A DNA stretch of 64,000 bases from Candidatus Latescibacterota bacterium. GTDB taxonomy: Bacteria > Latescibacterota > UBA2968 > GCA-2709665. Each line of letters begins with the position of its first letter. The stretch's first letter is position 1. Under the pieces are notes generated by a model. That model saw only the letters and a list, made by a program, of their open reading frames with translations, had not been told where the DNA came from and ran no database searches. The position numbers were made by a program, and so were the translations under genes. This document shows positions 1 through 64,000 of the stretch, one piece after another. The stretch spans positions 3,776,001 through 3,840,000 of the forward strand of contig OZ244744.1 in assembly GCA_965219455.1 (NCBI GenBank), given 5' to 3'.

Positions 1-224
1 GGCGACCAAAAGAATGCTGTTATTGAAGTAAGCGCCAAACCGTCTTGATGACCCCGACCGAAGGGACGTCACGGCGTCTAGCCAGGTGTTCGTAACGCCC
101 GTCCGCCGGGCGACGGGGCAGGTGGCGGCGGGTGTCTCGAAACGTCGCGAACGCAAGTGTCGAATTGTACGCTCGGACAACGTACCGGACCGAAATCGTC
201 GTCGAATCAAAGGAGTGTACCCGG

Positions 225-3200
225 ATGCTTCCCAAACGGACTCTGTTGTTGATCACCGCGATCGTCGTCGTCGCCTTTGCAGGGCAGGCATTTGCCGGCG
301 CCAATGCAAATGCCGTTTTGTCGCTTGACCTGATTCCCGGTGCGGGCGCCGGCAACCGGACGGATGATGGGATAACGTCGGGGACGGTTTCTGGCCGGGG
401 CACAACCATCGCTGTTGAGGTTTTCGCGACAGGCGTGAGGACGTCTCTGGCCGGGATGATCATCAAATTTGACTTTGACCCTTCGTTACTGTCGTATGAA
501 AAGGCCGAAAACAGCGCGTTCGCCCTCACGCTTCCGGAAGGTTCCGTTGGCACCCATCTGGCGGCGCAGAGTCCCGTGGCATTGGCGTCTTCGGGGTTTC
601 TGGCGCGCGCGGAGTTTTCAACCGTTGCCGACGTTACGGGCCGGCAGTTTTCCATGGGCATCGAGTCGGTTACACTCGCCGAGAGTCCGACCTCGAGCGA
701 CGTACTCAGAACAAACAGTGAGATCACGTTCAATTCCGCGCCCTCCCCCGATTTCGACGGTGATGATTTTGTTGGATTCTCTGACTTTCTTGTTTTCGCG
801 AGCGCGTTCGGGTCGCGGCAAGGGGACGGGAGGTACAATGCCGCACAAGACCTGAATACCGATGGTTCCGTTGACTTTACCGACTTTCTGATTTTCGCGC
901 AGAGCTTTGGAGGTCCGCCGCCGTCAACGGGCGGCGGTGGCGGCGGTGGCGGCGGCAACCCGGATCTCGTTGTTCAGTCGCCTTCGGTAAGCAGCACACG
1001 CGTGGCTGCGGGTGGTCCCTTTGCACTGAGCGCGACGGTACGCAACCTGGGCAGTGCCGCGTCCGCCGCCACAACGTTACGCTACTACCGCTCGACGGAC
1101 GCGACGATTACCACGAGTGACACTCAGGTTGGTACGGATGCGGTGCGAGGGCTTGCGGCTGCCGCCGGAAGCGCCATGTCGTTTAGTTTGATCGCTCCGA
1201 CGGATTCCGGCACCCACTACTACGGGGCTTGCGTCGACGCAGTGGCAGGGGAAGCCAATTCCGGAAACAACTGTTCGGCTTCCGTCGCCGTAACCGTAAC
1301 GACGCAGCCTCCGCCGCCGGCGGGAGCGTCGAAGCTCTACTGGACGGACTGGGGCACGGACAAGATTCAACGCGCCAACCTGGACGGCTCCGGGGTCGAA
1401 GACCTGGTCTCGGGCGGCGGGCTGGACGGGCCTGACGGATTGGCGCTGGATATGGCGGGCGGCAAGTTGTACTGGACGGACGCGGGCGCCAACAAGATCC
1501 AGCGAGCCGATCTCAATGGCTCAAACGTCGAAGACCTGGTCACCGGCCTGGGAATCCCGTACGGCCTGGCCCTGGACGTATCCGGCGGCAAGATGTACTG
1601 GACGAGCCGGCAGACGAACAAGATCCAGCGTGCCGATCTCGGCGGCGCCAATGTTGAAGACCTCGTCACCAGCGGCCTGATGTTCCCGGGCGGACTGGCG
1701 CTGGACGTATCGGCCGGCAAGATGTACTGGACGAACCCGGGCGTGAACAAGATTCAGCGGTCCAACCTGGATGGCTCGAGTGTCGAAGATCTCGTGACCA
1801 GCGGCGTCAGCAGTCCCACCGGCCTTGCGCTGGACGTGTCCGGCGGCAAGATGTACTGGACGGACCGGCGCTCGGACAAGATCCAGCGGTCCAACCTGAA
1901 CGGTTCCGGAGTCGAAGACCTGGTCACCAGCGGCCTGCACAGCCCGAACGGACTGGCTCTGGACGTATCTGCCGCCAAGATGTACTGGGCCGACGCGGGT
2001 ACGAACAAGGTGCAGCGCGCCAACCTGGACGGCTCAAACGTGGAAGACCTGGTTACGGGAGCCAACGGCCTGGTCGATCCGTCGGGGGTGGCGGTGGGGG
2101 CGTCGGCAACAGGTGGAGGCGGTTCCGGCAGCGGCGGAGGTGGAAACGGCGGCGGCGCCTCCGCGGACCTGACTGTAGAAACGCCCTCGGTTAACAACAA
2201 CAGACCTGCCGCCGGGTCGTCGTTTACGCTGAGTGCGACGGTCCGCAACACGGGCAATGGCTCGTCCGCGGCATCGACGTTACGATACTACCGCTCTTCG
2301 AACGCGACGATTTCCTGGCGTGACACGGAGGTCGGCACCGACGCCGTTGGCAGACTTGCGGCTTCCGGCGCCAGCGCCGAGTCGATTGACCTGACGGCGC
2401 CATCGGGTACCGGGACCTACTACTACGGGGCCTGTGTGGACGCGGTGTCGGGTGAATCCGATACCGGAAACAACTGCTCCGCTGCGGTTACAGTAACGGT
2501 TGGCGCGGCCCCTGCCGCTGACCTGGTCGTCGTATCCCCTTCGGTTGACAACAACAGTCCTGCCGCCGGGTCGTCGTTTACTTTGAGTGCGACGGTCCGC
2601 AACAGGGGCAATGGCTCGTCCGCGGCATCGACGTTACGATACTACCGCTCTTCGAACGCGACGATATCTGCGAGTGACACTGAAGTCGGAACGGACGCGG
2701 TGAGCGGACTTGCGGCTTCCGGCGCCAGCGCCGAGTCGATCGGGCTGACGGCGCCATCGGGTGCCGGGACCTACTACTACGGGGCCTGTGTGGACGCAGT
2801 GTCGGGTGAATCCGATACCGGAAACAACTGCTCCGCTGCGGTTACGGTAACCGTTGGCGCGGCCCCTGCCGCTGACCTGGTCGTCGTATCCCCTTCGGTT
2901 GACAACAACAGTCCTGCCGCCGGGGCGTCGTTTACTTTGAGTGCGACGGTCCGCAACCAGGGCAATGGCTCGTCCGCGGCATCGACGTTACGATACTACC
3001 GCTCTTCGAACGCGACGATATCTGCGGGTGACACTGAAGTCGGAACGGACGCGGTGAGCGGACTTGCGGCTTCCGGCACCAGCGCCGAGTCGATCGGGCT
3101 GACGGCGCCATCGGGTACCGGGACCTACTACTACGGCGCCTGTGTGGACGCGGTCTCGGGTGAATCCGATACCGGAAACAACTGCTCCGCTGCGGTTACG

Positions 3201-4967
3201 GTAACCGTTGGCGCGGCCCCTGCCGCTGACCTGGTCGTCGTATCCCCTTCGGTTGACAACAACAGTCCTGCCGCCGGGTCGTCGTTTACTTTGAGTGCGA
3301 CGGTCCGCAACGGCGGCAATGGCCCGTCCGCGGCATCGACGTTACGATACTACCGCTCTTCGAACACGACGATATCTGCGGGTGACACTGAAGTGGGAAC
3401 GGACGCCGTTGGCGGGCTTGTGGCTTCCGGCGTCAGCGCCGAGTCGATTGGATTGACGGCTCCATCGGGTGCCGGGACCTACTACTACGGCGCCTGTGTG
3501 GACGCAGTGTCGGGTGAATCCGATACCGGAAACAACTGCTCCGCTGCGGTTACAGTAACCGTTGGCGCGGCCCCTGCCGCTGACCTGGTCGTTGTATCCC
3601 CTTCGGTTGACAACAACAGTCCTGCCGCCGGGGCGTCGTTTACGCTGAGTGCGACGGTCCGCAACCAGGGCAATGGCTCGTCCGCGGCATCGACGTTGCG
3701 CTATTACCGCTCTTCGGACGCGACGATATCTGCGGGTGACACCGCAGTCGGAACGGACGCCGTTGGCGGACTTGCGGCTTCCGGCGCCAGCGCCGAGTCG
3801 ATTGACCTGACGGCTCCATCGAATCCCGGAACCTACTATTACGGGGCCTGTGTGGATGCGGTGTCGGGCGAGTCGGACACAAGAAACAACTGCTCCTCCG
3901 CTGTGAGCGTCACAGTCGCGTCCCAGCCGCCGCCGCCCACGGTAGCCTCAAAGCTTTACTGGACGGACTGGGGTACCGACAAGATCCAGCGCGGCGATCT
4001 GGATGGCTCGAACGTCGAAGACCTGGTGAGCAGCGCGGGACTCGATGGACCCGACGGGTTGGCCCTGGATATGGCGGGCGGCAAGATGTACTGGACGGAC
4101 GCGGGTACGGCAAAGATCCAGCGGTCGGATCTGGACGGCTCCAACGTTGAAGACCTGGTTACCAGCGGACTGAGCGTACCGTACGGACTGGCCCTTGACG
4201 TGTCAGGCGACAAGATGTACTGGACAGATCGGCAGAACGGAAAGATCCAGCGCGCCGATCTGGATGGTTCCAATGTTGAAGACCTCCTCACCCTGGCCGG
4301 CCTGGCATTTCCAGGTGAAATCGCGCTGGACGTGTCCGGAGGCAAGATGTACTGGACGAACCCGGGGTCGGACAAGATCCAGCGCGCGGATCTGGACGGC
4401 TCCAACATTGAAGACCTGGTTACCACAGGTCTGAGCAGCCCCACGGGTCTGGCTCTGGACGTGGCAAATGACAAGATGTATTGGACGGACCGCGGTACAC
4501 ACAAGATTCAGCGCGCCGGTCTCGACGGTTCCAGCGTCGAAGACCTGGTCACCAGCGGCCTTACAACCCCCAACGGGTTGGACCTGGACGTGTCCGGTGG
4601 CAAGATGTACTGGACGGACGTCGACGCAAACAAGGTCCAGCGCGCGGATCTCAATGGATCCAACGTCGAAGACCTCCTCACCAGCGCCGACGGACTGGTC
4701 GATCCTTCGGGTCTCGCTGTAGGCGCCGTCAGCAACAGCAGCGGGGGAACCTATGGCGTTGGTGACGCACTCCCGAATTTCCCAACCGGCTTCTTTGTTC
4801 CACGGCTTCTTCGGAATGCAAACCTTACAATAAGCGGCGGGCGCGCGGTACTCAGCTTTCAGAATGGCGGCCTGATCGAGCTTCAGGATGGAACCCGTTA
4901 TACCTGTGTCGCCGCCGCCGGATGCAGCATCGAGGGCGGACGCGTCACCAGGGGCGCCTTTGAATAG
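225..4967 (+). CDS. Secreted scaffoldin-like protein: cohesin-like + dockerin-like (class B) + CARDB + YWTD propeller + 5x CARDB + YWTD propeller + small C-terminal domain
   Basis: ORF 132..4967; the likely start is ATG225, after AGGAG at 211-215, with signal peptide MLPKRTLLLITAIVVVAFAGQAFA. Shows cohesin-like pattern IAVEVFA-GV-xLxG-xKFxFDPSLL...GFLARAEF, EF-hand pair DFDGDDFVGFSDF...DLNTDGSVDFTDF, CARDB motif DLVVxSPSV...ATVRNxG...YYGACVD, and two sets of six YWTD repeats. Confidence 0.85.
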   Translation: MLPKRTLLLITAIVVVAFAGQAFAGANANAVLSLDLIPGAGAGNRTDDGITSGTVSGRGTTIAVEVFATGVRTSLAGMIIKFDFDPSLLSYEKAENSAFALTLPEGSVGTHLAAQSPVALASSGFLARAEFSTVADVTGRQFSMGIESVTLAESPTSSDVLRTNSEITFNSAPSPDFDGDDFVGFSDFLVFASAFGSRQGDGRYNAAQDLNTDGSVDFTDFLIFAQSFGGPPPSTGGGGGGGGGNPDLVVQSPSVSSTRVAAGGPFALSATVRNLGSAASAATTLRYYRSTDATITTSDTQVGTDAVRGLAAAAGSAMSFSLIAPTDSGTHYYGACVDAVAGEANSGNNCSASVAVTVTTQPPPPAGASKLYWTDWGTDKIQRANLDGSGVEDLVSGGGLDGPDGLALDMAGGKLYWTDAGANKIQRADLNGSNVEDLVTGLGIPYGLALDVSGGKMYWTSRQTNKIQRADLGGANVEDLVTSGLMFPGGLALDVSAGKMYWTNPGVNKIQRSNLDGSSVEDLVTSGVSSPTGLALDVSGGKMYWTDRRSDKIQRSNLNGSGVEDLVTSGLHSPNGLALDVSAAKMYWADAGTNKVQRANLDGSNVEDLVTGANGLVDPSGVAVGASATGGGGSGSGGGGNGGGASADLTVETPSVNNNRPAAGSSFTLSATVRNTGNGSSAASTLRYYRSSNATISWRDTEVGTDAVGRLAASGASAESIDLTAPSGTGTYYYGACVDAVSGESDTGNNCSAAVTVTVGAAPAADLVVVSPSVDNNSPAAGSSFTLSATVRNRGNGSSAASTLRYYRSSNATISASDTEVGTDAVSGLAASGASAESIGLTAPSGAGTYYYGACVDAVSGESDTGNNCSAAVTVTVGAAPAADLVVVSPSVDNNSPAAGASFTLSATVRNQGNGSSAASTLRYYRSSNATISAGDTEVGTDAVSGLAASGTSAESIGLTAPSGTGTYYYGACVDAVSGESDTGNNCSAAVTVTVGAAPAADLVVVSPSVDNNSPAAGSSFTLSATVRNGGNGPSAASTLRYYRSSNTTISAGDTEVGTDAVGGLVASGVSAESIGLTAPSGAGTYYYGACVDAVSGESDTGNNCSAAVTVTVGAAPAADLVVVSPSVDNNSPAAGASFTLSATVRNQGNGSSAASTLRYYRSSDATISAGDTAVGTDAVGGLAASGASAESIDLTAPSNPGTYYYGACVDAVSGESDTRNNCSSAVSVTVASQPPPPTVASKLYWTDWGTDKIQRGDLDGSNVEDLVSSAGLDGPDGLALDMAGGKMYWTDAGTAKIQRSDLDGSNVEDLVTSGLSVPYGLALDVSGDKMYWTDRQNGKIQRADLDGSNVEDLLTLAGLAFPGEIALDVSGGKMYWTNPGSDKIQRADLDGSNIEDLVTTGLSSPTGLALDVANDKMYWTDRGTHKIQRAGLDGSSVEDLVTSGLTTPNGLDLDVSGGKMYWTDVDANKVQRADLNGSNVEDLLTSADGLVDPSGLAVGAVSNSSGGTYGVGDALPNFPTGFFVPRLLRNANLTISGGRAVLSFQNGGLIELQDGTRYTCVAAAGCSIEGGRVTRGAFE
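2164..3920 (+). repeat. Five tandem 354-bp (118-aa) CARDB repeats
   Basis: Near-identical units; the period is confirmed by shadow ORFs at 2423/2777/3131/3485. Confidence 0.9.
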
Positions 4968-4980
4968 GGGTAGCTGACTT

Positions 4981-7900
4981 ATGAAATGGCCAATTACGAA
5001 TCGGCAATTCGTCTTGATGTCACTGGTTGTCGTCTTGATGGCATTTGCCATGCCGGGTTTGGGTTACGCCCAGGGAAACAGCCCGTCGGTGACGGCTTCG
5101 ACAGCGTCGCCGTTAACGGAAGGGTCGCTGGATGGCAGCGTGGTAACGCTGACGCTATCGGGCGGCGCCTACGCGAGTTCCATCTTCGACGTTCGGCGAG
5201 GTGTGTCGGTATCGGGCATTCCGGGCGTGAGCGTGGGTACGTTCGGGATAACCCGCGTTAACGATACGAAATTGACGATAGAACTGGACTTCAACGGTGA
5301 CTTCGACGAAGACGAGACGTTGACGTTCACGGTGGGCGCGGGGGCCATAGCGAACTACAGCGGCGCGGCCCTGACCGCGGAGTTGTCGGTCAGCGCGGCT
5401 ATAGAATCGGTGACTGCGTCAACAACCTCCCCGTTGACCGAGGCAACGCTTGACGGGAGCGTGGTGACGTTGACGCTGGCCGGACGCGCTTACGCGAGTT
5501 CCATCTTCGACGTTCGTGACGGGGTGTCGGTATCGGGCATTGCGGGCGTGAGCGTGGGTACGTTCGGCGTAACGCGCTTGAGCGACACCAAGGTGACGGT
5601 TGAACTCGACTTCAACGGAGATATCGACAGTGACGGAACGTTGACGTTTACCGTCGGCGCCGACGCGATCGCGGACTACAACGGCGCAGCCCTGACCGCG
5701 GAGTTGTCGGTCAGCGCGGGTATGGAATCGGTGACGGCGTCGACGACGTCGCCGTTGACGGAGTCGACGCTGCATGGCAGCGTGGTGACGCTGACGCTTT
5801 CTGGCGGCAGGTACGCGAGTTCCATCTTCGACGTCCGGGATGGGGTGTCGGTATCGGGCATTGCGGGCGTGAGCGTGGGTACGTTCGGCGTGCAGCGCGT
5901 GAGCGATACGAAGGTGACGGTTGAGCTCGACTTCAACGGCGATATCGACTCGAACGGTACGCTGACGTTCACGGTAGGCGCCGACGCGATCGCGAACTAC
6001 AGCGGCCCCGCGCTCACGGACCAACTGCCTGTCACGGCGAGCATGGAATCGGTGACGGCGACGACGGCGTCACCGTTGACGGAAGGGACGCTGAACGGGA
6101 GCGTGGTGACGTTGACGCTTTCTGGCGGCAGGTACGCAAGTTCCATCTTCGACGTCCGTGACGGGGTGTCGGTATCGGGCGTTGCGGGCGTGAGCGTGGG
6201 TACGTTCGGCGTAACGCGCTTGAGCGATACGAAGGTGAGGGTTGAACTGACGTTCAACGGCGATATCGACTCGAACGGCACGCTGACGTTCACGGTAGGC
6301 GCCGACGCGATCGCGAACTACAGCGGCCCCGCGCTCACGGACCAACTGCCTGTCACGGCGAGCATGGAATCGGTGACGGCGACGACGGTGTCACCGTTGA
6401 CGGAAGGGACGCTGAACGGGAGCGTGGTGACGTTGACGCTGTCGGGCGCCAGATACGCGAGTTCCATCTTCGACGTCCGTGACGGGGTGTCGGTATCGGG
6501 CGTTGCGGGCGTGAGCGTGGGTACGTTCGGCGTAACGCGCTTGAGCGATACGAAGGTGAGGGTTGAACTGACGTTCAACGGCGATATCGACTCGAACGGC
6601 ACGCTGACGTTCACGGTAGGCGCCGACGCGCTCGCGAACTACAGCGGCCCCGCGCTCACGGACCAACTGCCTGTCACGGCGAGCATGGAATCGGTGACGG
6701 CGACGACGGTGTCACCGTTGACGGAAGGGACGCTGAATGGGAGCGTGGTGACGTTGACGCTTTCTGGCGGCAGGTACGCGAGTTCCATCTTCGACGTCCG
6801 TGACGGGGTGTCGGTATCGGGCGTTGCGGGCGTGAGCGTGGGCACGTTCGGCGTGCGGCGCGTGAGCGATACGAAGGTGACGGTTGAACTGACGTTCAAC
6901 GGCGATATCGACTCGAACGGCACGCTGACGTTCACGGTAGGCGCCGACGCGCTCGCGAACTACAGCGGCCCCGCGCTCACGGACCAACTGCCTGTCACGG
7001 CGAGCATGGAATCGGTGACGGCGACGACGGTGTCACCGTTGACGGAAGGGACGCTGGACGGGAGCGTGGTGACGTTGACGCTGTCGGGCGCCAGATACGC
7101 GAGTTCCATCTTCGACGTCCGTGACGGGGTGTCGGTATCGGGCGTTGCGGGCGTGAGCGTGGGCACGTTCGGCGTGCAGCGCGTGAGCGATACGAAGGTG
7201 ACGGTTGAGCTCGACTTCAACGGCGATATCGACTCGAACGGTACGCTGACGTTTACGGTAGGCGCCGACGCGCTCGCGAACTACAGCGGCCCCGCGCTCA
7301 CGGACCAACTGCCTGTCACGGCGAGCATGGAATCGGTGACGGCGACGACGACGTCGCCGTTGACGGAAGGGACGCTGGACGGGAGCGTGGTGACGTTAAC
7401 GCTGTCGGGCGCCAAATACGCGAGGTCTACGTTCGACGTCCGTGACGGGGTGTCGGTATCGGGCGTTGCGGGCGTGAGCGTGGGCACGTTCGGCGTGCAG
7501 CGCGTGAGCGATACGAAGGTGACGGTTGAACTGACGTTCAACGGCGATATCGACTCGAACGGCACGCTGACGTTCACGGTAGGCGCCGACGCGCTCGCGA
7601 ACTACAGCGGCCCCGCGCTCACGGACCAGGTGTCTGTAACTGCGCTGGAGGAAACGGTTGTTGCGACAACGCCGCAGTCGTTGACGGAGGCAACGTTGAA
7701 CGGGAGCGTGGTGACGTTGACGCTTTCCGGTCGTTCGTACGCGAGTTCCATCTTCGACGTTCGGAGAGCCGTGACCGTCTCAGGAATCATGGGCGTAAGC
7801 GTGGGGACATTCGGGATCCAGCGCGCCAGCGACACAAAAGTGACGGTAACGCTCACGTACAACGGTGACATCGACGCGGACGGCACGTTGACGTTCACCG

Positions 7901-10900
7901 TGGGCGCTGGTGCGATCTCGAATTACAGCGGCGCCGCGCTGACGGCGCAGTTGCCGGTGAGCGCGGGGATGGAGTCGGTGACGGCGACGACGGTGTCACC
8001 GTTGACGGAAGCGACGTTGAACGGGAGCGTGGTGACGCTGACGTTGACTGGCGGTGCGTACGAGAGTTCCATTCACGTCGTGCGGCGCGGCGTGTCGGTA
8101 TCGGGTATAACGGGCGTGAGCGTTGGCACGTTCGGCATTCAACGCGTGAGCGACACGAAGGTAACGGTCGAGCTCACGTTCAACGGCGATATCGACGCGG
8201 ACGGTACGCTGACGTTCACCGTGGGCGCGGGGGCAATCGCGAGCTACAGCGGCGCCGCGCTGACGGCGCAGTTGCCGGTGAGCGCGGGGATGGAGTCGGT
8301 GACGGCGACGACGGTGTCACCGTTGACGGAAGCGACGTTGAACGGGAGCGTGGTGACATTGACGCTTTCTGGCGGTGCGTACGAGAGTTCCATTCACGTC
8401 GTGCGGCGAGGCGTGTCGGTATCGGGGATTACGGACGTGAGCGTGGAGTGGAACGGCGTGGACCGTATAAGCGATACGAAGGTAACGGTCGAACTGTCGT
8501 TTAGCGGCGATATCGACGCGGACGGTTCGCTGACGTTCACCGTGGGCGCGGGGGCAATCGCAAATTACAGCGGCCCCTCGTTGACCGACCACGTGTCTGT
8601 AACAGCGCTTGAGGAAACCGTTATTGCCACAGTGCCACAGTTATTGACGGAAGCGACGTTGAACGGGAGCGTGGTGACATTGACGCTTTCTGGATGCGCA
8701 TACGTGTCTTCCACTCACGACGTGCGTGACGGGGTGTCGGTATCGGGGATTGCGGGCGTGAGCGTTGGCGAGCAGAACGTGGACCGTATAAGCGATACGA
8801 AGGTAACGGTCGAGCTGTCGTTTAGCGGCAACATCGACAACGACGGCAGGTTGACGTTCACGGTGGGCGCCGGGGCGATCGCGAACTACAGCGGCGAACC
8901 ACTCGTTGCGTCATTGCCCGTGACCGCCGAGGCCGGCGGCGGAACCAATCAGGTACCCACGTTCAGTGCCGGCTCACACGCCACGCGCAGCTTCGCCGAA
9001 AACACGGGCGCTGGACAGAACATAGGCAGCCCGGTGGGTGCGACGGATAGCGACGGCGGAACACTGACCTACAGCCTTGAGGGCACGAACGCGGCGAGTT
9101 TCACGCTCGTTTCAACCAGCGGTCAGCTACAGACGAAAGCGGGCGTCACCTACGACTACGAGGTGAAGAACCGCTATGAGGTTACGGTGCGGGTGTCCGA
9201 CGGCCAGGGTGGCAGTACCACGATAGACGTGACCGTCAACCTGACCGACGTGAGCGAACCGCAGCCGAATCCGGAGCTCTATTGGACGGACTTGTCCGAA
9301 GACAGGATCCAGCGCGCCGATCTGGACGGCTCGAACGTCGAAGACCTGATCACCAGCGGTTTGGACGGCCCCGTCGGTCTGGCGCTGGACGTTGCCGCCG
9401 GCAAGATGTACTGGACGGAATGGGAAAGAAACAAGATTCGGCGCGCCAACCTGGACGGGTCCGGCGCCGAAGACCTCATCACCAGCGGGCGCGCCCCCGT
9501 CTGGCTGGCGCTGGACGTGCCCGGCGGCAAGATATACTGGACGGACTGGGGTAGGGACAGGATCCGGCGTGCGGACCTGGACGGTTCGAACGTCGAAGAC
9601 CTGGTTACGACGGGTCTGAACAGTCCGGCAGGCCTGGTTCTGGACGTGCCCGGCGGGAAAATGTACTGGACGGACTCGTCCGAGGACAAGATCCAGCGCG
9701 CCAACCTGGACGGTTCGAACGTTGAAGACCTGATTACCAGCGGTCTTGGCAGTCCCAGTGGGCTGGCGCTGGACGTGGCGAGCGGCAAGATGTACTGGAC
9801 GGATCGCGAAAGGGGCGAGATCCGGCGTGCGGACCTGAGTGGCGCCAATATCGAAGACGTTATCACACGTGGTCTGAACAAGCCCTACGAGGTGGACCTG
9901 GATCTGGCCGCGGGCAAGATGTACTGGACCGACCTCGACACCGACAAGATCCAGCGCGCCAACCTGGACGGCTCGAACGTCGAAGACCTCGTCACCCGCG
10001 CCGACGGACTGGAAGATCCATCCGGCCTGGCCCTGGCGGTTGCCGCCGCCCCCACGCCGCCGGCGCCGCAGGGACCGTGCGCAACCGGGAGCGCGGTGCC
10101 GAACCCGGCTGCCAACCCGTGGCTGGTATCCGACTGCAATGCCCTGCTCGATGCCCGGGATACCCTGGCAGGCACGGCGACGCTGAACTGGTCGGAAAAC
10201 ACACTTATATCCACCTGGGACGGCGTTACGCTCAGCGGGACGCCGCAACGCGTAACGAATTTGAGACTTTGGAACGAGAGCTTGAATGGAACGATACCGG
10301 CTGAGTTGAGCCGCCTGACCGGCCTGAAAGCGCTATACCTCGCGTTCAACCAGTTGACAGGGACCATACCGGCGGAGTTGGGCACGATGACCGGCCTGAC
10401 GCACCTGGGCCTGATGAATAACCGGTTGACCGGGCAAATCCCAGCAGAACTGCGAAACCTGACCGACCTGCGGCAGTTTGCCCTTCAGAACAACCAGTTG
10501 ACCGGTACGATCCCCGCGTGGTTGGGTAGCCTGCCCCAATTGCGCATACTGAACCTGCAGGGCAACCGGATGACCGGGCCGATTCCGGCGGAACTCGGTC
10601 GCCTGTCCGAATTGTGGCAGTTGCTCATCTTCGGTAATCAGTTGACCGGTACGATCCCGGCGGAACTTGGTAACCTGAATCTGCTGCAGGAAGTGCGCCT
10701 AGACGATAACCAGCTGACGGGGTCCATACCCTCATCGTTCAGCAGTCTGACAAAGTTGACATTATTGTACCTCGCCGGCAACACCCTGACAGGGTGCATC
10801 CCGGTGGTCCTGCGGGACGTCTCCAGCAACGACCTGGACAAGCTTAATTTGCCAGACTGTACCGGGTCGCAAGGACAGGTCACAGCCGACTTCAACGGCG

Positions 10901-11043
10901 ACGGCATCGTGAACTTCGCCGACTTCTTCGACTTCGTGGACGCATTCGGCACGACGGACGCCAAATTTGACCTCGACGGCAGCGGCACGGTGGACTTCGC
11001 CGATTTCTTCGACTTCGTGGATGCATTCGGGACGTCGGGATAG
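4981..11043 (+). CDS. Large secreted adhesin-like protein: 12x 107-aa Ig-like repeats + cadherin + YWTD propeller + plant-type LRR + C-terminal dockerin-like (class A)
   Basis: Signal peptide ending GYAQ; cadherin motif (NQVPTF...AENT...VGATDSDG...YDYE...VRVSDG); six YWTD; LRRs GxIPAELGxLxxLxxLxLxxNxL; terminal DFNGDGIVNFADF...DLDGSGTVDFADF. Confidence 0.88.
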   Translation: MKWPITNRQFVLMSLVVVLMAFAMPGLGYAQGNSPSVTASTASPLTEGSLDGSVVTLTLSGGAYASSIFDVRRGVSVSGIPGVSVGTFGITRVNDTKLTIELDFNGDFDEDETLTFTVGAGAIANYSGAALTAELSVSAAIESVTASTTSPLTEATLDGSVVTLTLAGRAYASSIFDVRDGVSVSGIAGVSVGTFGVTRLSDTKVTVELDFNGDIDSDGTLTFTVGADAIADYNGAALTAELSVSAGMESVTASTTSPLTESTLHGSVVTLTLSGGRYASSIFDVRDGVSVSGIAGVSVGTFGVQRVSDTKVTVELDFNGDIDSNGTLTFTVGADAIANYSGPALTDQLPVTASMESVTATTASPLTEGTLNGSVVTLTLSGGRYASSIFDVRDGVSVSGVAGVSVGTFGVTRLSDTKVRVELTFNGDIDSNGTLTFTVGADAIANYSGPALTDQLPVTASMESVTATTVSPLTEGTLNGSVVTLTLSGARYASSIFDVRDGVSVSGVAGVSVGTFGVTRLSDTKVRVELTFNGDIDSNGTLTFTVGADALANYSGPALTDQLPVTASMESVTATTVSPLTEGTLNGSVVTLTLSGGRYASSIFDVRDGVSVSGVAGVSVGTFGVRRVSDTKVTVELTFNGDIDSNGTLTFTVGADALANYSGPALTDQLPVTASMESVTATTVSPLTEGTLDGSVVTLTLSGARYASSIFDVRDGVSVSGVAGVSVGTFGVQRVSDTKVTVELDFNGDIDSNGTLTFTVGADALANYSGPALTDQLPVTASMESVTATTTSPLTEGTLDGSVVTLTLSGAKYARSTFDVRDGVSVSGVAGVSVGTFGVQRVSDTKVTVELTFNGDIDSNGTLTFTVGADALANYSGPALTDQVSVTALEETVVATTPQSLTEATLNGSVVTLTLSGRSYASSIFDVRRAVTVSGIMGVSVGTFGIQRASDTKVTVTLTYNGDIDADGTLTFTVGAGAISNYSGAALTAQLPVSAGMESVTATTVSPLTEATLNGSVVTLTLTGGAYESSIHVVRRGVSVSGITGVSVGTFGIQRVSDTKVTVELTFNGDIDADGTLTFTVGAGAIASYSGAALTAQLPVSAGMESVTATTVSPLTEATLNGSVVTLTLSGGAYESSIHVVRRGVSVSGITDVSVEWNGVDRISDTKVTVELSFSGDIDADGSLTFTVGAGAIANYSGPSLTDHVSVTALEETVIATVPQLLTEATLNGSVVTLTLSGCAYVSSTHDVRDGVSVSGIAGVSVGEQNVDRISDTKVTVELSFSGNIDNDGRLTFTVGAGAIANYSGEPLVASLPVTAEAGGGTNQVPTFSAGSHATRSFAENTGAGQNIGSPVGATDSDGGTLTYSLEGTNAASFTLVSTSGQLQTKAGVTYDYEVKNRYEVTVRVSDGQGGSTTIDVTVNLTDVSEPQPNPELYWTDLSEDRIQRADLDGSNVEDLITSGLDGPVGLALDVAAGKMYWTEWERNKIRRANLDGSGAEDLITSGRAPVWLALDVPGGKIYWTDWGRDRIRRADLDGSNVEDLVTTGLNSPAGLVLDVPGGKMYWTDSSEDKIQRANLDGSNVEDLITSGLGSPSGLALDVASGKMYWTDRERGEIRRADLSGANIEDVITRGLNKPYEVDLDLAAGKMYWTDLDTDKIQRANLDGSNVEDLVTRADGLEDPSGLALAVAAAPTPPAPQGPCATGSAVPNPAANPWLVSDCNALLDARDTLAGTATLNWSENTLISTWDGVTLSGTPQRVTNLRLWNESLNGTIPAELSRLTGLKALYLAFNQLTGTIPAELGTMTGLTHLGLMNNRLTGQIPAELRNLTDLRQFALQNNQLTGTIPAWLGSLPQLRILNLQGNRMTGPIPAELGRLSELWQLLIFGNQLTGTIPAELGNLNLLQEVRLDDNQLTGSIPSSFSSLTKLTLLYLAGNTLTGCIPVVLRDVSSNDLDKLNLPDCTGSQGQVTADFNGDGIVNFADFFDFVDAFGTTDAKFDLDGSGTVDFADFFDFVDAFGTSG
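5086..8930 (+). repeat. Twelve tandem 321-bp (107-aa) repeats
   Basis: Unit ESVTATTxSPLTEGTLNGSVVTLTLSGG...NYSGPALT; the period is confirmed by shadow ORFs at 5676/5997/6318/6639/6960/7281/7602. Confidence 0.92.
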
Positions 11044-11160
11044 GCGGGGCCGTTCATGCGATCGGCAGCCGCGGCGCCACGAATCGATGAAGGGATTAAT
11101 GGGACCTGATGACTGTCCGGCCGGCCATACTTAGCGAAATCGAACATCCTGCCGAAGCGT

Positions 11161-11227
11161 GGTCATTGAGCTTGTCGAAATGCCCGCATCACGCAAATCC
11201 TCTGCCAAACCTTCGACAAGCGCAGGG
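11161..11227. repeat. Inverted pair of TGAGCTTGTCGAA-type REP-like palindromic modules
   Basis: cattgagcttgtcgaaatg (11164-11182) faces ccttcgacaagcgcaggg (11210-11227); the same module occurs at ~25168, ~29140 and ~37232. Confidence 0.7.
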
Positions 11228-11521
11228 TGCGCACCAGGCTGTAGGGGTCCATCGGTGAATGCCGCCGCGTTATGCGGGTTCGGGATGTGCCGCCCGGTAG
11301 GCCATACACACAGACAAGCGCTCGTGAGTATCGTTCGCGAGCAGGAGATGCATCGTCGGGCTGGCGCCCGCCACAGGAAGACAGTGCGAGAGCAGGTGTT
11401 ACAGAGGAATCTCAAGGAAAATTCCGCGTCCGATTCCGGCGTCTTGCAGTTTCGGTTGCGGCTGCGCACGGCATGCAACTGAAGAAACAAGAATTCCGGT
11501 TAATCCAATCAGGAGGAAAAA

Positions 11522-11962
11522 ATGAAGGCATATCTGGTATCGGCAATCGCCGTACTGACCCTGTCGGGCTGCATGGTGGCACAGCACCACCGAAGTTCCG
11601 TGAGGGATGATGAAGGCGACCGGATGACAGTTGGAACCGTCCAGAAGGAAATCAGAGTTGGCATGAGTGGCGCCGACGTCGCGCAGGTTCTGGGATCGCC
11701 GAATATCGTCTCGACAGACGACGAGCGGCGTGAAGTCTGGATTTATGACAAGATCTCGACCGAAAAGGCATACTCGTCCAGCACGGCCGGTATTCCTTCT
11801 CTCATTCTTGTGGGCCTGGTCGATGTTTTGGTAGGAGGTGGCAAGATGATGTCAGGGAAATCCGGAGCCGAATCGACGTCACAGAGAACGCTCACCGTGA
11901 TCATAAAATTCGATGAAAACAAAAAGGTGAGAGACTTCGCATATCACACGTCGCGGTTCTGA
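11522..11962 (+). CDS. SmpA/OmlA (BamE-like) outer-membrane lipoprotein
   Basis: AGGAGG RBS; lipobox LSGC; motif IRVGMSxxDVxxVLGSP...EVWIY...LTVIIKFDENKKV. Confidence 0.75.
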   Translation: MKAYLVSAIAVLTLSGCMVAQHHRSSVRDDEGDRMTVGTVQKEIRVGMSGADVAQVLGSPNIVSTDDERREVWIYDKISTEKAYSSSTAGIPSLILVGLVDVLVGGGKMMSGKSGAESTSQRTLTVIIKFDENKKVRDFAYHTSRF

Positions 11963-12024
11963 AACGTACAAACCCTGTATCGAAGCGTCGGTTGTGAAAC
12001 CGCCCAAACAATGGAGGTCACAGG

Positions 12025-12636
12025 ATGATCCTTAAGGGGAATTGTCTCTTTTCACGACTTACCATAATTGTACTCATTTTGACAGGCTGCGCCAGGGGTG
12101 GTCTGCCCGCGCACGTCCTGAAACTGACGCCGGAATCACTGCAAAACCGGGCTTTACAGACAAGAAAATACGACGGGATTTCGGAAGCCGATCTTCTTTC
12201 GGCGTCGACTGGCGTGATTCAGGACCTGGGATTCATCATCGATGAGAGCGAGACAAATCTCGGACTTATCGTTGGCTCAAAAAACAGAGATGCGGATCCT
12301 GACGCAGCGCAGCGTGCAGGACAGGTACTTATCGGGGCGACTACATTCCTGCTTGGTGTGATCGCTGCGGTTGCCTCACGGGACGAAGATGTGTTTGATG
12401 ATATTTTCTATGTTCCCGCTGTTGACGACTATCAGAAGCTGTGGGCTTCCATTGTTATCCGCCCGACGTCGGAAGATAAGGACAAGATACACGTTGTCAG
12501 GGTGACGTTTCAGCGGATTGTCTGGAATACGGACGACGAAATCGCCCGGCTCCAAAGCCTGGATAATCCCGAGATGTATCAGAAGTTCTTCAATCTTCTT
12601 TCAAAATCAGTTCTGTTGGAAGGGCAGGAAATATGA
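12025..12636 (+). CDS. Uncharacterised lipoprotein, QTRxxD/QDLG family, paralogue 1
   Basis: GGAGG RBS; lipobox LTGC; RALQTRKYD...VIQDLGFIIDE...LGLIVG...YQKFFNLLSKSVLLE. Confidence 0.8.
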   Translation: MILKGNCLFSRLTIIVLILTGCARGGLPAHVLKLTPESLQNRALQTRKYDGISEADLLSASTGVIQDLGFIIDESETNLGLIVGSKNRDADPDAAQRAGQVLIGATTFLLGVIAAVASRDEDVFDDIFYVPAVDDYQKLWASIVIRPTSEDKDKIHVVRVTFQRIVWNTDDEIARLQSLDNPEMYQKFFNLLSKSVLLEGQEI

Positions 12637-13082
12637 AAGTATCCTGGAAAATGGCGTTCGCGATTGGCGCATTATTCGCGTATTCCGCGTGCACGTCATC
12701 AAAAGAGCATCTTTTGAAGATGGATGAAAGCCAGGTCAAGCTGAGAAGCATGCAGACCCGTTCATTCGACACCACGGATAAGGAAAGCATGCTCAGAACT
12801 GTAATATCCACGCTTCAGGACCTGGGCTATATCGTGAATGAAGCGAATGAAGTGCTCGGAACGGTTAGCGCACGAACAACTGACATAAAGTATGAGTTGT
12901 TCGAAAAGAAAAAACTCCCTCTTCTGATAACCGTTACGGTTCGTCCAAGGGGCGAAACTCAATTATTGGTACGGGCGAACGCGGAGTTCAATCAGAAAGC
13001 TGTAAAAAACCCATTGGTATATCAGAATTTCTTCAACGTTTTGGAAAAATCGATCTTCCTGACCGCTCACGAGGTTGACTGA
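12633..13082 (+). CDS. Uncharacterised lipoprotein, QTRxxD/QDLG family, paralogue 2
   Basis: ATGA overlap with the previous gene; lipobox-like YSAC; RSMQTRSFDTTD...TLQDLG...YQNFFNVLEKSIFLTAHEVD. Confidence 0.8.
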   Translation: MKVSWKMAFAIGALFAYSACTSSKEHLLKMDESQVKLRSMQTRSFDTTDKESMLRTVISTLQDLGYIVNEANEVLGTVSARTTDIKYELFEKKKLPLLITVTVRPRGETQLLVRANAEFNQKAVKNPLVYQNFFNVLEKSIFLTAHEVD

Positions 13083-13149
13083 GTGGTCGCTATGTCCGCA
13101 TGGTCCACGCCGTACTGATTCAAACGGAATTTATCCGGGAAACGAAAAT

Positions 13150-13575
13150 ATGGGAATTTCCAGGATAGCGTCGGCCGCAATTATCACGACGATATTTGTC
13201 GGGCTGTCAGGATGTGTAGCTCCCAAAAGGCAATTGATGAAAATGGACACAAGTCAACTTAACCTGCGGAGCATGCAGACCCGTGCATTTGACACCACGG
13301 ACGAAAAAAGGGCGCTCCGGAGTGTAATATCCACACTTCAGGATTTCGACTTCCTTATAGATGAAGCAAATAGAGTCCTTGGACTGGTTAGCGCCACAAG
13401 AAGGACCGATTGGGCGCAAATGACGGTAACGGTACGTCCAAAGGGTGAAACACAGGTCGTGGTGCGCGCGAACTTGGAATACAATCGTAAGGGAGTCGAA
13501 GATCCGTCCGCGTATGTAAAGTTCTTCTCTCATCTGGAAAAATCGATGTTTCTGACCGCTCACGAGGTCGATTGA
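13150..13575 (+). CDS. Uncharacterised lipoprotein, QTRxxD/QDLG family, paralogue 3
   Basis: ATG13150 gives a signal peptide with lipobox LSGC; RSMQTRAFDTTD; ends LEKSMFLTAHEVD. Confidence 0.8.
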   Translation: MGISRIASAAIITTIFVGLSGCVAPKRQLMKMDTSQLNLRSMQTRAFDTTDEKRALRSVISTLQDFDFLIDEANRVLGLVSATRRTDWAQMTVTVRPKGETQVVVRANLEYNRKGVEDPSAYVKFFSHLEKSMFLTAHEVD

Positions 13576-13632
13576 ACGAACGTGATCGTCCAGCCATAAC
13601 GACACTGTACGAAATGCCGCGGGTATAGAATT

Positions 13633-14064
13633 ATGAGGAATTTTAGGATATTGGCAACATTGATTGTCGCATTCATCGGGTTTTCGGGCGGCGTGACTTT
13701 GTCTCATGCAAAAAAAACGATAAAGTTAGAGCTGGTTGAAAGTCCATTGAAGATCCGAAGCTTGCAAACCCGTGCTTTCGACACTACGGATGAGAACCGG
13801 ACGTTAAGAGCGATAATTGCCACACTTCAGGATTTCGGCTTCGTCATCAAGAAAGCAGATGAAGAACTCGGGACGATCACTGCCAGGAGAATCGACAGAT
13901 ACTCATTGCGTTTGACGGTAACTGTCCGCCGAAAAGGCAAAACGCAAGTGCTGGTGCGTATGAACGCGTATTACGGTCAACCTGTCAGAGATCCCATAAT
14001 TTACCAGAATTTCTTCGCGTCCCTGGCGAATTCCATGTTTCTCACCGCAAACTCGATCGACTGA
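13633..14064 (+). CDS. Uncharacterised secreted protein, QTRxxD/QDLG family, paralogue 4 (no lipobox Cys)
   Basis: Signal peptide ending SHA; RSLQTRAFDTTD...TLQDFG...YQNFFASLANSMFLTANSID. Confidence 0.8.
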   Translation: MRNFRILATLIVAFIGFSGGVTLSHAKKTIKLELVESPLKIRSLQTRAFDTTDENRTLRAIIATLQDFGFVIKKADEELGTITARRIDRYSLRLTVTVRRKGKTQVLVRMNAYYGQPVRDPIIYQNFFASLANSMFLTANSID

Positions 14065-14231
14065 ATTACCATCTCGCGTGGGACTCATCGACGTCTTCTT
14101 TCCAATTTCCCCGTAGACCCGAATCAAGAAGCGGATTCACGGCGGTTCGTACCGTACCTGGACGTCATCGTCGACGCGGGCTGCAGCATACCCAATTTGC
14201 GGATCGTGTCAGCACAGTCGAGGGGCATTGA

Positions 14232-14956
14232 ATGGAAAACACGATTGGATCGAAGCGCATTGCCCTTCTCGCTCTGCTTTTGAGCGGAGCCTGTGGAAAC
14301 GGTAATAAGGGGGTCGGGCCGAATGAGGCGGACGAGCCGAATCAGGCGCCGAGGGCGGTGGAAAACATCGCCGACGTGGACATGATCCAGGGGGAGGGTG
14401 ACGCTGTGGTGGACGTGTCCCCGTACTTCCGGGACGGGGATGGAGACGAGTTGACGTTCAAAGCGGTGTCTAGTGACACATCGGTAGCGGCTGTTGTGAC
14501 AACCGGTTCGACCGTGACCGTCAAACCCGTATCGTCGGGCAGCGCCGCGGTGACGGTGACGGCCACGGACCCGGGTGGATTGAGCGCCACCCGGCGTTTC
14601 CGGGTGTACGTTGAGGCGCCCGGCCCCCCAATGACCGGACCCTATGAACCGCTGGAATGGATCAGCGTCTCTCCGGGCAGGATCGTGTGGAGGCCCGTCG
14701 CCTCCCTTCCCTTCAGGTGCCTCGGCTGGACGGAGGCAACCGTTAATGGCGTCACGTACAGGATTCACTTTTCTCACTGGCAGAGAAGAGACGGTTCTAC
14801 GCGTCCCTGGACCGACGTCCCGGGCACGAGAAGGGTCCGTCGAATGTGCGGCTACACGCCTACCACATCGGGCGATTACAGACTGGTCATGGAGCTCTCC
14901 ATCGACGGTAAACGGGGACGATACGCGAGTTCAAACGTCATCACCGCGCTATGTGA
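14232..14956 (+). CDS. Lipoprotein with cadherin/Big-like domain and a Cys-containing beta domain; has no in-frame stop and reads through into the next gene
   Basis: Lipobox LSGAC; NQAP...VDVSPYFRDGDGDELTF...VTVTATDPGGL. Protein-like sequence ends near YASSNVITAL; the end coordinate is approximate. Confidence 0.6.
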
Positions 14957-14978
14957 CCGCGGGGAATGTCGATTTTTC

Positions 14979-15156
14979 CAGCTTTATCAGTCCGTTGAAG
15001 AAGTCGCTCTGCAGGCGAGGCCGAGTCATTGTGGCCGAAGACAAGGCGCGCGACCGCGTCGAATCGGGGGATTCGGGGAGGGAGTGCAACGCAGTAATTC
15101 GGCCACAAGGGCCGGACGCAGCCCGGATGGACTTTTTCAACGGGCTGTTAAGGCTG
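14979..15156. mobile_element. MITE-like element with ~27-bp imperfect terminal inverted repeats
   Basis: cagctttatcagtccgttgaagaagtc (14979-15005) versus gactttttcaacgggctgttaaggctg (15130-15156); internal perfect IR ttgtggccgaa/ttcggccacaa and hairpin cgaatc-gggg-gattcg. Confidence 0.75.
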
Positions 15157-15326
15157 TGGTGGGTACCGATTCATTCTGCAAAACTGTCGCATTTTGCGAC
15201 AAAGACGCTGCTTCTCGTCACGAGGCAGGTGACATCCTTCCTGCTCATTACGCTGGATTGAGAACGATTGACGCTGCAGGGCCACAAGATCACCCGGCCG
15301 GAACTTGGTTTAAATTGGAGGTAAGA

Positions 15327-18300
15327 ATGCCCCTCAGGATCTCCGTCCTTCATTCCGCCCTTTTGTCAGCGCTCGTATTTCTGCTCTCGCTCCCGGCCGC
15401 TGTCTATGCCTCTTCCACCGAAATCGACTGGGCGCATTCCTGCCAGGCGTCGGACCATGAGCAGTTAGGGCACGAACTGGCTGCCGGTCCGGCCGCCAAG
15501 CGGCCGGCGGTGTCGGACTCCGGCCAGACGCGCACGTTGCGCCTGATCTATTTCCTGCCGAACGATCGGACGTTCAACCCGGACGTGGTTGACACGATCA
15601 AGGCAAGGGTTCCGAGAATTCAGACTTTTTTTCGCGACCAGATGCAGTCGAACGGCAATGGCAGCAAGACCTTCGAGTATGAAACCGACGAACAGGGCGA
15701 ACCATTGGTTCACCGGGTGGACGCACCTTACTCCGACGCCAGCTATCTCCGTTCTTACCGCATGGTCGGCATTGGCAACGTGTTCAGGGATCTGAGACCG
15801 ACCTTTGATACCGGTAAGGACATCTTCTTCATCGTCGTTGACCACAGTACCTACAACAACCTGGGCTGGGGCAACGTGGCGGGTTTTGGGGGCCGGTGGG
15901 CGGATAACAGCGGCTACGCGCTGCTTCCCGCCAGCTTCATCGTTGAGACGGCCGCGCACGAACTGGGCCATGCCTTCGGCCTGCAGCACGATTTCAACGA
16001 CGGCGCGAACATTATGTCGTATGGACCGGGATGGAACCGCCTGTCGACGTGCAGCGCCGGCCTGCTGTCGGTGCATCCCTATTTCAATCCTGCAATCTCG
16101 GTCAAGGGAGTTCAGTATGGATACGACATGGGGGACTACAATTCGCCGAGCATCGAGCTTATTTCCCCCCTCAGATATCCTGCCGGCGCAACGAGCTTTT
16201 CCGTTCAGTTCAGAGTTACGGCTCGCGGCAGCAGGGGCCTTCACCAGTTGGTGTTCCTGCTCAAGACGAAATCGCCCCACCCGGCCGCGGGATCACAGGA
16301 AGTGAAAACCTGCCAGGTGTTTTCGGGTGAAAATGAGGCTGTCGCCACGTTCAACTACGACGGCGTCATTCCCTCGGAAGGCGTTCCGAGTCTATCCGCC
16401 TCCGTTGCGCACTACGTGGCGGTCCTCGCCGTCGATACCGAGGGGAACGCGAATACCGGCCCCTTTCGTGATACTCATTTCGTATTTGCCGAAGCGTCGG
16501 AACAGCACCTCGCCACGTTATTCAGATATACGCGAGATACGTCCCCGGAGATCTATGGCGCAAAGTTTTCACCGGACGGGACGATCCTCGCTGCGATTTC
16601 GTCCGCGGGGGTCCAGCTATGGGACACAACGACGCGGGCACTTGTCGCCTGGCTCAGCGGGAGCAGTTCTACGCTGGCGTTTTCGCCAGACGGCGCCACC
16701 CTTGCATCCGGGTCGACCAGAGCTAACGAGGCCAATATCAAGCTGTGGAACGTGGCGAACCAGACCCTCATCGCCACGCTGCCGGGGCATACGGGCGGCC
16801 CCACGGGCGTCCATTCGGTGGCGTTCTCCCCCAGCGGGGACACCCTCGCCTCAGGCTCGGGGGACAAGTCGATCAAGCTGTGGGACGTATCCAGCCGGAC
16901 GCTCATCGCTACCCTCACCGGGCATACCAGCCATGTCTTTTCCGTTGCATTCTCATCCGATGGTACGCTCGCGTCCGGTTCGCGCGACGGAACGATCAAG
17001 ATGTGGGACGTAGCGTCGCAAACCAATACCGCAACCCTGGAGGGGAATACCGGCCGCGTCCTCGACGTGGCGTTTTCCCCCGACGGGACCATTCTCGCAT
17101 CCAGCACGGACGGCGCCATGCTGCTGTGGGACGTGGCGGCGCGGGACACGATCGGAACCCTGCAGGGGCACGGAGAGCCGTCGTTCTCGTCCGACGGAAC
17201 GGTCCTGGTCACCGGCGCCGGCCTGGGGGAGGTCCTTCTGTGGAACGTGGCGACCAGGGAAAATATCGCCAGGCTCGGGCATCCGGACCACCAGGAGGAC
17301 ACCTGGGGTTTCGGCGTCAACGGGTTGTTCTCTCCCAACGGATCCCTGCTCGCCACGGTAAGTCTGAACGGAATCGAACTGTGGAACGCGTCCGAGTGGA
17401 CGGGAATATCTCCACCCACCACCGTTCCCGCCCACCCCGACAGCGTCGCGCTGGTTGCGCTTTACAATTCCACAAACGGCGCGAACTGGCAAGGCAAGAC
17501 GAACTGGCTCAGCGACACGTCCATCGGCGAATGGAAGGGCGTGGGAACGAACCTCGGTCGCGTCTACGATCTTACGCTCTGTTGTAATCGACTGAGCGGG
17601 ACGATCCCGGCTGAGTTGGGCAACCTCACCTTCCTGTCGTGGTTGTCTCTCCATAGCAATCAGTTGAGCGGGGAGGTCCCTTCCGAAATAGGGAACCTCT
17701 CCAGCCTCAGATACCTGGAACTCTATCTTAACCAATTGAGTGGACAGCTCCCCTCCGAACTGGGCAGCCTGCCCGAACTGGAGAAACTGTCGCTCCACTA
17801 TAACCAATTTAGCGGACGGATACCCTCCGAACTCGGCAAGCTAACGAACCTTAAAAGCCTGAGTCTCTCCAGTAACCAGTTGACCGGGACGATACCGGCA
17901 GAGTTGGGCGACCTGACCGAACTGACGCGTCTGAGTCTCTCCAGTAACCAGTTAACCGGACCCATTCCCGCGGAGTTGGGCAATCTGACCAATCTGACGA
18001 GCCTGTGGCTTTCAAATAACCAGTTGACAGGGTCCGTACCTGTTGCACTGGAAAACCTGACGAACCTCACGCACCTGTACCTCTCAGGCAACCAGTTGAC
18101 CGGGTGTATACCGGCGGGCCTGCAAGACGTGGCGAACAACGACCTGGACCAGGTCGGTCTGCCCTACTGCGGTGAAACGCCAACGCAGACGCAGGCCGCG
18201 TCAGATTTCAACGGCGATGGGCAGACCGACTTCGTGGATTTCTTCCTCTTTGCCGATGCGTACGGCGGCACCGACCCGAAGTTTGATCTCGATGGCAACG

Positions 18301-18353
18301 GTACGGTGGACTTCGCGGACTTCTTCAAGTTTGTGGACGCGTTCGGATCTTAG
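15327..18353 (+). CDS. Secreted metzincin metalloprotease + WD40 propeller + plant-type LRR + dockerin-like (class A)
   Basis: Has its own GGAGG RBS, ATG15327 and signal peptide (...AAVYA); HELGHAFGLQH plus IMSY Met-turn; GH..WD repeats; LRRs; terminal DFNGDGQTDFVDF module. Confidence 0.85.
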   Translation: MPLRISVLHSALLSALVFLLSLPAAVYASSTEIDWAHSCQASDHEQLGHELAAGPAAKRPAVSDSGQTRTLRLIYFLPNDRTFNPDVVDTIKARVPRIQTFFRDQMQSNGNGSKTFEYETDEQGEPLVHRVDAPYSDASYLRSYRMVGIGNVFRDLRPTFDTGKDIFFIVVDHSTYNNLGWGNVAGFGGRWADNSGYALLPASFIVETAAHELGHAFGLQHDFNDGANIMSYGPGWNRLSTCSAGLLSVHPYFNPAISVKGVQYGYDMGDYNSPSIELISPLRYPAGATSFSVQFRVTARGSRGLHQLVFLLKTKSPHPAAGSQEVKTCQVFSGENEAVATFNYDGVIPSEGVPSLSASVAHYVAVLAVDTEGNANTGPFRDTHFVFAEASEQHLATLFRYTRDTSPEIYGAKFSPDGTILAAISSAGVQLWDTTTRALVAWLSGSSSTLAFSPDGATLASGSTRANEANIKLWNVANQTLIATLPGHTGGPTGVHSVAFSPSGDTLASGSGDKSIKLWDVSSRTLIATLTGHTSHVFSVAFSSDGTLASGSRDGTIKMWDVASQTNTATLEGNTGRVLDVAFSPDGTILASSTDGAMLLWDVAARDTIGTLQGHGEPSFSSDGTVLVTGAGLGEVLLWNVATRENIARLGHPDHQEDTWGFGVNGLFSPNGSLLATVSLNGIELWNASEWTGISPPTTVPAHPDSVALVALYNSTNGANWQGKTNWLSDTSIGEWKGVGTNLGRVYDLTLCCNRLSGTIPAELGNLTFLSWLSLHSNQLSGEVPSEIGNLSSLRYLELYLNQLSGQLPSELGSLPELEKLSLHYNQFSGRIPSELGKLTNLKSLSLSSNQLTGTIPAELGDLTELTRLSLSSNQLTGPIPAELGNLTNLTSLWLSNNQLTGSVPVALENLTNLTHLYLSGNQLTGCIPAGLQDVANNDLDQVGLPYCGETPTQTQAASDFNGDGQTDFVDFFLFADAYGGTDPKFDLDGNGTVDFADFFKFVDAFGS

Positions 18354-18461
18354 GTGCGGGTTACTGTGGACGAGTGTATCAGGTGAAGTGATTGGTCAGC
18401 CCGCCCCTGGAGCAATACCGGCTTTTTTCCCCGCCATCTACCAGGGACGGGTAGCTCAATA

Positions 18462-21400
18462 ATGGAGTCGCCAGCAGTGAGTCACAAGATCCCACGACTG
18501 GTTCCATGTTTGCTGGCTTTCTGGGCCGTCCTTCTGTTTGTGGCGCCCGAGGCCGTGGCATCCACGGTTTCCTACGACAGCGATGGGGACGGCCTGATCG
18601 AGATCAGCACCCTGGCGCAATTGAACGCCGTCCGCTGGGACCTGGACGGCGACGGCGCCGTGGACAACAACGCAAACGCGGTCGTCTATTCCTCCGCCTT
18701 TCCCAACGCCGTAGCGGGCATGGGCTGTCCCACCACGACGGACGATGCCGACGATAATGACTGCACCGGGTACGAGTTGGCCGGGAATCTGGACTTCGAC
18801 ACGGACGGGGATGGCGACGTGGATGTGGCAGACGAATACTGGAACAGCGGCGTTGGCTGGGCGCCCATCGGGGGCTACGCGGCCGCGTTCGAGGGCAACG
18901 TGCACACCATCGCCAACCTGTACATCAATCGTTCCTCTGGCAGCATCGGGTTGTTCGGGAGCGTCAGCGCCGGCGGGCAGGTACGGAACGTGGGGGTTCG
19001 CGATCTGGCTGTGACGGGCTCCGGTGAAAGCTGGGCGGTCGGCGGTCTGGTGGGACTCAATCAGGGCAGCATTGTCTCGAGCTATGCGACCGGTTCCGTG
19101 AGGAGCTGGGGCGGTGGGTCGGTCGGGGGACTGGTGGGGCACAATGGCCGCCACCGCAGCACAGGCAGCATCGTCTCCAGCTATACGACCACTATGGTGA
19201 CGGCCTCGGGCGAAAGCCGGTCCGCGGGTGGGCTGGTGGGGTTCAACGGCGGCTCTGGGGACTCCCGCGGCAGCATCGTCTCCAGCTACGCGACCGGTGC
19301 GGTGACGGCCTTGGGCGAAAGCCGGTCCGCCGGTGGGCTGGTGGGGTTCAACGGCGGCTCTGGGGACTCCCGCGGCAGCATCGTCTCCAGCTATGCGACC
19401 GGTGCGGTGACGGCCCCGGGCACCAACAGCGACGTGGGCGGGCTGGTGGGGTTCAACGGCGGCTCTGGGGACTCCCGCGGCAGCATCGTCTCCAGCTATG
19501 CGACCGGTTCGGTGACGGCCCCGGGCACCAACAGCGACGTGGGCGGGCTGGTGGGGTTCAACGGCGGTTCCGGCTGCAGCATAGGCAGCATCGTCTCCAG
19601 CTATGCGACCGGTTCGGTGGCGGCCCCGGGCACCAACAGCGACGTGGGCGGGCTGGTGGGGTTCAACGGCGGCGGCAGCCTCAGCAGATGCAGGGACAGC
19701 AGCCGAGGCACCATCGTCGACAGCTATTGGAATACCGAGACCTCCGGGCAGGCATCGAGCGGCGGCGACGCCATCGGCAAGACGACCGTGGAGCTGCAGA
19801 CGCCCACCGGGTACTCTGGCATCTTTGCCAACTGGAACAGGGATCTGGACGGTGACGGCACGGCCGACGATCCCTGGGATTTCGGGACTGCCTCCGAGTA
19901 CCCCGTGGTGCGAGTGGACTTCGACGGCGATGGAGACGTTGACGCGGACGACGTAGACCCGCAACGGCTGATCTCCTCGCCTCCGGCCTCGATTCCGGTC
20001 TCTACAGTTTCCTACGACACCGACGGAGACGGCCTGATCGAGATCAGCACCCTGGCGCAGTTGAACGCCATCCGTTGGGACCTGGACGGCGACGGCGCCG
20101 TGGACAATGGCACGAACAGAGTCGCCTACACCACCGCTTTCTCCGATGCAGCGTCGAGCATGGGTTGCGCCCTAGCCGACCACGACGGGCATTCCGCTAC
20201 ACCCGACGTACCCGTCTGTACGGGGTATGAGTTGAATGCCGACCTGGACTTCGATACCGACGGCGATGGCGACGTGGATGCGACCGACGCCTACTGGAAC
20301 AGAAGCAGGGGCTGGGAACCCATCGGGAGTTTCGACAACGAATTCATCGCTACGTTCGACGGGAATGTTCACACGATCTCCCATTTGTACATCAGTCGAT
20401 CCTCCAGTCGGATCGGACTGTTCGGGGTTGTTGGAAACGGCGGGCGCATAAGGGACCTTGGGGTTGTAGACGTCGATGTGAAAGGCTCGAGCCGGGGAGG
20501 CATTGTCGGTGGGCTGGCGGGGAAGAACGCCGGCATCATCACCGGGAGCCACGTAACGGGTTCGGTAACAAGCACGGGGGACGGTAGCGACGAAGTTGGG
20601 GGACTGGCGGGGCGGAACAACGGGAGCATCGTCGCCAGCTATGCGGCTGCGACGGTGACGGGTCCGGGTTCAAGCTTCCGCAGCCGTGTCGGCGGGTTGG
20701 CGGGGTATAACTACGGCAGCATCCGTGCCAGCTACGCGTCTGGTACGGTGACTGGTACGGGCAACCAGTCGTATGTCGGCGGGCTTGTGGGGCTGCACAA
20801 CGGCGGCAGCATCCGGGTCTGCTATGCGACGGGGTCGGTGAACGGGAACAGCATCGTTGGCGGGCTTGTGGGGCAGAACGACGTCAGCATATGGGCCAGC
20901 TTTGCGACGGGATCGGTAACCGGTAATGACTATGTCGGCGGGTTGGTGGGGTATAACCAATCGGGCTACATCCGGGCCGGCTATGCGACGGGATGGGTGA
21001 CGGGGACCGGAAGCAACGTCGGCGGGCTGGTGGGCCGGAACCAGGGCAGCGGCGTCAGCAACAGCTATTGGAATACCACGACCTCCGGGCGGGTATCGAG
21101 CGCCGCGGGGGAGGGCAAGACGACTGCGGAACTTCAAGCGCCGAGCGGGTACGCCGGCATCTACGCGAGTTGGGACCTGGATCTGGACAACGCGGACGGT
21201 GACCGAAATGCGACCACCGGCGGTGACGACCCCTGGGACTTCGGGACCGCCCAGCAGTACCCGGCGCTCCAGGCGGACTTCAACGGCGACGGGACAGCCA
21301 CGTGGCAGGAATTCGGAGAGCAGCGGCCAGACGCCGCCACGCCGACCGACGGCGGTTCTCCAGATGATGCGACGCTGAAGGCGCTGGGTGTCAGTCCTGT

Positions 21401-23633
21401 GGACATCGAGGGGTTTTCCGCCGATGTCCTTTCCTATCACATAGGCGTAGGCAACGAAGTCAGCCAGGTCACGGTTACGCCTTACTCGAATGACGACGGG
21501 GCAACCATTGACATCAATGGAAGCTCGGTCTCCAGCGGATCGGGCCATGCCGTTTCGCTCGCGGAAGGGAGTAACGAGATCACCATCACGGTTACCGCGC
21601 GAGACGGCACGACGACAAGAGAGTACACCATCACTGCGGACAGGGGATCCGACGCCGCGTTCGGCTGGAAGGTCACTGATGACTTTCAGGCGCGTCTCTC
21701 GTTTACAGAGCCCTACGGTATCTGGTCAAACGGCACGACCATGTGGGTGATGCACACATCGCTATTTTTCAGGGATCCAGGCGAGCATTCGAATTATACG
21801 ACGCTTCAAGCATATGGAATGTCCACGAAGGAGCAAGGGGTATCCTTCCATACTTTGAAGACCTGGGGAAACGACGATCCCCTGGGCATTGCATCAGATG
21901 GAACAACCATGTGGGTTGTAGATCACTACGATGGCAAGATATACGCCTACCGGATGTCCAACTACTCAAGGAATCTGTCCAAAGAAATCAACGGTCTGGC
22001 TCTCGCAGGAATTACCAAGCCGAGAGGCATAGCCGTAGAACCCGTCTTGGGCGGGTTCTGGGTCGCCGACGATACCAATGATAAATTATACGCCTACAAC
22101 CGGCACACCCTAAGGCGAATCCCCGATGCGGATTTCAACACACTCGCCGCCGCGGGGAATAACGACCCGACCGGCATATGGACGGACGGCACGACCATGT
22201 GGGTCGCTGATAGTCAGGACGCAAAGCTATATGCCTACGACAGGAGCTCCAAGGCTCGCGTTCCATCGAAAGACTTCAATACTCTGAGTACCGCGGGCAA
22301 TAAAAGGCCTTGGGGCATTTGGTCTGACGGCGAGACGATGTGGGTAGCCGATTATTGGGATAGGATATTCTCCTACAACATGCCCAACCGAACGGATGCC
22401 ACCCTGCGCGGGCTTACGGTCATTCCTGACAGCATCACGGGATTTTCCCCTGATGTCACGGCTTATCACGTGGGCGTCGGCAACGACGTGACTCAGGTCT
22501 GGGTCATGCCGACTCTTAACCTGTCAGGTGGCACAATCGACCTTGACGGGAGCAGCGTCGTCAGCGGCTCCGCGCATTCGGTCTCACTCTCAGAGGGGCG
22601 AAATGACGTCACCATCACAGTGACGGCCGATGATGGACGGACGACCCAGGAATATACAGTTACCGTTGGACGGAGCGTCAGCACCGACTTCGGGTGGAAC
22701 GGGGTGCAAGACTTCAACACGTTGAACGCCGCAGACAATGACTACCCCACCGGCCTGTGGTCTGATGGGACGACAATGTGGGTGGTCGACACAGACGATG
22801 ATAAGATTTACGCCTATAACCTGGAAACGAATGCGCCGGACGACGCAAAGGAAATCAACGTGCTGGACGCGGCGGGCAACACCAGTCCCCGTGGCGTCTG
22901 GTCGGACGGGACGACGATGTGGGTGGCGGATCCGACGGACGACAAGCTATATGCCTACAACCTGTCGACAGCGGCGCGAGATGCTGCGAAGGACTTTGGC
23001 GGGTTGGGCGCCGCGGGAAACGAATACCCCACGGGAATTTGGTCTGATGGTACGACGATGTGGGTGGCGGATACACAGGACGACAAGATCTTTGCCTATA
23101 GCGTGACAACGAAGGCGCGTGACACCAACAAGGACTTCAACAGTTTGAGCACCTCGAGCGGCGGCAACCGCACGCTCAATGGCCTCTGGTCGGACGGCGC
23201 CACGATGTGGGTCGTCGTCGACCGGGGCGTGCATGTCGCCAGCGACGACAAGATTTACGCTTATGACATGGCCACAAAGGTTCGTGATTCGACGAAGGAC
23301 TTCTCGGGTTTGACTGCTGCCGGAAACGAAGAACCCAGCGGTGTCTGGTCGGACGGAACTACATTGTGGGTGGCGAACTATGAGCGCCGTGCTTTCAATG
23401 ATGCGAATGAACGCATCAGACACTACAGTTCCAAGATCTATGCCTACAACATGCCGTCCGGCGCCGCACCGACACAAGCCACCGATTTCAACGGCGACGG
23501 GAAGACGGATTTCGTCGACTTCTTCCTCTTTGCCGACGCCTTCGGTGGTACAGACGCAAGTTTCGATCTTGATGGCAATGGCCGTGTGGACTTTGCTGAC
23601 TTCTTCAAGTTTGTGGATGCGTTCGGGTCGTGA
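18462..23633 (+). CDS. Secreted protein: 2x GLUG-repeat modules + 2x (cadherin-like sandwich + five-repeat GIWSDG propeller) + dockerin-like (class A)
   Basis: Signal peptide; duplicated YDxDGDGLIEISTLAQLNAxRWDLDGDG cap; VGGLVGxN GLUG repeats; DATL...G.NEITITVTAxDG.TT.EYT sandwich; GIWSDGTTMWVAD repeats; terminal EF-hand pair. Confidence 0.85.
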   Translation: MESPAVSHKIPRLVPCLLAFWAVLLFVAPEAVASTVSYDSDGDGLIEISTLAQLNAVRWDLDGDGAVDNNANAVVYSSAFPNAVAGMGCPTTTDDADDNDCTGYELAGNLDFDTDGDGDVDVADEYWNSGVGWAPIGGYAAAFEGNVHTIANLYINRSSGSIGLFGSVSAGGQVRNVGVRDLAVTGSGESWAVGGLVGLNQGSIVSSYATGSVRSWGGGSVGGLVGHNGRHRSTGSIVSSYTTTMVTASGESRSAGGLVGFNGGSGDSRGSIVSSYATGAVTALGESRSAGGLVGFNGGSGDSRGSIVSSYATGAVTAPGTNSDVGGLVGFNGGSGDSRGSIVSSYATGSVTAPGTNSDVGGLVGFNGGSGCSIGSIVSSYATGSVAAPGTNSDVGGLVGFNGGGSLSRCRDSSRGTIVDSYWNTETSGQASSGGDAIGKTTVELQTPTGYSGIFANWNRDLDGDGTADDPWDFGTASEYPVVRVDFDGDGDVDADDVDPQRLISSPPASIPVSTVSYDTDGDGLIEISTLAQLNAIRWDLDGDGAVDNGTNRVAYTTAFSDAASSMGCALADHDGHSATPDVPVCTGYELNADLDFDTDGDGDVDATDAYWNRSRGWEPIGSFDNEFIATFDGNVHTISHLYISRSSSRIGLFGVVGNGGRIRDLGVVDVDVKGSSRGGIVGGLAGKNAGIITGSHVTGSVTSTGDGSDEVGGLAGRNNGSIVASYAAATVTGPGSSFRSRVGGLAGYNYGSIRASYASGTVTGTGNQSYVGGLVGLHNGGSIRVCYATGSVNGNSIVGGLVGQNDVSIWASFATGSVTGNDYVGGLVGYNQSGYIRAGYATGWVTGTGSNVGGLVGRNQGSGVSNSYWNTTTSGRVSSAAGEGKTTAELQAPSGYAGIYASWDLDLDNADGDRNATTGGDDPWDFGTAQQYPALQADFNGDGTATWQEFGEQRPDAATPTDGGSPDDATLKALGVSPVDIEGFSADVLSYHIGVGNEVSQVTVTPYSNDDGATIDINGSSVSSGSGHAVSLAEGSNEITITVTARDGTTTREYTITADRGSDAAFGWKVTDDFQARLSFTEPYGIWSNGTTMWVMHTSLFFRDPGEHSNYTTLQAYGMSTKEQGVSFHTLKTWGNDDPLGIASDGTTMWVVDHYDGKIYAYRMSNYSRNLSKEINGLALAGITKPRGIAVEPVLGGFWVADDTNDKLYAYNRHTLRRIPDADFNTLAAAGNNDPTGIWTDGTTMWVADSQDAKLYAYDRSSKARVPSKDFNTLSTAGNKRPWGIWSDGETMWVADYWDRIFSYNMPNRTDATLRGLTVIPDSITGFSPDVTAYHVGVGNDVTQVWVMPTLNLSGGTIDLDGSSVVSGSAHSVSLSEGRNDVTITVTADDGRTTQEYTVTVGRSVSTDFGWNGVQDFNTLNAADNDYPTGLWSDGTTMWVVDTDDDKIYAYNLETNAPDDAKEINVLDAAGNTSPRGVWSDGTTMWVADPTDDKLYAYNLSTAARDAAKDFGGLGAAGNEYPTGIWSDGTTMWVADTQDDKIFAYSVTTKARDTNKDFNSLSTSSGGNRTLNGLWSDGATMWVVVDRGVHVASDDKIYAYDMATKVRDSTKDFSGLTAAGNEEPSGVWSDGTTLWVANYERRAFNDANERIRHYSSKIYAYNMPSGAAPTQATDFNGDGKTDFVDFFLFADAFGGTDASFDLDGNGRVDFADFFKFVDAFGS
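19180..19680 (+). repeat. Tandem 105-bp (35-aa) GLUG repeat expansion
   Basis: Near-identical GGLVGFNGGSGDSRGSIVSSYATG units starting at 19230, 19335, 19440, 19545 and 19650. Confidence 0.85.
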
Positions 23634-23657
23634 TTACAGGTAGATTCGTCGGAGGGA

Positions 23658-25037
23658 ATGACAAATGATCTTTGGTGTCCAGCGATGAAGGAAATTGTCC
23701 GCCAGCGACGAAATATCGTTCTGACTCTCGCCATGATGTTGGGAACAATCGCCTATTTGGCTGAGGGCAGCGGTGGCGAGGATGGAAACGTGCGCGAGTT
23801 GCAGAAGATGACCCTGGCCGCGTGCTGCGACCGGAACTCCGGCAAAGACTTCAATACACTCGGCGATGCCGGAAACGATGAGCCGGAGGGGATCTGGTCC
23901 AATGGGACCACGATGTGGGTGGCGGACGACCAGTTCGGGGGCGACGAGAAGATTTATGCGTACGCCAGGGCGACCGGGGCTCGGGATCCGGACGAAGACT
24001 TCAATACGCTGGATGATGCCGGAAACGGGGAGCCGGAGGGGATCTGGTCGGACGGGACGACGATGTGGGTGGCGGACGACCCGTGGTTTGGCGAGAAGAT
24101 TTATGCGTATACGCTGGCGACGAAAGCCCGGGACCCCGACAAGGACATCAATTCGCTGGAATATGCCGGAAACGACAACCCGGAGGGGATCTGGTCCGAT
24201 GGGACGACAATGTGGGTCGCGGACATGTCTGACGAGAAGATTTACGCGTACACTATGGCTAACGGGGCTCGGGTTTCCGGCAAAGACATCAATTCGCTGG
24301 ATGACGTTGGAAACGACGAGCCGACGGGCATCTGGTCGGACGGAACAACGATGTGGGTGGCGGACAACGTTGACGCAAAAATCTACGCCTACGGCATGAC
24401 CTCCGGGGCCCGGGACCGCGACAAAGAAATCGACACGCTGGCCGACGCCGGAAACGGATCCCCGACGGGCATCTGGTCGGACGGGACGACGATGTGGGTG
24501 GCAGACGACTTTGATCACAAACTCTATGCCTACGATATGCCGGCCCGAAATACCGCCACGCCGGCCGCGCCCGCCATTCTCTCGTTGACGGCCGGAACTC
24601 GCTCGTTCACCATAACGTGGACGGCGCCATCGAGCACGGGCGGCTCTGCCGTCACCGCCTACGATCTGCGCTACATCCGCAGCGACGCCCCCGACAAGGC
24701 CGACGCGAATTGGACCGTGATGGAGGACGTCTGGACGACCGGTTCCGGTTCGCTGAGCCACGCGTTGACCGGCCTCGACGGCGGCGAGCGATACGACGTG
24801 CAGGTGCGTTCGGTCAGCGGCGCCAGTGAAAGCCCGTGGTCGGCGGTGCGAACCGTAATGACCCTGGTTCAAGGTCCAGCGTCGACGGATTTCAATGGCG
24901 ATGGGCAGACCGACTTTATCGATTTCTTCCTCTTCGCCGACGCCTTCGGCGGTACCGATGCCCGCTTCGACCTCGACGGCAACGGCAGGGTGGATTTCGC
25001 CGACTTCTTCAGGTTTGTCGACGCGTTCGGAACGTAA
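23658..25037 (+). CDS. Secreted five-repeat GIWSDG propeller + FN3 + dockerin-like (class A)
   Basis: Five GIWSxGTTMWVAD repeats; FN3 (WTAP...YDLRY...LTGL...YDVQVR); terminal EF-hand pair. The start could instead be ATG23685. Confidence 0.85.
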   Translation: MTNDLWCPAMKEIVRQRRNIVLTLAMMLGTIAYLAEGSGGEDGNVRELQKMTLAACCDRNSGKDFNTLGDAGNDEPEGIWSNGTTMWVADDQFGGDEKIYAYARATGARDPDEDFNTLDDAGNGEPEGIWSDGTTMWVADDPWFGEKIYAYTLATKARDPDKDINSLEYAGNDNPEGIWSDGTTMWVADMSDEKIYAYTMANGARVSGKDINSLDDVGNDEPTGIWSDGTTMWVADNVDAKIYAYGMTSGARDRDKEIDTLADAGNGSPTGIWSDGTTMWVADDFDHKLYAYDMPARNTATPAAPAILSLTAGTRSFTITWTAPSSTGGSAVTAYDLRYIRSDAPDKADANWTVMEDVWTTGSGSLSHALTGLDGGERYDVQVRSVSGASESPWSAVRTVMTLVQGPASTDFNGDGQTDFIDFFLFADAFGGTDARFDLDGNGRVDFADFFRFVDAFGT

Positions 25038-25114
25038 ATGCACCACACAGCCCTTTGCCAGGCTCACGACAAGCGCTAAGGCGGCGGCATCCGCGGAGAG
25101 TCAGGCGTCCACTC

Positions 25115-25182
25115 GACGGTTTAATCACTCCCCCCTTGAGGGGGAGTCGCGGAAGCCGAGCCCGTTCCCTGAGCTTGTCGAA
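25115..25182. repeat. Truncated copy of the composite palindromic intergenic element
   Basis: aatcactccccccttgagggggagtcgcggaagccgagccc followed by ccctgagcttgtcgaa; matches the copies at 29080 and 37171. Confidence 0.8.
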
Positions 25183-25305
25183 ACGCCGTTATTGAGCTAG
25201 CCAAAATGCGTCCCACACACGTGCGCGTACAATGGTCTGCTGAAAAAGCCGCCACACTGCCCGTTATTCATTGAAAAGAATCTGAGTCACTCTCCGGAGG
25301 AAAAT

Positions 25306-26367
25306 ATGCTGCGCTCAATGGTGGTCGCGTTCCTGGCCGCGTGTGTATTGACCGCACCCGTTTCCGCACAGGAAACGGAATCGGTTCGCGGTTTTGAGAT
25401 TGGAACGCTATTCGGACTCACCCATCATTCCGCCGACGGCGAAGGGTCCACGGTGATTGGCCTGCCAAGTTCTCCGACGTTAGGCATCCCGGGTATCCCT
25501 TCGCTCTACGTATCGTGGTTTCCGGTTGCAAACGTGTCGGTCGGTTCGGAGTTCAGTATCGGGCGGACCGCCGGAGACAGATATGGAATCACATCGCTTT
25601 ACTTTGGGGGGCGAGGCACAATCTTTCCGCTGGGACTTTCAAGATCCGGTCTCTACGTGCTGTGCCATGGCGCCCTGCGGCATTTTGATCTTCGTGAACG
25701 CCCTTCAGTGACTGACTTTGCGGCAGGCGGGGGTCTGGGATATCGATGGCGCCTGGGACCGGCTTTCGTATTCCGTGCGGAGGGACGCTATCGGCGATGG
25801 TTCGATGACGGCGTCAACGACTTCTCGCTCCTCGTCGGATTGGGCGCAAGGGCAGGCCCTCGCGATGATGAAAGGAATGACGCCGCCGCCGAATACGAAA
25901 TAGGAACGCGATTCGGGATTTCGCGTATCTCCTCCGACGACGACAGTATCGTCATGATGGCCGTGCCGGGTTCCCCCACGTCCGGGGTGCTTGGAAATCC
26001 ATCGCTCTACGTCTCCTGGTTTCCGGGCGCCAATTTGTCCGTCGGACCCGAAATCAACGTCGGGCGGAGTTCCGGCAGCGCGGTTGGGACCACGTCCCTC
26101 AATCTTGGGGGGCGCGGCTTGTTCACCCTGCAAAACAATGCCGTCTCCGGGCCGTATCTGCTGTGCAACGGCGCGGTTCTGGTTCTCGACGTGGACGAGC
26201 GGGAGGCTGAGGCCGATTTTTCCGCTGGCGGCGGCGTGGGTTATCAGGTGTACCTGGGACCTGCTTTCGTCGCTCGCGCGGAAGGACAGTATCGGCGCTG
26301 GTTTGACGACGAAGTCAATGACTTCTCGTTCCTGATCGGACTTGGCGCCAGGCTTGGCGGCAGGTAG
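25306..26367 (+). CDS. Outer-membrane beta-barrel protein with an internal tandem duplication
   Basis: GGAGG RBS; signal peptide; two halves, each EIGTxFG...PSLYVSWFP...GPAFVxRAEGxYRRWFDD.VNDFSxLxGLGAR. Confidence 0.8.
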   Translation: MLRSMVVAFLAACVLTAPVSAQETESVRGFEIGTLFGLTHHSADGEGSTVIGLPSSPTLGIPGIPSLYVSWFPVANVSVGSEFSIGRTAGDRYGITSLYFGGRGTIFPLGLSRSGLYVLCHGALRHFDLRERPSVTDFAAGGGLGYRWRLGPAFVFRAEGRYRRWFDDGVNDFSLLVGLGARAGPRDDERNDAAAEYEIGTRFGISRISSDDDSIVMMAVPGSPTSGVLGNPSLYVSWFPGANLSVGPEINVGRSSGSAVGTTSLNLGGRGLFTLQNNAVSGPYLLCNGAVLVLDVDEREAEADFSAGGGVGYQVYLGPAFVARAEGQYRRWFDDEVNDFSFLIGLGARLGGR

Positions 26368-26432
26368 AAAAATGTACTCATGGGATCAAGTTGCGGCGGG
26401 TTTCGGCCCACACGTGGGGAGTGTGTGGGAAG

Positions 26433-26457
26433 GTGGGGCAGACATTCTTGTCTGCCC
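26433..26457. repeat. REP-like hairpin GTGG-GGCAGACA-ttct-TGTCTGCC
   Basis: Perfect 9-bp stem preceded by a GTGG/GTAG-type tetramer; a second inverted GTAG-type remnant ends at ~26562. Confidence 0.65.
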
Positions 26458-26640
26458 GCCTCGCTGTCCTTGTACCGAATAACTGCTCGGCCGGACCATC
26501 AGACCTGTGAGATCCTTACGCGGTCCTGGCACGGCACGCGGTCCAAGGACGCCACGCCCTACCCTTGATCCTTTATCATTTGCATAAACCCCTGGACAGG
26601 TTGCATGGACGAAAACAGAATCCATTAAAGGGACTTCTCA

Positions 26641-28968
26641 ATGAAAAACACAATGCTCAATCGAAAACTCACGGTTTCCATTCTCACTGTGTTGCTGGTG
26701 ATATGCGCGGTACCCGGTGCCGGTCATGGCTTCTTCGATGATCTCTTCGGTGTTATCGGAGACGTTGTCGAGACCATCGCCACTGTCGCCACGACCGTCG
26801 TAGACGTCGCGGTCGCAGTTGTGGACGTCGCCGTCGGGGTCGTGGAGGTCGCGGTCGGGGTCGTCGATCTCACGGTCAGCCTCGCGTTGACGTTAGTGGG
26901 GCATACGGGTTGCGTGCTGGCCACCGCCTTCGACCCGTACGGGGCGACGCTGGCAAGCGGCGGTTGCGACTATGACGTACTCCTGTGGGATATCTTCACC
27001 GGCGGGATCATTCTTACTCTGCGACACGTATCCGCGGTATTGAGTCTGGCGTTTTGCGCCGTCGACGGCTGTGTGCTGGCCAGCGGAACGGAAAATGGAC
27101 TGCTGAATCTGTGGATCCCGGAAACCGGGGAACTCAAGACAACCCTCACCGGGCATACCGGCGCTGTCCTTGGCACGGCATTCAGCCCGGTCGATCATCA
27201 CGTCCTCGCCAGCGGGAGCGCCGATTGGACTGTTCGGCTATGGAATACGGAGACCGGCCTGCACACCAGGACCCTGGAAGGGCATACGGACAGCGTCTCG
27301 AGTCTCGCGTTCCGTCTGGACGGCGAAGTGCTTGCCAGCGGCAGCGCGGACGGGACCATCAGGTTATGGGATGCGGAAACGGGCGCCCACCAGCGCACTT
27401 TGAGCGGGCATACGGGGACCATTACGAGCCTGGCATTCAGTTTCGACGGCAGTGTAATTGCCAGTGGGAGCACGGACGGCACCGTGCGGGTGTGGAAGTC
27501 CGAGGACGGTGAACATCTGGGGACGCTCAATCACAATTCGCCTGTCCTCAGTGTGGCGTTCGCCGCGGGCGACAGCCTCTTCGCCAGTGGGGGCGCCGAT
27601 GGGGTAGCGCGGCTGTGGGACCCGCTCACGTGGAAAGTCAAGGCGACGCTTGGACATGAATCTCCCGTCCGCAGTGTGTCCTTCAGTCCGGATGGCCGCT
27701 TTCTCGTCACCGGCGCCGACGACGGAGACGTGCGAAAATGGGAGCTCACGTCCGTTGGCGTTCGATTCACGCGGGACCCTGCAAATGATTTCGCCAGCCT
27801 TCGCCCGGCCCGAAACACGTCCCCCGCGGGCATCTGGTCTGACGGAACGACGATGTGGGTGGCTGACCAGCATGACGAAAAGCTGTACGCGTACGATATG
27901 ACCTCCAGGGACCGTGACCGTTCCAGGGACTTTGACGCGCTGGACCCGGCCGGAAACGATTCGCCCGCGGGCATCTGGTCGGACGGGGTGACAATGTGGG
28001 TGGTGGACAACCGTGACAGGAAACTGTACGCCTACGACGTGGCCTCACGTACCCGCGACCCTTCCAGGGACTTTGACACGCTGGATCGGTCAGGAAACGA
28101 CGATCCAGCGGGCATCTGGTCGGATGGTACGACGATGTGGGTGGCAGACTTTTCCGACGGGAAATTGTATGCATACGACATGATTTCCAGGGCCCGGGAT
28201 CCCGCGCGGGAGTTCATCACGCTCGGTAGTGCCGGAAATGCCAGACCGATCGGCATCTGGTCGGACGGGACTGCAATGTGGGTCGTGGATTGGTACGATG
28301 AGAAGCTGTACGCCTACGATGCGACGTCGAAGGCACATGACGCGGTCAAAGACATTGAAACACTGGTTGGCGCCGGAAACACTGAGCCTCGAGGCATCTG
28401 GTCGGACGGGATGACCATGTGGGTGGCCGACTTCGACGACGTTAAGCTCTACGCCTACGAAATGCAGACCGGTTCCGCTTCCGTGGGCACGCCGACCCTA
28501 GGTGCGCCGGTTATCCGTTCCGTGATGCCGGGACCGGGCTCTGTCACGGTGGCCTGGGCCGCCCCCGCCGGCGACGCCACCGTCACAGCCTACGACCTGC
28601 GCTACATCCGCAGCGACGCCCCGGACAAGGCCGACGCGAACTGGACCGTCGTGGAGGACGTGTGGACGACGGGATCCGTATCGTTGAGCCACGAATTGAC
28701 CGGCCTGATAGGCGGTACGGAGTACGAGGTGCAGGTGCGGGCTGTTACCGGTTCCCGCGAAAGCCCCTGGTCGGCCGTCGGCGCCTCAACCCCTGTGACG
28801 CAAGGGCACGCTGCAACCGATTTTAATGGCGACGGGCGGACCGATTTTGTCGATTTCTTCCTCTTTGCGGATGCGTACGGCGGAACGGACCCGCGCTTTG
28901 ACCTGGATGGGAACGGGGTCGTGGACTTCGCGGACTTCTTCAAGTTTGTGGATGCCTTCGGCGCGTAG
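26641..28968 (+). CDS. Secreted WD40 propeller + five-repeat GIWSDG propeller + FN3 + dockerin-like (class A)
   Basis: Signal peptide; Val-rich heptad segment; GHT..V.SLAF...LASG.ADG.VRLW repeats; GIWSDG x5; FN3 nearly identical to that of the 23658 gene; terminal EF-hand pair. Confidence 0.87.
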   Translation: MKNTMLNRKLTVSILTVLLVICAVPGAGHGFFDDLFGVIGDVVETIATVATTVVDVAVAVVDVAVGVVEVAVGVVDLTVSLALTLVGHTGCVLATAFDPYGATLASGGCDYDVLLWDIFTGGIILTLRHVSAVLSLAFCAVDGCVLASGTENGLLNLWIPETGELKTTLTGHTGAVLGTAFSPVDHHVLASGSADWTVRLWNTETGLHTRTLEGHTDSVSSLAFRLDGEVLASGSADGTIRLWDAETGAHQRTLSGHTGTITSLAFSFDGSVIASGSTDGTVRVWKSEDGEHLGTLNHNSPVLSVAFAAGDSLFASGGADGVARLWDPLTWKVKATLGHESPVRSVSFSPDGRFLVTGADDGDVRKWELTSVGVRFTRDPANDFASLRPARNTSPAGIWSDGTTMWVADQHDEKLYAYDMTSRDRDRSRDFDALDPAGNDSPAGIWSDGVTMWVVDNRDRKLYAYDVASRTRDPSRDFDTLDRSGNDDPAGIWSDGTTMWVADFSDGKLYAYDMISRARDPAREFITLGSAGNARPIGIWSDGTAMWVVDWYDEKLYAYDATSKAHDAVKDIETLVGAGNTEPRGIWSDGMTMWVADFDDVKLYAYEMQTGSASVGTPTLGAPVIRSVMPGPGSVTVAWAAPAGDATVTAYDLRYIRSDAPDKADANWTVVEDVWTTGSVSLSHELTGLIGGTEYEVQVRAVTGSRESPWSAVGASTPVTQGHAATDFNGDGRTDFVDFFLFADAYGGTDPRFDLDGNGVVDFADFFKFVDAFGA

Positions 28969-29079
28969 GCCGCCGCGACGTTTTACGGCTCGACCGTGTG
29001 TCTTCGTTTAGGGACGTAACACGCCTTTCGCGGCATCGCGTCACTCACCGGCAACCATACAGGTGACAGTGATCCGGCG

Positions 29080-29198
29080 AGCCCGCTAAAAGTCCAATCA
29101 CTCCCCCCTTGAGGGGGAGTCGCAGAAGCCGAGCCGGTCCCCTGAGCCTGTCGAAGGGGCAGGCGACGGCTGATGCGGTGGGGGGATTTCAACACCTT
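29080..29198. mobile_element. Composite MITE/REP-like intergenic element
   Basis: Degenerate termini agcccgctaaaagtcc ... ggatttcaacacct; core hairpin actccccc-cttga-gggggagt; inserted module ccctgagcctgtcgaaggg; near-identical copy at 37171-37297. Confidence 0.75.
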
Positions 29199-29279
29199 CT
29201 TGTATGCACGCATCTCGCGTTGACGTCTCACGGCAACGCGCAAATCAGACCACCATCAAGCTGGACAGGAGTGTTATTC

Positions 29280-32200
29280 ATGCCTCTAAGACCGGTTCCG
29301 ATGTATTTCCTGGTTTTCGCGTCGCTGATATTTACCGGTCACGCCTCCGCCGGCTCAAATGCGAACGCGGTACTCTCTCTTGATCTAATTACCGACGGCG
29401 GGGCGGGCAACCGAACGGACGACGGCGTCATCACCGGTACGGTTTCCGGAGACGGACAGACCATCGCCATCGAGGTCTTCGCCGCGGGCGTGAGGACGTC
29501 TCTGGTCGGCGTGGTCCTCAAATTCGAGTTTGACGCTTCACTTCTGGCCTTTGTCAAAGCTGAGAACAGCGCGTTTCCCCTCACGCTTCCTGAAGGTTCC
29601 CTGGGTACCAACCTCGCAACCCGTACGCCGGTTACGCTCGCGCCTTCAGGTTTTCTGGCGCGCGCCGAGTTTGTAACGGTTGCCGATGTAACCGGCCGGG
29701 AGTTTTCCATCGGCATTGAGATGGTCACGCTTGCCGAGAGCATCACGTCGAGCGACGGGCTTTCGACAAACAACGTGATTACGTTTAATGCCGCGCCGTC
29801 TTCCGACTCTGCTGGCAGCGATGTCCTATCGCTCGACCTCGTAGTAGACGGCGGGGCGGGCAACCGGATCGACGATGGCGTCATGTCGGGCATCGTTGCT
29901 GGAAGTGGTCAGACTATCGCCATCGAGGTGTTCGCGGCGGGCGTGGGAACGTCTCTGATCGGCATGGTCCTCAAATTCGACTTCGATGCTTCGCTACTGG
30001 CCTTCGTCAAAGCCGAGAACAGCGCGTTTCCCCTTACACTTCCGGCAGGTTCCGTGGGCGCCAACTTCGCAAGCCGTACGCCGGTCACGTTGGCCCCTTC
30101 CGGTTTTCTGGCGCGCGCCGAGTTTGAAACGGTTGCGGACGTCACGGGCAGGGAGTTTGCCATCGGCATTGATAGGGTTACGCTTGCAGAGAACGTCACG
30201 TCGAGCGACGTGATTACATCAGCGAATGCGGTCACGTTCAATGCGGCGCTTTCTCCCGACTTTGACGGCGACGGGACGGTTGGTTTTCCCGACTTCCTGC
30301 AATTCGTGCAAAGATTCGGTACACAGAGGGGCGACGCGGGGTTTGAAGCCCGTTTTGATCTGGATTCCGACGGGGTGATTGGATTTTCAGATTTTCTGAT
30401 CTTCGCACAGAACTTCGGCAAGAAGGTCTCGTCTCCCGCCGCCCGAGACCCGGACCTGGTCGTCGACAGGCCTACCGTGAGCGACAACGCCCTGACACAT
30501 GGCCAGTCCTTCACGCTGAGCGTGACCGTGCGCAACCGGGGCAACGGTCAGGCGGCCTCGACAACGCTGCGCTATTACCGCTCGTCGGACGCGACCATCA
30601 CCAGGAATGACGCGCCGGTGGGCACGGACGTTATAGGGAGCCTTACGGCTTCCGGGGTCGTCGATCGCTCGATCGGCTTGACGTCTCCATCGAGCGCCGG
30701 AATCTACTACTACGGCGCTTGCGTCGAGCCGGTTTCCGGAGAAACAGCTACGGACAACAACTGTTCCGGTGCAGTGGCCGTTACAGTCACTTCTGGGACA
30801 TTAACCGCAGGAGCGTCGAAACTATACTGGACGGACTGGGGCACGGACAAGATTCAGCGGGCCAACCTTGATGGCTCGGGGATCGAGGATCTGGTCGTGG
30901 GCGGTGGACTGGATGGTCCGGACGGGCTGGCTCTGGACGTGGCCGGCGGGAAGATGTACTGGACGGACGCGGGCGCGTCCAGGATCCAGCGGGCAAACCT
31001 TGATGGCTCCAGTGTTGAAATTCTGGTCACCGGCTTGGGAATACCATACGGCCTCGATCTGGATGTATCCGGCGGCAAGATGTACTGGACGGATCGGCAG
31101 TCCAGCAGGATTCAGCGGTCCGACCTCGATGGTACCGACGTCGAAGATCTGATCACCAGCGGCCTTGTGTTTCCCGGGGAATTGGTCCTGGACGTGCAAG
31201 GTGGGAAGATGTACTGGACGAACCCCGGATCCCAAGAGATCCAGCGTGCCAACCTTGATGGTTCGCAGGTGGAGGATCTCGTTACCAGCGGCCTTGGCAG
31301 TCCCACCGGGCTGGCCGTTGACGTGTCCGGAGGGAAGATGTACTGGACAGACCGTCGCACGGACAGGATCCAGCGGGCGAACCTTGATGGCTCGCACGTG
31401 GAGGACCTGGTGTCCGGCGGCCTGGAAAAACCCAATGGCCTGGATCTGGACGTATCCGGCGGCAAGATGTACTGGGCGGACGCCGGTACGAACAAGATTC
31501 AGCGCGCCAACCTCGACGGTTCGAACGTCGAAGACCTCCTTACGGGCGCCGACGGTCTGGTCGATCCCTCGGGTGTGGCCGTGGGTGGCGCGGCGTCTCC
31601 CTTCCGTATCGAGATCGTCTTCCTCGAAAGCTCTTCAGATGACGGATTCAACGCGTCCCAGAAGGCGTTGTTCCACAGGGCTGCCGTACGTTGGATGTCA
31701 ATCATTGACGGAGACATTCCGGATAGCGACTTCTCGGATAATCCGGTCGACGAGTGGGACGACGATTTGGAAAAACGGATTCGCGTCAACGACTATGTGG
31801 ACGATTTGCGGATATTTGTGGGCATAGGAGACATTGACGGCGCCAAAGGCACCCTTGGGAGAGGCGGAACGCTCATCGCTCGAAGAAACAGACAATCAGG
31901 CGCCCTCGTTACAAAGATCGGAACGATAGCAATTGATGCCGCCGACCTGGAGTGGATGTCCGAGACCTTTCTGTTCGAGGTTATTCTCCATGAGATAGCG
32001 CACGTTCTCGGGTTCGGGACGTTCTGGGAAACACTGAACCTGGTCCGCGGCGTCAGTGATATGTACTTCACCGGGCCACTGGCAATTCGAGCCTTTGACG
32101 ATGCGGGCGGCCGGAACTACGACGGCCCGAAGGTACCCGTAGAGAACGACAGCGGCCATTGGAGGGGATCCGTGTTTGGCGACGAACTGATGACCGCGAG

Positions 32201-32432
32201 CGTCAGGCCGGATCTCGACGGGACCCTGCCTTTAAGCGCGATTACGATCCAGTCGCTGGCGGATCACGGTTACGAGGTCGACGTTCGCCATGCCGACGAG
32301 TACAGGCTGCCCGTCCCGGCAAGCGCGAAGCCGGTTGCCGAACATGCCCTGGACTGGGGTGAGTGTATCTCGGAGGGTCCGGTCTACGTGGTTGATGAGA
32401 ACGGGCGCGTCATTGGTACCGTCGGAGAATGA
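29280..32432 (+). CDS. Secreted scaffoldin-like protein: 2x cohesin-like + dockerin-like (class B) + CARDB + YWTD propeller + leishmanolysin-like (M8) metalloprotease
   Basis: ATG29280 follows AGGAG (the longer ORF start lies inside the repeat element). Two copies of the cohesin-like domain seen in the 225 gene; DFDGDGTVGFPDF...DLDSDGVIGFSDF; HEIAHVLGF...HW...ELMT...LSAIT...LADHGY. Confidence 0.85.
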   Translation: MPLRPVPMYFLVFASLIFTGHASAGSNANAVLSLDLITDGGAGNRTDDGVITGTVSGDGQTIAIEVFAAGVRTSLVGVVLKFEFDASLLAFVKAENSAFPLTLPEGSLGTNLATRTPVTLAPSGFLARAEFVTVADVTGREFSIGIEMVTLAESITSSDGLSTNNVITFNAAPSSDSAGSDVLSLDLVVDGGAGNRIDDGVMSGIVAGSGQTIAIEVFAAGVGTSLIGMVLKFDFDASLLAFVKAENSAFPLTLPAGSVGANFASRTPVTLAPSGFLARAEFETVADVTGREFAIGIDRVTLAENVTSSDVITSANAVTFNAALSPDFDGDGTVGFPDFLQFVQRFGTQRGDAGFEARFDLDSDGVIGFSDFLIFAQNFGKKVSSPAARDPDLVVDRPTVSDNALTHGQSFTLSVTVRNRGNGQAASTTLRYYRSSDATITRNDAPVGTDVIGSLTASGVVDRSIGLTSPSSAGIYYYGACVEPVSGETATDNNCSGAVAVTVTSGTLTAGASKLYWTDWGTDKIQRANLDGSGIEDLVVGGGLDGPDGLALDVAGGKMYWTDAGASRIQRANLDGSSVEILVTGLGIPYGLDLDVSGGKMYWTDRQSSRIQRSDLDGTDVEDLITSGLVFPGELVLDVQGGKMYWTNPGSQEIQRANLDGSQVEDLVTSGLGSPTGLAVDVSGGKMYWTDRRTDRIQRANLDGSHVEDLVSGGLEKPNGLDLDVSGGKMYWADAGTNKIQRANLDGSNVEDLLTGADGLVDPSGVAVGGAASPFRIEIVFLESSSDDGFNASQKALFHRAAVRWMSIIDGDIPDSDFSDNPVDEWDDDLEKRIRVNDYVDDLRIFVGIGDIDGAKGTLGRGGTLIARRNRQSGALVTKIGTIAIDAADLEWMSETFLFEVILHEIAHVLGFGTFWETLNLVRGVSDMYFTGPLAIRAFDDAGGRNYDGPKVPVENDSGHWRGSVFGDELMTASVRPDLDGTLPLSAITIQSLADHGYEVDVRHADEYRLPVPASAKPVAEHALDWGECISEGPVYVVDENGRVIGTVGE

Positions 32433-32509
32433 GGCAAAGTGAGTTGCATGCGCCGCGCACGACCACAGCCTTTCCGTAGAAGTGAGAGGAAGTAAAGGAG
32501 GATTGCGAA

Positions 32510-35500
32510 ATGAAGCCAATTTCGCATGTTGCCATTTTGGCCGTCCTGTTCACGCCCCTGGCCTCCGTCCATGCATCGTCCACGGCTGCGGACAGCGTGC
32601 ATTTCTGCCTGCCCGTCGATCCGGAACAGCGGCAGCGCAATGATCCTCTTTCCGCGGGCAAGTGGGCGACGGATCTGGACGTGGGCGAACCCCGCACCGT
32701 GCGGCTCTTCTACTTCCTGCCGAACGACCGGCCGTATCGCACCGAGGTCGTCGACTCGATGAAAACGGGAATTCTCGATCTTCAGACGTTCTTTGGCGAG
32801 CAGATGGAGGCGCACGGACACGGAAACACGACTTTCCAGATTGAAACCGATGACCAGGGCGATCCGGTCGTTCATCGTGTGGATGGGGATTACACCGACA
32901 GCCACTACAGCAGCCGGGGATACACGGAAGGCGAGATTAAACGAGCGTTCGACAACTCGAAAAACATCATGCTGATTGTCATGGACGTCAGTGCCAGAAC
33001 TGCGCATGGACGCGGTACAGGATCGAAGAGTAGCGGATGGGCGATGATTTACGGCGAATGGAACTGGTTTGCCGCCGCGCACGAACTGGGGCATGCCTTC
33101 GGGTTGCATCACGATTTCCGCGATGATACGTATATAATGTCCTATGGCCGCGCCAATCGTTCCGCTGCCCAACTATCCGCGTGTGCTGCAGATTTCCTGT
33201 CTGCGCATCCGTACTTCGACTCCGATGTCCCGCTCGAAAACGAATCGCCACCCACCGTTGAGCTTGTTGCATCGGAATTTCCGTTCGGGTCAGTGAGTAC
33301 CACCGTCCAACTAAGAGTTCGAGATGATGATGGCCTACACCAGGTCATCCTGTTCGTTCGTCCTAGAAACCCCTTTCTGGGAAGTACGCCCGAAGTGAAA
33401 GCGTGTGACGGATTGTCGGGTGAAACCGATACTGTTGTTGAGTTCAACTTCGACGGAAGGCTTCCATCCGACAACGTCGGCACCAGCCCTGAGGCTCATA
33501 CGACGCTTGCAAACACGGTCCGGCATCCAATCCACGTCGTGGCTGTTGATACGGACGGGAATCGTACCAGCACTGCAAGCCCTATTTCCTTTACGCTTGA
33601 GGCAGGGCATTCGCCGCAGCATATCGCCACGCTGGACCGATATCGTACAATCCAAAGCGCGGCGTTTTCACCTGATGGCAACATCCTGGCGCTCGGGGGC
33701 CACGGCCATATAGAACTGTTGCAAGCTTCCACAAGAGAACATCTCGCCTTCCTCAGCCATTCTATCTATAACGAGGTTTACTCAGTAGCCTTTTCCCCAG
33801 ATGGGACACTGCTCGCTTCCGGATCAGAGGATGGCACTATCAAAACATGGAACGTGGCAACAAGAGAAGAGGTTTCCACACTTGAGGGACATACTGATCG
33901 GATCTGGTCCGTGGACTTTTCAGCAGATGGAATGTTGCTCGCTTCCGGAGCTTCGGACAACTCGGTCAAGCTGTGGAACGTGGCAACGGGAGCACAGAGC
34001 GCTACGCTTGAGGGACATACGGATGCGGTTTTATCGGTCTCCTTCTTATCTGATGGGACGCTCGCATCCAAGTCCAATGGAGGCACTGTCAAGCTGTGGG
34101 ACGTGACAACACAATCCCAGATTTCCACCTTTGACACTGATGCGAATATTGGAAGGGGTGTCGCGTTTTCGCCCAATGGGCCATTCCTTGCATCAAGGTC
34201 TCGTTACGCGATAAAGCTATGGGACCTGGAGACAGGAACACAGACCGGCTCCCTGAACCATATGCGTGATTACCCTTGGGCTACCTTGGCCTTTTCACCC
34301 GACGGTACAATCCTTGCCGTATCGGCCAATGGCTTGATTGAAATATGGGACGTCCTGACAAGCGAATTCTTGGCCTCCATCTCAGGGGGACCGGGCGGGG
34401 TGGGAGAACTGTTGTTTTCCCCCGACGGGACTCAACTTGTTTCCACTGGGAAAGTCAAATTCTGGGACGTGTCCGAGTGGACGGCTTCCCAGACCACCGT
34501 CTGCGACCGCACGCCGCAGGTGCAAACCGCAATTTTAGGTGTGCTACAGTTACAGAACCCAAGTCCTGGCACATGCGGCGAGGTAACGGAGGCGCACTTG
34601 GCCACCGGGATTACGAGTCTGTTCCTGAATGATCAGAGCGTTACCGCCCTGCAAGCCGGCGATTTTGATGGGCTCACCAGTTTGACCGAACTCCGTCTGA
34701 ACGGCAACCAGTTAACCACACTGCCAGCGGACGTCTTTGACGGTCTCACCGCACTGACAAAGATCGACTTGGGTTTCAACGATTTGAGCAGTTTGCCCGA
34801 AGGTGTGTTTGACGGACTCACCGCGCTTGGTGAACTCTCTCTGGGCGGCAACGATTTGAGTAGCCTTCCCGAAGACGCGTTTGATGGACTCACCGCACTG
34901 ACAACGCTCAATCTGGGCGACAACGATTTAAGTAGCCTTCCCGAAGACGTGTTTGATGGACTCACCGCACTCAGTGGACTTTATCTGGGCGGCAACGATC
35001 TGAGTAGCCTTCCCGAAGACGTGTTTGATGGACTCACCGCACTGACAACGCTTGATCTGGCCTACAACGATTTGCGTAGCCTTCCCGAAGACGTGTTTGA
35101 CGGACTCACCGCACTGGCAAGTCTCTATTTGTCCTCCAACGACTTGAGTAGCCTGCCAGATGGTGTGTTTGTAGGATTAACAGAACTGGCAAGTCTCAGT
35201 TTAGGTGGAAACACTGTTAATCCGCTTCCCCTTACCATTTCATTGGAGAAGGTTGGTGATGATCAATTCAAGGCAGTGGCACCCGCGGGCGCGCCGTTTG
35301 AGATGGTGCTGCCGATTCGCGTCACGAATGGGAGTATCACGGGTGGCGCGACGAGTATCACAATTCCTGCTGGCAGTGTAGAAAGTGAAGTGCTTACCGT
35401 TACCCGCACATCCGGTAATGTATGGTCAGTCACCGTGGATATCGGCGCGGTGCCGGGACTGCCAGCGAATCATTCCGGCTATTCCCTTGTCAAATCCGAT

Positions 35501-37039
35501 AACCTGCCGTTGGAGGTTATCAAAGGGCTCGCCGACGGGCCCGTAATCTGGTCAGGAACCATTACAGTTGGATCATGGCGGAATGGCACTTACACTGCTT
35601 TTGGTTACAGTCGTCGCCATAATGCTGGTTCAATTTCAAACGCAACTTTCACCTACAGAGGAACAACATACACTATCCATGGTTTTGGATTTGCCAAACT
35701 TGGCCACCATCGAACGCAAACATACACACTAGAAATTAGTCCAGGACTTCCAGCATGCGATAGAAAGCTTTTAAGTTTTGGAGGTTTTCATTTGGCTGAT
35801 GCGTCGCGCGGTTCGTTGGGCGATCCTTCTTCCTATCGTTGGTCTGGACGACCATTGGTTGTTTGGCCTATTGGGCAGCAACGGTCTTATTCAATAACCT
35901 TTCACCCAACAGTGCCAGATGTCCCCGTCGTAACCGCCATTTACGAAGGGAACCAAGTAACGCTGTCCTGGGAGACTCCGTGTGATGGTGGCATTGACAT
36001 CAACCGTCACGAATACCGGCAGAAAAATAGAAATAGCGAATTCGGTTCGTGGATACCCATCCCTAACAGTGGTGCGGGAGGTGTGAATGTAGCGAGTTAT
36101 ACGCTTACTGGCGTGAACAATCCGCAGGAACACATCTTTGAGGTCCGGGCAGTGAACGAACTTGGCGAAGGGTCGGTATCCGCACCCGCGTCGCCCACTG
36201 ATCGTACGCCACAGGTAGCAGAGGCGATTCTTAGTGCGGTCCGTCAAAACGATCCGAGTGTCTCCAGTTTCGCAGACATCACCGACAGCCACCTTGCGGC
36301 AATTACTGCCTTATATCTGGGTGGTAGAAATATCACATCCCTAAAGTCTGGTGATTTCGCTGGACTTACCGGTTTAACAGATCTCCGACTCCGTGGTAAT
36401 CAAATAAGTTCATTGCCCGGGGACATCTTTGACGGATTGCCCGCACTGACAACGCTCTATCTACGAAACATCCGACTCAGTAGCCTCCCCGCAGGACTCT
36501 TTGAAGGACTGACAGGACTGACAACGCTCTATTTAGAGGGCAATGCAGTTAGTCCCCTACCCTTTGCCGTGTCGCTCGAGAAAGTTGGAACGGGTCAATT
36601 CAACGCGGTGGCGCCCGCCGGTGCGCCGTTTAATATTGTCCTTCCCCTCACCGTCACCAACGGCAGCATCAGCGGAGGCGCGACGACTATCACGATTGCC
36701 AAGGGTAGCGTAGAAAGCCAACCGCTCACCGTGACTCCAACCCCGGGCACGACGGCTCCGGTCACGGTAAATATTGGCACATTGCCCAGCATCCCCTCAG
36801 GTCATTACGGCTATACGCTCGTCAAATCCGCCGACCTGCCATTGGAGATATTCAGCAGTAGTGAAACCGGCACCACCTCGGCAGCAACCGATTTCAACGG
36901 CGACGGCCGCACCGATTTCGTCGATTTCTTTCTGTTCGCCGATGCGTACGGCGGTACGGACCCTCGTTTTGACCTGGACGGAAACGGCACGGTGGACTTC
37001 GCCGACTTCTTCAAGTTTGTCGACGCATTCGGCTCGTAG
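32510..37039 (+). CDS. Secreted metzincin + WD40 + LRR + Ig-like + FN3 + LRR + Ig-like + dockerin-like (class A)
   Basis: AGGAGG RBS; signal peptide; HELGHAFGLHH plus IMSY; WD40; 24-aa LRRs NDLSSLPEDVFDGLTAL; duplicated DRTPQV cap and PLPxxxSLEKVG...VAPAGAPF domain; terminal EF-hand pair. Confidence 0.87.
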   Translation: MKPISHVAILAVLFTPLASVHASSTAADSVHFCLPVDPEQRQRNDPLSAGKWATDLDVGEPRTVRLFYFLPNDRPYRTEVVDSMKTGILDLQTFFGEQMEAHGHGNTTFQIETDDQGDPVVHRVDGDYTDSHYSSRGYTEGEIKRAFDNSKNIMLIVMDVSARTAHGRGTGSKSSGWAMIYGEWNWFAAAHELGHAFGLHHDFRDDTYIMSYGRANRSAAQLSACAADFLSAHPYFDSDVPLENESPPTVELVASEFPFGSVSTTVQLRVRDDDGLHQVILFVRPRNPFLGSTPEVKACDGLSGETDTVVEFNFDGRLPSDNVGTSPEAHTTLANTVRHPIHVVAVDTDGNRTSTASPISFTLEAGHSPQHIATLDRYRTIQSAAFSPDGNILALGGHGHIELLQASTREHLAFLSHSIYNEVYSVAFSPDGTLLASGSEDGTIKTWNVATREEVSTLEGHTDRIWSVDFSADGMLLASGASDNSVKLWNVATGAQSATLEGHTDAVLSVSFLSDGTLASKSNGGTVKLWDVTTQSQISTFDTDANIGRGVAFSPNGPFLASRSRYAIKLWDLETGTQTGSLNHMRDYPWATLAFSPDGTILAVSANGLIEIWDVLTSEFLASISGGPGGVGELLFSPDGTQLVSTGKVKFWDVSEWTASQTTVCDRTPQVQTAILGVLQLQNPSPGTCGEVTEAHLATGITSLFLNDQSVTALQAGDFDGLTSLTELRLNGNQLTTLPADVFDGLTALTKIDLGFNDLSSLPEGVFDGLTALGELSLGGNDLSSLPEDAFDGLTALTTLNLGDNDLSSLPEDVFDGLTALSGLYLGGNDLSSLPEDVFDGLTALTTLDLAYNDLRSLPEDVFDGLTALASLYLSSNDLSSLPDGVFVGLTELASLSLGGNTVNPLPLTISLEKVGDDQFKAVAPAGAPFEMVLPIRVTNGSITGGATSITIPAGSVESEVLTVTRTSGNVWSVTVDIGAVPGLPANHSGYSLVKSDNLPLEVIKGLADGPVIWSGTITVGSWRNGTYTAFGYSRRHNAGSISNATFTYRGTTYTIHGFGFAKLGHHRTQTYTLEISPGLPACDRKLLSFGGFHLADASRGSLGDPSSYRWSGRPLVVWPIGQQRSYSITFHPTVPDVPVVTAIYEGNQVTLSWETPCDGGIDINRHEYRQKNRNSEFGSWIPIPNSGAGGVNVASYTLTGVNNPQEHIFEVRAVNELGEGSVSAPASPTDRTPQVAEAILSAVRQNDPSVSSFADITDSHLAAITALYLGGRNITSLKSGDFAGLTGLTDLRLRGNQISSLPGDIFDGLPALTTLYLRNIRLSSLPAGLFEGLTGLTTLYLEGNAVSPLPFAVSLEKVGTGQFNAVAPAGAPFNIVLPLTVTNGSISGGATTITIAKGSVESQPLTVTPTPGTTAPVTVNIGTLPSIPSGHYGYTLVKSADLPLEIFSSSETGTTSAATDFNGDGRTDFVDFFLFADAYGGTDPRFDLDGNGTVDFADFFKFVDAFGS
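34700..35180 (+). repeat. Tandem 72-bp LRR repeats
   Basis: aacgatttgagtagccttcccgaagacgtgtttgatggactcaccgcact recurs every 72 bp. Confidence 0.85.
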
Positions 37040-37170
37040 GCCCGAAAAAAGCAAGCGGCAATGGACCGCCACGCGAGTTGATTGCCCGAGGAAACGCGGT
37101 TGTCGAATTACGTACCTATCGCCGCTTCGCGTTGTTCAGCCGCAAACAGACTGGTCGCATTGAAGGCGAG

Positions 37171-37297
37171 AGCCTGTTTGACGGTCCAATCACTCCCCCC
37201 TTGAGGGGGAGTCGCAGAAGCCGAGCCGGTTCCCTGAGCCCGTCGAAGGGTCGAAGGGCCGGCGACGGCTGATGCGGTGGGGGGATTCCAACGCCTT
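37171..37297. mobile_element. Composite MITE/REP-like intergenic element (second full copy)
   Basis: Same as 29080-29198, with a tandem duplication tcgaaggg-tcgaaggg at the inserted module. Confidence 0.75.
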
Positions 37298-37483
37298 ACC
37301 CTGGGCATGCAGCACGAAGAAACATGAACGCATTTTGCGAAGTAGTCTTACCGTAAGCGTCTAAACCGGTCGCAACCTGAAGGCCGCATCATGTCGCGAA
37401 ACCGTAAAGGCAAAGGCCATCAGGCGTGAACGTGGAGACAAATCAGGCGCCAATCAGCCTGCACGCAAAAGGAGATCGTCCGG

Positions 37484-39715
37484 ATGAAAAAGAACCGATC
37501 GTTTGATCTCGCGTTTCTGTTGGTCACAGTCCTCTTCGTGCAGGAAAACTTCGCCCAGACCATCCTGGAAGGGCATTCGGATCCCGGCAACTCAAAGGTG
37601 TTTTCGTCTACTGGGAATATCTTATCTACCGGGTCGTTGGATGGCGACTATCGAACATGGCGTCTTCCGGAAGGTGCAATAATGCGTCTGGGTAAAGGAG
37701 CTATCGGTCGTGGGGACCGGGCATTGGGTTACTCCCCCGATGGGACCCGGCTGGCGGTGGCCAGTACAATAGGCATCTGGCTTTACGACGTCCGGACCGG
37801 CGCCGAAGTCAATTTGCTTCCGGGAGGGAGTGTCACTTCGGTGGCATTTTCGACCGATGGCGCGCTGCTGGCTTCCGGAGCGCTGGATAATACGGTACAG
37901 TTGTGGGACATGCCAACCAATACGAATATCGCCAGACTTGAAGGCCATTCCGATGGGGTCAGGGCGGTGGCGTTTTCGCATGATGGAAAAATGCTCGCGT
38001 CCGGGGCAGGAGATCCGACCGTTCACTTTCCAGCGGATAATACGATCAAGTTGTGGGACGTGGCAACGAACGCAATTATCGCTACGCTCGAGGGGCATAA
38101 GGGGATGGTGGCTTCTGTGGCGTTTTCGCCGGATGGAAAGATTCTGGTATCCGGATCAAACGACGAGACGGTGAAATTGTGGGACGTGGCAACGAAGGAG
38201 AGTATCGCCACGCTGGAAGGCCATACAGATGGGGTCGCTTCGGTGGCGTTTTCGCCAGACGGAACAATCCTCGCGTCAGGAGCGAGGACTTTTGATGAGA
38301 CGGTGAAGTTGTGGGACGTGGCAACGAAGGAGAGTATCGCCACGCTGGAAGGCCATACGGATGGGGTCGCTTCGGTGGCGTTTTCACCCGACGGAGCAAT
38401 CCTCGCGGCCGGCGTAGGAGACGCGTTTTTTCCGATATTTTTTCTCGAGTTAAGTGAAAATACGGTGAAACTGTGGGACGTGACGAGCGGAGATCTGATC
38501 ATCTCTCCAGAAGGCCGGACGGAGACGGTCCATTCAGTGGCGTTTTCACCCCCCGATGGAAAAACGATCGTGGCTGGGGCGCGGATGCTCAGTGATTACA
38601 CCGTGCGGCTTTGGGACGTGGCCAGCGGAAACCAGACCGCTTCTCTGGAAGGTCATACGCAGGTGGTCCATTCGGTGGCGTACTTATCCGATGGCAGACG
38701 CCTGGCTTCAGGGTCTGGTAACACAATCATGCTTTGGGACGCGGCCAGTGGAGACCAGATGACCTCCCTTGAAGGCTTTGTGCTTTCGCCCGACGGAACG
38801 CGCCGGGCTACCCTGTCATGGGATGGAGCGATTCTGCTCTGGGACGTGGCCAGCGGAGATCGGATCGCCTCTCTCGAAGGCCATGAGGGAGACATCCTGT
38901 CGGCGTTTTCTCCCGATGGAAAGGTACTGGCAACCGGATCTGGGTTCTCGAGTGGCTATACGGTGCGGTTATGGGATGCGGCCGGCGGTGAACTGATCGC
39001 CACGCTCGAAGGGTTTGAGGATAGAGTCGCTTCGGTGGCGTTTTCGACCGATGGTAAAATGCTCGCGTCCGGAGGCGGATATTTTGATAGTACGGTGAAG
39101 TTGTGGGACGTGGCGGAAAATGCGAATATCGCCAGCCTTGAAGGCCATTCCAATGGGGTCTATTCGGTGGCGTTTTCGCCTGACGGAAAGATGCTCGCGT
39201 CTGGGGCAGGAGATAAAACGGTGAAGCTGTGGGACGTGTCCAGCGGAGGCCAAATCGCATCCCTGGAAGACCATACCGATTGGGTCTATTCGGTGGCGTT
39301 TTCGCCCGATGGAAGAGTACTCGCGTCCGGATCAAGCGATGGGAGCATCAAGTTGTGGGACGTGACCGGCGGTGAGCCGATCGCTACGCTCGAAGGACAC
39401 ACGGGGAGCGTCATTTCGGTGGCGTTTTCCGACTACGGAACCCGGCTGGCTTCAGGTTCGTGGGATGGCACGATTCTGCTGTGGGACATGTCGCCGTACA
39501 TCACAATTCAGCCTCCGATTCCATCTTCGCCTCCTACTCCCGATTTCGACGGCGACGGGACCGTCGGTTTCGGCGACTTTCTGCTGTTCGCCGCCGCGTT
39601 CGGGCAAAGTCAGGGTGATGCTGGTTATGATGCGCGCTACGATCTGGATGAGGATGGCGTCATCGGGTTCGGTGATTTTCTGATCTTCGCGGGCGCGTTC
39701 GGAAAAACATCATGA
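37484..39715 (+). CDS. Secreted WD40-repeat protein + dockerin-like (class B)
   Basis: AGGAG RBS; signal peptide ending FAQ; GDYRTWRLPEGAIMRLGKG leader; many LEGH..V.SVAFSPDG..LASG...VKLWD repeats; DFDGDGTVGFGDF...DLDEDGVIGFGDF. Confidence 0.88.
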   Translation: MKKNRSFDLAFLLVTVLFVQENFAQTILEGHSDPGNSKVFSSTGNILSTGSLDGDYRTWRLPEGAIMRLGKGAIGRGDRALGYSPDGTRLAVASTIGIWLYDVRTGAEVNLLPGGSVTSVAFSTDGALLASGALDNTVQLWDMPTNTNIARLEGHSDGVRAVAFSHDGKMLASGAGDPTVHFPADNTIKLWDVATNAIIATLEGHKGMVASVAFSPDGKILVSGSNDETVKLWDVATKESIATLEGHTDGVASVAFSPDGTILASGARTFDETVKLWDVATKESIATLEGHTDGVASVAFSPDGAILAAGVGDAFFPIFFLELSENTVKLWDVTSGDLIISPEGRTETVHSVAFSPPDGKTIVAGARMLSDYTVRLWDVASGNQTASLEGHTQVVHSVAYLSDGRRLASGSGNTIMLWDAASGDQMTSLEGFVLSPDGTRRATLSWDGAILLWDVASGDRIASLEGHEGDILSAFSPDGKVLATGSGFSSGYTVRLWDAAGGELIATLEGFEDRVASVAFSTDGKMLASGGGYFDSTVKLWDVAENANIASLEGHSNGVYSVAFSPDGKMLASGAGDKTVKLWDVSSGGQIASLEDHTDWVYSVAFSPDGRVLASGSSDGSIKLWDVTGGEPIATLEGHTGSVISVAFSDYGTRLASGSWDGTILLWDMSPYITIQPPIPSSPPTPDFDGDGTVGFGDFLLFAAAFGQSQGDAGYDARYDLDEDGVIGFGDFLIFAGAFGKTS

Positions 39716-39728
39716 AACGGACTTATTT

Positions 39729-41336
39729 ATGAAAATTCATGCTCCGATTTCGGTTGTGTTCACATCCCTCAATCTCGTTTTCTCGTTGTTGGCGTTCAAT
39801 CGACCAGTGGGTGCTCAAGGCGGAACTCCGGATTCATTGTCCCAGACGGCCCCGGTGATTCACAATGTAATTTTGAGGGTCGTACGCGTGACGCCGAGTT
39901 GGATGCCCTACGCATCCACCGGTGGTTGGACTGCTGCCGTTCCTCAAAAGGAAAGTGAAATTCTGCGGTTTTATGAAGCGGCCATCTGGGAAGAGACTTC
40001 AGCGGTACATTTTTACGCATTCCCTAACGACTACGATGACCGGTATGGAAACAGGGGCAGCGTTAGTGACGAGGAGAAGATCGCATACAGGGAGCAATAC
40101 CTGATAAGCCAGTTTACGGATATGCCGGGCGCCTACACAGCGGAAAGAAGCGCCTTCTTGAAGTCGACATTTATGGATATCGTATCCCATTTGGTGAACG
40201 AGCACCCCAATTCAGAGCATCATCTGATGTATAGCGGCCATGGCGGCCCGGGAGGCAAGCTCTTCGCCGGAAATTTATATCGAGACGATGCGAACGAACT
40301 CTTGAAACACTGGAGCCAGTCACTGAGGAGACCACTTGGCGTCATCGATATGGGAGGGCCGTGCACGAAGGGAAGTTTCTCGGACCTGGATAATTTCTGT
40401 GAATCCGCCAGATATTACGTGGCTTCGGATCTGGCCAATGGTGGATACACAATGGATCGCTGGACATCTGAAAAACACAATGAAACCAATCCTGAAACCC
40501 AATATCACAACCTGTTTTTCTCCAATTCAAGCCTGGAAGAGACACTGAAGGATCGAGTCGACCTGAAGAGGACGAGGTACGAATATTCCAGAAACAACAT
40601 GATCACGAATCAAGTCGCTCAGGCAAATTACCTCTACTCGTGCGCCGAATTGCGGTCGTTTGCGCATGTCTTCAAACCATTTATCGGTGCGGCGGGAGCC
40701 GAATATGGCATTTTCGATGACTTGCGCCAGTATCTGAATGATAATGGAGCTGCGCCGGCAGTGATAGAGCAATTCAGCAAGGTCATTGTACACCAGGCTG
40801 ACAACAAAGATTTCTTTGAGTGGAGCGTCGTCCGTAATGGGATGTTGATGCCCGATCCCGAGCATTTTGACCTGCAAAGCCCGCGTCCTCAGGCTCTGGC
40901 GAAGGTATTCGGCGATGGACAAGAAGCAGGAGCAGGCACGGTGCTTGAGGTCCCGTTGACGGTTGAAGTGCGGGATCAGAACGGGAACGTGCTTGCAGGC
41001 GCCACGGTCTTCTTCGACGTCACGGGAGGGGGAGGGAGTCTGTCGACTACCATCGCTACCACCGATGCCACGGGTCGGTCCTTTGTGACCCTGACGCTGG
41101 GGGCCCATCCGGGAGCCAACACGGTCGAGGTGACGTCGGGTGGACTTTCGCCGGTGACCTTTACGGTAGAGGCACTGGCTACCGCCGATTTCAACGGCGA
41201 CGGCCGGACCGATTTCGTGGATTTTTTCCTGTTTGCCGATGCGTACGGCGGCACGGACGCCCGCTTTGACCTCGACGGCAACGGCAGGGTCGATTTCGCG
41301 GACTTCTTCAGGTTTGTGGATGCGTTTGGCACTTAG
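39729..41336 (+). CDS. Secreted clan-CD (clostripain/caspase-like) peptidase candidate + Big_1 + dockerin-like (class A)
   Basis: Signal peptide; HLMYSGHGG followed by VIDMGGPC (His-Gly/Cys dyad spacing) and YYVAS; GDGQ...PLTVEVRDQNG Big_1; terminal EF-hand pair. Confidence 0.7.
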   Translation: MKIHAPISVVFTSLNLVFSLLAFNRPVGAQGGTPDSLSQTAPVIHNVILRVVRVTPSWMPYASTGGWTAAVPQKESEILRFYEAAIWEETSAVHFYAFPNDYDDRYGNRGSVSDEEKIAYREQYLISQFTDMPGAYTAERSAFLKSTFMDIVSHLVNEHPNSEHHLMYSGHGGPGGKLFAGNLYRDDANELLKHWSQSLRRPLGVIDMGGPCTKGSFSDLDNFCESARYYVASDLANGGYTMDRWTSEKHNETNPETQYHNLFFSNSSLEETLKDRVDLKRTRYEYSRNNMITNQVAQANYLYSCAELRSFAHVFKPFIGAAGAEYGIFDDLRQYLNDNGAAPAVIEQFSKVIVHQADNKDFFEWSVVRNGMLMPDPEHFDLQSPRPQALAKVFGDGQEAGAGTVLEVPLTVEVRDQNGNVLAGATVFFDVTGGGGSLSTTIATTDATGRSFVTLTLGAHPGANTVEVTSGGLSPVTFTVEALATADFNGDGRTDFVDFFLFADAYGGTDARFDLDGNGRVDFADFFRFVDAFGT

Positions 41337-41518
41337 GTGGACGTGAAGTGCGCGTCGTGATCGTGCCCGGTGCGCATCGTAAGTATTCACGACTTACCCC
41401 GGTGGCCGCGCGCCCGCCGGCTCGCAACGCATTCCAAACAGTGATCTGGGTTGTATGTATTTGTGCCGGGTTCATGTCGGTGCCGCCCGCATTCCTGTTC
41501 CGGAACCGAAACCGCCCA

Positions 41519-41570
41519 CTTCAAGGGCTGTACGGAGAGAGGGTAAATTCCGTGCCGTTTTCGCCGGTGC
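41519..41570 (+). pseudogene. Decayed WD40 repeat fragment
   Basis: Translates as LQGLYGERVNSVPFSP, resembling LEGHTDRVxSVAFSP in neighbouring WD40 genes; lies upstream of the real start of the next gene. Confidence 0.4.
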
Positions 41571-41683
41571 ATTCGGCCTGGAAGGTACATCGACTTGAAC
41601 TGCCCTATGCCATCATTGCAGTTGATTTAAACCGTTCCATAACACCTCAAATCATCCACCACATCGTAGAAAGGAGTCCGGCA

Positions 41684-43351
41684 ATGATCCATTTCATCCG
41701 TTTCCTGTGTGTTGCTTTGTGTTTTTGTTCGAGCAGCGACGTTTTAGGCAACAAGGTCTCGGGGCGTCTGGGCAAGCAACTGGACAAGGCATTGAAGGGG
41801 CGCAACCTGATACTGCGGGGCAGCATCCATCAGAATCCAATGACGTACTACGAGCTTGATGGCAACGTGTACTATTACGCGCATTCCCGGAGGTATCCGG
41901 TCCTGTTTCGCATCGAAAAAGACGAACCGGTGCAGATTCGGTCGGTCAAAGTGCGGGACGATGCGGTCGAAGTCGAACTCAGGAGCGCAAGGCTGGGGAA
42001 AGGGTTGGTGTCGTTTTCCGCGCCATTGCATTCGCCACCCGTGAATCGAGCGGCTTTCGACGCGGGATTTGCGCTATGTTTCAAGACAGGAGAAGAGACA
42101 GAGGTTTTGCCGTCCCTGATCGGCAATACGAGCAGTAACGTGTTTCACGTGGCGTCGTCCAATCATTTGCCGGATGCGGACAAACGGCAGGCCTTTCACA
42201 CACACGCGGAAGCGGAAACCGCGGGCATGCGCGCGTGTAAGCTGTGTTTCATGCGAATGCCGCTGGTGAGCGACTATACGACCGAGCGTACATTGGCGCT
42301 CTATGCGTCTCAGCAGATTCAAAGCATGGGACAGTTGGCGACGGATGACGCGTTGCAGTTGCGCGCGAGAGAGATCGGGCAGCGGGTGCTGGACAACTGG
42401 CCGGTTCCCCTGCAGGGATACAAATATCGGTTTTCGGTGATGGAAGACGACGAAGTCAATGCCTATGCCCTGCCCACGGGATTCGTCTTTGTCAATCGGG
42501 GTCTCCTGGAGGCAACGGAGAGCGAATTGGAAATCGAGGGTGTGATTGCCCACGAAATCGCCCACGTCGAGCGCCGGCACAGCTATCGAATCTATCGAAA
42601 TGAGAAAAAGAAACAGCTGATATCGTCAGCCGCGGGCGTGCTTGTGGGCGTACTGGCCGGTAAGAAATCAAAGAAAGACAAAGTGAAAACGGCAGTTATC
42701 TTCGGTGGATTGGCATACAACCTGGCCAAGGCCGCGACAGACGTGTTTTTTGAAGGATATCCGCGGTCGATGGAAGAAGAGGCCGACGCCATGGCGGCCT
42801 TGTATCTGGAGCGGCAATACGGTAGTGAAGGGCTTGCTGAAATGACCCGTGTATTGAGGAAGTTGCGGTATTACACGGATTACGTCGGGGCCGACCAAAA
42901 GAATATGCGGGCGTTTCGCTCGCACCCTTTGCTGGATGATCGCATCGCGGCCTTTACAAGCTCCAGGGTCAAGGTGTTCGACAAACCGGTGCGCGTGGTG
43001 GGGCGCAACAACCGCGGGGATGAGGTCGTGACCCTTGAAATGTCGTGCCAGCGCTGGACAACACCGGCTGTCGCCAGCCGTTTTTCTCTGGATCCGACAC
43101 AGGTCCTGGGCAAAGCCTATGCCACTGCCGACATTGGCAAACCCCGCAAGTTCAAAGACATCGTCTTTACGACTGCAGCCGGACGAAAGATCAAACTGGA
43201 CAACAAGGAAGATTCCCTCATCGGTCCTTATGAAGATCAAGGTTTTCTCCTGCGCGGAAATCTGCAGGCGAAGCTGGATGAACTGGACGTGAAAGGAGTG
43301 AAGGTCAACCTGGACGGCGCAAAGCTGAAGTGGCGTCTGGAAACAGATTGA
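41684..43351 (+). CDS. Secreted M48-family (BepA/YfgC-like) metalloprotease with an Ada-type metal-binding subdomain
   Basis: ATG41684 follows AAGGAG; VNAYALPTGFVFVNRGLL, HEIAHVERRH, EEEAD, SHP...RI; GNTSSNVFH...AEAETAGMRACKLC. Confidence 0.85.
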   Translation: MIHFIRFLCVALCFCSSSDVLGNKVSGRLGKQLDKALKGRNLILRGSIHQNPMTYYELDGNVYYYAHSRRYPVLFRIEKDEPVQIRSVKVRDDAVEVELRSARLGKGLVSFSAPLHSPPVNRAAFDAGFALCFKTGEETEVLPSLIGNTSSNVFHVASSNHLPDADKRQAFHTHAEAETAGMRACKLCFMRMPLVSDYTTERTLALYASQQIQSMGQLATDDALQLRAREIGQRVLDNWPVPLQGYKYRFSVMEDDEVNAYALPTGFVFVNRGLLEATESELEIEGVIAHEIAHVERRHSYRIYRNEKKKQLISSAAGVLVGVLAGKKSKKDKVKTAVIFGGLAYNLAKAATDVFFEGYPRSMEEEADAMAALYLERQYGSEGLAEMTRVLRKLRYYTDYVGADQKNMRAFRSHPLLDDRIAAFTSSRVKVFDKPVRVVGRNNRGDEVVTLEMSCQRWTTPAVASRFSLDPTQVLGKAYATADIGKPRKFKDIVFTTAAGRKIKLDNKEDSLIGPYEDQGFLLRGNLQAKLDELDVKGVKVNLDGAKLKWRLETD

Positions 43352-43689
43352 GCGGGAATAGGCTGGCGTTATAGCCCGCGAAACGGAGTCAGACGTCGTT
43401 GCACCATCGGATCTGGTGATTATCCGATCTTTTCAGATGGGTTTCGGGGCAAGGATTTGCCAGCGACGGCGGCGGACGTGACGAGGACGGCGCCTTCTGC
43501 TCGCTCCAGTATATCGGTGCTGTCCGTCGTCCGCCGTCCGGCAAATATAGTTCGGAGGTGCACCCGCTCTACGAGTCGTTTTGAGCCCACTTGCATGAAA
43601 CCTGCCCTCGACGGCGTCGTGTACTGACTCCCGTGAATTGTACAAATTGAAAGGATGGGGAAGTATTCTCTCAAAAGGAGGAAACCACG

Positions 43690-46335
43690 ATGCGACCCTC
43701 AGTTCTCTACTACACCCTTGCCCTATTGATCTGCCTCCTACTTTCGCCGCCGCAGGTCGCTCATGCATCCTCCGCGCCGCCCGATAGCGCAAATTTCTGC
43801 GCGCCGATTGATTACGAGCAGTGGCGGCGTGATCACCCCCTCCCCGCGGCCAAGCGGCTCGCGGGTCTGAACGTCGGCGAACCCCTTACCGTGCGGATGA
43901 TCTACTTTCTACCCAGCGATCGCTCCCCCCAGCAAGATATAGACGCAAAGATGGATGAGGTGATGAAGAACGTACAGCTATCTTACGCGGAGGTGATGGA
44001 ATACCACGGGTTCGGCAGAAAAACCTTCAGGCTTGAAACCGACGGCGATGGAAAGGCTGTGGTGCACCATGTTAGAGGGAAGTTCAACGATGAGTATTAT
44101 CATACGGACACTTACTCCAAGGTCGTCTGGCAAGAAACGGCTGAACAGTTTGACTTGTCAGCGAATATCTACTTCATCGTGCTGGATGTAAGTACCGCGA
44201 ACATCGACGGCTTCGCTTGCGGGCAAGGCGCACCCCACGGACCCGAAGGCGGAGCCACACTTATACCCGCTCCCAACAGTGCCCGCCAACGCGAACGCGG
44301 CTGGAGTTGTTTCAATGTTGCCGTTTCTGCCCATGAACTCGGACACGCCTTTGGACTGGCGCACGATCTCTTCATAAATGCCTCTCGAAGCCCATCTTCG
44401 TATCACACCGACTGGATGGTTACGTCATTCTGTGCCGCCGAATGGCTGGATGCCCACCGCTACTTCAACATAGGCCAAAGTTATCCCAAAGAAGACCAAC
44501 AAACCACAATTCAGATGCTTCCACCCCTCGCAGTTCCACCGTACGCGATCCGCCTCCGCTTTGAGGTAACCGATCCTGATGGACTCCATCAAGCGCAGTT
44601 GCACAACAGCACCGGTGACGCAATTGATTGTCAAGGGTTTGGCCTGGACGGGAAAAGTGGCTCCGTTGAATTTACCACTTCCGCAGTGTCGGAAGCACCA
44701 AGGAATCATGTGGGCCTCAGGGTCGTCGATGTGTATGGAAATGTAACGGAGAAACGGTTTTCAATCGACATTACGTCACTGCATCCGCCCAAAGTCGTGT
44801 CGATACCCGATGCGAATTTAGCCGCGGTGGTGCGGGAAGCCCTCGACTTGACACCGGCAGATGCTATCAGCCAACTGGATATGTTGAGATTGGGTGAACT
44901 TGAAGCCTCCCGTCGCCAGATAACTGACCTTACTGGGCTTGAGCATGCAGTTAATCTAAAGGGGTTATCCCTTGGCGAGAATCAGATTCGCGACATCACA
45001 CCCCTGGCGGGATCGACCATCCTCGAATCCTTGGATCTTAGAAGCAACAACATCTCGGATCTGTCGCCCCTCGCTAAGTTCACCAACCTTGTAAAATTAG
45101 AGCTTAACGACAACAACATCTCGGATCTGTCGCCCCTCGCTAAGTTGACCAACCTGACAGCACTGGGGTTTGAAAACAACTCGGTCTCGGATCTGTCGCC
45201 CCTCGCTAAGTTGACCAAACTGAAAGAACTGTGGCTTAACAACATCTCGGATCTGTCGCCCTTGGCGGGGTTGACCAACCTGACAGCACTGGGGCTTAAC
45301 GACAACAACATCTCGGATCTGTCGCCCCTCGCTAAGTTCACCAACCTTGTAAAATTAGAGCTTAACGACAACAACATCTCGGATCTGTCGCCCCTCGCTA
45401 AGTTCACCAACCTTGTAAAATTAGAGCTTGCCGCCAACCAGATCAGCGATATCACCCCTCTGGTAGGATTAACCATCCTGGAGTCATTACAGCTCTACGG
45501 AAACAATATCTCGGATATCTCATCGTTGGCTAAGATGACCAATCTGTCTCGGTTGCATATTGCGGGAAACTCGGTGAGGGACCTCTCGCCCTTGGCGGGG
45601 TTAATCAATATCTCAAGTCTGGAACTTGCCTACAATCGGATCAGAGAAATCACTCCACTCGCGAAGTTGATCTACCTTGTAAGATTAGAGCTTTTCGGCA
45701 ACCGGATCTCAGATATATCTCCTCTGGCGGAGTTGAACCACCTGGGATTCCTGAATACTCTGGACAATCCCCTCAGTTACTCCTCCATAAATGAGCACAT
45801 CCCCGCCCTCCGGAGCCGCGGAGTAACCGTAGAGTTCGACACACGAGTACCGAAGGGGTTGGAGAAATCCTCCGGTGACGGTCAAAAGGGACAGACCGAC
45901 ACTCAATTGAAGGAACCGTTCGTCGTAACGGTGTCGGATCAGAACAAGACGCCGTTTGAAGGTGTACCGGTCTCGTTTGCTGTCACAGCAGGTGGTGGAA
46001 AGCTCTCTTTAGAATCCACGATGACGGACTCGACCGGTCTGGCTTCGAGCACACTGACGCTTGGTGGCAAACCTGGTGCCAACACCGTGACCGTTAAAGT
46101 CTCAGGTATTGATGAGTATCAGACCTTCGTGGCGGAAGCCTTGGGTCTAGCCGACTTCGACGGCGATGGTACGGTGGGGTTCGGCGATTTCGTGCAGTTT
46201 GCTGCACACTTCGGCCAGAATCAGGCCGACGAAGGTTTTGAAGCGCGTTACGATCTTGATGGGAACGGCACCATCGGATTCGGTGATTTTCTGATCTTTG
46301 CCGGCGCCTTCGGGAAAAACATCTCTTCAAGCTGA
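43690..46335 (+). CDS. Secreted metzincin + internalin-type LRR + Big_1 + dockerin-like (class B)
   Basis: AGGAGG RBS; HELGHAFGLAH; IPDANL cap; 22-aa LRRs NNISDLSPLAKLTNL; Big_1; DFDGDGTVGFGDF. Confidence 0.87.
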   Translation: MRPSVLYYTLALLICLLLSPPQVAHASSAPPDSANFCAPIDYEQWRRDHPLPAAKRLAGLNVGEPLTVRMIYFLPSDRSPQQDIDAKMDEVMKNVQLSYAEVMEYHGFGRKTFRLETDGDGKAVVHHVRGKFNDEYYHTDTYSKVVWQETAEQFDLSANIYFIVLDVSTANIDGFACGQGAPHGPEGGATLIPAPNSARQRERGWSCFNVAVSAHELGHAFGLAHDLFINASRSPSSYHTDWMVTSFCAAEWLDAHRYFNIGQSYPKEDQQTTIQMLPPLAVPPYAIRLRFEVTDPDGLHQAQLHNSTGDAIDCQGFGLDGKSGSVEFTTSAVSEAPRNHVGLRVVDVYGNVTEKRFSIDITSLHPPKVVSIPDANLAAVVREALDLTPADAISQLDMLRLGELEASRRQITDLTGLEHAVNLKGLSLGENQIRDITPLAGSTILESLDLRSNNISDLSPLAKFTNLVKLELNDNNISDLSPLAKLTNLTALGFENNSVSDLSPLAKLTKLKELWLNNISDLSPLAGLTNLTALGLNDNNISDLSPLAKFTNLVKLELNDNNISDLSPLAKFTNLVKLELAANQISDITPLVGLTILESLQLYGNNISDISSLAKMTNLSRLHIAGNSVRDLSPLAGLINISSLELAYNRIREITPLAKLIYLVRLELFGNRISDISPLAELNHLGFLNTLDNPLSYSSINEHIPALRSRGVTVEFDTRVPKGLEKSSGDGQKGQTDTQLKEPFVVTVSDQNKTPFEGVPVSFAVTAGGGKLSLESTMTDSTGLASSTLTLGGKPGANTVTVKVSGIDEYQTFVAEALGLADFDGDGTVGFGDFVQFAAHFGQNQADEGFEARYDLDGNGTIGFGDFLIFAGAFGKNISSS

Positions 46336-46483
46336 CGATCTGTCGAGTTTGGAATCAAGGGTGTCCATTGAGACCCATTGAGCCCAGGTATGTAATTTGT
46401 CGGAAAGGCGAAAATGCCACGCTACCCCAGTCACCGTCGACAGAGAGGGTGCCGTGACCGCTTCAAAATTGCCTGATAATACT

Positions 46484-49400
46484 ATGAAAACTCCTGCTCC
46501 TGAGCTCGCAATGTTCGTGTTGGTCGGCCTGCTTATCTCACCGCCGGCTCTGGTTCATGCTTCGTCTTCGTCGCCTGACAGCGTGCATTTCTGCGTGCCG
46601 TTCGATTACGAACAGTGGCGGCGCGATCACCCCCAGCCGGCCGGCAAGCGGCTGGCGGTTCTGAACGTGGGCGAACCGCGCACTGTGCGAATGATCTACT
46701 TCCTTCCGAATGACCGACCCTTCCGGCAGGAGGTGGTCGATTCGATGAAAGTTGTGATTCGCAGGGTTCAGACCTTTTATGCCGCGCAGATGGAGGTGCA
46801 CGGCTATGGTAGAAAAACCTTCCGCCTTGAAAGCGATACCCGGGACGAACCGATAGTCCACCTAGTGGATGGAAGTCATCCCGAGAGTCACTATTACAAC
46901 ACATTTGGTGGTGCTATGGTTGACGAGCTTTGGCAGGTGTTTGATTTTAACGTGAATATTTACTCCATAATCATCGACACTCATCATGCATCATTTCAGG
47001 GCCGTGGAGGTGGTGGCGGGCGGGATGGAAAAATCGGTGGATCTGCGTGGCTAACCAGCGGATATATTGGGGCCGGGGCACATGGCGGGTATGCGGGTAC
47101 AACGGCCCATGAAATTGGGCACGCCTTCGGCTTGGAACACGACTTCCGCGATGGTACGTACACCATGTCGTATGGCCAAGGAGGTCGGTTATCCGCGTGC
47201 GCTGCTGAATTTCTGGCCGTGCATCCCTACTTCAATCCGAATACCTCAATTGAAGAAGGGCGGCCGCCCACCATCGAGTTCATTTCTCCTCTAGGATATC
47301 CAGCCGGCTCAGAGAGCATCTCCGTCCAACTCAAAGTCAGCGATCCGTCGGGGATTCATCAGGTGATTCTATTTGTTGCATCATCACTTGGCGGCGCAAT
47401 CGAACTTAGGGCGTGTCGTGGCGTGCTAGCCAAAAAAGATGCCGTCGTCCAATTTGAGTATGACGGCGTGATTCCATCGGAAATAGGTACAAGCCTTTCC
47501 AACCCGATATCACATCCGATCATTGTCGAAGCCGTTGACACAGATGGGAATGTACACCAGCAGCCTTTCGGCCTCGCCGAAATGTCTCCATACCTAATCG
47601 CCACGCTGGAGGGACATACGGATCGGGTCCGTTCCGTGGCGTTTTCGTCCGACGGCACACTCGCCTCCGGTTCGTGGGATGGCACGGCCAAACTGTGGAA
47701 CACAGAGACACGAAAACAGATCACGACGTTTCCTCACGATGCCAGAGTCGTTTCAGTGGCATTTTCACCGGAAGGGAATATCCTCGCTGCCGTTTCATGG
47801 AGTACTGATTTGTGGGACGTTGTGACAGAGCGACGGATCGCCACTCTCCGAGGAGAGGGACAACCCTACTCAGCGGCATTTTCACCTGACGGTACGCTCG
47901 CTTTAGGCTTGTGGAATGGTGCGGTCGAGCTGTGGAATGTGGCGACCCGAGAACAGATCGCCACTCTGGAAGGGCATTCGAGTTGGGTGCGTTCGGTTGC
48001 GTTTTCGCAGGATGGGACGCTGCTGGCTTCCGGGTCTCATGATGGGCGACTGTTGCTGTGGGATGTGGGGACTAAGTATCAAATCGCCACACTGGAAGGT
48101 CATACAGGAGGGGTCGGTTCGGTGGCTTTCTCAAGGGATGGGTCATTGCTTGTTTCCGGCTCCGGGGATCGCACGGTTCGGCTGTGGGACGTGGCAACAA
48201 GACAGAACACCGCCACTATTGAAGAGCATACGTACAGCGTGGAGGCTGTTTCGTTTTCACCGGACGGGACGCTCGTTTCGGGTGACGCTCGTGGAGTGAT
48301 AATGTTGTGGAACGCGGCGACCCAAGAGCGGATTGCCCGTTTCGCGCACAGGGGTGGCGTCCAGTCGGTGGCGTTTGCCCCCGACGGCGGAATCCTTGCT
48401 TCCGGCTCGGGGGATGGCACGATCGCACTGTGGGATATGTCTGCGCGGACACGGCCTCGTCCTTCGGCGCTGGAGATATTCTCGGGCGACGGCCAGCAGG
48501 GCGCGCCTGGAACGCCGCTTGCCCAGCCCATGGTCGTGGAAGTGCGGGACCAGTACGGCGATCCCCTGCCCGATGCAGCCGTCACCTTTACCATCACGGC
48601 CGGTGATGGCAAGCTCAGCGGCCGTTTCACGGTGCAGCACGCGACCACCGATGCCAACGGCCGGGCGGAGCTGAACCTTACCCTGGGCCTCCCGGGCCCG
48701 AACACCGTGGGGGTGTCCCTCGGCGGCCGCGAACTGGCGACGTTTACAGCCGAGGGCGTGGGCACGGCGGTGGCGGAGCTGGAGGGAGACTACCGGACCT
48801 GGCATCTGCCCAGGGCGGCGACGGTGCGCCTGGGAAAGGGCGCCATGGGCGAAGGCGACCGGGCCCTCGCACTTTCGCCGGACGGCCGCTGCCTGGCCGT
48901 GTCCAGCGGCATCGGCGTGTGGTTGTACGAGGCAGCCACATCCCGCGCCCTGGCGCTCCTGCCGAGTGAGAATCCGGTCCATTCAGTGGCTTTCTCCCTC
49001 GACGGCACCCTCGCTTCGGGCTTGGACAACGGCCAGGTCGCGCTATGGGAAGTGGAGACGGGGGAGCGAATCGCCACGCTGAGGCATGCGGATCGGGGCA
49101 GGATCACCTCGGTCGTATTTTCGGCGGATGGAACTGGCCTGGCGTCCGGTTCGTGGGACCAGGTCATCAAGCTGTGGGATGTAGAGACCAGGCGCGAGGT
49201 GGGCACCTGGGAGGTGCCGTGGGAGTTTAACGCTCTTTTGCCCATTTCTGTGGCCTTTTCGCCGGATGGGTCGACGCTGGCTTCGGGGTTTCAGGACCGC
49301 ACGGTCCGGCTGTGGGACGTCGAGACCCAGACGGAGGTGGCCACGCTGAAAGGGCACACGGACCGGGTCATTTCGGTGTCGTTCTCGCCGGATGGTGGGC

Positions 49401-51088
49401 TCCTGGCTTCGGCCGGGGACTGGGATGATCGCACGGTCCGGCTGTGGGACGTGGCCACACAAGCACAGGTCGCCACGCTGAGAGGGCATACCAGGGAGGT
49501 CTATTCGGTAGCGTTTTCTCCGGCCGACGGCGCCACCCTGGCTTCGGGGTCGTGGGACCACACGGTCCGGCTGTGGGACGTGGCCACACACGAGGAGCTG
49601 GCCACGTTTGAAGAGCATATGGGTCCGGTCACTTCGGTGACGTTCTCGCGCGATGGGGGCACCCTCGTCTCGGGCGCCGCGGACGGCACGGTGCTGCTGC
49701 GGGACGTGGAGACGGGCAATGCCGACGGTCTGTCCGGTCACGGGTCTTTGACCACGATGGCGTTGTCGCCCGATGGCACGCTCCTGGCTTCCGGGTCTCA
49801 GGATGGCACGGTCCGGCTGTGGGACGCGGCCACAAGAGCACGAAATACCACTCTTGAAGGACATAGGACCAGGGTCGGTTCCGTGTCGTTTTCTTTTGAC
49901 GGCGCCGTCCTGGCCTCCGGGTCATTGAATCAAACGGTCAAGCTGTGGGACGTTGGGAAACGAGAACTGATCGCCAGCCTGGAGGGGCACACGGGTCCGG
50001 TCACTTCGGTTTCGTTTTCGCCCGATGGCGCCCTGCTAGCTTCGGCAGGGGGGTGGAATGATGCCACGGTCTGGCTGTGGGACGTGGGGACTCGCGAGCC
50101 GATCGGCACCCTCGAAGGGCATACGAATGATGTCCGCTCGGTGGCGTTTTCTCCCGACGGCGCTCTCCTGGCCTCGGCAGGGGGCTATGAAGACAAGACG
50201 GTCAAGCTCTGGAACGTCGCCACGCGAGAACTCATCGCTTCGCTGGAAGATCACACGGGTTCAGTGAATTCGGTGGTGTTTTCGCCCGATGGGAAGACCC
50301 TCGCTTCCGGGTCGTCAGATGGAACGGTGCGGCTGTCGGACGCAGCGACAAGAACCCCCATCTCCTCTCTGGACAATCGGAGTTCCGTGTATTCGTTGGC
50401 ATTCTCGTCTGACGGCGCCGTCCTGGCCTCCGGGTCATGGGATCGAACGGTCAAGCTGTGGGACGTGGAGACACGAGAACAGATAGGCGCCCTGCAAGGA
50501 GGGCACACGGGTTCGGTCCATTCAGTGGCGTTTTTTCGTGATGGCGCCACCCTGGTCTCCGGGGCATCGGACGGCACGATGCTGCTGTGGGATTTGCAGC
50601 GTCTGGAATCCCGACCCCATTCCCTGAGGCCGGTCTCCGGCCTGGAGCATCAAGGGCCGGCCGGCGGCGATTTAGCCGACCCCTTTGTCGTCTTGGTGCT
50701 GGATCAGAACGGGGAACCTGTCGCGGGTGCACAGGTCACGTTTGCCGTCACCGCTGGCGGGGGAACGCTGTCCGTAGAGACTGCCACCACGGATGAGAAC
50801 GGCCGCGCTGCCACGACCCTGACGCTTGGAAGCCAACCCGGTACGAACACCGTCGTCGCATCGGTAAAGGACCTCGAGCCGGTGACCTTCACCGCCACCG
50901 CCAGGGCCGCATCCGACTTCGATGGCGACGGGACCGTCGGTTTCGCCGACTTCGTGCGGTTTGCGGCGCAGTTTGGGTTGAGTCAGGGTGACGAGGGTTA
51001 CGACGCGCGTTACGATCTTGACGAAAACGGCGCCATCGGGTTCAGCGATTTTCTGATCTTTGCCCAAGCCTTTGGAAGAGAAGGGTGA
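46484..51088 (+). CDS. Secreted metzincin + WD40 + Big_1 + double WD40 + Big_1 + dockerin-like (class B)
   Basis: ATG46484 gives a signal peptide ending VHA; HEIGHAFGLEH plus TMSY; WD40 blocks; two Big_1 domains; DFDGDGTVGFADF...DLDENGAIGFSDF. Confidence 0.87.
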   Translation: MKTPAPELAMFVLVGLLISPPALVHASSSSPDSVHFCVPFDYEQWRRDHPQPAGKRLAVLNVGEPRTVRMIYFLPNDRPFRQEVVDSMKVVIRRVQTFYAAQMEVHGYGRKTFRLESDTRDEPIVHLVDGSHPESHYYNTFGGAMVDELWQVFDFNVNIYSIIIDTHHASFQGRGGGGGRDGKIGGSAWLTSGYIGAGAHGGYAGTTAHEIGHAFGLEHDFRDGTYTMSYGQGGRLSACAAEFLAVHPYFNPNTSIEEGRPPTIEFISPLGYPAGSESISVQLKVSDPSGIHQVILFVASSLGGAIELRACRGVLAKKDAVVQFEYDGVIPSEIGTSLSNPISHPIIVEAVDTDGNVHQQPFGLAEMSPYLIATLEGHTDRVRSVAFSSDGTLASGSWDGTAKLWNTETRKQITTFPHDARVVSVAFSPEGNILAAVSWSTDLWDVVTERRIATLRGEGQPYSAAFSPDGTLALGLWNGAVELWNVATREQIATLEGHSSWVRSVAFSQDGTLLASGSHDGRLLLWDVGTKYQIATLEGHTGGVGSVAFSRDGSLLVSGSGDRTVRLWDVATRQNTATIEEHTYSVEAVSFSPDGTLVSGDARGVIMLWNAATQERIARFAHRGGVQSVAFAPDGGILASGSGDGTIALWDMSARTRPRPSALEIFSGDGQQGAPGTPLAQPMVVEVRDQYGDPLPDAAVTFTITAGDGKLSGRFTVQHATTDANGRAELNLTLGLPGPNTVGVSLGGRELATFTAEGVGTAVAELEGDYRTWHLPRAATVRLGKGAMGEGDRALALSPDGRCLAVSSGIGVWLYEAATSRALALLPSENPVHSVAFSLDGTLASGLDNGQVALWEVETGERIATLRHADRGRITSVVFSADGTGLASGSWDQVIKLWDVETRREVGTWEVPWEFNALLPISVAFSPDGSTLASGFQDRTVRLWDVETQTEVATLKGHTDRVISVSFSPDGGLLASAGDWDDRTVRLWDVATQAQVATLRGHTREVYSVAFSPADGATLASGSWDHTVRLWDVATHEELATFEEHMGPVTSVTFSRDGGTLVSGAADGTVLLRDVETGNADGLSGHGSLTTMALSPDGTLLASGSQDGTVRLWDAATRARNTTLEGHRTRVGSVSFSFDGAVLASGSLNQTVKLWDVGKRELIASLEGHTGPVTSVSFSPDGALLASAGGWNDATVWLWDVGTREPIGTLEGHTNDVRSVAFSPDGALLASAGGYEDKTVKLWNVATRELIASLEDHTGSVNSVVFSPDGKTLASGSSDGTVRLSDAATRTPISSLDNRSSVYSLAFSSDGAVLASGSWDRTVKLWDVETREQIGALQGGHTGSVHSVAFFRDGATLVSGASDGTMLLWDLQRLESRPHSLRPVSGLEHQGPAGGDLADPFVVLVLDQNGEPVAGAQVTFAVTAGGGTLSVETATTDENGRAATTLTLGSQPGTNTVVASVKDLEPVTFTATARAASDFDGDGTVGFADFVRFAAQFGLSQGDEGYDARYDLDENGAIGFSDFLIFAQAFGREG

Positions 51089-51123
51089 AATTCGAAACAA
51101 GATTGAATGTATCCGCATTTGAG

Positions 51124-51545
51124 CTGCATTATTCACGAATCAATCATTTTCGCCTCCGCACAATGGCTTGTCGAGCCGTTCAGGAAGTGGATGTGAACCC
51201 TTTCAAGCTTTTGTTCGAGGTATCGCTTGAGCGCGTCAACCATCCGAGACAAAACGCCTGTGCTTGCTTCCACTTCCCGAAGCAGCAAGGTGCCACTGTC
51301 ACCTGTGTGCCTGCCTGTCCTGCGGACGCAGGCAGGCCTGTGGCGACGCACAGGCAGGCTGGTCAGGACGCCCCCGTCGAAGGCGCCTTCCATCTTCTTT
51401 CCGCATCGACTTGCAAGAGAGACCCTGTCATGATTATCTTGAACCTCCACAGAAGTTTCCTCCCAAGTCATTGTTATAACGTTATTTGTGTAACTATAAT
51501 ACAATGACTTGAGTACGGAAACTACCTTTTTTATGAATTATTCAG
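51124..51545 (-). mobile_element. Internally deleted IS1380-family element (transposase N-terminal remnant between imperfect IRs)
   Basis: Minus-strand remnant GAFDGGVLTS[insert]DSGTLLLREVE...GVLSRM matches the IS1380 N-terminal motif FxGGxxTSDxGxxLL; IRs ctgcattattcacga (51124-51138) and ttatgaattattcag (51531-51545). Confidence 0.75.
51302..51358. repeat. 57-nt nested CCTG...CAGG palindromic insertion (27 nt inside 30 nt)
   Basis: Splits the Ser codon of the TSD motif; removing it restores ACC AGT GAC AGT GGC. Confidence 0.7.
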
Positions 51546-51675
51546 ACTATGAGAGTGGATATACCCGCAGTCAAAGAAAGGAGGGGAAAAAGCCGGATGT
51601 AACATCAGCGGTACAGGTTGTTTTCACCAGCCGGGATTGCTGTGAACGGAGTCATTTTACTAGGGAGAAGCTGAC

Positions 51676-52332
51676 GTGATACACCTGCCCAAATACATCA
51701 TTGCCAGCGTCATCGCGCTGACAACCGTAAATTTCCCCGCACCTGTTCCGGGCCAGACCACACTCGCCATCCGGGGCGGCTTGAGCCGTGCGACGATGAG
51801 CGGAATCGAGGACCTGGGCGAATCTGCATTGAAAGCGCGCACCGGCCTTTCACTGGGTGCGTCCGCGACCATCCCTATTCAGGACAACTTCAGCCTTCGA
51901 CTCGATGGCGGCTACGTCCAGAAGGGCTACAGTGCCGAAGCCACCGGGTTAGAAGCAAACCTCTATCTCGATTACATCGAGCTCTCGGGCCTGGGAGCTG
52001 TCAAACTTACACCCTCCGGAAGTCCGGCTTCGGTATATGCGTTCGCAGGACCGTCGTTGGCGTTTAATACGAAGTGTGAAGGGTCTGCCACCGTAAGCCT
52101 TGGCGGTGAAAGTACCTCGGGCTCAGAGTCCTGCGGCGACGACGTCCGGGGTATCGATCTGGGAATTACGGGAGGGATTGGCGCGGTGATGGCGGTTTCC
52201 GAAAAGATGAGCCTTTCTGTAGATCTACGCTACACACTGGGTCTGCTCTCGGTTGACAAGACCGGCGACGACGACATCAAGAACCGGGACCTTATTCTTC
52301 AGGTCGGCGTCGGCTTTCCCATCGGAGAATAG
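51676..52332 (+). CDS. Porin-family / PorT-like outer-membrane beta-barrel protein
   Basis: Signal peptide; RGGLS...RTGLSLG...YVQKG...LDYIEL...AGPSLAF...DLRYTLGL...NR..ILQVGVGF. Confidence 0.8.
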   Translation: MIHLPKYIIASVIALTTVNFPAPVPGQTTLAIRGGLSRATMSGIEDLGESALKARTGLSLGASATIPIQDNFSLRLDGGYVQKGYSAEATGLEANLYLDYIELSGLGAVKLTPSGSPASVYAFAGPSLAFNTKCEGSATVSLGGESTSGSESCGDDVRGIDLGITGGIGAVMAVSEKMSLSVDLRYTLGLLSVDKTGDDDIKNRDLILQVGVGFPIGE

Positions 52333-52447
52333 ACAGTAACCTTTTATAGTTGGCAATATCCACGTAACCATCGTGCGACCGGATCGTCTGGTCGCACGAT
52401 CTGTTTTCGCGCCTGCATCTGTCGCTGATCGCCGGTATGCCAGGCGA

Positions 52448-53737
52448 TCAGCCGCCCAGGAGTCGCCCGAGCGTGTCGATAACTTTCTGCCCGCCGGTGT
52501 AGCCGAAGAAAAGAAGGGTGGCGACGAGGATGGCGTTGACGACAGGGCTGCTCTTGAAGCCGGGTCCCACCCAGTCCAACCTGTTATTCATCATCAGAAG
52601 CGTGAGCGCTACCAGGGGCAGGAAGAACGAACCCAGGACGGCATAGGTGAGTTGGACCTCCGCCACCGAACCCCACAACAGGACGAGGGGCACTGTAGCG
52701 AGACCGACCAGGTAGGCGCGGTAGGCCGTGGATCGCGTGATGTCCGATTTCTGAAAGGCTTCAGGAGAGACCCCTTTACGCAGGGCGAGGAAATTCGCGA
52801 ACATGTAGGGATCGCTCTGCCAGACGCCGAGCAGGCTGGAGAAGACCGCGCCCCAGAAGCCCAGCAGGAAGGCCCACTTGCCCGGCGCCCCCAGCGCCTG
52901 TTCGAGTTGGCTTGACAGGATGAGGGCCAGCGATGCACCCTTCCCGTCCAGCGCGACGCGCGATCCGATGATAACCATGGCGACGCCGAACAGCGCGGTG
53001 ACGGTGTACCCCACGGCCAGATCAATGCGACAGGCTTTCACGCCCTCCCGCCCTTGCCTGCCCGTTTCCCGTATCCAGTAACCGTAAGAAAGCAGCGTGA
53101 CCGTCCCGCCGACGCCTCCCATCACGCCGAGGGTCCATCCCACGCCGCCGGGCGGGATGGCGGGAAAGAACAGGCCTTTGGCCAGGGCGTTCCAATCCGG
53201 ACCCAACAACAGGGCCGTGAGCAACACGGTAACGAACATCAATCCGATGCACGCCGACATGAGAACTTCAAAAACGCGAAAGCCGCCCATCCATACCAGG
53301 GCCAGACCGGCCAGGGCATGGACAACGCCCCACACGATCTTGGACGTCGCCGGATCGCCGATGGGAAGCAGACCGGTGCCCGCTACGCCGCAGGCCGTTA
53401 CCAGCGCGCCGCCCACGGAGAAGCTCCAGATGATAAGGTAGACAATGAAGACCCACTGCACCCAGGCGCCGAGCCGGTGCACCCAACCTTCCAGCATCGT
53501 GGTCCCGGTGGCCATCTGCCAACGGGCGATACCCTCGTTCAGGGTCCATTTGAGCAGCGCGCCGACCACGGCCGCCCAGACGATGCCAACGCCTATTTTC
53601 GAGCCGGCCAGGCTGGCCGTGAGCAGGTCTCCCGCGCCCACGCCGGTGGCGGCCATGAGAATGCCGGGAAGAATGAGAGCGGGTCTGAAACGCACACGGA
53701 ATCCGGGTTCGGGGTTCGAGGACGCAACACGCGGCAC
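52448..53737 (-). CDS. NRAMP-family divalent metal transporter (non-canonical)
   Basis: Many hydrophobic helices; PGILMAATGVGAGDL, KWTLNEGIARWQMATG, GGVGG, GAVFSSLLG. Confidence 0.85.
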   Translation of the reverse strand: MPRVASSNPEPGFRVRFRPALILPGILMAATGVGAGDLLTASLAGSKIGVGIVWAAVVGALLKWTLNEGIARWQMATGTTMLEGWVHRLGAWVQWVFIVYLIIWSFSVGGALVTACGVAGTGLLPIGDPATSKIVWGVVHALAGLALVWMGGFRVFEVLMSACIGLMFVTVLLTALLLGPDWNALAKGLFFPAIPPGGVGWTLGVMGGVGGTVTLLSYGYWIRETGRQGREGVKACRIDLAVGYTVTALFGVAMVIIGSRVALDGKGASLALILSSQLEQALGAPGKWAFLLGFWGAVFSSLLGVWQSDPYMFANFLALRKGVSPEAFQKSDITRSTAYRAYLVGLATVPLVLLWGSVAEVQLTYAVLGSFFLPLVALTLLMMNNRLDWVGPGFKSSPVVNAILVATLLFFGYTGGQKVIDTLGRLLGG

Positions 53738-53813
53738 TGGACTGCGGCCACCTAAATAAGCAGGTGCCGGGAACCCGTCAAGCGAAAAACGCCGGCTCCC
53801 ACTGAATTGGCGC

Positions 53814-53842
53814 TTGACAGGGCGCCAACGGATTTCTATAAT
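53814..53842 (+). promoter_or_regulatory. Consensus sigma70 promoter for the TPR-eno operon
   Basis: TTGACA (53814-53819), 17-bp spacer, TATAAT (53837-53842). Confidence 0.85.
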
Positions 53843-53929
53843 TCAGCCACTGCTATTGTTCTGTCCCGGAAATAGATCGCCGAATGGTAACATAATTCCG
53901 GGGGCGGAACGCTGGGAGACATTGTGGCG

Positions 53930-57040
<3,111 letters not shown>

Positions 57041-57058
57041 CGTGACGGTTCTACCCGA

Positions 57059-57089
57059 CGGGGTAACTGGCAGGTTGGAAACTACCCCG
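57059..57089. terminator. Hairpin/REP-like element between convergent genes
   Basis: Stem cggggta...taccccg enclosing ggcaggttggaaac. Confidence 0.45.
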
Positions 57090-57096
57090 CGCCGAT

Positions 57097-58689
57097 TCAC
57101 GGCGTCTTTCCGAAATTCCGCGCGAACACAATGAAGTCCCCGAAAGAGACGATCCGGTCGGCATCAAGGTCGAAGGAGGGGTCGAAGCCGGGTTGGCCCG
57201 CAGATTTGCCAAAGCCCGCGGCAAATGCGATGAAATCCGGAAAATCGACCGTACCGCTGGCGTCGAAGTCCGCGGCTCCCGGAGTTCGTCCTTCGCGCGC
57301 GGTGAGAGAGAGGGTGTAGGTCTGAGGGCCGGCGGACGTGCGTGTGACGGCCAATACTTTTGGCGTGCCGCCGTAGAGACCGATGCGGCGGCGGGCGGTG
57401 TGAGGGACGGGTACGGCGGCGACGTCGAGTGTGCCGTCCCGTTCGGACACCAGTGTCACCAGCAGGTCGCTGTCGCTTCTGACATCGAGCGAGAGGCCCG
57501 CGAAACCCGACGTTCGAGGCACGAAATAGTCGATGCCCCAGAGCTGGAGGGCGCCGCCGAGGTCGTCGGCCGGAACCGCTACGGTATCTCTTCTGACCGG
57601 TCTGAGGGTGAGACCCCGGTATCCGGGTTCGCCCTCGTCGTTCACGAACACGGCCGCCGCCCAGTTGGCCCAGAATTGCTCGAAGCGCTCGCCCGCGTCG
57701 AGCGATTCCAGGGCAAGGTTGAACCCTTCAATACTGTTTGCCGGTTCGGCGACCAGTCGGGTGACGGCCGAATTGCCGTAGCGCTGGGCGAAGTAGGTCA
57801 TCAGCAGAAAGGTCTGGTCGAAGAGGAAAGGCAGGTAGCCGCCTTTGGACCAGCTGTCGGCATCCGTCAGGCCGGTATTGGGTGGTACAGAGACGGCGGA
57901 GTCCGACGATTTGAGCAGGTTGGGAACACGGAGGAAGTTCCGCGCGGCCGCGCCGGTCGTGTCCTTGTAACCGCAGGCCAGTTCGGCGTATTCTGAACAG
58001 CCCTCGTCCACCCATCTGTGTTCGTCGGGATCGGCGTTCCAGTGCAGCATGTGCTGGAACTCGTGGGCAAGGGTGGCCCGCGCCAGGTCGCTGTCGAGGT
58101 CCAGGGGATTGCTGTCGATGTAGAGGATTTCCCTGCCGACCGGCGCCGCCTGGTTCGCGGTATCGTAATACCCCACGAACGTGCCGCCCAGACTGCTGTC
58201 CATAATATCCAGTATAACGATCAGGACCCGTGGATCGCCGTCCGCGTCGGGCGGGGGGCCGAAGATCTCGGTATCGATGGAGAAAATGCCGCGTTCGCGA
58301 TACCGGGGGGTGGACCGGTCGAAGGCCAGGGCGAGGGTTGCGACAGCGGCGGGATTCACGCGGGGTCCGTTCCAGATATCGTCCTCCACGAAGATATAGC
58401 AGTGTTCGCCCTTAAAACGGCACGTGGTTGTGGTCAGATAGAACGGATCGGAACCCGCAACCGCGCCGAAATTATACGCACGAACGGTCAGGGGGTCGCC
58501 GACGTCAAACGTCTCGGCGGCCGTTTTTTTTGCCGCGGCGCCGGGATGTGGACGCACGGACAGGTAGGGAGTACCGCAGCGGGCGTCCGGGTCGGCGAAC
58601 ACGGCGGAATTGAGCAGCAGGCAGAACACCATCCCTGCTGAGGCAGGAAGCCAGGCGCAAGCCGCCGGATTAGAGACGGTCGAAGTCAA
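57097..58689 (-). CDS. Secreted M30 (hyicolysin)-like zinc peptidase + dockerin-like (class B)
   Basis: Signal peptide; CGTP; FGPPPDADGDPRVLIVILDI...GYY...TLAHEFQHMLH...WVDEGCSEYA; DFDASGTVDFPDF...DLDADRIVSFGDF. Confidence 0.82.
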   Translation of the reverse strand: MTSTVSNPAACAWLPASAGMVFCLLLNSAVFADPDARCGTPYLSVRPHPGAAAKKTAAETFDVGDPLTVRAYNFGAVAGSDPFYLTTTTCRFKGEHCYIFVEDDIWNGPRVNPAAVATLALAFDRSTPRYRERGIFSIDTEIFGPPPDADGDPRVLIVILDIMDSSLGGTFVGYYDTANQAAPVGREILYIDSNPLDLDSDLARATLAHEFQHMLHWNADPDEHRWVDEGCSEYAELACGYKDTTGAAARNFLRVPNLLKSSDSAVSVPPNTGLTDADSWSKGGYLPFLFDQTFLLMTYFAQRYGNSAVTRLVAEPANSIEGFNLALESLDAGERFEQFWANWAAAVFVNDEGEPGYRGLTLRPVRRDTVAVPADDLGGALQLWGIDYFVPRTSGFAGLSLDVRSDSDLLVTLVSERDGTLDVAAVPVPHTARRRIGLYGGTPKVLAVTRTSAGPQTYTLSLTAREGRTPGAADFDASGTVDFPDFIAFAAGFGKSAGQPGFDPSFDLDADRIVSFGDFIVFARNFGKTP

Positions 58690-58750
58690 GCCGTTTCCGC
58701 CCTTTCACGGCTGTGAGGGGATCGTACGGGCGATCATTGAGCGTTAGAAC

Positions 58751-59398
58751 TCAGAAACCGTGTCCGAGGCTTGCGTACAGGCCGCCGCGAGGGTCCACGT
58801 GAAGCTTGACGCCGGCGCCCCGTGTACGGGTCTTGCGTGCGATGGAAGCCGCATTGAGAGCGCTGGCGAAGCGATTGAATATGAGGCCGCCGACAAAGAG
58901 GAAAGCTTTCTGTTCAGCGGAAGTGGCCTTGCTGCGTAGATCCTGAAACTTGATGCGGGAGGCTTTGGCATCCCATTCCCAGATCCGGTCGGGGGTTTCG
59001 GCCCGAAGATTCGCATGTTCGCCGGCGAGGAAGCGTTCGCGCTGGTTTCGGTTGTAGATGCTGTCGAAGTTTCCCACTTCCTTGATGAAGGACTCGGGCA
59101 GGTTCTCCAGATGAATACCGGCATGGGCGGCGGCATAGGCGCGATACGTATCGATACGGTAGGACTCCAGGACACGGAACGTGGCCATGCCGGTCCAGCA
59201 GATACCCTCCGTAGCCAGAAAGAAGCGTGCGGATCGGCGGCCGCCGGCGTAGAACTCGCCCAGACCGGGCAGAACGAGCGATAGCACCGCGGCTTTGGCC
59301 GGAGACTTACCCTTCGCGTGTCCGGCGGCGGGCGCGCAGATCAGGAGGAGGGACAGGACCGCGAGAAAGACAAGGGCTTTTGAAAAAGGGTTTGCCAT
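58751..59398 (-). CDS. DUF5683-like membrane protein
   Basis: Likely ATG59398; signal peptide; KSPAKAAVLSLVLPGLGEFYAG...NRFASALNA; paralogous to the adjacent gene. Confidence 0.72.
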   Translation of the reverse strand: MANPFSKALVFLAVLSLLLICAPAAGHAKGKSPAKAAVLSLVLPGLGEFYAGGRRSARFFLATEGICWTGMATFRVLESYRIDTYRAYAAAHAGIHLENLPESFIKEVGNFDSIYNRNQRERFLAGEHANLRAETPDRIWEWDAKASRIKFQDLRSKATSAEQKAFLFVGGLIFNRFASALNAASIARKTRTRGAGVKLHVDPRGGLYASLGHGF

Positions 59399-59432
59399 GC
59401 AGGTTGTTTCGGAAAAACGCATTGCCAGGCGA

Positions 59433-60164
59433 TCAGAACGGGAGGTGGATTGCCACTTCGGTCCGGTCCGGCCCGGGCGATATGGAGATTCGCATCGACC
59501 GTGCCCGTGTCGCGGCATGTATGGAACTCGCGATGCGGTTGACAACGGTCAGGCCGACAATGACCGAGGCGCGTTTGAGCAGTTTGTTGCTCTCGTTGCG
59601 CCGGTCCTCGTAGTCGACGCGCTGGTTGGAGGCGACGTCGCCGTTTCCGGTTTCGAAGCCCACGTCGCGGACGTCGCTCCAGCCGAATACAAACTGGTTG
59701 TACTTGCCGATCATTTCGTAATACTGCTGAGTGTCCACAGTGTGGCATCCCTCCAGGGCGCGTTTACAGGGCAGAGTCTCGGTTTCAATATAGGGCGAAC
59801 CCTTGGACCGGTTGGATTGCTGCCAGGCGCGATACCGTGTTTCGTCCCAATTTTGGTCCGCAAAGGCGCGAAATTCCGCCTTGAGGTCGTTGCCCTTGCT
59901 CCGCCAGCGGAGGTAGTTGAACCACGTGAACGCTTCGATCCCGAGGAAAACAGCCGCCCGTTTCGGCTCCCCCGCGTAGAGTTCGCCCAAACCCGGAACC
60001 ATGAGAGACATCACAAAGGCCAGTTTGGGCGATTTGCCGCCGGTCTGCAGGGGTTCGTCATCCTGCAGCCATCGATTCGCGCGGGATGGGCCGTGGTCGA
60101 GCAGGTCCGCGGCATGGACCGGGAGAGCGGCCAGCAGGATCAGGAATGGAATGACGCAGCGCAC
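59433..60164 (-). CDS. DUF5683-like membrane protein
   Basis: GTG start after AGGAG; KSPKLAFVMSLMVPGLGELYAG...QQYYEMIGKYNQFVFGWSD...NRIASSIHA. Confidence 0.75.
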   Translation of the reverse strand: MRCVIPFLILLAALPVHAADLLDHGPSRANRWLQDDEPLQTGGKSPKLAFVMSLMVPGLGELYAGEPKRAAVFLGIEAFTWFNYLRWRSKGNDLKAEFRAFADQNWDETRYRAWQQSNRSKGSPYIETETLPCKRALEGCHTVDTQQYYEMIGKYNQFVFGWSDVRDVGFETGNGDVASNQRVDYEDRRNESNKLLKRASVIVGLTVVNRIASSIHAATRARSMRISISPGPDRTEVAIHLPF

Positions 60165-60186
60165 GTGAGACTCCTGTTTAAAAAAA

Positions 60187-60223
60187 GCTGTCAGCTTTCA
60201 GCCATCAGCGGTCAGCTTAAAGC
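60187..60223. repeat. Heptamer tandem repeat (GCxxTCA)n
   Basis: gctgtca gctttca gccatca gcggtca gcttaaa. Confidence 0.65.
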
Positions 60224-60276
60224 AAAAACCAAGAACCGAACAGCAAAACGTAAACGTCAGCACCGTTGTTGTCTTA

Positions 60277-60300
60277 GTAGGGGCAACTCGCGAATCGCCC
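60277..60300. repeat. GTAG-type REP
   Basis: GTAG-GGGCAACTCGCGAATCGCCC imperfect palindrome. Confidence 0.65.
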
Positions 60301-60461
60301 ACATTGCGGGCGCAGGTTCTGCGATCCCTTATCCGACCGCTTCGCACGACTTTTGCGACGAGCAAGACGTGTATTTTGTGCTGGGACAGACGGGCAATCG
60401 AAAAACCGGTCGGGTGCTGGGGTCGTCTACCGATTTTCATCTCGCCTCTCCCCGCACGAGA

Positions 60462-60570
60462 CCTACCCCCAATCCCTCTTCCTCAAGGAAGGGGGAAACT
60501 GTCATCGCTTGATGGACGCCTGGTTTCGCTCCCCCTCTCCCCCTGGGAGAGGGGGCCGGGGGGTGAGGGT
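60462..60570. repeat. Inverted pair of CCCTCACCC...CCCTCTCCC/GGGAGAGGG-type palindromic repeats
   Basis: cctacccccaatccctcttcctcaaggaaggggg and ccccctctccccctgggagagggggccggggggtgaggg. Confidence 0.7.
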
Positions 60571-60584
60571 CTCCCGTTTTACGT

Positions 60585-63500
60585 CTACCTTCCTCCGACG
60601 CTTTGCAGGTATCCGAAAAGCAGGGTGAAGTAGATTTTGAAACCGCTTTTTTCCAATACCTCGCCGGGGACAACACGCGGCAACGTGTCCATGCCGTAGG
60701 CGACGTCGAGGCTGGCGCGGGTCGGAAAGATGTAAAAGGAGGTGGCGTCGTAACGGATCTGGACACCGAGATCTCTCTTCCAGCCGCGGTTGAGCACCTT
60801 GTCCATATCGTTTCCGTCCCAGGCGCGGCCGATGCCGGCGAAGATGGATCCGAAGAGCTGGTCGGAGTAAATGGGGCCGGTCTGCCGATCCATTCCTGTC
60901 CGGATCGGGAAACGGTACGCGGCGCGAAACATGGCGACCCTCCGCCCTTCCAGGCTATAAAACGTATAACCTTTCATGTAAGGCAAGCCACCCAGAAAAT
61001 AATCGAAGTAGTCATCCACTTCTCTGTCGATCAGCCCGCCGTAGAAACGCAGCCCCAGGGTGCCGCGTCCGGGACCCACCGGCAGGTATTCGTTCCAGCT
61101 CAGTGTAAACCGGTTGTAAAAGTAGCGGTCGAACGTTTCGATCAGAAGGGACGAATTTTCTTTAAACCCGCTGATGAAGAAATTAAACTGACGGTCGTAG
61201 CGGAACCTCATCTCCCGGCCGGCTCGCGGGTTGATTTCCCGGTCTCTGGTACGGCGGATGTTGCGCATCGAATACGTGAACGCAAAATTGAAGCCATGTT
61301 GGGTGGTGGCGCCCACGCTTACTTCGTCCATGCCGTTGAAACGGGCCACGTCCTGGCCTGTGGACGACAGGTTGTAGATGAATCGGGCGTCCAGGCGGCT
61401 GCCGGTGCCAAGCCTGCGCCAGGCTCCAAGTTCCACGCCGGAGAGCGTGAATGTCTGGCTGAAGATGCGGAAGTTTTCGTCCCGGTTGAGTACGTCTTCT
61501 TCTTCGTGACGGACGGCTCGATAGGCTTCCAGAAAGACCGTGGGACGCCAACGGCGATATTCGTAGACGGCGAAGAGATCCAGGTCCCTGTCACGGGCGG
61601 CCATGGCGCCCACAAGGAGGGACTGTTTGTTGAGAATGTCGTTGGAACCGGCGAAGATACCCAGCTTCACCTTTCCCGCGTCCACGGCAATGCGGGGGTA
61701 GATCGAGCACGTGGAGAATTCGTTGCCGTAGGACCGGCCTTCCGGACCGGCTTCATCACCCGCAGCGGCGGCGGGCGGCTGCCCGTCCCCGGGCTGGAAG
61801 ATGGTGGAAGGTACCGGCTCCCACGCGCCTTTTCCGGATAGGATTCGGATCTCATATCCGGTTGCCCCGTAATGGGAGAAGGCAATCCGATGGTCTTCCG
61901 GATTGACGTGCGGTTGCAGGGCGCCGCCCAGAACGCGGGTAACGCGGTGAACGGCCCCGTCGACCAGGCCAAAATGGTAGAGATTGAAGATGCCGTCCTG
62001 ATCAGACGAAAAAACCAGACCTGCCCCATCGGGAGTCCAGGAGGGATCGCGGTCGGTGCCCGCGGAGGCGATGACGGTGCTCAACCGTCCGCCATCCGCG
62101 GGTATGATGGCGATATTCCTGGTATCCTTCGGACGGAAGACCGAACAGGCGATTTGCGAACCGTCGGGCGACCAGCGCGGCGTGTAAACCTGTGAACCGT
62201 CGTCGAACGACGTGAGCCGGCGGACGTTTTCACCGTCGACTTCCATCACGGCCAGGTTGGTCGAGCCGCGGCCGTTAACGACGAAAGCGATCTGTTTTCC
62301 ATCGGGCGAATAGGCCGGATAGCTGGCCCGGAGGCCCCGGGTCAGACGATTCTGATTGGGTGGCAATTCGAGAGATAGACCGAGTGTCGCCCTGGTTTTT
62401 TGAAACAGGCCCCTTCCCCGAGACGCGGTCGGGTCGACGGTGTAAAGATCCCGGAACCGGGAACCGTGTCTGTCGGGTGGGCTGCGGCGCGCATAAATCA
62501 GGCGGGAGCCGTTCGGTGACCAGTCCGGCGCCGTGTCGGCGCCGCCGGCGAGCGTCTCGGACGTACTGTCGGAAAGGGTATGTACAACCAGGGCGGTACG
62601 GCCGAAGTCGTTGCCCTGGTTGGACAGATAAGCCAGTTGTTTCCCATCCGCCGACCAGCGGGGGTGGAGGTTGAAGTACCCCTTGCCGTGCAGGATTTCG
62701 CCGTCGACAAGCCGTCCCTCCAGTTCGGCCTTCTGGACTTCGTACCGCTCTTCCAGGGCGGTAACCCAGCGCCGGTGGAGTTCGCGCCCGGAAATACCGA
62801 TTGCGCCACGGACCGCTGATTCGAAGTCCGTCCGCCAGAGCGTGGTCATATTGCGATAGATCCCCGGTAATTTGTCTTCACCGAAGGTGTTGACGATAAA
62901 CAGGGTGAGGGCGTAGCCGTGGTCGTACACTTTTTCAAGTCCCAGACCGGTCTTGGAGCCGAATACCCCCATTTCATCGTAGGTGAGCAGTCGGTCGTTC
63001 AAGGTGGCCATGCGCAGGATCATGTCACGGTGGGAGTCCCATCGGTCGAAATGGACGTCCGGGGCCATGTATTGGGCGGTACCTTCGGCGAACCATGGCG
63101 GTACGATGGTGAGGGGGATGGCGTAAGATGCAAAGACATCCGGATAACCCGTGAGAATATCGTCGCGCCGCTCTTCGTTCTGGTAGCCCAGATAGTGGAA
63201 GTAAACGGCAGGCAGACGCCGTGGACCCTTGCGGGCCGTCTGCAGGGCGATGATGTGGGTGAATTCATGGGCGATCACGTTCCGGAGCCAGTCGGTGTCG
63301 CCGCGCAGTTCGAAATCCAGGTTGGATGCCCAGATTTCCATGGTGTTGTGGTAATAGAAGGCCGCGCCATTGGCGTAGTCGTCGGTGTCCTTTACAATCA
63401 GGCGGATTTTTTCGTCCGGTGTGAACTTGTAAAACTTCGTAACAGGTCCGTACACGGCTTCGGCGGCCGTTGCGGCGCGACGGGCAAAGTCGGTGAGGCC

Positions 63501-63701
63501 CTGATGGTAGTATATTTTGAAGTGCGCGGTCTCCAGGACCTCCCAGCGCAATTCGGGATGGTTGGCGTCGAACTGGGCGCCTGCCGGCAGTGACGCCGAC
63601 AACATCAGGGCAAGGCAAATCCTGAAGATCGTGCCCGATGAACAACGCGTTTGGCCGTTATTGTACGCCTGCGGTCTGCATTGTATATCCATCGTAACCA
63701 T
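60585..63701 (-). CDS. Gluzincin peptidase + TolB/PD40 propeller + Omp85/BamA-like beta-barrel
   Basis: Signal peptide; W..LETAHFKIYY...VIAHEFTHI...PWFAEGTAQY; PxWSxDG repeats; C-terminal amphipathic strands with LGG...MKGY motif and AYRFP...DVAYG. Confidence 0.82.
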   Translation of the reverse strand: MVTMDIQCRPQAYNNGQTRCSSGTIFRICLALMLSASLPAGAQFDANHPELRWEVLETAHFKIYYHQGLTDFARRAATAAEAVYGPVTKFYKFTPDEKIRLIVKDTDDYANGAAFYYHNTMEIWASNLDFELRGDTDWLRNVIAHEFTHIIALQTARKGPRRLPAVYFHYLGYQNEERRDDILTGYPDVFASYAIPLTIVPPWFAEGTAQYMAPDVHFDRWDSHRDMILRMATLNDRLLTYDEMGVFGSKTGLGLEKVYDHGYALTLFIVNTFGEDKLPGIYRNMTTLWRTDFESAVRGAIGISGRELHRRWVTALEERYEVQKAELEGRLVDGEILHGKGYFNLHPRWSADGKQLAYLSNQGNDFGRTALVVHTLSDSTSETLAGGADTAPDWSPNGSRLIYARRSPPDRHGSRFRDLYTVDPTASRGRGLFQKTRATLGLSLELPPNQNRLTRGLRASYPAYSPDGKQIAFVVNGRGSTNLAVMEVDGENVRRLTSFDDGSQVYTPRWSPDGSQIACSVFRPKDTRNIAIIPADGGRLSTVIASAGTDRDPSWTPDGAGLVFSSDQDGIFNLYHFGLVDGAVHRVTRVLGGALQPHVNPEDHRIAFSHYGATGYEIRILSGKGAWEPVPSTIFQPGDGQPPAAAAGDEAGPEGRSYGNEFSTCSIYPRIAVDAGKVKLGIFAGSNDILNKQSLLVGAMAARDRDLDLFAVYEYRRWRPTVFLEAYRAVRHEEEDVLNRDENFRIFSQTFTLSGVELGAWRRLGTGSRLDARFIYNLSSTGQDVARFNGMDEVSVGATTQHGFNFAFTYSMRNIRRTRDREINPRAGREMRFRYDRQFNFFISGFKENSSLLIETFDRYFYNRFTLSWNEYLPVGPGRGTLGLRFYGGLIDREVDDYFDYFLGGLPYMKGYTFYSLEGRRVAMFRAAYRFPIRTGMDRQTGPIYSDQLFGSIFAGIGRAWDGNDMDKVLNRGWKRDLGVQIRYDATSFYIFPTRASLDVAYGMDTLPRVVPGEVLEKSGFKIYFTLLFGYLQSVGGR

Positions 63702-63708
63702 CAGACGT

Positions 63709-63999
63709 TTATTTGATGATCGCGGTTTTTACGAACCGGACTTCGGATCGTTCTTCCGAGATGGCTTCCACGCGGCATACGTAGAAACCGCTGGCATAGT
63801 CGCCGGTGTTCCAGCGGAGTTCATTGTCCGTACGGGGCGTCGGATTTTCCATGGCCATCCGGTCCACGATTTCTCCCATCGCGTTGAGCACGGCCACCTG
63901 GATACGGGCGTCGTTCCCCAGGAAAAACCGAATGGTTGCCGACGTCCCTCGTACGGGGTTGGGATAGCAGTAGATCTGGTCCGGCGGCAGGAGCAGCGA
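63709..63999 (-). CDS. C-terminal fragment of a protein with a T9SS type-A / FlgD-like sorting domain (runs off the window)
   Basis: The frame is open to the window edge: IYCYPNPV...TIRF...VLNAMGEIV...LRWN...ASGFYVCRVEA...VKTAIIK. Confidence 0.75.
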   Translation of the reverse strand, partial: SLLLPPDQIYCYPNPVRGTSATIRFFLGNDARIQVAVLNAMGEIVDRMAMENPTPRTDNELRWNTGDYASGFYVCRVEAISEERSEVRFVKTAIIK

Positions 64000-64000
64000 C

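Follow-up and report, generated by a model that had tools for sequence, protein, structure and literature searches.

The 64-kb stretch of DNA analysed here (referred to as the window) is part of a Latescibacterota genome and begins with the last nine codons of a plus-strand gene (1..28), recognised from its open reading frame and sequence (G000 3775222-3776028, 269 aa), the product of which is termed the upstream anchor below. ORF1 (225..4967), on the same strand, encodes a signal peptide, a cohesin (297..740), an internal dockerin with a long linker (750..911), a Gly-rich linker, six CARDB domains and YWTD beta-propellers. The dockerin genes that follow on the plus strand each end in an acidic dockerin with a short linker. 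These are 4981..11043 (signal peptide, cadherin, YWTD and LRR; dockerin at 10888-11031), 14232..18353 (lipoprotein-like signal peptide, metzincin-like domain with HExxH, WD40 and LRR; 18204-18347), 18462..23633 (signal peptide, Glug and cadherin-like domains; 23484-23627), 23658..25037 (fn3; 24888-25031) and 26641..28968 (WD40 and fn3; 28819-28962). The gene at 29280..32432 encodes a signal peptide, two cohesins (29364-29810 and 29811-30245), a long dockerin (30258-30419), CARDB, YWTD and an M8-like HExxH domain. Farther downstream, still on the plus strand, are located 32510..37039 (metzincin-like domain, WD40, LRR and acidic short dockerin, 36890-37033), 37484..39715 (WD40 and long dockerin, 39542-39703), 39729..41336 (Big_1 and acidic short dockerin, 41187-41330), 43690..46335 (metzincin-like domain, LRR, Big_1 and long dockerin, 46153-46314) and 46484..51088 (metzincin-like domain, approximately 17 or more WD40 repeats and long dockerin, 50915-51076), the start of the last one being the first Met of a frame opening at 46397. 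On the minus strand, 57097..58689 encodes an HExxH protein that could be assigned to no Pfam family and carries a long dockerin (57109-57270). Also on this strand, a T9SS type A sorting domain (63727..63966, TIGR04183 25.6 bits) forms the C-terminus of a 1047-aa frame leaving the window; this frame does not encode a dockerin protein.

Exactly 13 twin Ca-loop modules were detected in the 64-kb window by means of a regular expression and of an HMM derived from its hits, at the positions listed in the original prediction. As also predicted, 11 of them are C-terminal, with the stop codon 1-6 residues after the module, and two are internal, being followed by 1351 and 670 residues. A 48-54-residue module occurring 13 times in 64 kb cannot be of chance origin. 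Two subtypes were distinguished, seven acidic modules of 48 aa with a short linker and six of 54 aa with a long linker, a split absent from the original prediction. The duplicated loop-helix pattern of two tandem F-hand segments was present in all 13 modules, a dockerin loop being taken as a 12-residue Ca loop with Asp or Asn at positions 1, 3 and 5 and Asp at position 12, followed by a helix. In both halves the loops conform to DxNxDGxxxxxD, ending in the Asp of position 12. Degeneracy at position 6 affects two loops, the first one in ORF1 and the second one in the product of gene 57097. When three modules were scanned in isolation with Pfam Dockerin_1 (PF00404, gathering cut-off 22.9 bits), the long module of ORF1 exceeded the cut-off (27.5 bits), whereas the long module of gene 37484 (21.0 bits) and the acidic short module of gene 4981 (15.2 bits) stayed below it. 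In the whole genome, PF00404 gave 53 matches at E<=0.01, 38 of them over the cut-off. The best solved-structure match in a profile search was the cellulosomal Cel48 dockerin 2y3n_B (E 7.9e-9), ahead of calmodulins, and the modelled ORF1 dockerin was superposed by VIA on the NagH dockerin 2ozn_B with Z 7.5 and an rmsd of 1.6 A across 52 residues (27% identity). Profile, Pfam match of the ORF1 module and superposition concur in identifying the EF-hand pair as a dockerin.

The beta domain of about 145 aa in front of the dockerin is found only in the two proteins with an internal dockerin, as had been claimed, in one copy in ORF1 and in two copies in the protein encoded at 29280. Identity among the three copies is 65-74%, and the last copy of each protein ends four residues before the dockerin. 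Such a short linker could mean that cohesin and dockerin form one rigid unit, similar to an X-module-dockerin, with no free receptor. The ORF1 copy (aa 56-203 of the frame starting at 132) was modelled by AF2 with a pLDDT of 95.5 and 10 strands over residues 7-145. The first 17 Foldseek matches listed were all cohesins or cohesin-bearing scaffoldin fragments (TMt 0.61-0.64 for 2vn5_A, 5aoz and 2vo8). Ranks 1 to 6 of the all-against-all search with VIA were also exclusively occupied by cohesins (Z 12.2-10.1; 2vo8_A 12.2, 2w1n_A 11.9, 5aoz_A 10.4, 4uyp_A 10.3, 5nrk_A 10.2), while Ig-like folds of pilins and adhesins reached Z 9-9.9, approximately 2 Z units under the best cohesins. The domain is predicted to adopt the cohesin fold, a beta jelly-roll of cohesin size and topology, as originally proposed. 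None of the three window copies was matched by Pfam Cohesin (PF00963) at E<=10 and none is among the 18 PF00963 matches of the whole genome; the window-type domain is therefore regarded as a sequence-divergent cohesin subfamily. Among 150 representatives of this family, most full-length members have a dockerin no more than about 4-8 residues behind the domain. Window-type cohesins are limited to one order (11/13 genomes of f1 and 28/29 of f2, compared to 0/78 elsewhere in the phylum sample).

The genome encodes 114 dockerin ORFs and about 29 cohesin modules of several subfamilies, with a maximum of two per ORF; the expansion of dockerins is an order-wide trait. A classic scaffoldin, in which numerous cohesins in tandem are combined with a CBM for cellulose, was rejected on account of this maximum, and no CBM was found among the Pfam matches listed for the cohesin proteins (best 25 for the richest proteins). 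The coupling of internal dockerins to a preceding cohesin holds for the window but not genome-wide, where an N-terminal or internal position was found for 43 of 102 full-length dockerins, 24 of which leave no room for a cohesin between themselves and the signal peptide. The acidic 48-aa dockerin, which differs from the other dockerins in helix positions, occurs eight times in the genome, always in the two loci holding window-type cohesins. Among the genomes of genus g1 examined in both searches, nine out of ten contain both modules and one (G072) contains neither; both are also missing in a genome of another genus of the same family (G073). Since acidic short dockerin and window-type cohesin are linked by synteny and co-occurrence, they are suggested to form a cognate pair. 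The genomes compared are kin rather than independent, and loss of the island as a block would give the same co-occurrence.

Hydrophobic, signal-peptide-like N-termini were seen by eye in the sequences of all 13 dockerin proteins of the window. Their cargo comprises, according to Pfam, WD40 (five proteins), LRR (four), YWTD (Ldl_recept_b; three), CARDB, Big_1 and fn3 over the cut-off (two each) and Glug with cadherin-like domains (one). The predicted WD40, YWTD, LRR, GLUG, cadherin and FN3 cargo was thereby recovered, and no CAZyme family was found in any of the 13 proteins. The peptidase content of this cargo, given before as at least seven domains, has to be revised slightly. HExxH motifs are present in eight window proteins, but only six of these carry a dockerin, namely four paralogous metzincin-like proteins, one M8-like and one unclassified protein; an M48 and an MA-like protein have the motif and no dockerin. 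WD40 (31) and LRR (12) dominate the 96 dockerin proteins outside the window as well. Four of the 96 are CAZyme-like (three heparinase II/III-like proteins and one GH5), and other dockerin cargo includes two S8 and one M10 peptidase and four FGE-sulfatase-like proteins. A cellulosome as defined by its main cargo, plant-cell-wall CAZymes, was rejected on these counts, in agreement with the non-cellulolytic character assumed from the beginning.

Six proteins of about 270 aa, termed anchors, have a single cohesin between a signal peptide and a T9SS type A sorting domain and nothing else. One of them is the upstream anchor, the gene of which immediately precedes ORF1 and reaches to base 28 of the window, and five of the six adjoin a cohesin-dockerin cargo gene. 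TIGR04183 (cut-off 23 bits) scored 34.0-40.6 bits on the six anchors in a genome scan, and 33.2 and 38.1 bits for two scanned as proteins; the upstream anchor reached 36.4 bits, and 34.6 bits with FlgD_ig. With Pfam Cohesin it scored 18.3 bits, below threshold. Its model, of moderate confidence (AF2 pLDDT 73.9), gave cohesins as best fold matches, many of them type II anchoring cohesins (TMt 0.55-0.68). The pairing of anchor and adaptor genes is conserved, an anchor adjoining a window-type cohesin gene also in the genomes G098, G058 (twice), G080, G051, G097, G112 and G102. The T9SS translocon protein SprA was identified over the cut-off (631 bits), while a PorU-like gene 8 kb upstream of the window scored 213 bits, below the curated cut-off of 420. 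With signal peptide, sorting domain and a T9SS-encoding genome, the six anchors qualify as T9SS type A cargo, and they may provide the route for the surface assembly that had been proposed. On the 13 dockerin proteins of the window no T9SS sorting domain was detected with TIGR04183, and no match to GspD or Pfam Secretin was found in the closed 5.84-Mb genome (of 14 genomes, 6 gave positive controls); these negative results leave the dockerin proteins with no evident path through the outer membrane, which speaks against the assembly proposed below.

The window is best explained, with a probability of roughly 60%, as one arm of an assembly of cohesins and dockerins that is hierarchical and spans the genome of a Gram-negative member of the Latescibacterota. 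The T9SS would export the small cohesin-CTD anchors (CTD, the T9SS C-terminal sorting domain), which a sortase would fix to the outer membrane. The anchor cohesin would hold the long dockerin of adaptors (signal peptide, one or more cohesins, dockerin and cargo), a role assigned to ORF1 and the gene at 29280. The N-terminal cohesin of the adaptor might bind the acidic 48-aa dockerin, which is encoded only beside it, and thereby recruit another protein. The outcome would be a Ca-dependent coat, snapped together from metzincin proteases and from beta-propeller and LRR modules for binding, with a role in adhesion and proteolysis rather than cellulose breakdown; host tissue, prey or particles might be the target. 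We infer who binds whom from synteny and co-occurrence. Because cohesins matching the dockerins are encoded as well, part of them joined to an outer-membrane export tag, the cell probably snaps a protein coat onto its own surface. Host interaction, as put forward in the original prediction, would be one conceivable purpose; the same parts would be equally fit for adhesion to and proteolysis of particles or prey.

This last point touches an explanation that concerns the purpose and leaves the assembly mechanism aside. The modules might be real and serve nutrient acquisition by a free-living cell, without host interaction, as a 'proteolysome' or adhesome in which metzincins, subtilases and a few lyases are held on particles or prey. 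Tentative as it is, this explanation has a realistic chance of being correct. The peptidases on dockerin proteins (four metzincin-like, M8-like, two S8 and M10) are in line with it, as are the heparinase II/III-like lyases, GH5 and FGE-sulfatase-like proteins mentioned above and the order-wide dockerin expansion, and a similar polypeptide- and polysaccharide-degrading complex is proposed in passages of PMC8542988 for a free-living lake member of the Cloacimonadota. Most of the cargo, however, has no enzyme domain that can be recognised (WD40 occurs in 36 of 109 dockerin proteins), and sponge-associated Latescibacterota are described in parts of PMC8163846 as rich in such repeat proteins.

The dockerin might alternatively be a tag for export, with cargo binding cohesin-CTD carriers in the periplasm and riding folded through the T9SS translocon, so that surface display would be a by-product or later step. 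The 114 dockerin ORFs stand against only 22 T9SS sorting domains genome-wide, which would fit such hitch-hiking, as would the absence of secretin matches and the small single-cohesin carriers encoded beside cargo genes. CTD cargo is normally attached covalently to the cell surface. Six stand-alone carriers for about 100 cargoes would imply recycling, which is at odds with this fixing. Also in favour of the tag, the T9SS moves folded and very large proteins according to sections of PMC9251779, but no precedent appears in the titles and abstract openings of the papers listed that mention type IX secretion and piggyback, and vesicles, lipoprotein export or unrecognised systems could also serve as routes; we regard an export tag as unlikely.

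Quite improbable is that the beta domain is no receptor but a structural partner of the following dockerin, as an X-module is in its dyad with a dockerin, so that the proteins encoded at 225 and 29280 would be cargo with a reinforced dockerin that plugs into anchors: the four-residue linker, the tandem kept across the family, the two-domain AF2 model (pTM 0.81, compatible with a fixed mutual orientation) and the alignment of the X-dockerin scaffoldin chains 4wi0_B and 4u3s_B over the dockerin and the final part of the beta domain in the profile search speak for it, but the domain has 145 aa and a cohesin-type fold with cohesins as best matches, no X-module appears as a separate match among the rows listed, gene 29280 holds two tandem copies in a scaffoldin-like manner, and this very domain is accompanied, in gene location as well as in occurrence, by a dockerin subtype of its own.

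The hierarchical assembly preferred here shares the duplicated F-hand dockerin and the jelly-roll cohesin with the clostridial cellulosome (Acetivibrio thermocellum SdbA, CipA and type I dockerin enzymes). Also common to both are proteins combining cohesin and dockerin (adaptors), single-cohesin anchor proteins and several dockerin subtypes, suggesting separate specificities; clostridial fragments (3kcp_A and 4fl4, CohI9-X-DocII) were the top Foldseek matches for the tandem. In contrast to the cellulosome, the host is Gram-negative, a T9SS sorting domain takes the place of SLH or sortase, cohesins do not exceed two per protein, CBMs are missing among the Pfam matches listed, and the cargo is WD40, LRR, YWTD and metzincin domains instead of glycoside hydrolases. 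Moreover, the cohesin lies N-terminally in the cargo protein, with 4 aa between it and the dockerin. NagH/NagJ of Clostridium perfringens (2ozn, 2vo8, 2w1n and 2o4e) provided the best structural matches to both modules, and there cohesin and dockerin are likewise borne by the cargo proteins themselves. This toxin system is directed at host material rather than cellulose and connects a few glycoside hydrolases of a Gram-positive pathogen, whereas the proteins described here number more than 100, are mostly non-enzymatic and come with T9SS anchors and a subtype hierarchy.

Cloacimonadota are members of the FCB group. Earlier predictions include cohesin-dockerin systems that are not cellulosomes as well as a scaffoldin anchored through the T9SS, as excerpts of PMC8542988 show for Candidatus Stygibacter of this phylum, for which a cellulosome-like complex was proposed purely from sequence. 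In these excerpts, a T9SS-type conserved C-terminal domain on a cohesin-bearing protein would mediate surface attachment, and signal-peptide enzymes, including S8 and C25 peptidases, carry C-terminal dockerins. Candidatus Stygibacter is described there with one 3,755-aa scaffoldin of tandem cohesins and CBMs and few dockerin enzymes, unlike the genome analysed here with its 114 dockerins, its cargo of repeat proteins, its small anchors bearing one cohesin and its adaptors that start with cohesin and dockerin. Signal-peptide proteins with WD40, LRR, fn3, cadherin, NHL and FG-GAP/ASPIC domains resemble those of sponge-associated Poribacteria and Latescibacterota, including poribacterial WD40 proteins with TIGR04183 domains, in the portions of PMC3909097, PMC8163846 and PMC12993501 consulted; the words dockerin and cohesin do not occur in the main texts of these three papers. 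In the genome described here, dockerins are carried by more than 100 secreted repeat proteins and proteases instead of cellulases.

Exactly 13 copies of a twin calcium-loop module were found in the window with a regular expression and with an HMM trained on its matches, at the positions given for them in the original prediction. They are carried by 12 genes of the same direction (within 225–51088) and one minus-strand gene (57097–58689). Eleven modules are C-terminal, ending 1 to 6 residues before the stop codon, and two are internal, also as predicted. A hydrophobic, signal-peptide-like N-terminus (judged by eye) is present in all 13 proteins. Both halves of the module have a loop of 12 residues, in which position 12 is Asp and positions 1, 3 and 5 are Asp or Asn, and then a helix. 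Seven modules have an acidic form of 48 amino acids (consensus DFNGDGxTDFVDFFLFADAYGGTDxxFDLDGNGxVDFADFFKFVDAFG), six a form of 54 amino acids with a longer linker. Recent gene conversion was considered as the cause of the likeness among the acidic modules and rejected, since six of the seven share 88–98% protein but only 78–86% DNA identity, a pattern that indicates selection at the protein level. In isolated modules, Pfam Dockerin_1 scored 27.5 bits for ORF1 (window 225–4967, plus strand; cut-off 22.9), 21.0 bits for another long-type module and 15.2 bits for an acidic short one, while the GC-type dockerin model of NCBIfam scored approximately 19 to 22 bits, under its threshold. The best match of the cohesin-dockerin tandem profile among all PDB sequences was the dockerin of a cellulosomal family-48 glycoside hydrolase (2y3n chain B, E 7.9e-9), calmodulins ranking below it. 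The module modelled with AF2 was superimposed on the NagH dockerin of Clostridium perfringens (2ozn_B) with Z 7.5 and an rmsd of 1.6 Å over 52 residues (27% identity). Loop pattern, the Dockerin_1 score of the ORF1 module and both PDB matches identify the module as a dockerin.

The two internal dockerins are preceded by a beta domain of approximately 145 amino acids, present once in ORF1 and twice in the product of the gene at 29280. The three copies are 65–74% identical in pairwise comparison, and the last copy in each protein stops four residues before the dockerin. In a single-sequence scan, Pfam gave no cohesin match to these copies even at E 10, and the sequence profile search of the PDB matched the tandem through its dockerin part only. 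The AF2 model of the tandem (45-row alignment; pLDDT 95.5, pTM 0.81) found cohesins and CohI9-X-DocII scaffoldin fragments (3kcp_A, 4fl4) as top Foldseek matches in the PDB, single cohesins having a TMt of 0.61–0.64. An independent VIA search of 48,161 chains was led by non-cellulosomal cohesins of C. perfringens (2vo8_A, Z 12.2; 2w1n_A, Z 11.9), followed by cellulosomal cohesins (Z 10.1–10.4) and by Ig-like domains of pilins and adhesins (Z 9–9.9). For the model, the lead of cohesins over Ig-like folds is real and modest, and the predicted cohesin-like nature of the domain held up in both structure searches: as modelled, it is a cohesin by fold, not by Pfam. Among 1.84 billion representative proteins, 183 relatives of this window-type cohesin were detected (E ≤ 1e-3). 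In most full-length relatives among the 150 of these 183 matches listed, a dockerin follows approximately 4 to 8 residues downstream, so the tandem is a conserved unit. We consider it nearly certain that the modules are what they seem, dockerins and cohesins.

What is encoded in the window belongs to a system that spans the genome. The source genome (G000) is a closed single contig of 5.84 Mb; its enolase shares 81–82% identity with the enolases of MAGs labelled Candidatus Latescibacterota and 90–91% with those of two MAGs of other or no phylum label, and on this basis the organism was taken to be a member of the Latescibacterota. Of 65,727 six-frame ORFs, 114 were matched as dockerin ORFs by the HMM of the 13 modules. 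Full-length modules were found in 102 of these, 81 of them long (45 C-terminal, 36 N-terminal or internal) and 21 short (14 and 7, respectively); Pfam's own dockerin model gave 53 matches at E ≤ 0.01. Seven copies of the window-type cohesin are encoded in six ORFs, three copies in the window and four in a second locus at 686–712 kb. Pfam Cohesin had 18 further matches at E ≤ 1, seven of them over the cut-off and none of the window type. Another family, the anchor-type cohesin, comprises nine modules. The subfamilies never merged in four rounds of iterated HMM search (window type 7 and anchor type 9 throughout), so the total of approximately 29 cohesin modules adds Pfam matches, nine of them with sub-threshold scores. 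At 114 dockerins and approximately 29 cohesins, the system equals the biggest cellulosomes in size.

According to Pfam, the cargo in the window comprises WD40 (five proteins), YWTD (three), LRR (four) and Glug plus cadherin-like domains (one), besides fn3, Big_1 and CARDB. The dockerin proteins of the window yielded no CAZyme, in line with the original prediction. The at least seven peptidase domains proposed for the dockerin cargo were confirmed in part: the HExxH motif occurs in eight window proteins, and six of those bear a dockerin. Four of the latter contain paralogous metzincin-like domains (HELGHAFGLxHD...MSYG; 34–46% identical over 308–360 aligned residues), with Reprolysin_5 or Metallopep scores near or above the Pfam cut-offs. 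Two putative metallopeptidases without dockerin are encoded within the island or next to it: an M48/BepA-like protein (41348–43351, plus strand, 92.7 bits) and a propeller protein of the PD40 type that has an MA-like HExxH motif (60585–63701, minus strand).

Outside the window, the cargo of 96 of 101 dockerin ORFs was scanned (E ≤ 1e-8 in the first batch, E ≤ 1e-10 in the second), five ORFs shorter than 120 amino acids being dropped. WD40 proteins were most frequent (31 of 96), followed by LRR proteins (12), giant fn3/cadherin proteins (6), YWTD/CARDB (5), FGE-sulfatase-like (4), NHL/FG-GAP/ASPIC (3) and heparinase II/III-like proteins (3), Peptidase S8 (2), Peptidase M10 (1) and GH5 (1). Five ORFs contain five other single classes, and 23 were assigned to no family. 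CAZyme-like cargo, i.e. the heparinase II/III-like proteins and GH5, thus amounts to 4 of 96. The system is nearly free of carbohydrate enzymes; it would be a general device for assembling a protein coat and not a cellulose machine. The four FGE-sulfatase (SUMF1-like) proteins, an unusual cargo, have an N-terminal short dockerin (2894076–2898081 and 4168001–4169338; three genes in tandem). A secreted cohesin-dockerin-fn3-cadherin protein (4784183–4788622) has a C-terminal PPDK_N domain (pyruvate phosphate dikinase, ATP-binding; E 4.2e-24), which is odd on an exported protein; two genes could have been read through in the stop-to-stop frame.

Six proteins of approximately 270 amino acids encoded in the genome have just three parts: a signal peptide, a single cohesin and a type A sorting domain (CTD) of the T9SS (type IX secretion system). 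The sorting domain of these anchors (TIGR04183, cut-off 23) scored 34.0–40.6 bits in the genome scan, and 33.2 and 38.1 bits in the two scanned as proteins; Pfam Cohesin scored 18–31 bits. Five of the six genes adjoin a cohesin-dockerin cargo gene, and one stops at window base 28, immediately upstream of ORF1. The AF2 model of this upstream anchor (pLDDT 73.9, low in signal peptide and inter-domain linker) matches cohesins (TMt 0.55–0.68), of which many belong to the anchoring type II. Clustered at 90%, the anchor family comprises 345 members, named by NCBI, where a name is given, just 'T9SS type A sorting domain-containing protein'. Three larger proteins of the genome also end with a cohesin and a sorting domain, and T9SS sorting domains total 22. 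SprA is encoded (631 bits), as is a PorU-like T9SS sortase (213 bits, E 3.7e-63, under the curated cut-off of 420), which has its own sorting domain and whose gene (C1:3764377–3768597) lies approximately 8 kb upstream of the window's first base. Between it and ORF1 are the anchor gene and a gene (3772771–3774960) whose LRR product bears an N-terminal dockerin. The proposal of a cellulosome-like assembly repurposed for host interaction and proteolysis is partly supported, namely as far as the modules and a surface route (cohesin-CTD anchors, SprA) are concerned, both of which are real. In the second cohesin locus, two anchor genes 5.5 kb apart (C1:703519–704343 and 709001–709825) have identical stop-to-stop frames of 275 amino acids each, indicating a very recent duplication. 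A related frame of 248 amino acids (5318384–5319127) contains the cohesin and lacks the sorting domain. A frame of 1047 amino acids continuing past base 64000 closes with a T9SS sorting domain (63727–63966, minus strand, 25.6 bits).

All eight acidic short dockerins of the genome are found within the two loci holding window-type cohesins. The acidic type is set apart by its helix positions (DFFLFADAYG and DFFKFVDAFG versus DFLxFAxxFG in others), and over 46 genomes of the order it separates cleanly (at least 91 bits versus at most 86 for all else). Both acidic dockerin and window-type cohesin are present in nine of the ten genomes of the genus examined in both searches and neither in the tenth (G072) or in a genome of another genus of the family (G073), a co-occurrence to be read with the caveat that related genomes are not independent and that an island can disappear as a whole. 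Single-contig relatives encode the two modules within approximately 1 to 20 kb of one another. In G098, G058 (twice), G080, G051, G097, G112 and G102, a window-type cohesin gene has a small anchor gene beside it. Cohesins and dockerins of the system probably pair with each other. Synteny and co-occurrence suggest a chain in which the anchor cohesin would hold the long dockerin of an adaptor such as ORF1, and the adaptor cohesin would hold cargo carrying the acidic short dockerin. To the full hierarchical, surface-anchored model we assign a probability of roughly 60%. The subtype structure predicts a specificity code, anchor cohesin with long dockerin and window-type cohesin with acidic short dockerin, and new orthogonal pairs of this kind would be useful parts for protein engineering.

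More than 100 dockerin proteins of the genome have a Sec leader and no T9SS sorting domain. No secretin was detected in the closed 5.84-Mb genome with GspD (TIGR02517) or Pfam Secretin (PF00263), for which controls match in 6 of 14 genomes, and this absence makes the passage of the dockerin proteins through the outer membrane a puzzle. Hitch-hiking on cohesin-CTD carriers is conceivable, since folded proteins are exported by the T9SS according to PMC9251779. The six carriers would then be putative secretion adaptors, taking approximately 100 folded dockerin proteins, mostly eukaryote-like repeat proteins without sorting domain, through SprA to be held at the surface afterwards; we regard this as an unlikely, speculative route. 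If true, one tag could let a genome without secretin export a huge, exchangeable protein coat and put it on display.

Cohesins and dockerins outside cellulosomes have reportedly long been known, Peer and colleagues being said to have described them in 2009, and the non-cellulosomal pairs of C. perfringens are the best structural matches to the modules described here. A search of a 2025 review on cellulosomes yielded nothing on cohesins outside of them. For Ca. Stygibacter, a section of PMC8542988 describes a predicted scaffoldin with cohesin and T9SS-CTD, and dockerin-tagged GH18, GH57, S8 and C25 enzymes; in Latescibacteria, 'cellulosome-affiliated enzymes' are credited to Farag et al. 2017 in a passage of PMC7081726. 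No paper joining Latescibacter*, dockerin and cohesin was found in the literature search, titles and abstracts on dockerins in sponge symbionts yielded nothing relevant, and the main texts of three symbiont-genomics papers treating the same repeat proteins (PMC8163846, PMC12993501 and PMC3909097) mention neither dockerin nor cohesin. Notable features of the system are its size, the near-absence of enzymes, the architecture of small anchors and N-terminal adaptors, and the secretion puzzle. The 'eukaryote-like' WD40, LRR, fn3 and cadherin proteins, much discussed in symbiont genomes, would gain a concrete and testable cell-biological context, namely their hold on the cell and their partners.

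The dockerin profile matched 105 of 121 genomes sampled throughout the phylum. All 42 sampled relatives within the order of the window were matched (13/13 and 29/29 in its two families), mostly with at least approximately 55 matches per genome; the sister family has 1 to 32 and other classes 0 to 29. The window-type cohesin was found only in the order (11/13 and 28/29 genomes, 0/78 elsewhere). Throughout the phylum, the cassette of cohesin and sorting domain is found at the termini of giant proteins, and the stand-alone anchor of 269 amino acids was detected solely within the order.

In the window, the G+C content is 0.53–0.56 at 12001–16000 and 32001–48000 versus 0.59–0.63 elsewhere, and the low-G+C stretches contain a lipoprotein gene and metzincin-WD40/LRR genes. 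After the island (51676–57040), ordinary genes are located, encoding an outer membrane beta-barrel protein, an Nramp protein (minus strand), a TPR protein, enolase and a CxxCxxCC protein.

Follow-up and report, generated by a model that had tools for sequence, protein, structure and literature searches.

A candidate non-cellulolytic cohesin-dockerin island linked to type IX secretion in a Latescibacterota genome

Introduction

Assembly through cohesins and dockerins is, to our knowledge, known almost only from the cellulosomes of Gram-positive bacteria. In the clostridial cellulosome, type I dockerins load enzymes onto a scaffoldin, which is itself anchored by a type II dockerin, as in the CipA/SdbA pair of Acetivibrio thermocellus. 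Non-cellulosomal cohesin and dockerin modules were reportedly described by Peer and colleagues in 2009. Furthermore, a cohesin system of a diderm candidate phylum comprises, in the available part of its description, a many-cohesin scaffoldin with carbohydrate-binding modules (CBMs), and hydrolase and peptidase cargo.

Here, we analysed a stretch of 64,000 nucleotides (the window) from the genome of an uncultured Latescibacterota bacterium, which covers most of an accessory island of approximately 60 kb. An initial annotation had distinguished two dockerin-like classes in the window, a short-linker class A and a long-linker class B, and proposed either a hierarchy of loading and anchoring or two separate waves of expansion. 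By our assessment, the odds are about even that the island specifies a non-cellulolytic system for surface display through cohesins and dockerins, linked to type IX secretion (T9SS), with the wiring suggested below included.

Results

Dockerin modules of the window

The features of the window are collected in Table 1. A regular-expression scan of 17 large ORFs, combined with alignment, recovered exactly the 13 modules of the initial annotation, seven of class A and six of class B. Loop-to-loop spacing is 27 in class A and 33 in class B, whose linker is six residues longer. Class A modules have the form 'DFNGDGxTDFVDFFLFADA[YF]GGTDxxFDLDGNGxVDFADFFxFVDAFG[STA]' and constitute the final 51-53 residues of their seven ORFs, and class B linkers are of the type 'GxSQGDxGYDARY'. 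Class B modules are internal in 225-4967 and 29280-32432, and hence present in both cohesin-bearing proteins as had been noted, and C-terminal in 37484-39715, 43690-46335, 46484-51088 and 57097-58689 (minus strand). The reported separation in position is also correct, with class A located between 10.9 and 41.3 kb and the C-terminal modules of class B beginning at 39.5 kb. The GFxDF loops ascribed to class B prevail in it, but the modules of 225-4967 and 57097-58689 deviate. For the ORF of the second class A module, the most probable start is 14232, where it has a lipoprotein-like signal, rather than 15327; alternative starts exist for 132/225-4967, 29109/29280-32432 and 46397/46484-51088.

Table 1. 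Coordinates of the features identified in the window
Feature	Position	Strand	Evidence
Anchor gene, 3' end (full gene G000 3775198-3776031 = L065:9198-10031)	1..31	+	ORF translation
Adaptor 1: signal peptide, cohesin 297-743, long-linker dockerin 744-920	225..4967	+	fold model, Foldseek, Pfam
Adaptor 1, remainder: six CARDB domains, YWTD/LDL-receptor-B propellers	225..4967	+	Pfam
Class A cargo: ten 107-aa repeats, cadherin, YWTD, LRR; dockerin 10882-11040	4981..11043	+	Pfam, alignment
Class A cargo: WD40, LRR; dockerin 18198-18350	14232..18353	+	Pfam, regex scan
Class A cargo: GLUG, cadherin-like; dockerin 23478-23630	18462..23633	+	Pfam, regex scan
Class A cargo: fn3; dockerin 24882-25034	23658..25037	+	Pfam, regex scan
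Class A cargo: WD40, fn3; dockerin 28813-28965	26641..28968	+	Pfam, regex scan
Adaptor 2: signal peptide, cohesins 29352-29798 and 29808-30248, long-linker dockerin 30252-30428	29280..32432	+	
Adaptor 2, remainder: CARDB, YWTD, weak leishmanolysin-like match	29280..32432	+	Pfam
Class A cargo: metzincin-like N-domain (HELGHAFGLHH), WD40, LRR; dockerin 36884-37036	32510..37039	+	
Long-linker cargo: WD40; C-terminal dockerin 39536-39712	37484..39715	+	Pfam, regex scan
Class A cargo: Big_1; dockerin 41181-41333	39729..41336	+	Pfam, regex scan
Long-linker cargo: metzincin-like N-domain, LRR, Big_1; C-terminal dockerin 46147-46323	43690..46335	+	
Long-linker cargo: metzincin-like N-domain, WD40; C-terminal dockerin 50909-51085	46484..51088	+	
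Gene with divergent long-linker dockerin-like module 57100-57276; no Pfam family	57097..58689	-	

All 13 modules consist of two tandem calcium-loop/helix segments, each some 22 residues long, with Asp or Asn at loop positions 1, 3, 5 and 12. Their designation as dockerin-type is supported by a 13-module profile, whose best match was the Cel48 dockerin of Pseudobacteroides cellulosolvens (2y3n_B, E 2.4e-11), spanning 56 of 59 profile columns, linker included; two scaffoldin X-dockerins followed at about 1e-5 amid calmodulin EF-hands, and later PDB matches were mostly calmodulins. In an AF2 model of cohesin plus dockerin, the dockerin helices are predicted at residues 161-170 and 194-203, with mean pLDDT of ten-residue blocks at 80-93 across residues 151-210. 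With isolated modules, Dockerin_1 (PF00404, cut-off 22.9 bits) scored 26.9 bits for gene 225, and fell below the cut-off for gene 37484 (21.1 bits) and the class A module of gene 4981 (15.3 bits); genome-wide it matched 53 places, 36 of them over the cut-off, with no class A module among these 36. The two classes differ mainly at positions 3, 8, 9, 14 and 18 and in the linker. Of positions 10-11, which are established specificity determinants according to the accessible part of PMC8063739, only position 11 differs, Phe10 being common to both classes.

Cohesins, adaptors and the putative secreted anchor

The modelled window cohesin is a nine-strand beta sandwich (pLDDT 86.8). Foldseek against the PDB placed cohesin modules at each of ranks 1-10 (E 1.4e-5 to 5.2e-5), with query-normalised TM of 0.48-0.59, reaching at most 0.62 lower in the list, and 79 matches had E <=0.001; the matches included the Clostridium perfringens cohesins 2vo8 and 2jh2. 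Judged by the model, the three N-terminal window domains have a cohesin fold despite the silence of Pfam, in which they had no match at E up to 10, PF00963 included. Likewise, no sequence match to PDB sequences and no detectable similarity to the anchor cohesin family described below (hhalign probability 0.2) were found. Their sequence tie to Pfam Cohesin is transitive only, through a broader HMM spanning the window family and ORFs that pass the cut-off, such as 5321855-5322193 (37.8 bits).

Both window proteins carrying these domains are cohesin-dockerin adaptors, in which the cohesin is directly followed by a long-linker dockerin, with about six residues ('NSAPSP') between the final cohesin strand and the first calcium loop. 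Throughout the genome, cohesin-linked dockerins are long-linker (20/20) and never class A (0/20). We refer to the window-type cohesins as A1; among 150 database relatives of A1, at least 85 have a cohesin followed by a dockerin and none has a class-A-grade module.

The initial annotation had suggested a search for a membrane-anchored cohesin, and a candidate surface anchor was indeed found directly upstream of the window genes, its gene ending at window base 31. It encodes 277 residues with a signal peptide, one cohesin and a T9SS type A C-terminal sorting domain (CTD). TIGR04183 (cut-off 23) gave 33.9 bits for this protein and 38.1 bits for a further anchor protein, and with Pfam Cohesin a paralogue at 5268556-5269398 exceeds the cut-off (32.1 bits). 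The anchor family comprises 11 ORFs in the genome; the anchors are single-cohesin proteins of 270-310 aa. With regard to the secretion machinery, SprA is present (631 bits, cut-off 200), and 7.4 kb upstream of the window there is a PorU-like gene (213 + 72 bits, below the NCBIfam equivalog cut-off of 420). A T9SS CTD is absent from all 13 dockerin proteins of the window. Anchor genes adjoin adaptor genes at several loci in the source genome and at loci of three related genomes (G016, G026 and G027), and the trio of anchor, adaptor and cargo genes is found again in other genera and families, in G016 at a different genomic place. The hierarchy first proposed is therefore architecturally plausible, with a CTD-bearing anchor cohesin, cohesin-dockerin adaptors and dockerin-only cargo.

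Class A as a discrete subtype

The genome contains 106 dockerin-like modules, namely 8 of class A, 84 long-linker and 14 other short-linker. The two-class scheme did not extend to this full set, which has no two-cluster structure outside the linker (silhouette 0.19 for short versus long, 0.69 for class A, 0.14 for the rest), and the 14 other short-linker modules are devoid of the DFF signature and equally close to long-linker modules and to each other. Class A was recovered as one clade (support 0.963); the six class B modules of the window fell in at least four places in the tree. Class A modules are always C-terminal (8/8), are 73-98% identical internally and at most 67% identical to any other module; moreover, 17 such modules sampled from four genomes, which represent three genera and two families, form a monophyletic group (support 0.989). 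Class A is one discrete, conserved dockerin subtype within a continuum, and class B is a mixed default type.

In 15 pairs drawn from six class A modules, nucleotide identity is 78-85% and codons are identical at 47-69% of identical residues, and in 19 of 21 pairs the similarity does not extend past the edge of the module. Paralogous metzincin-like cargo is found with either dockerin class, the N-domains of 32510 (class A) and 46484 (long-linker) being 45% identical. The alternative of two recent expansion waves is weakened by the retention of class A in another family, its diverged codons and its unrelated cargo.

Distribution and linkage to cohesin genes

The gap between the PorU-like and enolase genes measures 62 kb in the source genome and about 50 kb in G013. 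In G001 and G009, both without class A, it is about 2.7 and 2.6 kb, respectively; in these two congeners the same flanking genes are present and the whole island is absent between them. The minus-strand ORF 57097-58689 is a separate gene beyond the island. With a distance threshold of 25 kb, an A1 cohesin gene is near all class A genes of the source genome (8/8), 5 of 45 C-terminal long-linker genes and none of the 14 other short-linker genes. From 73 class-A-grade hits in the source and 14 related genomes, 69 share a contig with an A1 cohesin, at a distance of no more than 25 kb in every case and of no more than 10 kb in 55, the genomes not being independent samples; the remaining four are on contigs without a cohesin hit.

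Across 31 related genomes the distribution is nested: anchor cohesins occur in 31/31, A1 cohesins in 27/31 and class A in 15/31, all within the A1 set, with presence of class A defined by a best E <=1e-26, a threshold blurred by intermediate scores in G007 (approximately 83 bits) and G028 (82 bits). Twelve genomes have A1-type cohesins and no class-A-grade module, from which it follows that A1 cohesins there bind a different ligand, either instead or in addition. Because the three kinds of genes share one island, linkage is unable to separate binding of class A to A1 from binding to the anchor.

Discussion

The window cargo carries WD40, LRR, YWTD, cadherin-like and metzincin-like domains, and no glycoside hydrolase or CBM family is among the Pfam matches listed for 16 window proteins, none of which has more than two cohesins; a cellulosome identity was consequently rejected. 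Since the cargo combines eukaryote-like repeats with metzincin-like proteases, its role probably lies in attachment to the surfaces of hosts or particles, or in their processing, and not in polysaccharide breakdown.

We propose a three-tier arrangement, in which the anchor cohesin would be exported by the T9SS and then fixed on the outer surface, the adaptors would plug into it through their long-linker dockerins, and class A cargo would dock on the A1 cohesins of the adaptors as a second, orthogonal channel; many other long-linker cargo proteins may dock to anchor-type or other cohesins. Such a display would use at least two orthogonal pairs (class A with A1, and long-linker with the CTD-anchored cohesin), the class A channel lying on an island subject to gain or loss, and would constitute a modular 'adhesome' arraying eukaryote-like repeat and metzincin proteins for contact with hosts or particles. 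We assign this fuller reading, as an adhesome with at least two orthogonal pairs, a tentative probability of roughly one in three.

The common Phe10 and calcium-loop residues would also suit a single specificity, in which both classes bind the same cohesins and class A would simply be a well-conserved branch of the module, spread by domain shuffling in the island, and the continuum formed by the remaining modules, together with the uncoupling of linker length from loop signature in the 14 other short-linker modules, points the same way. We consider this unlikely, as class-specific residues are retained across families despite many synonymous changes, class A is never cohesin-adjacent in the genome or among the A1 relatives, and paralogous cargo differs in class. 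The wiring could also run in reverse, with class A cargo on the T9SS-anchored cohesin and adaptor dockerins binding the A1 cohesins of other adaptors in head-to-tail chains. Co-location of anchor, adaptor and class A genes is just as compatible with this arrangement, 5 of 8 class A genes have an anchor cohesin no more than 25 kb away, and the short cohesin-dockerin spacer favours binding in trans; nevertheless, anchor cohesins persist in the 16 genomes without class-A-grade modules, and the four genomes without A1 are all without class A, making reversal quite improbable.

A further explanation dispenses with cohesin binding altogether and regards the modules as calcium-binding EF-hand pairs with a role in the stability or folding of secreted proteins, or in binding to some other target, for instance a host or glycan ligand. 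It draws on the calmodulins that dominate the profile matches beyond one dockerin, on the approximately threefold excess of the 106 modules over about 33 cohesin domains, and on the remoteness of most C-terminal long-linker genes from cohesin genes (median 244 kb). Against it stand the full-length profile match to a dockerin of known structure, which takes in the linker, the conserved cohesin-dockerin cassette and the recurrence of the gene trio in other genera and families, and we hold it to be very improbable.

This genome combines dockerin-like modules, borne by non-enzymatic eukaryote-like repeat proteins, with T9SS anchors and an adaptor tier, and contains a second, sharply conserved dockerin subtype associated with a family of cohesins that standard profiles overlook; cohesins are under-counted by annotation pipelines in Latescibacterota. 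Should the subtype form an orthogonal pair, it would illustrate the means by which a diderm bacterium routes its many surface proteins to different docking channels, and would offer new calcium-dependent plug-socket pairs for protein engineering.

Compared with the clostridial cellulosome, the locus shares duplicated calcium-loop dockerins, cohesin beta sandwiches, adaptors with both kinds of module and, as proposed here, a division of dockerin types between tiers. It differs in its cargo, with neither carbohydrate-active enzymes nor CBMs among the Pfam matches listed for the window, in its low number of cohesins per protein, in anchoring by a T9SS CTD in a diderm instead of by SLH or sortase, and in the direct succession of cohesin and dockerin, with no X-module seen. 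The Cel48 dockerin/ScaA cohesin pair of Pseudobacteroides (Bacteroides) cellulosolvens (2y3n), as far as the accessible part of PMC8063739 describes it, agrees with the long-linker class in linker length, and its dockerin has two near-symmetrical repeats compatible with a dual binding mode; unlike that dockerin, which has Met-Ala at positions 10-11, the present modules have Phe plus a small or hydrophobic residue, and the class A linker is six residues shorter.

As with non-cellulosomal modules, cohesins and dockerins are here used beyond polysaccharide degradation and both kinds may occur in one protein, but the scale (106 modules in one genome), the T9SS anchoring and the conserved subtype structure set this system apart. 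A further likeness is to the candidate-phylum system, which, in the available part of its description, likewise has a T9SS-CTD cohesin as surface anchor and secreted proteins with C-terminal dockerins; relative to it, the Latescibacterota system is distinguished by small single-cohesin anchors, an adaptor tier, repeat-protein cargo and a discrete second dockerin subtype.

Class A as a discrete dockerin clade within a genomic continuum

The 13 dockerin-like modules listed in the initial annotation, and no others, were recovered with their described features by pattern scan and alignment, which confirms the observation; its interpretation was partly supported. The seven short-linker modules (class A) occupy the last 51-53 residues of each protein, with a loop-to-loop spacing of 27 and DFF in both helices. 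The six long-linker modules (class B) display a spacing of 33 and a linker longer by six residues, two of them being internal, right after cohesin-like domains, and four C-terminal.

An HMM of these 13 modules, applied to the genome (a single 5.84-Mb contig), identified 106 modules, 84 with the long and 22 with the short linker. Class A comprises eight members genome-wide, namely the seven of the window and one further module near 0.69 Mb, which share 73-98% identity internally and at most 67% with any other module, and which form a clade (support 0.963) when the linker columns are removed before tree building. The remaining 14 modules with a short linker carry FxDF[LIV] loops and are equally near to long-linker modules and to one another, and the six window class B modules are spread over at least four tree positions. 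Silhouette values were 0.19 for the short versus long partition, 0.69 for class A members and 0.14 for the rest; no two-cluster structure was present in this analysis of the 106 modules, and average-linkage clustering with k = 2-12 yielded the two-class split at no k, a near-pure class A cluster (9 members) appearing only when k >= 10. The proposal of two clades therefore stands for class A and fails for the remainder, a continuum in both tree and silhouette. The initial annotation had named such a continuum as an outcome that would speak against it, and this was half found, because one discrete clade lies inside the continuum instead of two clades.

In another region of the genome, the long-linker dockerins at the C-termini of a 12-gene array alternate between two subtypes, one of them with 'DWW(I/T)F' rather than 'DF(L/V)IF' in the second helix. 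No cohesin genes were found within 25 kb of this array, which may represent another specificity group.

Identity of the dockerin and cohesin modules

The best PDB match to the profile of the 13 modules was 2y3n_B, the Cel48 dockerin of P. cellulosolvens (E 2.4e-11), spanning 56 of the 59 profile columns, long linker included, with calmodulins and two scaffoldin X-dockerins ranked below. Pfam Dockerin_1 exceeded its cut-off on the gene 225 module (26.9 bits) and remained below it on the gene 37484 module (21.1 bits) and on class A (15.3 bits); genome-wide it matched 53 places, 36 of them above cut-off and none of these class A. The Ca-ligand positions 1, 3, 5 and 12 are conserved in both repeats of both classes. 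Positions 10-11 are the established specificity determinants of dockerins (PMC8063739). Position 10 is Phe in both classes, and position 11 is Val/Ala versus Gly/Ser/Pro; the linker and positions 3, 8, 9, 14 and 18 hold the further class-specific residues. Since Phe10 is common to both classes and only position 11 differs at these two sites, this comparison counts against a strong 'specificity code'.

The three window cohesin-like domains (A1 cohesins) share 64-74% identity with one another and with four paralogues located elsewhere in this genome, at 686-712 kb. They had no match in Pfam searches nor in a sequence search of the PDB. The AlphaFold2 model (pLDDT 86.8, nine strands) bears out a cohesin fold, its ten best PDB matches all being cohesin modules. 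The model of a cohesin-dockerin cassette was of moderate confidence (mean pLDDT 68.2), and co-folding of the A1 cohesin with a class A module, a single pair run without controls, scored 0.02 versus a mark of 0.32, which weighs neither for nor against their pairing. Because a strict cohesin HMM gave only 6 ORFs, a broader one was built from database relatives, and it detected 20 cohesin domains in 19 ORFs of this genome.

Anchor, adaptor and cargo architecture

A candidate for the membrane-anchored cohesin that the initial annotation proposed to look for is encoded directly upstream, by a gene ending at window base 31. Its 277-aa product (the anchor) has a signal peptide followed by a single cohesin and a type A sorting domain of the T9SS (TIGR04183, 33.9 bits versus a cut-off of 23), and is predicted to be attached to the cell surface. 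The genome encodes the type IX secretion (T9SS) translocon SprA, and a PorU-like ORF flanks the island; the latter resembles the T9SS sortase PorU, scoring 213 + 72 bits with NF033707, under the 420-bit equivalog cut-off, and contains a CTD of its own besides CARDB and FlgD-Ig domains. No relation between the A1 cohesin and the anchor family was detected by hhalign (probability 0.2), and the anchor profile matched only FlgD-like entries of the PDB, through its CTD part.

The anchor family is present in 31/31 genomes, and in this genome anchor paralogues adjoin cohesin-dockerin genes in three places (689-709 kb, 5318-5327 kb, 5656-5661 kb). All 20 dockerins sharing a protein with a cohesin, either A1-related or anchor-type, are long-linker, as in the two window adaptors (cohesin, then long-linker dockerin). 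Among 150 database relatives of the A1 cohesin, at least 85 have one or more cohesins directly followed by a dockerin-like module, and none has a class-A-grade module. Loci in genomes G016, G026 and G027 each combine an anchor, an adaptor and class A cargo (dockerin-only proteins), their adaptor dockerins beginning with 'SPDFDGD' as in the window. Across relatives, an A1 cohesin lies no more than 2.5 kb away from 30 of 93 anchor matches, a lower bound for nine of the twelve family f2 genomes, where A1 coordinates were left out. A hierarchy is visible in the anchor and adaptor architecture, and it extends to binding and surface attachment only as a prediction.

Other combinations were also observed. 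In a 180-aa ORF of the G027 locus, a class A dockerin occupies the place of the T9SS CTD, fused to the first two thirds of an anchor-type cohesin; this may be a recombinant or decayed gene. Two giant paralogues of the studied genome have a C-terminal series of dockerin, cohesin and T9SS CTD, and a 1623-aa protein carries two Pfam cohesins and a CTD; these appear to be further anchoring scaffold types.

Coordinates of features in the studied genome (G000), its window and a related locus
Feature	Location	Strand	Remarks
PorU-like ORF	G000 3762745-3768603 (partly L065:15-2606, locus upstream of window)		1953 aa; 7.4 kb upstream of window, flanks island directly
Tandem response-regulator/AraC-type genes	L065:4333-5070, 5247-5945 (G000 3770333-3771945)		between PorU-like gene and first dockerin gene of island
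Anchor	G000 3775198-3776031 (cohesin at L065:9285-9782)
Adaptor genes	window 225-4967, 29280-32432
A1 cohesins	window 297-743, 29352-29798, 29808-30248
Gene with tandem repeats	window 4981-11043
Segment of lower G+C	window 12001-16000		intergenic region and 5' part of gene 14232
Metzincin-like HExxHxxGxxH domains	window 32510-33709, 43690-44889, 46484-47683		secreted, N-terminal
Enolase	window 54993-56309
T9SS sorting domain (Por_Secre_tail)	window 63754-63966	-	30.6 bits, above cut-off
Class A module outside window	G000 690036-692279
Giant paralogues	G000 2382235-2387229, 2389512-2394221	-
12-gene dockerin array	G000 4388577-4415050	-
1623-aa protein	G000 5403187-5408055	+
180-aa ORF	L071:2136-2675 (G027)	-

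Gene content of the window

From base 132 to ~51.1 kb, the window (G+C ~60%) contains a same-strand array encoding large secreted proteins with WD40, LRR, YWTD (LDL-receptor class B), CARDB, cadherin-like, GLUG, fn3 and Big_1 domains; the Pfam matches listed for the 16 window proteins include neither glycoside hydrolases nor carbohydrate-binding families. Ordinary genes follow at 51.7-57 kb, encoding an outer-membrane barrel, a TPR protein, enolase and a CxxCxxCC protein. Gene 32510 (class A) shares with genes 46484 and 43690 (class B) an N-terminal domain of metzincin-like type (HELGHAFGLHH), with identities of 45% (32510 versus 46484) and 32% (43690); this domain obtained only weak Reprolysin or 'Metallopep' matches in Pfam. 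In the 4981 gene, about ten tandem 107-residue repeats, each with 'NGDIDS(N/D)GTLTFTVGA' (motif starts at residues 214, 321, ... 1177), stand N-terminal to cadherin, YWTD and LRR domains. One segment has a G+C of 0.536 versus ~0.60-0.63 in its neighbours, and the Por_Secre_tail domain closes a 1047-aa frame running past the right edge of the window.

Linkage, island polymorphism and age of class A

In this genome, each of the eight class A genes has a window-type cohesin gene no more than 25 kb away, versus 5 of 45 C-terminal long-linker and 0 of 14 other short-linker genes. This genome and 14 related ones together hold 73 class-A-grade matches (best E <= 1e-26); for 69 of them a window-type cohesin is present on the same contig, in every case within 25 kb, and the remaining four are on contigs without any cohesin match. 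This linkage supports a functional unit and stops short of assigning partners, since the genomes are related rather than independent and three gene kinds lie in one island.

The distance from the PorU-like gene to enolase is 62 kb here and ~50 kb in G013. In G001 and G009, both without class A, only ~2.7 and 2.6 kb, respectively, separate the two genes, so the whole island is gained or lost as a block, a presence/absence polymorphism within the genus. The response-regulator/AraC-type pair are candidate regulators of the island.

The initial annotation had also considered that the two classes might reflect separate expansion waves. Class A modules are uniform, and their similarity ends at the module boundary in 19/21 pairs, the carrier proteins being otherwise unrelated to each other. 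Among the 15 pairs of six window modules (gene 4981 left out of the codon comparison), nucleotide identity is 78-85%, and the same codon is used at only 47-69% of identical residues; on these codon differences, recent gene conversion was rejected as the source of the uniformity. Within the order sample, 15/31 genomes carry class-A-grade modules, among them G016, from another genus, and G026 and G027, from another family. A further 12 genomes have the window-type cohesin and no class-A-grade module, and four (G001, G015, G017, G018) have neither. Codon divergence and this occurrence weaken the expansion-wave reading for class A, and suggest that class A is old and selected rather than a recent wave. 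Seventeen class A modules from four genomes were monophyletic (support 0.989), a partly circular test because they were chosen by motif beforehand.

Proposed mechanism and comparison with known systems

We propose that the whole system would act as a Ca-dependent display anchored through the T9SS: anchor cohesins would be exposed on the cell surface, the long-linker dockerin of the adaptors would dock to them, and the adaptor cohesins would in turn receive class A cargo. The analysis establishes module identities, architecture, conservation and linkage; attachment to the surface and all binding partners are predictions.

The 'cellulosome-affiliated enzymes' of Latescibacteria (Farag et al., 2017, in the form cited in PMC7081726) may bear on the novelty of these findings. 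Literature searches on Latescibacteria dockerins and on sponge-symbiont cohesin/dockerin systems found no dockerin subtypes described for this phylum. In these searches we likewise found no published description of a discrete, conserved dockerin subtype, of its tie to a cohesin family missed by profiles, of the adaptor rule (cohesin, then long-linker dockerin), of the non-enzymatic cargo or of the island polymorphism, and we consider these features new. Clostridial cellulosomes have a hierarchy of type I and type II dockerins, and the tiers of the window system resemble it in their logic. The same likeness in logic extends to a cellulosome-like system, inferred for a Cloacimonadota MAG, whose scaffoldin bears a CTD (PMC8542988).
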